From a virus (lineage: Duplodnaviria > Caudoviricetes), in IMG/VR virus record IMGVR_UViG_3300035663_000078, positions 1 through 28,006 of that record: a stretch of 28,006 nucleotides of DNA. One strand, given 5' to 3'. A model generated the notes under the pieces. The model was not told where the DNA came from, did not search any database, and saw only the letters and a program-made list of their open reading frames with translations. Shown piece after piece: positions 1-28,006 of this stretch (positions are counted from its first letter, which is position 1; each line of letters starts with the position of its first letter). The position numbers and the translations under genes were made by a program.

Positions 1-1
1 A

Positions 2-3000
2 AACGCTGTGCTTGGTACATTCAGCGGAAATGTTACTGCAAATGCTTTTGTAAGTACAAGCACAAGTGCACCATCTATTACAAGTAATGGTGCATTAACA
101 TTAACTGCAAATAGTAATATTAATTTTGGATCAGCAGGTAACGCAAATATATTAGTTGTAACAGGAACAGGTGTAAACGTTACAGGTACATTAAATGCAA
201 CGGGTAATGCTAATGTAGGAAATCTTGGTACAACAGGATTGGTTGTTGCAGGTGTAGCCAATCTCGGTGCAGTTGGTAACGTTATTATTACAGGTGGTTC
301 AAATGGACAAGTTCTTTCAACTAACGGTAGTGGTAATTTAAGTTGGATATCAGTTAGTACTAGTAGCATTAGTAACGGTAATAGTAACGTAAATATACCT
401 GCTGCTAATGGTAATGTTAATATTTCAGCAGTAGGTAATGCAAATGTAGTAGTTGTAACAGGTACGGGTATTAATGTTTCAGGTACATTAAATGCAACGG
501 GTAATGCAAACGTTGGTAATTTGGGAACAAGTGGGGAAATTATTGCAACGGGTAATATTACTGCTAGCTCATTTATTAGTACAAGTTCAAATTCACCATC
601 AATTTCTAGTGCAAATAATTTATTAATTACATCAAATACTGCAGTAAGCATTAGTAATATTAATGTTATATCAAATGGAACAAGTAATTTATCTATACCT
701 GCGGCTAATGGAAATGTTACCATTTCTTCAGCAGGTAATACTGTATTAGTTATTACAGGAACAGGTGTAAACGTTACAGGTACTATTAATGCCACACAAG
801 CACTAGATGGAAACACAGCAAACTTTAGTGGTAATGTTGTCGTACCAAACTTAACTGTAAATCTTGAATTAGATGGCAATACTGCTAACTTTAATAGCGC
901 AACAATAGGTAACTTTGTTGTATCTAGTACTGCTAATTTAGGTAATGTTGGTAACGTTATCATTACAGGTGGTAGTAATGGGCAAGTACTTACCACTAAT
1001 GGCAGTGGTAATTTAAGTTGGGCTAATTTAACAGCTACGTCGATTGAAAATGGAACATCCAACGTAAGCATTCCTACAGCAAATGGCAATGTAGTTATTT
1101 CTGTTAACGCTAATTCTAATGTATTAACTGTTACAGGAACAGGAATTAACGTATCAGGTACGATTAATGCCACACAATCACTAGATGGAAACACTGCTAA
1201 TTTCAGTGGCAATGTCATTGTACCAAACCTCACAGTTAATACTGAATTAAGTGGAAATACAGCTAATTTTAGTGGTAATGTGCAAGTTGCTAATTTAGAC
1301 GTTAATTCAGAAATTAGTGGTAATACCGCTAACTTCAGTGGTAATGTTATTGTACCAAATCTTACTGTAAATCTTGAATTAGCAGGTAATACAGCGAATT
1401 TCAGTGGTAATGTAGTTGCACCAAATCTCACAGTTAATACTGAATTAAGTGGTAATACAGCTAATTTCAGTGGTAACGTACAGGTTAATAATTTAGACGT
1501 AAATGCAGAAATAAGCGGTAATACCGCTAATTTCAGTGGTAATGTTGTCGTACCTAACCTTACCGTAAACCTTGAATTAGATGGAAATACTGCTAACTTT
1601 AACAGTGCAAATGTCTCTGATTTAGTGGTAGCTAACACTGCAAATCTTGGTAACGTAGGTAATGTCACCATTACAGGTGGTAGTAATGGTTACTTCTTAA
1701 AGACAAATGGCAGTGGCGCACTTGATTGGGCAGCAATAAGTACTAGCAGTATCAGTAATGGCAATAGTAATGTAGATATCCCCACAGCAAATGGAAATGT
1801 CACTGTAAGTGTGGCAGGTAACGCAAATGTATTAGTTGTAACAGGTACGGGTATTAATGTATCAGGTACTATCAATGCTACGCAATCAATAGATGGAAAT
1901 ACAGCTAACTTCAGTGGTAATGTTGTAGTTCCTAATTTAACAGTTAATAACGAAATTTCAGGTAATACAGCGAATTTTAGCACAAGTGTTCAATCACCAT
2001 TAATTACGGTAACAGGTAATAGCAACGTTGGATTAATCACCAATGGTAATAGCAACATTGGGATTACAGCCAATGGAAATATTGCTATAAGTTCTACAGG
2101 TACTGCTAACGTATTGGTAGTTTCAAGTGGTGGTACAAATATTACAGGTAACTTAGATGTTACACAAGAATTGACAGGTAATACAGCTAATTTCAGTGGC
2201 AATGTTATAGTACCAAACCTAACAATTAATCTTGAATTAGATGGAAATACAGCTAATTTTAACAGTGCAAATGTTACAGATTTAATCGTTGCAAATACTG
2301 CAAACCTTGGTAATGTAGCTAACGTCATTATTACAGGTGGTAGTAATGGTCAAGTCCTTTCAACTAATGGTAGTGGTAACTTAAGTTGGGTATCAATTAG
2401 TACAAGTAGCATTAGTAATGGCAATAGTAATGTTGCAATACCTGTAGCGAATAGTAATGTTGAAATATCTGTAGCAGGTAATGCAAATGTAGTGGTTGTC
2501 ACAGGTACAGGTGCTAATGTTTCAGGCACTGCAAATATCACAAGTGATATTATTGGTGGTGGTAATTTAAACATCAGCGGTAATGCTGTAATTGGTGGTA
2601 ACTTAACTGTTGATGGTAATTTAGTTTATGTCAATGTCACTGACTTGGCAGTACAAGATCCAATTATTCAGTTACAAGTAGAACCAAATGGCGCACCATT
2701 AACTTCAAACACAGGTAAAGATGTTGGTACTGCACTTAACTATTATGATACTAGTGCAAAAGTTGCATTCATGGGTTGGGATGTAAGTAATGCGGAAATT
2801 GGTTTTGGTTCACAAGTATCGATTTCAAGCGAAGTAGTAACATTTACTGAACATGCAAACATTCGTGCAGGTAATGCGGTACTAGGTAATTTAGCATCAG
2901 CAAATTTTGTTAATGTTTCAAGTAATTTAACCGTTAATTTAGAACTAGATGGTAATACAGGTAACTTTAATAGTTTAACAATAGGTGATTTAGTTGCTTC

Positions 3001-6000
3001 TAATACAGCCAACTTGGGTAATGTTGGTAACGTCATTATTACGGGTGGTAGTAATGGACAAGTATTAAGTACCAATGGAAGTGGTAACTTAAGTTGGGTA
3101 TCAATCAGTTCAAGTAGTATTAGTAATGGCAATAGTAATGTAGACATTCCCGCAGCGAACGGAAATGTTACTGTCAGCGTGGCAGGTAATGCGAATATAT
3201 TAACGGTAACAGGTACAGGTATTAATGTATCAGGTACCATCAATGCTACACAGTCATTAGATGGTAACACTGCTAACTTTAGTGGTAATGTAGTTGTTCC
3301 AAATCTTACTGTAAATCTTGAATTAAGTGGTAACACTGCTAACTTCAGTGGTAATGTACAAGTTGCTAATTTAGATGTTAATAGTGAACTAAGTGGTAAC
3401 ACTGCTAACTTTAGTGGTAACGTCATTGTACCAAATCTATCAGTCAACCTTGAACTTGCAGGTAATACAGCTAACTTTAGTGGTAATGTACAAGTTGCTA
3501 ACTTAGATGTTAATTCAGAAATCAGTGGTAATACAGCTAACTTCAGTGGTAATGTTATAGTTCCTAATTTAACTGTAAATCTTGAGTTAGATGGAAATAC
3601 AGCTAATTTTAATAATGCTACAATTTCTGATTTAAGTGTATCAAATACAGCTAATTTAGGTAATGTAGGTAATGTTACCATTACAGGTGGTAGTAATGGT
3701 TATTTCTTGCAAACAGATGGTAGTGGGAATCTTGATTGGGCACAATTAAGTTCAAGTAGCATTAGTAATGGCAATAGTAATGTATCAATACCTGTAGCAA
3801 ATAGTAATGTTGAAATATCTGTAGCAGGTAACGCAAATGTAGTGGTTGTCACAGGCACAGGTGCTAATATTACAGGTACATTGAATGTATCAGGCAACGC
3901 AAATGTTGGCAATCTAGGTGTAGCAGAAGTTTTAGCTACAGCAAATGTAACTGCACCACAATTAATATCAAATATAAGCACAGGTACTGCACCATTAGTT
4001 GTAACATCAACAACCGTGGTTGCTAACTTAAACGCAAATGCACTACAAGGAAATACGCCAAGCGATACAGCAACAGCAAACAGTATTGCACAAAGAAACG
4101 CAGATGGTAATATTACTGCTAATTTCTTTATAGGTAATGGCAGTCAATTAACAGGTATTACTGCAACAAGTATATCAAATGGTAATAGTAATATAAACAT
4201 TCCTGCTGCCAATGCCAATGTTAATATTTCTGCAGTAGGTAATGCCAATGTACTAGTTATCACAGGAACAGGAATTAATGTTGCAGGTACTATTAACGCC
4301 ACACAAGCACTAGATGGAAACACTGCTAACTTTAGTGGTAATGTCGTTGTACCTAATTTAACTGTAAATCTTGAGTTAGCAGGTAACACAGCAAACTTTA
4401 GTGGTAATGTACAAGTTGCTAATTTAGACGTAAATGCAGAAATAAGTGGTAACACAGCTAACTTCAGTGGTAACGTAATAACACCTAATTTAACTGTAAA
4501 TCTTGAATTAGATGGCAATACAGCTAACTTTAATAGCGCAACGATTGCAGATTTAATAGCATCTAATACTGCTAATTTAGGTAACGTTGGTAATGTCATT
4601 ATTACAGGTGGCAGTAACGGTCAAGTACTTACAACCAATGGTAATGGTAACTTAAGTTGGGCTAATTTAGCAGCTACATCAATTGAAAATGGAACATCAA
4701 ATGTAAGTATTCCTACAGCAAACGGTAATGTAGTTATTTCTGTCGATGGTAACGCAAATGTTGTAACATTTACATCAACTGCATTGGTTACAGGAAATGG
4801 ATCAGGCGGTAATATTACAGGTGTTGATGTATTGTCAGCAAGCACTGCTAATATTTCAGGTAACGTTATTGCTAATAATATTAATGTTAATGCTAATCTT
4901 ACCACAGCCAATTTTTCAGCAACAACAGCCAATTTGGGTAACGTTGGTAATTTAACGATTTTAGGTGGTACTGCAAATTATGTATTGTCAACTGATGGTT
5001 CAGGTAATCTATTTTGGCAGTTTATAAGTGGATCAGGATCACCATCAAACTTAGTTAATGGTAACAGTAATATTGATATTCCTGCAGCCAATGGTAATGC
5101 AACAATTAGTGTGGCAGGTAATGCAAACGTATTAGTTGTAACAGGTACAGGTATTAATGTTGCAGGAACGATTAATGCAACACAGGCGTTAGATGGCAAT
5201 ACAGCTAACTTTAGTGGTAATGTTGTCGTACCAAACTTAACCGTAAATCTAGATCTAGCAGGGAATACAGCTAATTTCAGTGGGGATGTTGAGTTTGATG
5301 CAAACATCTTAGTAAATTTAGAATTGACAGGAAATACAGCTAGCTTTAATAATGCTAACATTGTAGATATTATAGTTTCTAATACAGCAAACTTAGGTAA
5401 TGTTGGTAACGTTACAATTACAGGTGGTAGTAATGGTCAAGTTTTAAGTACTGATGGTAACGGTGTATTAAGTTGGTCTACTCCATCAAGTGGATCAAGT
5501 TCAAATATCGCTAATGGTAACAGTAATGTAAGCATCAGTACTGCAGGTGGCAACATTGATTTTTCAGTAAACGGTACAGCAAATGTATTCCAAGTAGCAG
5601 CAGGTGGTAACTTAGTTGGTAACTTTATTAAAGTTTATTCTAACGGACAAACTATTTTAGGTAATGCAGCAACATCTAATATTGCAAATGGTATTGCAAT
5701 TGGACATACTGCTAATTCATTTGGAACTTATGGTATTGCAATTGGTCAATCATCGAAAGCAGGGCCTGGTGGGGTAAGTTTAGGTCGTTCTGCGTTTTCA
5801 AACGCAAATAGTATTGCTATTGGAAATGCTGCTTTAGGTGGATTCGGTGCAGGAGCTAATGTTGTAGAATCAATCGCAATTGGTTCAGAAGCATTATTAT
5901 TTGGCGGTGCTACTTTAATTACAGGTGCTGTATTTGTTGGAACACGTGCAGGTTCTATTGTACAAGCGGGTGGCACAGGAGCAGTTGCAGTAGGGTGGGA

Positions 6001-9000
6001 AGCAGGTGGGTCTAATAGTTCTTACGTTTTTACAGGTTCAGGTAATAGATTTATTGCAATTGGTAATGTTGCAGGTTATAAACCACCTAATGATGATTCT
6101 ATCGTAATTGGTTCAAATGCAGGTTGGAACGCAGGTAGAAATACAAATGGTATTACGCTTGACACAAATGCCGCTAATATTATAGCAATTGGAACTTTAG
6201 CAGGACAAAGTGCAAATGGTAATTATAACATTGCAATTGGTGCAAACGCAGGATTTACAGGTAATAGTAATTCTATAGCGATTGGTGCAAGTACAGGTTC
6301 TAATGCAGCAGCTAATTCAATTTCAATCGGTGTTAATGCAGGTGCAAGCAATGTTGGTGCTAATGCCATATTAATTGGTGCAAATGCAGGTGTAGGTAAT
6401 GCAACTGCAGCTAATGTTATTGTTTTAAATGCAACAGGTGCGAATTTAGAAGCAACCACTGCGAACACATTTACAGTAAAACCCGTACGTCAAGCTAATA
6501 CAGCAAACGTCATGTACTATAACAGTACAACAGGCGAAATATCATATGATGTATTATCAGGTGGATCATCAATTGCTAATGGAAACAGTAACGTTTCAAT
6601 TCCTGCTGCAAATGGTAATGTCAATATTTCTGCAGTAGGTAATGCAAACGTAGTAGTTGTAACAGGTACAGGCGCAAATATTACAGGTAGTTTAGGTGTA
6701 AGTTTAGATATAGTTGGTAATACAGCTAACTTTAGTGGTAATGTCATTGTACCAAACTTAACAGTTAATCTAGGGTTAAGTGGAAATACTGCTAACTTTA
6801 GCGGTAACGTTATCGTACCTAATTTAACAGTAAATCTTGAATTAGACGGAAATACAGCTAACTTTAATAGTGCAACCATTGTAGATTTTGTAGCTTCAAA
6901 TACTGCAAACCTAGGGGCAGTGGCAAATGTCATTATTACAGGTGGTAGTAATGGACAGGTTCTTTCTACTAACGGAAGTGGTAACTTAAGTTGGGTATCA
7001 ATTAGTTCAAGTAGCATAGCTAATGGCAATAGTAATGTAGACATCCCTGCTGCTAACGGTAATGTCAATATTTCATCAGCAGGTAATGCAAATATACTAG
7101 TTGTTACAGGTACAGGAGTTAATGTATCAGGAACGTTTAACAGTACCGCTAATGCTACTGCTGCAAATTTTGTCACAGTAGGTGGATTATACTCACCTTA
7201 TCATTATGACGCTCAAACAGGTGTGTCACATTTATTTGTTGGTAATACATTAATTAATCTTGTTGTAAATACTGTAAATCAAGCTACCTTTACAGCATAT
7301 GGTTTATCACTTGGAAATACAGGTAATACTTCTCCATCACCTAACGTTCTTCAAATTGGAACTAACGCCCAAGCAGTTTATGCTAACAATATAGCTATTG
7401 GTCAAGGTGCTAGAGGCAATGGATCATCAGGTAATTCAATCGCTATTGGGCATACTACTTTAGCGGGTTCAAGAGGAATCGCTATAGGATCAAATTCAAG
7501 AACAGGTGATGGCAATTTTGATTCAATAGTGATAGGTGCTAATGCAGGAGCAAGTGATACAGCAAATAATACGATTATACTTAATGCAAGTACTTCCGCA
7601 TTAAACGCAACCACTGCGAACACATTTACAGTAAAACCCGTACGTCAAGCCAACACTGCAAATGTCATGTACTATAACAGTACAACAGGCGAAATATCAT
7701 ATGATGTATTATCAGGTGGTGCGCTTATATCAAATGGTAACAGTAACGTAAATATACCTGCTGCTAATGGCAATATTAGCATGTCTGTTGCAGGTAACAC
7801 AAATGTAGTAGTTGTTACAGGTACAGGGGTTAACGTAGCGGGTACATTGAATGCAACAGGTAATGCAAACGTAGGAAATCTAGGTACAGGTGGCTTAATT
7901 GCTGCAACAGGTAATGTAAGTGGTGGCAATTTTACTACTGTAGGAGTTGTTGAAGCTACAGGTAATATTATAACATCTGCAAATATTGTTACAGACTTTA
8001 TTTTAGGTAAAACAAATAGTGTAACAATTGCTGCAGCAGGTACTAACCAAGATATTGAATTAAAACCAAGTGGTACAGGTGTAGTTGATGTATGGGGCGC
8101 AAAAATATCTAATCTTGCTACTCCTGTTGCAAGTACAGATGCTGCTACAAAAGATTATGTTGATCAAGTTGCACAGGGATTACATACACACGCAGCTGTT
8201 GCAGCAGCAACACCTGACACATTGGCGAATGTTACTAGTGGTACGATCACTTACAATAACGGTACTTCAGGAGTTGGTGCAACATTAACAACAACAGGTA
8301 GCTATACAACTATTGACGGTGTAAACATTGCAAGTTCAGGTACAAGAATTCTTGTTAAGAACGAAGCCAATGCTGCACATAATGGTATCTATACTTACAC
8401 AAGTTCAACAGTTATTACACGTGCTACTGATTTTGATACACCAACTGAAATGGCAGGTGGTGACTTTACATTTGTTCAAAACGGTACATTATACAATGAC
8501 ACAGGATGGGTGATGGCTGATCCTGTTACTACAGTTGGAACGACTGCAGTAAATTGGATACAGTTTAGTGGTGCAGGTACATACACAGCAGGTACAGGTT
8601 TAACATTAAACGGTACACAGTTTAGTATTAGTAACACAACAGTCACTGCTAATAGTTATGGTAATGGTGATGTTGTTGCAACATTTACTGTTAACAGTCA
8701 AGGTCAAATAACTTCCGCAGCTAATACTGCTATTACAGCAAATGCAGCTAATTTAACAGGAACAACACTAGCATCAAGTATCGTAACATCAAGTTTAACA
8801 ACAGTTGGTACATTAGGGTCATTATCAGTAACAGGTAATATCACATCAGGTAATGCTAATTTAGGTAATTTAGTAACTGCTAATTTCTTTACAGGTACAT
8901 TAACCACTGCAGCACAACCTAATATTACAAGTGTTGGAACATTAAGTACATTAACAGTCAATGCAGTAACATATGCAAACACTGATGGTACAAACGGTCA

Positions 9001-10147
9001 AGTTCTTACAACATATGGTAATGGCATTACTTATTGGTCAACTGTTACAGGCGGCGGTGGTGGGGGCGCATCTATTAGTAATGGTACGTCAAACGTTAAC
9101 ATCGCAACCGTAGATGGTAATGTAACAGTTGGAGTTGCAGGTAATGCAAATATATTAACTATCACAGGAACAGGTGTTAATGTAAGTGGTACATCAAATA
9201 CAACGGGTAATTTAAGTGCAGGAAATATTTCTACAGGTGGTGTACTAAGCGTTACAGGAAATGCTAATGTTGGTAATTTAGGTACAGCAGGATCAATTAT
9301 TGGTCGCACACTTGAAAGTAATGTTGCACAAGGTACTGCTCCAATTATTGTAGCTTCAACCACAAAAGTAACTAATTTAAATGCAGACTTATTAGATGGT
9401 TATGATACTGCTACTGCAGCAACAGCAAATACAGTAGTAGTACGTGATGCAAATGCAGATATAACTGCAGCAAACATTATTGGTACACAGGGTAGATTTA
9501 GTGCTAATGTTACAAGTCCTGTATTGATTTCTAATGTATCTACAGGTACTGCTCCATTAACTGTAACAAGCACAACACGTGTTGCTAACTTAAATGTTTC
9601 ACATGCAAATGTTGCAGATCTTATTAGTATTAGTGATGTTAATACAGGTACTTATTATCCTATTTTAGCTAATGCTGCAACAGGTAATGTATCTGAAGGA
9701 TCAAACGCAAATCTTTCGTTTAATGCTGCAACAGGAGCATTGAGCACAACATCGTTAACTACAACGGGTAAAGTTACTATGGGTACTGTTCAGTATGCAA
9801 ATACTGATGGTACAAATGGTCAAGTTTTAACAACGTATGGTAATGGTATTACTTATTGGGCAACAGCAGCAGGTGGTGGTGGAGCAAGTATTTCCAATGG
9901 TACATCAAACATAAATATAGCTACATCGGATGGAAATATTACTGCGGGTGTTGGTGGTACAGCTAATGTATTAATTTTAACAACAACAGGTGCAAATATT
10001 ACAGGTACATTTAATGCTACAGGTAATGCAAATGTTGGAAATATTGGTGCAGCAGCAGGGGTGTTTACAGGAAATGTAACATCAAATGGACAACAACTAA
10101 CAACCACAGGTAAAGCAATTGCGATGGCTATAGTTTTCGGAGGATAA
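2..10147 (+). CDS. Giant repetitive Asn/Gly/Thr-rich fibre or adhesin-like virion protein, >3380 aa, 5'-truncated
   Basis: Frame is open from position 2, so the start lies upstream. Built from recurring modules (SSISNGNSNVxIPxANGNV, 22-aa GNTANFSGNV repeats, GGSNGQVLxTxGxGNLSW), two AIG-repeat heads, a KISNLATPxxxTDAATKDYVD neck-like motif and an RILVKNE..NGIY domain seen in phage fibres. Ends GKAIAMAIVFGG. Confidence 0.85.
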   Translation, partial: NAVLGTFSGNVTANAFVSTSTSAPSITSNGALTLTANSNINFGSAGNANILVVTGTGVNVTGTLNATGNANVGNLGTTGLVVAGVANLGAVGNVIITGGSNGQVLSTNGSGNLSWISVSTSSISNGNSNVNIPAANGNVNISAVGNANVVVVTGTGINVSGTLNATGNANVGNLGTSGEIIATGNITASSFISTSSNSPSISSANNLLITSNTAVSISNINVISNGTSNLSIPAANGNVTISSAGNTVLVITGTGVNVTGTINATQALDGNTANFSGNVVVPNLTVNLELDGNTANFNSATIGNFVVSSTANLGNVGNVIITGGSNGQVLTTNGSGNLSWANLTATSIENGTSNVSIPTANGNVVISVNANSNVLTVTGTGINVSGTINATQSLDGNTANFSGNVIVPNLTVNTELSGNTANFSGNVQVANLDVNSEISGNTANFSGNVIVPNLTVNLELAGNTANFSGNVVAPNLTVNTELSGNTANFSGNVQVNNLDVNAEISGNTANFSGNVVVPNLTVNLELDGNTANFNSANVSDLVVANTANLGNVGNVTITGGSNGYFLKTNGSGALDWAAISTSSISNGNSNVDIPTANGNVTVSVAGNANVLVVTGTGINVSGTINATQSIDGNTANFSGNVVVPNLTVNNEISGNTANFSTSVQSPLITVTGNSNVGLITNGNSNIGITANGNIAISSTGTANVLVVSSGGTNITGNLDVTQELTGNTANFSGNVIVPNLTINLELDGNTANFNSANVTDLIVANTANLGNVANVIITGGSNGQVLSTNGSGNLSWVSISTSSISNGNSNVAIPVANSNVEISVAGNANVVVVTGTGANVSGTANITSDIIGGGNLNISGNAVIGGNLTVDGNLVYVNVTDLAVQDPIIQLQVEPNGAPLTSNTGKDVGTALNYYDTSAKVAFMGWDVSNAEIGFGSQVSISSEVVTFTEHANIRAGNAVLGNLASANFVNVSSNLTVNLELDGNTGNFNSLTIGDLVASNTANLGNVGNVIITGGSNGQVLSTNGSGNLSWVSISSSSISNGNSNVDIPAANGNVTVSVAGNANILTVTGTGINVSGTINATQSLDGNTANFSGNVVVPNLTVNLELSGNTANFSGNVQVANLDVNSELSGNTANFSGNVIVPNLSVNLELAGNTANFSGNVQVANLDVNSEISGNTANFSGNVIVPNLTVNLELDGNTANFNNATISDLSVSNTANLGNVGNVTITGGSNGYFLQTDGSGNLDWAQLSSSSISNGNSNVSIPVANSNVEISVAGNANVVVVTGTGANITGTLNVSGNANVGNLGVAEVLATANVTAPQLISNISTGTAPLVVTSTTVVANLNANALQGNTPSDTATANSIAQRNADGNITANFFIGNGSQLTGITATSISNGNSNINIPAANANVNISAVGNANVLVITGTGINVAGTINATQALDGNTANFSGNVVVPNLTVNLELAGNTANFSGNVQVANLDVNAEISGNTANFSGNVITPNLTVNLELDGNTANFNSATIADLIASNTANLGNVGNVIITGGSNGQVLTTNGNGNLSWANLAATSIENGTSNVSIPTANGNVVISVDGNANVVTFTSTALVTGNGSGGNITGVDVLSASTANISGNVIANNINVNANLTTANFSATTANLGNVGNLTILGGTANYVLSTDGSGNLFWQFISGSGSPSNLVNGNSNIDIPAANGNATISVAGNANVLVVTGTGINVAGTINATQALDGNTANFSGNVVVPNLTVNLDLAGNTANFSGDVEFDANILVNLELTGNTASFNNANIVDIIVSNTANLGNVGNVTITGGSNGQVLSTDGNGVLSWSTPSSGSSSNIANGNSNVSISTAGGNIDFSVNGTANVFQVAAGGNLVGNFIKVYSNGQTILGNAATSNIANGIAIGHTANSFGTYGIAIGQSSKAGPGGVSLGRSAFSNANSIAIGNAALGGFGAGANVVESIAIGSEALLFGGATLITGAVFVGTRAGSIVQAGGTGAVAVGWEAGGSNSSYVFTGSGNRFIAIGNVAGYKPPNDDSIVIGSNAGWNAGRNTNGITLDTNAANIIAIGTLAGQSANGNYNIAIGANAGFTGNSNSIAIGASTGSNAAANSISIGVNAGASNVGANAILIGANAGVGNATAANVIVLNATGANLEATTANTFTVKPVRQANTANVMYYNSTTGEISYDVLSGGSSIANGNSNVSIPAANGNVNISAVGNANVVVVTGTGANITGSLGVSLDIVGNTANFSGNVIVPNLTVNLGLSGNTANFSGNVIVPNLTVNLELDGNTANFNSATIVDFVASNTANLGAVANVIITGGSNGQVLSTNGSGNLSWVSISSSSIANGNSNVDIPAANGNVNISSAGNANILVVTGTGVNVSGTFNSTANATAANFVTVGGLYSPYHYDAQTGVSHLFVGNTLINLVVNTVNQATFTAYGLSLGNTGNTSPSPNVLQIGTNAQAVYANNIAIGQGARGNGSSGNSIAIGHTTLAGSRGIAIGSNSRTGDGNFDSIVIGANAGASDTANNTIILNASTSALNATTANTFTVKPVRQANTANVMYYNSTTGEISYDVLSGGALISNGNSNVNIPAANGNISMSVAGNTNVVVVTGTGVNVAGTLNATGNANVGNLGTGGLIAATGNVSGGNFTTVGVVEATGNIITSANIVTDFILGKTNSVTIAAAGTNQDIELKPSGTGVVDVWGAKISNLATPVASTDAATKDYVDQVAQGLHTHAAVAAATPDTLANVTSGTITYNNGTSGVGATLTTTGSYTTIDGVNIASSGTRILVKNEANAAHNGIYTYTSSTVITRATDFDTPTEMAGGDFTFVQNGTLYNDTGWVMADPVTTVGTTAVNWIQFSGAGTYTAGTGLTLNGTQFSISNTTVTANSYGNGDVVATFTVNSQGQITSAANTAITANAANLTGTTLASSIVTSSLTTVGTLGSLSVTGNITSGNANLGNLVTANFFTGTLTTAAQPNITSVGTLSTLTVNAVTYANTDGTNGQVLTTYGNGITYWSTVTGGGGGGASISNGTSNVNIATVDGNVTVGVAGNANILTITGTGVNVSGTSNTTGNLSAGNISTGGVLSVTGNANVGNLGTAGSIIGRTLESNVAQGTAPIIVASTTKVTNLNADLLDGYDTATAATANTVVVRDANADITAANIIGTQGRFSANVTSPVLISNVSTGTAPLTVTSTTRVANLNVSHANVADLISISDVNTGTYYPILANAATGNVSEGSNANLSFNAATGALSTTSLTTTGKVTMGTVQYANTDGTNGQVLTTYGNGITYWATAAGGGGASISNGTSNINIATSDGNITAGVGGTANVLILTTTGANITGTFNATGNANVGNIGAAAGVFTGNVTSNGQQLTTTGKAIAMAIVFGG
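1187..1600 (+). repeat. 66-bp (22-aa) tandem coding repeat, 6 full units plus a partial
   Basis: GNTANF codons recur at 1187, 1253, 1319, 1385, 1451, 1517, 1583. Confidence 0.9.
3263..3610 (+). repeat. 66-bp (22-aa) tandem coding repeat, 5 full units plus a partial
   Basis: GNTANF at 3263, 3329, 3395, 3461, 3527, 3593; PNLT/SVN and ANLDVN variants alternate. Confidence 0.9.
4316..4531 (+). repeat. 66-bp (22-aa) tandem coding repeat, 3 full units plus a partial
   Basis: GNTANF at 4316, 4382, 4448, 4514; shorter arrays also near 5195 and 6716-6865. Confidence 0.85.
6452..6564 (+). repeat. 113-bp direct repeat, copy 1 (copy 2 at 7607-7719)
   Basis: Manual alignment gives 109/113 identity; encodes ATTANTFTVKPVRQANTANVMYYNSTTGEISYDVLSGG. 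Confidence 0.9.
7607..7719 (+). repeat. 113-bp direct repeat, copy 2
   Basis: Offset 1155 nt from copy 1; four synonymous differences. Confidence 0.9.
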
Positions 10148-10149
10148 AA

Positions 10150-10506
10150 ATGGCAAACCCAAATATTGTTAATGTAACACAAATTTATGGAATTAGTAAC
10201 GTAGCTGCACTTACATCAAGTACCGCAAATATTGTGACTAACCCATCAGGTAGTAATGAAGTATTAAAATTAAACTCAGTTTCTGTTGGAAATTATTCAG
10301 GTGCTAATATTACTTGTAATGTTATGATTAATAGAAGCGGGACTGTTTATTATTTTGCGGGTAATGTTACTGTTCCATCTTATTCAACATTAATTGTTGT
10401 TGGTAAGGATAATGGTGTTTATCTTAATGAAGGTGACGTTTTACAAGCAAATTGTAACGCAAGTCCTGCAGGAACAATTATTGCATCTTATGATGAAATT
10501 GGATAA
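10150..10506 (+). CDS. Small beta-rich virion-associated hypothetical protein (118 aa)
   Basis: GGAGG SD near 10139, 2-nt gap after the fibre gene; beta-strand pattern ending LNEGDVLQA..IIASYDEIG. Confidence 0.8.
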   Translation: MANPNIVNVTQIYGISNVAALTSSTANIVTNPSGSNEVLKLNSVSVGNYSGANITCNVMINRSGTVYYFAGNVTVPSYSTLIVVGKDNGVYLNEGDVLQANCNASPAGTIIASYDEIG

Positions 10507-10509
10507 ATA
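10502..10509 (+). promoter_or_regulatory. T4-type late promoter-like box GATAAATA
   Basis: One mismatch to T4 late consensus TATAAATA, 30 nt upstream of the first Gly-rich gene; same box recurs before other structural genes. Confidence 0.55.
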
Positions 10510-10539
10510 ATTTTAGATTTTTTCTAAAATTTTATAGTT

Positions 10540-11535
10540 ATGAGATCACAAACTAATCGTGCAATAACGGGTAATGGGTTACCGACTACAAGTAACCTTG
10601 GCCCAGGTATTAACACCATTCAAGATATGCAGCAGTCACAAACTGCTGTCGCCCCAGGCCCCTCAGGTCCTAATAAAACACCTTCGTTTGATTACTTAGT
10701 TGTTGGGGGTGGTGGCGCAGGTTCTCCAGGAGTTTCCACAGGACCAGGTACAGGTTACTTTTCTAGAGGTGGTGGTGGTGCAGGTGGATATAATAGTGGT
10801 AATGTTACAACTTATTTAGATGGTCTTACATTAAATGTAACAGTTGGAGGTGGTGCACCTGCTTTTCCTGCTTCAGGTGTATCAAGTTCTATAACCTGCC
10901 CTGCTTTAGGTGGAAGTATCATTGGATATGGTGGTGGTTCAGGTAATAGTACAGGTAATAGACCAACAGGAACAGTAGCAGGTATACAGTCAACTAACGC
11001 AGGAAGCGGTGCGGGTGGTGACCCAATGGCAGGTTGGGGTAGAGGACTCCCAGGTCAAGGCACCAATGGTGGCAGATCAGAAAATCAAGCATCTAACCAA
11101 GCAGGAGGTGGTGGTGGCGGTGCAGGTGGAGGAGGTGGCAACGCAACTTATCTTAGTTTAGGTGCATCAGCAGGTGGTGGTGGTGGCGGAGGAGCAACAT
11201 GGCTTAATGGTATCACATATGGTGGCGGTGGTGGTGGTGGATCAAAAGGACCTACCGTAGGTAGATCAGGTGGTGGCGGTGGTGGTGGGGGCGCAGGTGG
11301 CGCACAAACTCCTGGAAATACTGCAGGAATAGCAGGATCTTCAAATACAGGTGGCGGTGGAGGGGGATCTGCAGCACCATCCGCTGGTGTAGGAGCAGGT
11401 GGTAGTGGCATTGTAATTATCCGTTGGCCCGACACATACGATGCAGCAAATGCTACAACAGGATCTCCTACTGTATCTACTTCAGGTGGGTATAGATATT
11501 ATACATTTACAGGAAATGGAAGCTTAACTTTTTAG
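10540..11535 (+). CDS. Glycine-rich (polyglycine-II type) domain protein, 331 aa
   Basis: DYLVVGGGGAG..GGGGAGG start, many G4-G8 runs, C-terminal GGSGIVIIRWP..GYRYYTFTGNGSLTF. Confidence 0.85.
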   Translation: MRSQTNRAITGNGLPTTSNLGPGINTIQDMQQSQTAVAPGPSGPNKTPSFDYLVVGGGGAGSPGVSTGPGTGYFSRGGGGAGGYNSGNVTTYLDGLTLNVTVGGGAPAFPASGVSSSITCPALGGSIIGYGGGSGNSTGNRPTGTVAGIQSTNAGSGAGGDPMAGWGRGLPGQGTNGGRSENQASNQAGGGGGGAGGGGGNATYLSLGASAGGGGGGGATWLNGITYGGGGGGGSKGPTVGRSGGGGGGGGAGGAQTPGNTAGIAGSSNTGGGGGGSAAPSAGVGAGGSGIVIIRWPDTYDAANATTGSPTVSTSGGYRYYTFTGNGSLTF

Positions 11536-11545
11536 GTTATAAAAT

Positions 11546-12730
11546 ATGAAAGAAAGACCAAATAAAAATATTATTGGAAATTCTTTTCCAATGACTTCAA
11601 ATGTACAAGGAATTACATCGTTGCAGTCATGGCAACAATATAAAACCACACCTGCTTCACCAAGTCCATCACCCGCCCCAAGCCCAGGTCCCGCTCCAAA
11701 TCCCGCCCCTGGCAAAACAAACAGCATCACTTATCTTGCAGTTGCAGGTGGAGGGGCAGGGGGTCCTGGGGGGCCTAACTTACCTATTAACTCAGGTTAT
11801 GGTGGTGGAGGTGGCGGAGGGTTTTTATCAGGAACATTGTCACAAAATTTTCAAGCAGGTACTGTTTTTACAGTTACTGTAGGGGGTGGTGGCAGTGCAG
11901 GTGCTACGGGTGGACAAGGACAAGAAGGCACAAATGGTGGCGATTCTATTATAGAATGTCCCGTTATGTTGGCAAGTATTAGAGCGTATGGTGGAGCACC
12001 TTCAAGCTCGCAAGTTGCGAGTACTCCACAGCAGCCTGGGGTGCAGACTAGAATGGGTGGAAGTGGGGGTGGCGGTGGAGGATGGTACTCCCAACAACGC
12101 CAATTCCAAGGTGGTCCTGCAGTAGAAGGTCAAGGTAACGCAGGTGGTAACAACGCTCCTACAGGAGGTATTAACCAAGGTGGCGCAGGAGGCGGGGGTG
12201 CAGGTGGTGCAGGTGGTAATGCAGCAGCATGGACTGCAGGCGGAGGTGGTTCAGGCGCACTATGGCCTGTTACAGGTGCGTATTATTCAGGCGGTGGCGG
12301 TGGCGGATCACGTGGAAACACACCCGCTCTTACTGCAAGATTAGGTGGTATGGCAGCAGGAGGTATTGGGGGTGGTGGTGCAGGTGGGTATGGACCAAAT
12401 GGTACTTATGTCGCCCCAGGCCTGACTCCCGCAGTTAGAGCAAATTTCCCAAACAATGCCTTATGCGCAGGGCAAAATGGTGGTACAAATCAGGGTGGTG
12501 GAGGAGGTGGAGCAGGTAGAAATGGTTTTGGTTCACCCGCACCCGCACAATTTACAGGCGACACATTCCCTGCTCGATCAGGTGGCGCAGGAGGTTCAGG
12601 CATTGTAATTGTGCAGTGGTCAACATCATTCCCTGCAGCAGCATCTACAACAGGATCTCCTACGTATAACGGTGGTGCAGGTGGCGTTCATAGGTATACA
12701 TTTACAGGAAATGGTTCATTTACATTATAA
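11546..12730 (+). CDS. Glycine-rich (polyglycine-II type) domain protein, 394 aa, paralog of upstream gene with Pro-rich linker
   Basis: TYLAVAGGGAGG, poly-Gly runs, C-terminal GGSGIVIVQW..HRYTFTGNGSFTL; N-terminal SPSPSPAPSPGPAPNPAPG. Confidence 0.85.
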   Translation: MKERPNKNIIGNSFPMTSNVQGITSLQSWQQYKTTPASPSPSPAPSPGPAPNPAPGKTNSITYLAVAGGGAGGPGGPNLPINSGYGGGGGGGFLSGTLSQNFQAGTVFTVTVGGGGSAGATGGQGQEGTNGGDSIIECPVMLASIRAYGGAPSSSQVASTPQQPGVQTRMGGSGGGGGGWYSQQRQFQGGPAVEGQGNAGGNNAPTGGINQGGAGGGGAGGAGGNAAAWTAGGGGSGALWPVTGAYYSGGGGGGSRGNTPALTARLGGMAAGGIGGGGAGGYGPNGTYVAPGLTPAVRANFPNNALCAGQNGGTNQGGGGGGAGRNGFGSPAPAQFTGDTFPARSGGAGGSGIVIVQWSTSFPAAASTTGSPTYNGGAGGVHRYTFTGNGSFTL

Positions 12731-12746
12731 AGGAGATTAAAAATTT

Positions 12747-13208
12747 ATGGCTCATTTCGCAAAATTAGATGAAAATAATAAAGTTATAGAAGTTAACGTT
12801 GTAAACAATGCAGTTTTACTTGACGAAAATGGTATTGAGAAAGAAGAATTAGGTATTCAATTTTTAGTTGAATGGTCAGGTGGTCATACTAATTGGAAAC
12901 AAACATCATACAATGGTTCTTTTAGAACACGATACGCAGGTGTTGGATATACATATGATCCTGTTAGAGATGCATTTTTACGAGTAAAACCTCATCATTC
13001 ATTTATTTTAGACGAGAATACCTTGGATTGGATTCCTCCAATTCCAAGACCTATTTACGATCCTGAACAATATCATTATGATTATTATGATATTGATAAA
13101 GAAGAATGGGTTTTAGTACCTAATCCTCCACAACCTGATGATGAACAATACGCTAATTATTTTGACGAATTAAAAAGGGAATGGATAAGAATTCCACGAG
13201 ATAGTTAG
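12747..13208 (+). CDS. Phage hypothetical protein (MAHFAKLDENN type), possibly fibre accessory
   Basis: AAGGAG SD; motifs WKQTSYN..FR..YAGVGYTYD..RDAF..WIPPIPRP. Confidence 0.8.
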   Translation: MAHFAKLDENNKVIEVNVVNNAVLLDENGIEKEELGIQFLVEWSGGHTNWKQTSYNGSFRTRYAGVGYTYDPVRDAFLRVKPHHSFILDENTLDWIPPIPRPIYDPEQYHYDYYDIDKEEWVLVPNPPQPDDEQYANYFDELKREWIRIPRDS

Positions 13209-13250
13209 TAATTTTTTTACTACACATAATATCATGTAAATATGATTATT

Positions 13251-13931
13251 ATGAAAAAAACCCCTAAACTTATGGATGAAGTAAAATATGTAAAAGGTGA
13301 CATGAATGAAAATGCAATGATTCATGATCCATATTTTAATGCACAAATGTCTGAAAATATCATCGATTACATACGAATATACTCAAATGTAATCGATGAA
13401 AAAAGTTGCAAAAAGTTTTGTAAAAAACTAGATAAATCAAAGCTATGGACTACACATGCATATTACGATACAGTTAAGAAAGAAAACGTAGTATATGAAG
13501 ATGAGTTAGAATGTATTTTTGATTATGGACTAGAACAAGAATTAGTCGATTTTAGTAAAGATTTAACAGATAAATTATGGCATGTTCTAAACTGCTATAT
13601 AAACACCGATATTAAACTACCATGGTTTAATAGTTGGCAAGGTTATAGTCCTATTAGATATAATAGATATAATATTAAAAGTAAAATGAGATTACATTGT
13701 GATCATATTACGACTATTTTTGATGGTGAACGAAAAGGTATTCCAACTTTAACTATTTTGGGTAGTTTAAACAATGACTACGAAGGTGGTGAATTAGTAT
13801 TAATGAATAATCGTATTTGTGAACTTAAAGCAGGATCTGTGGTAATTTTTCCAAGTATATTCTTATTTCCACATTTGGTTAGACCTGTAACTAAAGGAAG
13901 AAGATATTCTTTTGTTTCGTGGGTATGGTAA
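13251..13931 (+). CDS. 2OG-Fe(II) oxygenase, prolyl-4-hydroxylase-like family
   Basis: HxD (LHCD), DYEGGEL, distal His in FPHLVRPV, RYS 2OG-binding motif; start uncertain (13242/13251/13272). Confidence 0.85.
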   Translation: MKKTPKLMDEVKYVKGDMNENAMIHDPYFNAQMSENIIDYIRIYSNVIDEKSCKKFCKKLDKSKLWTTHAYYDTVKKENVVYEDELECIFDYGLEQELVDFSKDLTDKLWHVLNCYINTDIKLPWFNSWQGYSPIRYNRYNIKSKMRLHCDHITTIFDGERKGIPTLTILGSLNNDYEGGELVLMNNRICELKAGSVVIFPSIFLFPHLVRPVTKGRRYSFVSWVW

Positions 13932-14536
13932 TGGATATTATACAATTATTTCCTAAATGTGTTGGTAAGTTTGAACTTGATCGTGAATTAACAAAAAAAG
14001 AAAAAAAAGTATTAATAAATGCTTCACAACGACCAAATGAAGGTAATACTTCAAGCTTAGACAATTATATATTAGAAAACAAAGAATTAAAGAAGCTTAA
14101 ATCTTTTATTCAAGAATCTATAGATCAATATTTTATAACAACTTTTTGCCCTAAAAAAGATACAGTTTCTTTAAGAATAACTCAATCATGGACTAATAAT
14201 TCTAAACACACACAATATCATCATAAACATCAACATCCCAATTCGTTATTAAGCGGTGTGTTTTATATACAATCATCCGAAAACGACAAAATTACTTTTC
14301 ATGATGAACCTTACGAACAACTTCGTATACCTCCTGCAACATTTAATGTTTATAATAGTCCTTCTTGGTGGTTACCTGCAACACAAGGATTATTATATAT
14401 ATTCAAATCAAGCTTGACACACAGTGTTCCAAATGTTGTAGATAACCAAACACGAATTAGCTTAGCTTTTAATACATTTCCTGTTGGTAGTTTGGGCGAT
14501 GATTATGAACTAACAGGGTTGAAGTTAAAGGGCTAA
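13931..14536 (+). CDS. Putative 2OG-Fe(II) oxygenase (TIGR02466-like family)
   Basis: HxH motif HQHPNSLLSGVFY, distal HSV, RISLAFN; TAATG stop/start overlap at 13929-13933. Confidence 0.85.
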   Translation: MDIIQLFPKCVGKFELDRELTKKEKKVLINASQRPNEGNTSSLDNYILENKELKKLKSFIQESIDQYFITTFCPKKDTVSLRITQSWTNNSKHTQYHHKHQHPNSLLSGVFYIQSSENDKITFHDEPYEQLRIPPATFNVYNSPSWWLPATQGLLYIFKSSLTHSVPNVVDNQTRISLAFNTFPVGSLGDDYELTGLKLKG

Positions 14537-14554
14537 TATTAATTTTGCTATTAA

Positions 14555-14562
14555 GATAAATA
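14555..14562 (+). promoter_or_regulatory. T4-type late promoter-like box GATAAATA
   Basis: Intergenic, upstream of the structured leader and 173-aa gene. Confidence 0.65.
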
Positions 14563-14567
14563 CTATT

Positions 14568-14619
14568 GTTCCGTGTGAACTCATAACTACATGGGGTAGT
14601 TATGGCTCCTAGAACGAGC
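14568..14619 (+). promoter_or_regulatory. Candidate structured 5' leader RNA (three adjacent stems)
   Basis: GTTC/GAAC (14568-14580), perfect 9-bp CATAACTAC/GTAGTTATG (14582-14604), GCTC/GAGC (14605-14619), directly before SD AAAGGA. Confidence 0.5.
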
Positions 14620-14633
14620 TAAAGGAAATTATA

Positions 14634-15155
14634 ATGGCAAAGCTAAAAATTCAAAAAACAGGTAATATTGATGTTGGTATTCCTGCTCAAACAGAGGTAG
14701 GAAATATTGGTGTCGTTGGTGGTGCTAATGGCTTAGGTGCAGTCAGTGGTGGTAATACAATTCTTTGTGTTGCTAACATCGAATACTCAACAGGCAATTA
14801 TGCAGCAGGTGATGCATACATTGTACGTCAAAAAGGTAAATCAAAGTTCTTAGTTGCAAACACTGCAGATCCTACACAAACACAAATTTGTATTCTTGTT
14901 AATGAAGCAGACGCAAACGTTGCTAATTTAACATCAGGACAAATGGCAATCCAAGGTATTGATGCTTCAGCAGCAAATGTTGCAATCTTTAGTATTATTA
15001 ACTCACATGCTGAAGGTTTTGCACCTGACTATGTAGACAGTAACAATATTGGTAACATGGCAAATGCAACCGCATATCACGTTTCTTTTGTTGCAGCAAA
15101 TGCAACACCACAAACAGGTTCTAACTTGACAATTATTCAAATTCCAAGTCAGTAA
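14634..15155 (+). CDS. Hypothetical structural protein, 173 aa
   Basis: AAAGGA SD, own late promoter and terminator; AYIVRQKGKSKFLV motif; Asn/Ala-rich. Confidence 0.8.
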   Translation: MAKLKIQKTGNIDVGIPAQTEVGNIGVVGGANGLGAVSGGNTILCVANIEYSTGNYAAGDAYIVRQKGKSKFLVANTADPTQTQICILVNEADANVANLTSGQMAIQGIDASAANVAIFSIINSHAEGFAPDYVDSNNIGNMANATAYHVSFVAANATPQTGSNLTIIQIPSQ

Positions 15156-15171
15156 AAAGATATGCTTTAAT

Positions 15172-15197
15172 AAAACCCACAGCAATGTGGGTTTTTT
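15172..15197. terminator. Bidirectional intrinsic terminator
   Basis: AAAACCCACA-GCAA-TGTGGGTTTTTT: stem with GNRA loop and A/T tracts on both sides, between convergent genes. Confidence 0.85.
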
Positions 15198-15636
15198 ATT
15201 TTATAGCATCATGAATTAATGCTATCTTTTGTTGAATTATATCGTAATTCAATGTATTAAACAAACCACGATGTAATGGTTTTGGATATAATTGACTATC
15301 GCACCAACAATATCCTAAATGTTCATGATTTAACGTTGGAATAAATTCAGATTGTACAAATGAATAAAAAGTATGATACACAAATCGTTTATCATCACTT
15401 GTAAATTGTTCAATGGGAAATAATTTTACTTCACTCGGCCAATAACCAATTTCTTCAATACACTCACGCTCTAACGCAGTACGTAAATTTTCACCACGCT
15501 CCACCTTCCCCCCAGGCAATCCCCAAGTGTTTATTTTCTTATCATTACGTAATAAAAATAAGTGACGATTTGTATTTAAAGCGCAAAATAATATACCAAC
15601 ACTGTTGTTTAACTTGTTTAAATGACGATGTTCCAT
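15196..15636 (-). CDS. Nudix hydrolase
   Basis: Nudix box GGKVERGENLRTALERECIEEIG preceded by WGLP; LNHEH motif; start overlaps the upstream gene end. Confidence 0.9.
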   Translation of the reverse strand: MEHRHLNKLNNSVGILFCALNTNRHLFLLRNDKKINTWGLPGGKVERGENLRTALERECIEEIGYWPSEVKLFPIEQFTSDDKRFVYHTFYSFVQSEFIPTLNHEHLGYCWCDSQLYPKPLHRGLFNTLNYDIIQQKIALIHDAIK

Positions 15637-17240
15637 GAACCTTGATTGTAAAATCCCTCAAAAGATTTTGTCCATCCTGTATCCCTACCATATCGATATT
15701 GAACACTAGTGTACAAATTTACAACCCATTCAGGTCTTGTCGCTGCTTGACTATCAAATGATACTTCCCAATTTGTTCCATTGTATTCGATAATATCATT
15801 TTGGTTAGCCATAATATCACCCCATGCACTTGACATATTATAAGTTGTAGTTAATATTCTAACACCATTGTCAAGATCTACAAGTGTTGGATTATCTACA
15901 GTTATCGTATTTGTCATGGTATCAATTGCTATAATTTTGGTATCTGCACTAAAAATAGCTTGCATACTTGAATTTCTTGCACTTACGATACTATCGATCC
16001 AATTACTTGATGCTGATAAATTCAATCCACTTACTGTTATAACAGTTGAACCTGCAGGTAATATTGATGGCTCCGCACATACTAAAACTTGTGACTGATC
16101 ATTGCCCATACTATTTGTAATTAAATAACGTGTGCCTACAGTAGGGATCGGCAAATTCAACCCAGGCCCCTGCGCCAACGGATCCACCACACGATCAATA
16201 GCTTGTAATGTATTGGCAGGAATTGTGTCAGGGTTAATCGTAAAATTTAACAAACGATCATCGATAGGATCAAATGTAATCGTACCCATGATTTCAGTAT
16301 CCATGTAAGGATTTTCTAGCGTTATCATCGAGATCCCAGGTCGTACCGTTCCATAAACATTTAATACTGCTTTCCAATACAAATTAGTATTTGGGCTAGG
16401 AGGTAATTCTAGAGTATCATTACTAGGATACTGTGGTTGTTTTGCAGGTAATATTTGTAATGTATTACCTAATAATAAAACTTGATAACCATACGGTGTA
16501 ACTTTTTGTCTTGTACCTAGCAATAATTCATCATCTTGCATATCACTTAGTGCGGTACCTTTATAGATACTATTAATTACTTTATAAATGACACCATACT
16601 TTTGTACTTTAATTGGGCTTGAAATCCATATTGGCATGTAAAATTTCCATGTCATAATATCAATAGGATTTGACGTGCCAATTGGAATAGTTCTACTTGT
16701 ATAATTTAAACTTTCTTGGTATACAACACTTAATGAAGTCCAATCTATAAAGTTATCTGTACTTTGTATTTCTAACGATGGATTAAACAATACACCTAAC
16801 TGTTCAAACAGTTGCATTTTTTGATTGTAGTTACTTGTCCAAAAATCAACCGTTACACTTAGACGATATGGTACAGGCATTAATCGTTTTATGTTAAACG
16901 CTTGTCCTTGTGTATTTTCATATTCTTGTGTTTCATTATTATATGTTCGTTGTCGTACAGATAAATTGTCAACAAAGTAAGGATCTTGTGTTCTATTTTG
17001 TTCGTAAGTTAACCCACTGATGTAGTAAGTAATTTGTGGTACAGTAGGTAAATTACTTGGACTGTTGTTATTAATAATGTTGGCAACGTTTCTACTTTGA
17101 TCGCCATACATAATTGGTACACGTTTTAGAATGGGATTACCATTAGGATCAAACCCATCCTCTACATACCAATTACTCAATATCTTAGCAAATTGTATTA
17201 AAAATCTTCTAACTTGCTTATCGTAAAAAAACTCTGCCAA
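15618..17240 (-). CDS. gp15: T4 gp15-like tail terminator/sheath stabiliser with long C-terminal extension (540 aa)
   Basis: FFYDKQVRRFLIQF..RVPIMYG..PVPYRLSVTVDFWT..QLFEQLGVLFNP matches the gp15 pattern; TTG start with AAGGA SD. Confidence 0.75.
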   Translation of the reverse strand: MAEFFYDKQVRRFLIQFAKILSNWYVEDGFDPNGNPILKRVPIMYGDQSRNVANIINNNSPSNLPTVPQITYYISGLTYEQNRTQDPYFVDNLSVRQRTYNNETQEYENTQGQAFNIKRLMPVPYRLSVTVDFWTSNYNQKMQLFEQLGVLFNPSLEIQSTDNFIDWTSLSVVYQESLNYTSRTIPIGTSNPIDIMTWKFYMPIWISSPIKVQKYGVIYKVINSIYKGTALSDMQDDELLLGTRQKVTPYGYQVLLLGNTLQILPAKQPQYPSNDTLELPPSPNTNLYWKAVLNVYGTVRPGISMITLENPYMDTEIMGTITFDPIDDRLLNFTINPDTIPANTLQAIDRVVDPLAQGPGLNLPIPTVGTRYLITNSMGNDQSQVLVCAEPSILPAGSTVITVSGLNLSASSNWIDSIVSARNSSMQAIFSADTKIIAIDTMTNTITVDNPTLVDLDNGVRILTTTYNMSSAWGDIMANQNDIIEYNGTNWEVSFDSQAATRPEWVVNLYTSVQYRYGRDTGWTKSFEGFYNQGSWNIVI

Positions 17241-17251
17241 TTTATTATCCT

Positions 17252-19138
17252 TTACATATCAGGTTGAATTCTTAGTGCATCACTCAGTGATTGGCGACTT
17301 GGTATGAATCCACCATCTGTTGTTTGTACTACTTGATCATTGTTAATGAAACCACTTAACTGTGAACGATCACTTGCTGTAAATCCTGTAGTTGTTCTAA
17401 CATTTTGACTAATCTCTACCCACAATGTTCCATCAAACCTGAACAATTTTTGTGGCAAATAATCAATGCGTAAGAAGTAATCACCTTGTTGTGGTGCAGC
17501 GGGGAATTGAATACCTGCACCTGTTGCTTCACCATTAGGTGCACTACCGTCTCCTGCCATATAACCTGCAATATATCCAAATGATAAGGGTGATACACGT
17601 TTAATAAACGTAAAGCGTGGATCATTATCAGCACGATAGTCTGCATCTTGCGTCACGATGCCAGCAAAGTTTGACGATACAACAATAATTTGCCCATCTG
17701 CCACTTCATTTTGTATAGGTTCACTTAATTCTACTGTTTGACTATCAATAACATTCACCACCCTTGTCCCAGGCAAGAACGGCTGCACCAACGCCCCAGG
17801 TGTATCTATCACTAGTAAGTTTGACAAATCTTGTGTTAAATTTTGTATACGTAAAATGTATGACCCACGAATATTGGTGTTACCCTGTGCTTTTACTTCA
17901 AAGCGTAAATATTCATCTGCATTGATATAAGTATTATCTGCAGTGCCATATGGTCCTGTTACAGGTCCCATTACAGTTGCTGCGATAACTAATGAACCAT
18001 TAACTTGTCCACTGCCTGATGGTAGTTGTTCAGGAGCAATTTCTGCTTTTTCTAATGACAATGAAATAAATTTATCAATAGAGTTAGCTAAACCCTTTGA
18101 TGCTGCAGCCATTGATCTAAATTGGTCTAATGCTCCTGCACTAATAGAAATTACAGGACTTGCGTTAGTGTATAAGTCACTTGAAAAATAAATGATGGTT
18201 CCTCTAGTTGGAACAGGAGAACCATTATTAATAATAACATTAACAGGAGGAGCAGGTTGTCCATCAAGATAGGATGGTGCAACATATAGTTGGTCACGAT
18301 TGTAACCACCTTTAGGTACAAGACGTGCTGCTTCTTCAAGATTTTTATTATTAATTTCAATATTTTTATTGTAGGTAGAAATAATATCTTTTAATTGTTG
18401 CTGTGTACTTAATTCCCAATAAACAAGATCAGGTGGAGGAATACCTGCAGGTACGGGTTGCTTTGGTGTATAAACTTTATCACCATACATGACGGTGTAG
18501 CCTGGTTCGTAGGTTACGGTGTTGTTCCAATCACCCATAAAATTATCCGTATCAATTGGTTGTCGTAATATATCTGCAAATTCTTGACTATCAACAAGTG
18601 GTTCTGCTTTTAGTCTCCACATATGCGGAAACCATGTTTGGCTAAAACCTTCACTAGCAAAATTCCCATCAGTGACTTGATAAAACCTTCTTAATCCTAC
18701 GGGAATGGTTTCATTTAATGGATGATAATCAATCAAGTGAGGTAATTCAAGCACATCACCAACCATTAATTTTCTACCTAGTATGTCAATCATATCATTG
18801 TAATGTACAGTGATAAAAATAGTATCATTACTTAAAAACAATCCAAATTGACTTAAATCGAAATCAATGTTAGACACGTTATAGTGACCACGTAAACGAT
18901 ATATGCTAGAATCGTATTTACGATCACGGTTTTCTAACCACATTAAGTCTTGAATATTAGTAGGATCTAACTGATCATAGACAGGCGTGGTAACGTCATT
19001 GTTGCGTGGATTATTTGATCCAATATACTTATGAATATAAAGATCAGTTGCTCCAACCGTGTACATTTCTTTGATTGTTTTATCAAAGAAGCGGTAATCA
19101 TTTGATTTTTGTGGTCTCCACAGACTTAGTTTTGGCAT
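17252..19138 (-). CDS. Probable gp14-like neck/head-completion protein with insertions (628 aa)
   Basis: DFDLSQFGLFLSNDTIFITVH..GDVLELPH..F..TW resembles the gp14 core; directly upstream of gp15-like gene. Confidence 0.6.
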   Translation of the reverse strand: MPKLSLWRPQKSNDYRFFDKTIKEMYTVGATDLYIHKYIGSNNPRNNDVTTPVYDQLDPTNIQDLMWLENRDRKYDSSIYRLRGHYNVSNIDFDLSQFGLFLSNDTIFITVHYNDMIDILGRKLMVGDVLELPHLIDYHPLNETIPVGLRRFYQVTDGNFASEGFSQTWFPHMWRLKAEPLVDSQEFADILRQPIDTDNFMGDWNNTVTYEPGYTVMYGDKVYTPKQPVPAGIPPPDLVYWELSTQQQLKDIISTYNKNIEINNKNLEEAARLVPKGGYNRDQLYVAPSYLDGQPAPPVNVIINNGSPVPTRGTIIYFSSDLYTNASPVISISAGALDQFRSMAAASKGLANSIDKFISLSLEKAEIAPEQLPSGSGQVNGSLVIAATVMGPVTGPYGTADNTYINADEYLRFEVKAQGNTNIRGSYILRIQNLTQDLSNLLVIDTPGALVQPFLPGTRVVNVIDSQTVELSEPIQNEVADGQIIVVSSNFAGIVTQDADYRADNDPRFTFIKRVSPLSFGYIAGYMAGDGSAPNGEATGAGIQFPAAPQQGDYFLRIDYLPQKLFRFDGTLWVEISQNVRTTTGFTASDRSQLSGFINNDQVVQTTDGGFIPSRQSLSDALRIQPDM

Positions 19139-19146
19139 GATTTATA

Positions 19147-19154
19147 TATTTATC
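19147..19154 (-). promoter_or_regulatory. T4-type late promoter-like box GATAAATA (- strand)
   Basis: + strand TATTTATC; 8 nt upstream of the ATG at 19138. Confidence 0.6.
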
Positions 19155-19162
19155 TGAATGTT

Positions 19163-19192
19163 TTGACTAAATTGTTGTAAATAGAGTACATT
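19163..19192 (+). promoter_or_regulatory. Possible sigma70-like promoter
   Basis: TTGACT-N18-TACATT upstream of the 386-aa gene; AT-rich context lowers specificity. Confidence 0.35.
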
Positions 19193-19203
19193 GGAACCTT
19201 GAT

Positions 19204-20364
19204 ATGAGTAAGAAAAATAAACACATGAAAAAAGATGAGCAGAAATCAACGATTAAGGATTTAGTCCCTAGGGACACTGACTACAAATACTATGGTTATG
19301 AGCCTAATTTTATTATGCAACCTGATCCTGATTTACGTGCACATGCCTTAGCAAGATCGTTTACATGGTATACACGTTTCTTTGACAAAAAAGATGGTAA
19401 AGAAATGTTAGTACAATATTTAGAATGGTTAGGGCATACTGACCATGCCAAAGCAATGCGCAATGTCAGTGATAGTGAATTTATGGTGACCTTATGTTGG
19501 TTAGCTAGAATGAACATGCGTGGTTTAGAATTAACAGACCATGAATCAAATATACTATCAAATGAAGTAACAAGATTATTAGAAACATTAGCCAAACCAA
19601 CCATTATTAAAAAAGAAGAAAGTCATAAACCAAACATACAAGAAATCATGCGTGAACGTGCGCATGAAGTATGTGGTGAACTTGAAGGTGCGTTTGACGA
19701 TTATTTTTTAAGCAGGACTAAAAAACAAACTGAACTTAACACAGTCGCTATATTAACTGAAAAAAATATATTGCCACAGCATGCATCGATTTTAATTGAT
19801 ACTTGGCAAAAAAGATTGGATGAATTTCAATCTGTTTATAACCAAAAAGATAAAGACTTAGTTTTAGGATATTCTCATTTGACTAAAACTCAAATTAAAA
19901 ATTTGATTAAGTTTTGTGAAACCATTATTTCAGATATTAATGGGTATGTTAATATCAAAAAGTCACAGCAACCTGTTAGAAAGAAAAAAGTAGTTACACC
20001 TGAACAGCTTGTTAAAAACATTAAGTTTCAATTAAAAGAAGAAACGTTGGGACTACGTAGTGTCAATCCATCTAAATTAGTTGGCGCAACGGAGATTTGG
20101 TTGTATGATACAGCTAAACGTAGACTATCATATTTGGTTGCTGATCAACATGCACAAACCATGACTGTAAAAGGTACAACTATAGTAGGGTTTGATAGCG
20201 TACAAAGTGGTACAAAAACGTTACGTAAACCTGCTGAACAATTAAAAGAGTTGTTTAGTGGTGGCAAACCTGCAGCTAGAAAGTTTTTTAAGGATATCAA
20301 AACCTTACAAACCATACCTAGTGGTAGGATGAGTGAAACAGTTATTATACTAAAGGTAAATTAA
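19204..20364 (+). CDS. Hypothetical protein, 386 aa, Lys-rich
   Basis: Long ORF with normal codon usage; TAATG coupling to the next gene; no catalytic motif recognised. Confidence 0.8.
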   Translation: MSKKNKHMKKDEQKSTIKDLVPRDTDYKYYGYEPNFIMQPDPDLRAHALARSFTWYTRFFDKKDGKEMLVQYLEWLGHTDHAKAMRNVSDSEFMVTLCWLARMNMRGLELTDHESNILSNEVTRLLETLAKPTIIKKEESHKPNIQEIMRERAHEVCGELEGAFDDYFLSRTKKQTELNTVAILTEKNILPQHASILIDTWQKRLDEFQSVYNQKDKDLVLGYSHLTKTQIKNLIKFCETIISDINGYVNIKKSQQPVRKKKVVTPEQLVKNIKFQLKEETLGLRSVNPSKLVGATEIWLYDTAKRRLSYLVADQHAQTMTVKGTTIVGFDSVQSGTKTLRKPAEQLKELFSGGKPAARKFFKDIKTLQTIPSGRMSETVIILKVN

Positions 20365-20801
20365 TGAAACAAATTGATCTAAACAAATACCAAGATTTTG
20401 TAAAAGCAGTAACAAGTGAAGCAAGTAATGATCTTACTACATTTATGAATAGGTTGGATGTTATTGATGGTAATTATGATTTTGCCAATAATCAACATGG
20501 ACCGAATATTAATGTTCCATTGATGTTAACAGGTGTTATGGGGTTATCTTCTGAAACAGGTGAACTTATGGAAATCGTTAAAAAAATGGTTTTTCAGGGT
20601 AAACCTCTTAATGAAGAAAACTTATTTCACATGAAGCGTGAACTTGGTGATATTATGTGGTATTGGGTTAACATGTGTCGTGCGTTGGACTTAAACCCAA
20701 ATGATGTGATTGCTGAAAATGTAACTAAATTGCAATCACGATATCCAAGTGGTTCATTTGATCCATGGTACAGTGAAAATCGTAAAGAAGGTGATCTTTG
20801 A
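20364..20801 (+). CDS. MazG-like nucleoside triphosphate pyrophosphohydrolase
   Basis: GLSSETGELMEIVKK..KRELGDIMWY..N..KL..RY: ExxE..ExxD metal-binding motif of all-alpha NTP-PPases. Confidence 0.85.
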   Translation: MKQIDLNKYQDFVKAVTSEASNDLTTFMNRLDVIDGNYDFANNQHGPNINVPLMLTGVMGLSSETGELMEIVKKMVFQGKPLNEENLFHMKRELGDIMWYWVNMCRALDLNPNDVIAENVTKLQSRYPSGSFDPWYSENRKEGDL

Positions 20802-20974
20802 ACTTGTTTGTCAAATCTGTTGAAGTAATGCAAACGACAACAGAGCAATCTACATTCAGCATTCTTAAAGGTGAGTGTGGGCATGTGCATGGGTTTGTGT
20901 ATGTTTCACAAGCTTGTTGCTTTATTTGCCCTGATTGTGGCAATCAATATGAAATACAGGATGAAACTGAATAA
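20798..20974 (+). CDS. Small Zn-ribbon protein, 58 aa, absent from the ORF track
   Basis: TTG start overlapping the MazG-like stop (TTGA), AGGTG SD; translates MNLFVKSVEVMQTTTEQSTFSILKGECGHVHGFVYVSQACCFICPDCGNQYEIQDETE. Confidence 0.6.
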   Translation: MNLFVKSVEVMQTTTEQSTFSILKGECGHVHGFVYVSQACCFICPDCGNQYEIQDETE

Positions 20975-20977
20975 ATA
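20970..20977 (+). promoter_or_regulatory. T4-type late promoter-like box AATAAATA
   Basis: 23 nt upstream of the neck gene ATG. Confidence 0.55.
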
Positions 20978-21000
20978 CTTTCACAACCTGAGAGTACATT

Positions 21001-21774
21001 ATGTCCGTTACACCTGTATTACCACCACTTCAACAACAAAAAGAAGCTTTATTCAATAATATTCGCTTACGTTTAGGTGGGGGAATAGTTGATTTAGAAT
21101 TAGATCCTGAGCATTATGAGGCAGCATATCAATATGCGATTGCAACATATAGGCAACGTGCTACTAATGCTTATGAAGAATCGTATAGCCTACTTACCGT
21201 AGAAAATAATCAATACACTTACATCCTTCCACAAGAAGTTACAACAGTACGTGAAGTATTTCGTAGAACAGTTGGTTTAGAGACAGGACCTGCTGCATCA
21301 TCATTTGATCCATTTTCTAGTGCCATTTTAAATACATACTTATTAAACTATAACTATGCAGGTGGATTAGCTACGTATGATTTTTATGCAGGTTATATTG
21401 AGTTAGCTGCACGTATGTTTGGTGGATATGTAATTTTTACGTTTAATCCTGTAACTAAAGAAATTAGTTTTGTGCGTAATTTTAAGGGTAGTGGCGAACA
21501 GTTATTATTGTGGACATACAATATGAAACCTGAAATTACGTTATTGCGTGACCCATCTATTGCAAATTGGATAACAAGTTGGACATTATGTCAGTGTAAG
21601 ATGATTATAGGTGAAGCACGTGAAAAGTTTGCTAGCATTGCAGGACCAACAGGTGGCACTACACTTAATGGTGCAGCCATGAAAGCTGAAGCGAAAGAAG
21701 GTTTTGCTGAATTAATTGATGAACTTAAGCGTTATGTTGATTGGTCACAACCTTTAACTTGGGTACAAGGATAA
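21001..21774 (+). CDS. gp13: T4 gp13-like neck protein
   Basis: IRLRLGGGIVDLELDPEHY N-terminus and KMIIGEAREKF..GGTTLNG..KAEAKE..L..EL C-terminus, typical of gp13 homologues. Confidence 0.8.
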   Translation: MSVTPVLPPLQQQKEALFNNIRLRLGGGIVDLELDPEHYEAAYQYAIATYRQRATNAYEESYSLLTVENNQYTYILPQEVTTVREVFRRTVGLETGPAASSFDPFSSAILNTYLLNYNYAGGLATYDFYAGYIELAARMFGGYVIFTFNPVTKEISFVRNFKGSGEQLLLWTYNMKPEITLLRDPSIANWITSWTLCQCKMIIGEAREKFASIAGPTGGTTLNGAAMKAEAKEGFAELIDELKRYVDWSQPLTWVQG

Positions 21775-21787
21775 TATTCTAAATTAC

Positions 21788-21815
21788 TTGAAATCTGTAA
21801 TAAGTATGACATAAT
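21788..21815 (+). promoter_or_regulatory. Possible sigma70-like promoter
   Basis: TTGAAA-N16-CATAAT with extended -10 TG, upstream of the dNMP kinase. Confidence 0.4.
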
Positions 21816-21835
21816 ACGCCTATGTGGAGGGCATT

Positions 21836-22498
21836 ATGATTGTAGGTATTTGTGGATTAATTGGTAGTGGCAAAGATACGATTGCAAGTTACTTAATTGA
21901 TGAGCATGGGTTTAGACGCATGTCATTTGCTGAAAGTTTAAAAGATGCAACTGCTGCGGTGTTTGGTTGGGATCGTGAAATGCTTGATGGTGTAACCAAA
22001 TCAAGTAGACAATGGCGTGAACAAGTAGATACATGGTGGTCAGAACGATTAGGTATACCCAATCTTACACCAAGAATGGTATTACAACATTGGGGAACAG
22101 AATTATTTCGTAATCATTTTCATGATGAAATATGGGTAGCTAGTGTTGAGCGTAAGCTAATGAAAACCGAAGACAATATAGTGATTACTGATTGTCGATT
22201 TAAAAATGAGGTTGATGCCATACATCGTTCAGGTGGTATTGTAGTACGTGTCAAGCGTGGTCCTGAACCATCTTGGTATGAAGCAGCAGTTTCATATAAT
22301 GCAGGACCAAAAAATATGGGATGGGCACTTGCTAGGAATGAATTAGAACATGCTAAAATTCATGCTAGTGAATATAGTCATTGTGGTTTAAAATTTGATG
22401 CTGTTATAGAAAACGATTCTACTATTGATAATTTACATAGAAAGATTAATAGTCTACTTGAAGATCGCCAACTTTCCATGCACTCTGTTTTCGCTTAA
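21836..22498 (+). CDS. Deoxynucleoside monophosphate kinase (T4 gp1-like)
   Basis: P-loop GLIGSGKDT, SFAESLKD, PRMVLQHWGTE, ITDCRF.NE, HASE; GGAGG SD supports ATG at 21836. Confidence 0.9.
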   Translation: MIVGICGLIGSGKDTIASYLIDEHGFRRMSFAESLKDATAAVFGWDREMLDGVTKSSRQWREQVDTWWSERLGIPNLTPRMVLQHWGTELFRNHFHDEIWVASVERKLMKTEDNIVITDCRFKNEVDAIHRSGGIVVRVKRGPEPSWYEAAVSYNAGPKNMGWALARNELEHAKIHASEYSHCGLKFDAVIENDSTIDNLHRKINSLLEDRQLSMHSVFA

Positions 22499-22790
22499 TT
22501 ACTTCAACACAATTTAGGCATACACTACGTAGGTTAATTAGTTCGCAATTGTTTAAATTGCCATCAACATGCCATACAGTAATTTGTGAAGTATACTGAG
22601 AACGAAACCCACATATATCACATGTGGGTTTTTTCTTATAACCTTTACTTTCCCATTTTGGCTTGGTTTTAGCAAGTTGTTTGTTATTTGCTATACATAT
22701 CGTACATCGTGATCTAAAGTATCGTTTTCCATTACGATAATAAGCAGGTGCACGTGGATTTTTGTTACAAACTTTACAAAATGGTCTCAT
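22446..22790 (-). CDS. Zn-finger/HNH-like protein, 114 aa
   Basis: Four CxxC pairs; VWHVDGNLNNCELINLRSVCLNC resembles HNH (H-x-D-G-N..N..NL..CxNC); 53-nt convergent overlap with the kinase. Confidence 0.75.
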   Translation of the reverse strand: MRPFCKVCNKNPRAPAYYRNGKRYFRSRCTICIANNKQLAKTKPKWESKGYKKKPTCDICGFRSQYTSQITVWHVDGNLNNCELINLRSVCLNCVEVIKRKQSAWKVGDLQVDY

Positions 22791-22795
22791 TCTGC

Positions 22796-22803
22796 TATTT
22801 ATA
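22796..22803 (-). promoter_or_regulatory. T4 late promoter consensus TATAAATA (- strand)
   Basis: + strand TATTTATA, exact consensus, 5 nt upstream of the ATG at 22790. Confidence 0.65.
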
Positions 22804-22810
22804 ATTGTAA

Positions 22811-22824
22811 CTCTACTAGTAGAG
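22811..22824. repeat. Perfect 14-bp palindrome CTCTACTAGTAGAG
   Basis: Self-reverse-complementary; sits between divergent promoter boxes. Confidence 0.85.
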
Positions 22825-22853
22825 GCTTAAACACAGGTTTTTTACAGGTTTAT

Positions 22854-22861
22854 CCTAAATA
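22854..22861 (+). promoter_or_regulatory. Late promoter-like box CCTAAATA
   Basis: TAAATA core 43 nt upstream of the sheath ATG; AGGAG SD follows. Confidence 0.5.
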
Positions 22862-22904
22862 ATAATAATGAAGAAAAACTTCATTTTTATTTAGGAGAAA
22901 CAAT

Positions 22905-25900
22905 ATGGCACTTGTTAGCCCAGGCGTGGAAGTAACAATTATTGATCAAAGTCAGTACTTACCCGCAGGTTCAAATTCAGTTCCAATGCTGTTAATTGCA
23001 ACAGCACAAAATAAGGCAAATGCGTCAGGCACAGGTGTCGCTGTTGCAACAACTGCAGCCAATGCAAATAAATTATATCGTGTGACAAGTCAGCGTGATT
23101 TGGTTACATTGTATGGTAATCCATTTTTCTATAAGACTGCTAATGGCACACCAATTCAAGGTTATGAACTTAATGAGTATGGTTTATTAACTGCGTATAG
23201 TGTTTTAGGTGCAACAAACTTATGTTATGTTTTACGTGCGGATATTGATTTAGCTAGTTTAGTTGGTCAAGTTGGTCGCCCCACAGGTAATCCTGCAGAT
23301 GGTACTTATTGGTTAGATACAACAAACAGTACATGGGGTATGTTTGAGTTTAATGCAACTACAGGTAATTTTAATCTTCAAGCACCTATTATCATTGATA
23401 GTGCAGATGATGTAATTAACTCAACCCAAGAGCCAAAAGGTTATATTGGTAATATTGGTGATTATGCTGTTGTAACAGGTATTACTGATTATGGTTCACC
23501 TGATGCTTTCCATACATATTGGTACAAAGCAGGTGCATATTTAAATTCAGCAGCAGATTCATTATATAATACATGGGTCCCTGTTGGTTCAAGCACATGG
23601 GCACGAACAGTTCCTACATTACAAGGTGGCGCAATTACAGCATCAAGTAGTGTATTGTTAACAATTAGTGTAACACGTGGAGGAACAACATTTAGTGCTA
23701 CGATTAGTTCGGGTACAACTGCTGCATCACTTGCTGCTGCTATTAATGCAATTACTAATGTTCCAAATATTAGTGCATCAGTTGTTAATAATCGTGTTAA
23801 TATTTTCCAAAGTTCAAGTAGCGATACTTCAATTACATTAAGTGATTCTAATAGTGGTGCAGATTGGGCATTATTTGGTTTTACAGTTGGCACACATGTT
23901 AAACCTGTTGTATTTTATGGAACCAATGCTCAGCAACCAAATTGGAGAGCAGGTGGTGCATCACCAAGACCTACAGGTAGTGTATGGATTAAGACTAATG
24001 CAGCAAATAGTGGTACAAATTTAGTTACTAGTGTATACAGCGCATCTACAGATTTGTTTACAACTGTTCCATGCCCATTATATCCTAGTGATCAATCAGC
24101 AAATGCAACGTTAGATCCTGCAGGTGGAAAAAATATTCCTGTTGGTACATTGTTTGCACAGTATGGTTTTGGTTCAGGATTAGGAAAAGCCCCTGTACAA
24201 TTATTCCGTAGAAGTGCATCAGGTTTGTCAGTATTTACAGGAACTAATACAAGTCCTAACTTTGGATTAAGCTCATCTTCATTTGGCGTGTATGTTACAA
24301 CACCAAATAGTTCAGCATTATCTTCACGTTATACTGTTGTATTACCTGCAACATTAACTGCAAAAGGTGCGATTGATTTTGTTGCAGCATGGGCAGCAGC
24401 AAATATTCCTTACACAACTGCCGCAGTATCATCAACGGGTGCGATTGTATTAACACATACAGAAGGTGGTGACATTGTATTAGATGACAATGGTTACTTA
24501 ACATCACCTGCTGATATTGCAGGATTTACTACACAAGCTACATCAGGAGCACCCACCAACTCTAAAGTAGGTCCATACTCAACTGTAACAGTTACTACAG
24601 CAGGTCCAACTGCAGGTACACTAACCATTACAGGTGGTACAGGTACAGGAGCGACACTAACAAGCGTTCAATATACAGGTACAGTAGTTGGAACTATTGC
24701 TGCTAGTGGTGGTACAGGTTATGTAACAGGTGATATTGTTACATTGGGTGGTACAGCTTTAGCACCTCATATTGCATCAGGTCCTTTAACTGCATACGTT
24801 GTTGCGTCAGGTGGAGCAATTTCACAATTATTAGTATATAGTGGTGTAATGGTTCCTGATTTCATGACATGCTTAAGTGATTGGACAGAATTTAGTTACG
24901 AATCTAACGATATCGAACCAAATACATTACCAACCAATAATACCAATTGGTACTATAGCGTTGTTAATGAAGTAGATATCATGGTTAACACAGGTACAGC
25001 ATGGGTTGGTTATCGTAACGCACAGTATGGATCAAATGGTTTATGGTCTGCGACAGCAACAGGTACTACAGATCCTGCAGGTCCGTTAATTAGTTCATCA
25101 CAACCCACAGTACAAAGTGATGGTACACCATTAGTATACGGTGATATTTGGATTGATACAAGTGATTTAGAAAATTATCCATTAGTTAATCGTTGGCAAC
25201 AAGTTGACGGACTAGATCAGTGGGTCTTATTAGACAATACCGATCAAGTTACAGAAAATGGTATTGTATTTGCTGATGCACGTTGGGGTCCAAATAGTGG
25301 TGTAAATCCTGTTACTGATGCTATGCCAACCATTGTTAGCTTATTATCAAGTAATTATATTGATTTAGATACTCCAAGTTATACACTTTACCCACGTGGC
25401 ACATTGTTATTCAATACACGCCGTAGTGGTTATAACGTAAAGCAATTTAGAACAAATTACTTTACATCAGCTAGTTTCCCAAGTGCAGGTGCATACACTG
25501 TGCCAACAACGACACCTGGGAGCTTGCCTGAAGTTAGTTATACATGGGTAACAGCAAGTGGTAACATGACCAATGGTGCACCATATATGGGTCGTAAGGC
25601 ACAACGTGCAATGGTCGTAGCAGCAATGAAGGCATCAATTGACACCAATCAAGAGATTCGTGAAGAAGATACCTACTTTAACTTAATTGCAACACCTAAT
25701 TACACAGAATTGCAACCAAACATGGTCGTATTAAACAATGATCGTGGTCAAACAGGATACATTGTTGGTGACACACCAATGCGTCTTGCTGATAATGCAA
25801 CTGATATTGTAGCATGGGCAACTAATGCAGCGGGTGCAGCACAAAGTGGTGAAGAAGGTTTAGTAACACGTGATACGTACATGGGTATCTACTATCCAAG

Positions 25901-26531
25901 TGGTATTAGTACTGATCTTTCAGGTGCGCTTGTAGCAGTTCCACCAAGCTATATGATCTTACGTACTATTTTACGTAACGATACAATTGCTTATCCATGG
26001 TTTGCTCCTGCAGGTCAGCGTCGAGGTGTTGTTGATAACGCATCTAATATTGGTTACATTAATGCAGCAACAGGTGAATTTGTTGTAACAAAGAATCGTA
26101 TGGCATTACGTGATGTTGAGTACACAAACTTCATTAACCCAATTGCATTCTTTACGAATGTTGGATTATTGAACTTTGGTAACAAGAATAGCTTTGATAG
26201 TCAGAGCGCACTTGATCGTACCAACGTTGCTCGTTTAATTTGCTACTTACGTGAGCGTTTACAAGCAGCAGTTCGTCCGTTCATCTTTGAGCCAAATGAT
26301 GCAATTACACGTTCGCAAGCAAAAGGTGTAGTACAAACATTGCTAGCAGATGTTCAATCTAAGCGTGGTATTTACGATTATCTCGTAGTTTGTGATGAAA
26401 GTAATAATACACCTGCAAGAATTGATGCAAATGAACTTTGGATCGATATTGCAATTGAACCTGTAAAAGCTGTTGAGTTCATTTACATTCCTGTCCGTGT
26501 GTTAAACACAGGTGAAATAAGAGGATTGTAA
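22905..26531 (+). CDS. gp18: Contractile tail sheath protein (T4 gp18-like), 1208 aa
   Basis: N-terminal LVSPGVEV; C-terminal PWFAPAG..RG, INPI, LDRTNVARL, FIFEPND..TR, VCDESNNTP..ID.NEL..IEPVKAVEFIYI. Confidence 0.95.
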   Translation: MALVSPGVEVTIIDQSQYLPAGSNSVPMLLIATAQNKANASGTGVAVATTAANANKLYRVTSQRDLVTLYGNPFFYKTANGTPIQGYELNEYGLLTAYSVLGATNLCYVLRADIDLASLVGQVGRPTGNPADGTYWLDTTNSTWGMFEFNATTGNFNLQAPIIIDSADDVINSTQEPKGYIGNIGDYAVVTGITDYGSPDAFHTYWYKAGAYLNSAADSLYNTWVPVGSSTWARTVPTLQGGAITASSSVLLTISVTRGGTTFSATISSGTTAASLAAAINAITNVPNISASVVNNRVNIFQSSSSDTSITLSDSNSGADWALFGFTVGTHVKPVVFYGTNAQQPNWRAGGASPRPTGSVWIKTNAANSGTNLVTSVYSASTDLFTTVPCPLYPSDQSANATLDPAGGKNIPVGTLFAQYGFGSGLGKAPVQLFRRSASGLSVFTGTNTSPNFGLSSSSFGVYVTTPNSSALSSRYTVVLPATLTAKGAIDFVAAWAAANIPYTTAAVSSTGAIVLTHTEGGDIVLDDNGYLTSPADIAGFTTQATSGAPTNSKVGPYSTVTVTTAGPTAGTLTITGGTGTGATLTSVQYTGTVVGTIAASGGTGYVTGDIVTLGGTALAPHIASGPLTAYVVASGGAISQLLVYSGVMVPDFMTCLSDWTEFSYESNDIEPNTLPTNNTNWYYSVVNEVDIMVNTGTAWVGYRNAQYGSNGLWSATATGTTDPAGPLISSSQPTVQSDGTPLVYGDIWIDTSDLENYPLVNRWQQVDGLDQWVLLDNTDQVTENGIVFADARWGPNSGVNPVTDAMPTIVSLLSSNYIDLDTPSYTLYPRGTLLFNTRRSGYNVKQFRTNYFTSASFPSAGAYTVPTTTPGSLPEVSYTWVTASGNMTNGAPYMGRKAQRAMVVAAMKASIDTNQEIREEDTYFNLIATPNYTELQPNMVVLNNDRGQTGYIVGDTPMRLADNATDIVAWATNAAGAAQSGEEGLVTRDTYMGIYYPSGISTDLSGALVAVPPSYMILRTILRNDTIAYPWFAPAGQRRGVVDNASNIGYINAATGEFVVTKNRMALRDVEYTNFINPIAFFTNVGLLNFGNKNSFDSQSALDRTNVARLICYLRERLQAAVRPFIFEPNDAITRSQAKGVVQTLLADVQSKRGIYDYLVVCDESNNTPARIDANELWIDIAIEPVKAVEFIYIPVRVLNTGEIRGL

Positions 26532-26538
26532 TTCTTGT

Positions 26539-26564
26539 AAAGGGGGTGATTTTAGCCCCCTTTT
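26539..26564 (+). terminator. Intrinsic terminator after the sheath gene
   Basis: AAAGGGGG..CCCCCTTTT hairpin with short U tract. Confidence 0.7.
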
Positions 26565-26568
26565 AAAA

Positions 26569-26576
26569 GATAAATA
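26569..26576 (+). promoter_or_regulatory. T4-type late promoter-like box GATAAATA
   Basis: Directly after the terminator, before the AGGAGG SD of the tube gene. Confidence 0.65.
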
Positions 26577-26596
26577 AGATAAAGGAGGTATACAAA

Positions 26597-27238
26597 ATGG
26601 CTTTTACTTCGATTAGTAAGATGACAGTGCCTCTAGCAGGAGCAACAGAAAACGCTCAGGGCTTGTTAATGCCAAAGTTACAATATCGTTTCCGTGTATT
26701 GTTTAATAATATTGGTGTAGATAAAGCATCGACTGAATTGACAAAACAAGTTATCGATGTTACACGTCCTCAGGTAACTTTCCCGGAAATTCCATTGGAA
26801 ATTTATAACAGTCGTGTATACTTAGCTGGCAAACCTGAATGGCAAGCTATCACGTTGAATTTACGTGATGATGCTACAGGTCAAGTTGCAATGCGTGTTG
26901 GTGAACAACTACAGAAACAATTTGACTTTAGTGAACAAGCTAGTGCTTCAGCAGGAGAGAGTTACAAATTTGGTACTGTTATTCAAATTCTTGATGGTGG
27001 TGGTGGTATTCATACACCACAAGTTTTAGAAACATGGGAACTTTATGGTTGCTTTATTCAAAGTGCAAACTATAATACATTGAATTATGGTGCTAACGAA
27101 CCTGTTACAATTTCTTTAACAATTCGCTACGACAACGCTGTACAGACACCTACCGATAGTGGTCAGGGTATCCAACAGGGTGTTGGTGTTGCAGTTGCAA
27201 GAGCTATAACCGACAACGTAAGTGGTATTGGTGGTTAA
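26597..27238 (+). CDS. gp19: Tail tube protein (T4 gp19-like)
   Basis: Follows the sheath; PKLQYRFRV, YLAGKPEW..ITLNLRDD, WELYGCF, ISLTIRYD. Confidence 0.85.
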   Translation: MAFTSISKMTVPLAGATENAQGLLMPKLQYRFRVLFNNIGVDKASTELTKQVIDVTRPQVTFPEIPLEIYNSRVYLAGKPEWQAITLNLRDDATGQVAMRVGEQLQKQFDFSEQASASAGESYKFGTVIQILDGGGGIHTPQVLETWELYGCFIQSANYNTLNYGANEPVTISLTIRYDNAVQTPTDSGQGIQQGVGVAVARAITDNVSGIGG

Positions 27239-27252
27239 TATTAGTAACTAGT

Positions 27253-28006
27253 ATGGCAGGATTCTTTCAGCAGGTACTACAAAGTGCGTCCGACGAATTG
27301 TTCGGGCGCAAATTTTTGAAAGACTATCAACACGCATCCAAGACATTTGTTACGGATGCGTATGCTTATTCACCAAAGTTTAAATGGTTATTCCATGTTT
27401 ACTTTGATATTAATGAACAGTTTATTAATACTTCAAACTTATTTCCAACGGATAAAAATTTTGGTTTAGCAGTAAAAAATATTGATTTACCAAAATATTC
27501 TTTTGATTTACATGATATGAACCAATACAATCGTCATCGTATGGTTCAAACTAAAATTAAGTACGATCCTGTTACTGTAACTTTTAATGATGACAATAAT
27601 AATTTGATTCGTAAGTTATGGTATGCCTATTATAGTTATAACATAAGTGATCCTAATAATATCGCCAATGATGCTGCTAACACAGCTAATCAATACAGTA
27701 ATAACTTAGGTACAGAACAATGGGGTTATAATGGTGCGGAGCTTAATCCAACACCATTAACAAGTTCATTATCAACAGGTAAAGTACCATTTTTTAGAAA
27801 CATTAACATTTACGGGTTTAATCAACATAATTTTGCACTATATCAATTAGTTAATCCTATCATTGATAGTTGGCAACATGATACTTATGATTATTATCAA
27901 ACTACAGGCATTATGGAAAACCGTATGTCTATACGTTATGAATATGTTAAGTATTATGATGGTGCGTTAAGTGGTACAGCACCAAGTGAATTTGTCAAAG
28001 GTTTTG
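27253..28006 (+). CDS. Second tail-tube-fold protein (tube initiator/baseplate-tube junction-like), 3'-truncated
   Basis: Open from ATG 27253 to the window end; PKFKWLFHVYF, VKNIDLPK, NQYNR..KIKYDPVTVTFNDD parallel the tube protein motifs. Confidence 0.7.
   Translation, partial: MAGFFQQVLQSASDELFGRKFLKDYQHASKTFVTDAYAYSPKFKWLFHVYFDINEQFINTSNLFPTDKNFGLAVKNIDLPKYSFDLHDMNQYNRHRMVQTKIKYDPVTVTFNDDNNNLIRKLWYAYYSYNISDPNNIANDAANTANQYSNNLGTEQWGYNGAELNPTPLTSSLSTGKVPFFRNINIYGFNQHNFALYQLVNPIIDSWQHDTYDYYQTTGIMENRMSIRYEYVKYYDGALSGTAPSEFVKGF

Follow-up and report, generated by a model that had tools for sequence, protein, structure and literature searches.

T4 endonuclease II is a GIY-YIG nickase of host DNA that is sequence-preferring and acts on one strand, and T4 protects its own DNA by modified cytosine. 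The very-short-patch (VSP) repair of the Dcm–Vsr system is site-anchored, strand-specific and biased towards C; it restores its site, enriches CCWGG and acts on T:G only. In virulent dsDNA phages, near-complete synonymous removal of a word from both strands is described as restriction-site avoidance, with mainly orthodox type II sites affected (Rusinov et al., 2018; PMC6286503). DNA phosphorothioation (PT; Dnd, Ssp and BREX type 4) uses asymmetric motifs of 3–4 bases, often on one strand (PMC12914056, PMC11931770). GIY-YIG–RAMA fusions have been proposed as 6mA-dependent type IV systems that read 6mA, although the methyl preference of RAMA is unconfirmed in that account (PMC11037411).

The DNA analysed here (positions 1..28006, the 28,006-nucleotide window) is the tail/neck region of an uncultured jumbo phage related to PA5oct and Atu_ph07, as judged by synteny and homology, and lake-water runs place this giant-phage lineage in a lake. 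A preliminary description had counted about 23 CCAG/CTGG sites by eye, and this number is exact (14 CCAG and nine CTGG), against a Markov expectation of about 200. The codon-shuffled null that it proposed was run as 300 within-gene synonymous shuffles of the window and gave 161.4 ± 8.7 sites, with 133 in the lowest shuffle. Both orientations are purged from the coding strands, as had been claimed (CCAG 9/60.5 and CTGG 14/100.9 in the shuffles), and so are all six frame classes, which bears out the view that the pressure acts on DNA rather than mRNA. The related words CCTG and CAGG are abundant (88 and 300) and even enriched (together 383/280.5 in the shuffles). Before Gly, Thr is encoded by ACA 128 times, ACG 11 times and ACT never, against 237 ACT codons elsewhere; TCT for Ser is likewise absent before Gly, with 96 occurrences elsewhere in the window, and the only CCA codons that precede a G-starting codon are those of nine Pro-Gly pairs. 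The avoidance of NCT and CCA in these positions had thus been read correctly.

As in the survey of Rusinov et al. (2018), the depletion reaches both strands and exceeds codon usage, but the palindromic site of orthodox type II avoidance is not shared by CCAG, an asymmetric tetramer that the main text of PMC6286503 does not mention and its supplements may list. Unforced CCAG/CTGG sites are rare over all six frame classes (3/151, 31/804, 24/932 and 17/434), including those classes that a change to C cannot remove. A purge through change to C alone was therefore rejected, since sites removable only by loss of C are also purged and there is no excess of ACG-GG or CCC-G. Unlike sites in avoidance of the type I or type III style, those that remain are not confined to one orientation (14 versus 9 in the window, and 49 versus 38 and 46 versus 30 in the related contig sets G001 and G002). 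From these patterns we infer selection against the word CCAG. No purge was seen for GATC, GANTC, GTWWAC or CACAG.

The survivors are almost all forced. The roughly 20 sites attributed to in-frame Pro-Gly dipeptides are exactly 20 and are all of the Pro-Gly pairs in the window, with proline encoded by CCA in nine, CCT in 11 and CCC or CCG in none. The three sites noted as unforced, near 11384, 17661 and 26826, are correctly placed and are all Ala-Gly pairs of the form GCT-GGN: GCT-GGT at 11384..11387 (minus strand; also in strain contig G003), GCT-GGC at 17661..17664 (plus strand; also in G003 and G005) and GCT-GGC at 26826..26829 (minus strand) in the tail tube gene (26597-27238).

Around the survivors lies a second signal, which the preliminary description did not mention: a surplus of C at synonymous positions of the CCAG strand that extends from about −15 to +21 (approximately 36 bases) and is referred to here as the halo. 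It amounts to 87 against 26.8 ± 4.6 in the window (maximum of 45 among 1000 shuffles) and, across the clade, to 1372 against 330 at 434 forced sites and 108 against 62 at 97 unforced sites. No halo surrounds CCTGN, ACAGG, CCAA or CCAC, nor is there one around 330 CCAGG sites in 20 non-purging loci (1.04×). The survey in PMC6286503 reports, in the text available, no flanking halo of this kind, and no description of a CCAG purge or halo was found in the open-licence literature.

The halo can be followed from site to site. The 10-kb fibre gene (2-10147) has a single forced site, CCT-GGT at 5765..5769, with CCAG on the minus strand. Eleven forced Pro-Gly sites lie within 10603..12420 (10603, 10654, 10726, 10744, 11050, 11311, 11684, 11708, 11765, 12035 and 12416) in two Gly-rich genes (10540-11535 and 11546-12730); here C-ending codons flank CCA-GG and G-ending codons flank CCT-GG, although the strength is uneven and two of the sites have no halo. 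The forced site at 15512..15516 (plus strand), in a Nudix gene on the minus strand (15196-15636), has C at 6/9 synonymous positions of the CCAG strand. At site 16162, in a gene for a gp15-like tail sheath stabilizer, the halo (16149..16185, plus strand) has C at 10/10 such positions. Three forced sites (17769, 17796 and 18501; 17769..18505) in the gene for a 628-residue virion protein (17252-19138) have C at 10/11, 6/9 and 7/10 synonymous positions of the CCAG strand, and two further Pro-Gly sites (22920 and 25515; 22920..25519) lie in the tail sheath gene (22905-26531). At the halo of site 16336 (16323..16359, plus strand) the orientation flips among orthologues: the window, L184 and G004 have CCT-GG with G-ending codons, whereas L140, L089, G002 and G001 have CCA-GG with C-ending codons.

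Because the survivors coincide with one dipeptide, the pattern might be put down to codon pairing or translation at Pro-Gly, or to an artefact of composition. This is barely credible: read along the coding strand, the halo is C where that strand carries CCAG and G where the complement does, and a single offset profile in CCAG coordinates holds for both coding orientations; the halo changes strand with the word at the same protein position, and it is absent at the Pro-Gly pairs of non-purging relatives. As the same strand is affected on either side of the site, the halo would stem from a single-strand lesion. Neighbouring bases do not affect it, the A:G:T ratio among its non-C positions is unchanged (p 0.38) and twofold and fourfold positions have equal odds ratios. 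Adenine deamination or protection from C-to-T change alone was rejected, as fourfold odds ratios are not below twofold ones and A:T is unchanged.

Depletion of the same word was sought in relatives, and all ten related contig sets (about 980 kb) are purged. Outside the clade the purge occurs in 1/403 loci; a tail-tube search returned only distant relatives, 0/80 of them purged, and six cultured relatives (50 kb each) show none. The single CCGG reported near 26783 is indeed the only one (1/21.3 in the shuffles); it lies at 26783..26786 in CCG-GAA (Pro-Glu) and is part of a separate purge. The target had been proposed as CCAG or CCRG, and the first of these, an asymmetric tetramer, stands. The low CCAG and CCGG in all ten sets could come from a single system specific for CCRG, or from methylation and repair of the Dcm/Vsr type at CCWGG, but the two losses separate in other phages. 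CCAG is purged (1/37) and CCGG kept (23/20) in an unrelated small phage (L461), and six unrelated loci in which CCAG is normal or high have purged CCGG together with CGCG and GGCC; a single CCRG specificity therefore fails. Moreover, CTAG is at a normal level (56/58), so the target is not CYRG, CCWGG is the surviving class, and the halo is polar despite the near-symmetry of CCWGG and is also present at CCAGA and CCAGC. The preliminary description was right to set simple loss of Dcm sites aside, and an explanation of this type is extremely improbable. VSP repair restores its site and acts on T:G alone; in this lineage the site has been purged, and any of A, G and T gives way to C over some 36 bases.

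Orthologous sites at which CCA and CCT interchange separate the remaining explanations of the halo. Such flips are found at 14/44 and 10/23 sites, against a proline background of 177/608 and 108/456, and a second comparison (14/25 against 12.3 expected) also indicates a neutral rate. After a flip the halo builds up again on the other strand, with 205/437 in flipped pairs and 408/857 in unflipped pairs. Gains of C number 8 against 1.5 following a flip and 9 against 0.9 following a new site; their polarity is uncertain in cases where the outgroup is the taxon that differs. The 22 stable sites lose C at 0.45–0.47× and gain it at 2.5–2.9× background. Weak selection or biased conversion predicts 0.36–0.39 and 2.2–2.4, and simple sevenfold hypermutation 0.8–1.05 and 5–6.6, so that biased fixation fits the stable sites better than simple hypermutation. 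A strong push combined with constrained positions can absorb these rates (A↔T change in halos is 2.2 against 8–10), a rescue that relies on small counts. Divergence in the halo is not elevated, and SNPs between close strains (8 in 286 halo bases compared with 494 in 14,393) are too sparse to fix the rates.

The extra C on the CCAG strand, perhaps modified, could be a selected shield that reduces cutting at sites forced by Pro-Gly. The equal twofold and fourfold odds ratios and the unchanged A:G:T ratio speak for it, the loss and gain ratios at stable sites match weak selection, and the clade encodes an ABC-ATPase–GNAT protein predicted to acylate a DNA base. However, a flip would throw the shield away, yet flips are neutral, nor does orientation favour the side with more C (coefficients of −0.03 ± 0.06 for fixed C and +0.14 ± 0.05 for fixed G, where per-base selection would require about +1.9 and −1.9). 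Fixed C does not lower the need for synonymous C (ρ +0.10). Homologues of the ABC-ATPase–GNAT protein, which does not track CCAG loss, lie beside a CCAG purge in 1/73 outside loci and beside a CCAG halo in none, and the ORFs scanned contain no genes for C5 methyltransferase, thymidylate synthase/dCMP hydroxymethylase or deazaguanine synthesis. A shield is thus quite unlikely, and the best reading of these tests is that the halo is a directional substitution scar.

Such a scar might also arise from biased resolution of mismatches in recombination heteroduplexes near CCAG, in which the C of the CCAG strand wins on standing variation and the mutation rate is not raised. Neutral flips (an A/T mismatch without C), the indifference to fixed bases, the independence of context and the stable-site ratios fit, and UvsX/UvsY/UvsW-type recombination genes are present in the clade. 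At the strength that an odds ratio of 7 implies, however, gains rise about 2.3×, whereas those after flips and new sites are 5–10×; the bias would also favour the word's CC rather than remove it, which leaves the purge to a second cause. This origin of the halo is very unlikely.

We prefer, tentatively and at short of even chances, an enzyme directed at CCAG, probably encoded by the phage, together with a halo driven by repair. This enzyme would make one-strand nicks in host DNA, and the forced Pro-Gly sites of the phage itself would also be struck; repair of the nicked sites would shift the surrounding 36 or so bases towards C, leaving the halo as a side effect of directional mutation or of mismatches resolved with a bias. 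We know of no repair route in phages with a bias from any base to C. By analogy a phage origin is probable: the clade has a lone nuclease-fold gene that tracks the loss of another word, CGCG, and an enzyme present in all infections would be needed to leave halos at almost all sites of all lineages. CGCG is missing from the window (0/11.8 in the shuffles), which the preliminary description did not remark on. A lone 173-residue phage PD-(D/E)XK protein accompanies absence of CGCG in 17/17 outside loci (ten protein clusters), compared with 21/301 other loci, and is not required for it, as five other CGCG-poor records lack the protein. The family has at least 163 members, with invariant Asp56, Glu72 and Glu74, a model pLDDT of 90 and a fold that matches PD-(D/E)XK; no match was found among PDB sequences, and no paralogue among six-frame ORFs of the clade.

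Neither the window nor the species to which this phage belongs yielded a candidate CCAG enzyme. The strongest candidate is a 223-residue GIY-YIG (T5orf172) protein with a RAMA-like domain, confined to the clade; its putative link to the purge comes from one clade and so counts as a single observation. It occurs in 2/63 records, which are the only two clade contigs that cover the region, and is 90% identical between two species in which primase is 65% and DNA polymerase 79% identical. T5orf172 is matched in 21/21 family members and RAMA in 7/21, the query itself not among them; the fold matches the MPND RAMA–DNA complex weakly (E 0.052, prob 0.93). Neither this candidate nor the CGCG-linked nuclease has a cultured-phage homologue. 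With T4 endonuclease II the candidate shares the GIY-YIG superfamily and would share sequence-preferring, one-strand nicking of a word that is common in the host. T4 protects itself by modified cytosine; the present lineage seems instead to have purged its target word, and a search for a pathway of cytosine replacement found none. The two-domain architecture resembles the fusions of PMC11037411, which that source offers as a proposal; the protein here is phage-encoded and its connection with CCAG putative. A RAMA-like domain would suit a host in which the only adenine of CCAG is marked as m6A. The full version of this scheme, a GIY-YIG–RAMA methyl-reading nickase aimed at hemimethylated host CC(m6A)G, with self-purging and one-strand rewriting of any base to C over about 36 bases at 10× background or more, is unlikely as a whole. 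An ART-PolyVal protein, also considered, occurs in an AGCT-purging contig (G006) and does not track CCAG loss.

Two observations count against a phage enzyme and point to hosts: the purge in L461, and the absence from the clade of host-restriction-type palindromes, namely CCGG, CAGCTG (1/68, 0/71 and 0/27), AGCGCT and TGGCCA. These losses fit the restriction-site avoidance described in PMC6286503, and no phage enzyme for them was found in the clade. A host defence that acts at CCAG (an asymmetric type II enzyme, a nicking enzyme or a one-strand PT-type system), with the halo as its repair scar, would explain both. PT systems recognize asymmetric tetramers such as CCTC, GAAG and GAGC/GCTC (PMC12914056) and a C*AG motif that is possibly read as C*CAG (bioRxiv 2024.06.03.597111; PMC11931770); the text available from these sources gives no confirmed CCAG motif and no avoidance by phages. 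The clade retains a protein with a weak match to the PT-associated family TIGR04096 (E 1.7e-5), but it fails to track CCAG loss (0/24 outside loci) and was rejected. The host is probably a member of the Burkholderiales. A ClpP scan (one of 64 parts) gave matches of 58–66% across Gammaproteobacteria and Betaproteobacteria; a first porin scan was empty, a porin is 37% identical to one from Piscinibacter, and none was found at E 1e-55 in 401 family genomes. In the likeliest host family DndC exceeds the cut-off in 6/301 genomes, which is too patchy for a uniform purge unless the host lineage is narrow. No bare CCAG restriction-modification motif was found in the literature searched, and avoidance of type I, IIG and III sites is not systematic according to the text available in PMC6286503. 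A host defence is doubtful.

From the purge one would expect an enzyme with an asymmetric four-base target, of which no description was found in the literature searched. The CGCG result shows that words absent from a genome can be linked through co-occurrence to orphan phage nucleases, whose specificity then becomes testable. As a footprint of substitution, the halo is bound to one motif, one strand and a constant width, and the flips in orientation serve as a natural experiment in which fitness and directional change can be told apart. If the scheme with a methyl-reading nickase is true, the lineage would carry a natural motif-targeted directional mutator that can be read from sequence alone. 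If repair or conversion bias produces the halo, it would be a local force on phage codon usage that is missing from models.

Direct counting found 14 CCAG, nine CTGG and one CCGG in the window, in agreement with the roughly 23 CCAG/CTGG and one CCGG that the preliminary description had counted by eye. The depletion that it proposed was confirmed against an amino-acid-preserving null: the 23 CCAG and CTGG sites compare with 161.4 ± 8.7 (minimum 133) expected from 300 within-gene synonymous shuffles. Under the same shuffles each coding orientation is depleted (observed/expected 9/60.5 and 14/100.9), as are CCGG (1/21.3) and CGCG (0/11.8); CCTG/CAGG is above expectation (383/280.5). The earlier remarks on codon use were also borne out, in that 20 of the surviving sites are the 20 Pro-Gly pairs of the window, where the codons compel CCAG, CTGG or CCGG and the Pro codon is always CCA or CCT. 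The remaining three are Ala-Gly (near 11384, 17661 and 26826).

The CCAG purge is real and clade-wide, being present in ten of ten related contig sets (approximately 980 kb; for example, 142/893, 137/1007 and 65/459 observed/expected). The sites not forced by Pro-Gly number 3/151, 31/804, 24/932 and 17/434; depletion extends to all six frame classes, and Pro-Gly is not depleted relative to Gly-Pro (165 versus 135, four sets). Outside the clade the purge was seen in one of 403 partly redundant viral loci with an expectation of at least 15, and in none of six cultured relatives. The cultured relatives XacN1 (L182) and BF17 (L183) lack GATC (0/172) and GCGC (0/31) in the 50 kb examined. In the clade sets CGCG is wholly absent and CCGG occurs zero to five times per set. 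The two losses are separable, because CCAG is normal or high in six loci devoid of CCGG and CGCG, and a small unrelated phage (L461) has CCAG/CTGG at 1/37 and CCGG at 23/20. L461 codes Pro-Gly via CCGG and carries a split ABC-ATPase/GNAT. CAGCTG, AGCGCT and TGGCCA are likewise missing from the clade, and the scarce hexamers of sets A, B and C further include GACGAC, AGCGCC and CCGTGC; one member, G010 (L364–L370), is alone in being purged of TCGA as well (5/152). Several of the loci L555–L570, L578 and L579 code Pro-Gly mostly with CCC/CCG and avoid CCWGG with normal CCAG; this is ordinary Dcm/EcoRII-type avoidance, the mirror of the window.

The surviving sites are surrounded by extra synonymous C on the CCAG-reading strand, a halo of approximately 36 bases. 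The window has 87 such C against 26.8 ± 4.6 expected (maximum 45, 1000 shuffles); the counts are 1372 versus 330 at 434 forced clade sites and 108 versus 62 at 97 unforced sites. The odds ratio is 6–12 within offsets −12 to +12, 2–4 out to −15 and +21 and 1 further out, with a similar profile for CCA-coded and CCT-coded sites. The halo is seen at CCAGA and CCAGC; none was found at CCAGT (19/17 observed/expected), at 330 CCAGG in 20 non-purging loci or at the control words CCTGN, ACAGG, CCAA and CCAC. It takes in first-position Leu changes, is unaffected by neighbouring bases, replaces A, G and T proportionally (p 0.38) and varies in strength between sites (overdispersion 1.63). Halo C that would make CCGG, CGCG or a further CCAG occurs in 0/98 cases.

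Such a halo could be a selected shield or a scar left by directional substitution. The data argue against the shield, because flips, in which an orthologous Pro-Gly site switches between CCA and CCT and moves CCAG to the opposite strand, are not rare (14/44 and 10/23, versus 177/608 and 108/456 at other prolines; 14/25 versus 12.3 expected in a further comparison), and because the halo follows them (205/437 in flipped versus 408/857 in unflipped pairs), the former CCAG strand retaining only 70/432 C (47 expected). In pairs with the site in a single lineage, the flank of the lineage without it has 54 versus 34 expected and that of the other lineage 152 versus 35. Orientation likewise ignores fixed bases (coefficients of −0.03 ± 0.06 for C and +0.14 ± 0.05 for G), whereas per-C selection at the observed odds ratio would need approximately +1.9 and −1.9, and single-branch C gains follow flips (8 versus 1.5 after ten) and new sites (9 versus 0.9 after 15), with doubtful polarity where the odd taxon is the outgroup. 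The halo behaves like a scar. Pure hypermutation is opposed by the rates at 22 stable sites (C loss 11.7 versus 25, C gain 10.7 versus 4), which are closer to simulated weak selection or biased conversion than to a sevenfold mutation rate, and by divergence inside halos, which is not elevated. The flip and stable-site data would both be accommodated by a stronger push that constrained positions hold back, or by mismatch resolution with a bias. Since the affected strand is the same on both sides of the site, the lesion would not be a double-strand break but a nick, a gap or a bubble.

The window encodes a long fibre, Gly-rich proteins, 2OG oxygenases, Nudix, a gp15-like stabiliser, MazG, neck, dNMP kinase, sheath and two tubes, in an order matching jumbo phage PA5oct of Pseudomonas; identity at the tube is 41–42% to PA5oct, Atu_ph07 and Phosso. 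The fibre gene (2–10147) encodes at least 3381 residues in repeated Asn/Gly/Thr-rich modules and had no Pfam match. All 14 metagenome runs with at least half of the window's words are lake, freshwater or aquatic. Clade gene content was taken from relatives' contigs (19–158 kb, 75–87% nucleotide identity), which overlap into a closed gene map spanning several species. Judged from host-like genes (Porin_4, IF-1, S21, ClpXP and IscU), the host is probably a proteobacterium of the Burkholderiales; host searches pinned down no particular host. The regions G001 5385–22057 and G012 90000–146000 hold 24 tRNAs and host-like cargo (S21, IF-1, RNAP omega, ClpXP/ClpA/ClpS, IscU/IscA, PhoX, porin and a split DnaE adjoining PolB). 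A 767-residue protein with three ART-PolyVal domains (L165:15430–17730, minus strand) lies among virion-type genes.

Clade ORFs (142, 127, 95 and 81; at least 70 residues, ATG starts, structural genes partly omitted) were scanned against Pfam and PHROGs, and neither these scans nor family searches turned up a C5 methyltransferase, a dCMP hydroxymethylase or a deazaguanine pathway. Within the clade, an N6/N4 methyltransferase-like gene occurs in G010 only (L364:9420–10439). The ABC-ATPase-GNAT, for which Iyer et al. (PMC7824862) predict acylation of a DNA base, was rejected, a CCAG purge accompanying it in just 1/73 outside loci, as was a TIGR04096-like protein (0/24). The latter (L163:634–1263, minus strand) is strongly conserved in the clade, weakly matches the C-terminal domain of TIGR04096 (a phosphorothioation-associated methyltransferase) and is common in other phages without CCAG loss. 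The best candidate for a CCAG enzyme is a 223-residue T5orf172/GIY-YIG protein, by a tentative link one clade deep. It is 90% identical between two species and present in 2/63 records, both of the clade contigs spanning the region. RAMA matches occur in seven of 21 family members, the structural match to the MPND RAMA–DNA complex is weak, and GIY-YIG-RAMA fusions are proposed 6mA readers (PMC11037411). If m6A is read, the lone A of CCAG, on one strand only, would account for the polarity of the halo.

Site avoidance is well established, chiefly for orthodox type II sites, and the survey of it (PMC6286503) does not mention CCAG in its main text. In two genome notes, CC(m6A)G occurs solely within longer motifs (PMC4777754, PMC4698389). 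Phosphorothioate systems use asymmetric tetramers (PMC12914056, PMC11931770), with one ambiguous motif, C*AG/C*CAG (bioRxiv 2024.06.03.597111); DndC was above cut-off in 6/301 genomes of the candidate host family. Our searches of open-licence literature showed no description of the CCAG purge or halo. The purge operates like restriction-site avoidance but differs from it by the polar substitution halo; it departs from orthodox type II avoidance in lacking a palindrome, and from one-orientation and Dcm avoidance. There is a fair chance that the halo reflects a new kind of process.

For CGCG, a 173-residue orphan protein with a PD-(D/E)XK fold (loci L550–L570; G001 17621–18142, L162:17624–18142, minus strand) is a predicted lone nuclease. 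All 21 loci with this protein lack CGCG, versus 21/301 others; 17 of the 21 lie outside the clade, in ten protein clusters, and none of these 17 has the CCAG purge. Five more CGCG-poor records lack the protein, and no methylase was seen beside the gene in the clade. CGCG loss tracks this gene, and it is therefore likely that the clade encodes at least one lone nuclease and has cleared that enzyme's site from its own genomes. Elsewhere in the family different words are lost (CATG, AGCT, CTAG and TCGA). Sister lineages that each purge a tetramer of their own, TGCA included (L008, L009, L012, L014, L028, L040, L147–L154, L320–L342, G006 and G007), offer a collection in which missing words could be paired with orphan nucleases.
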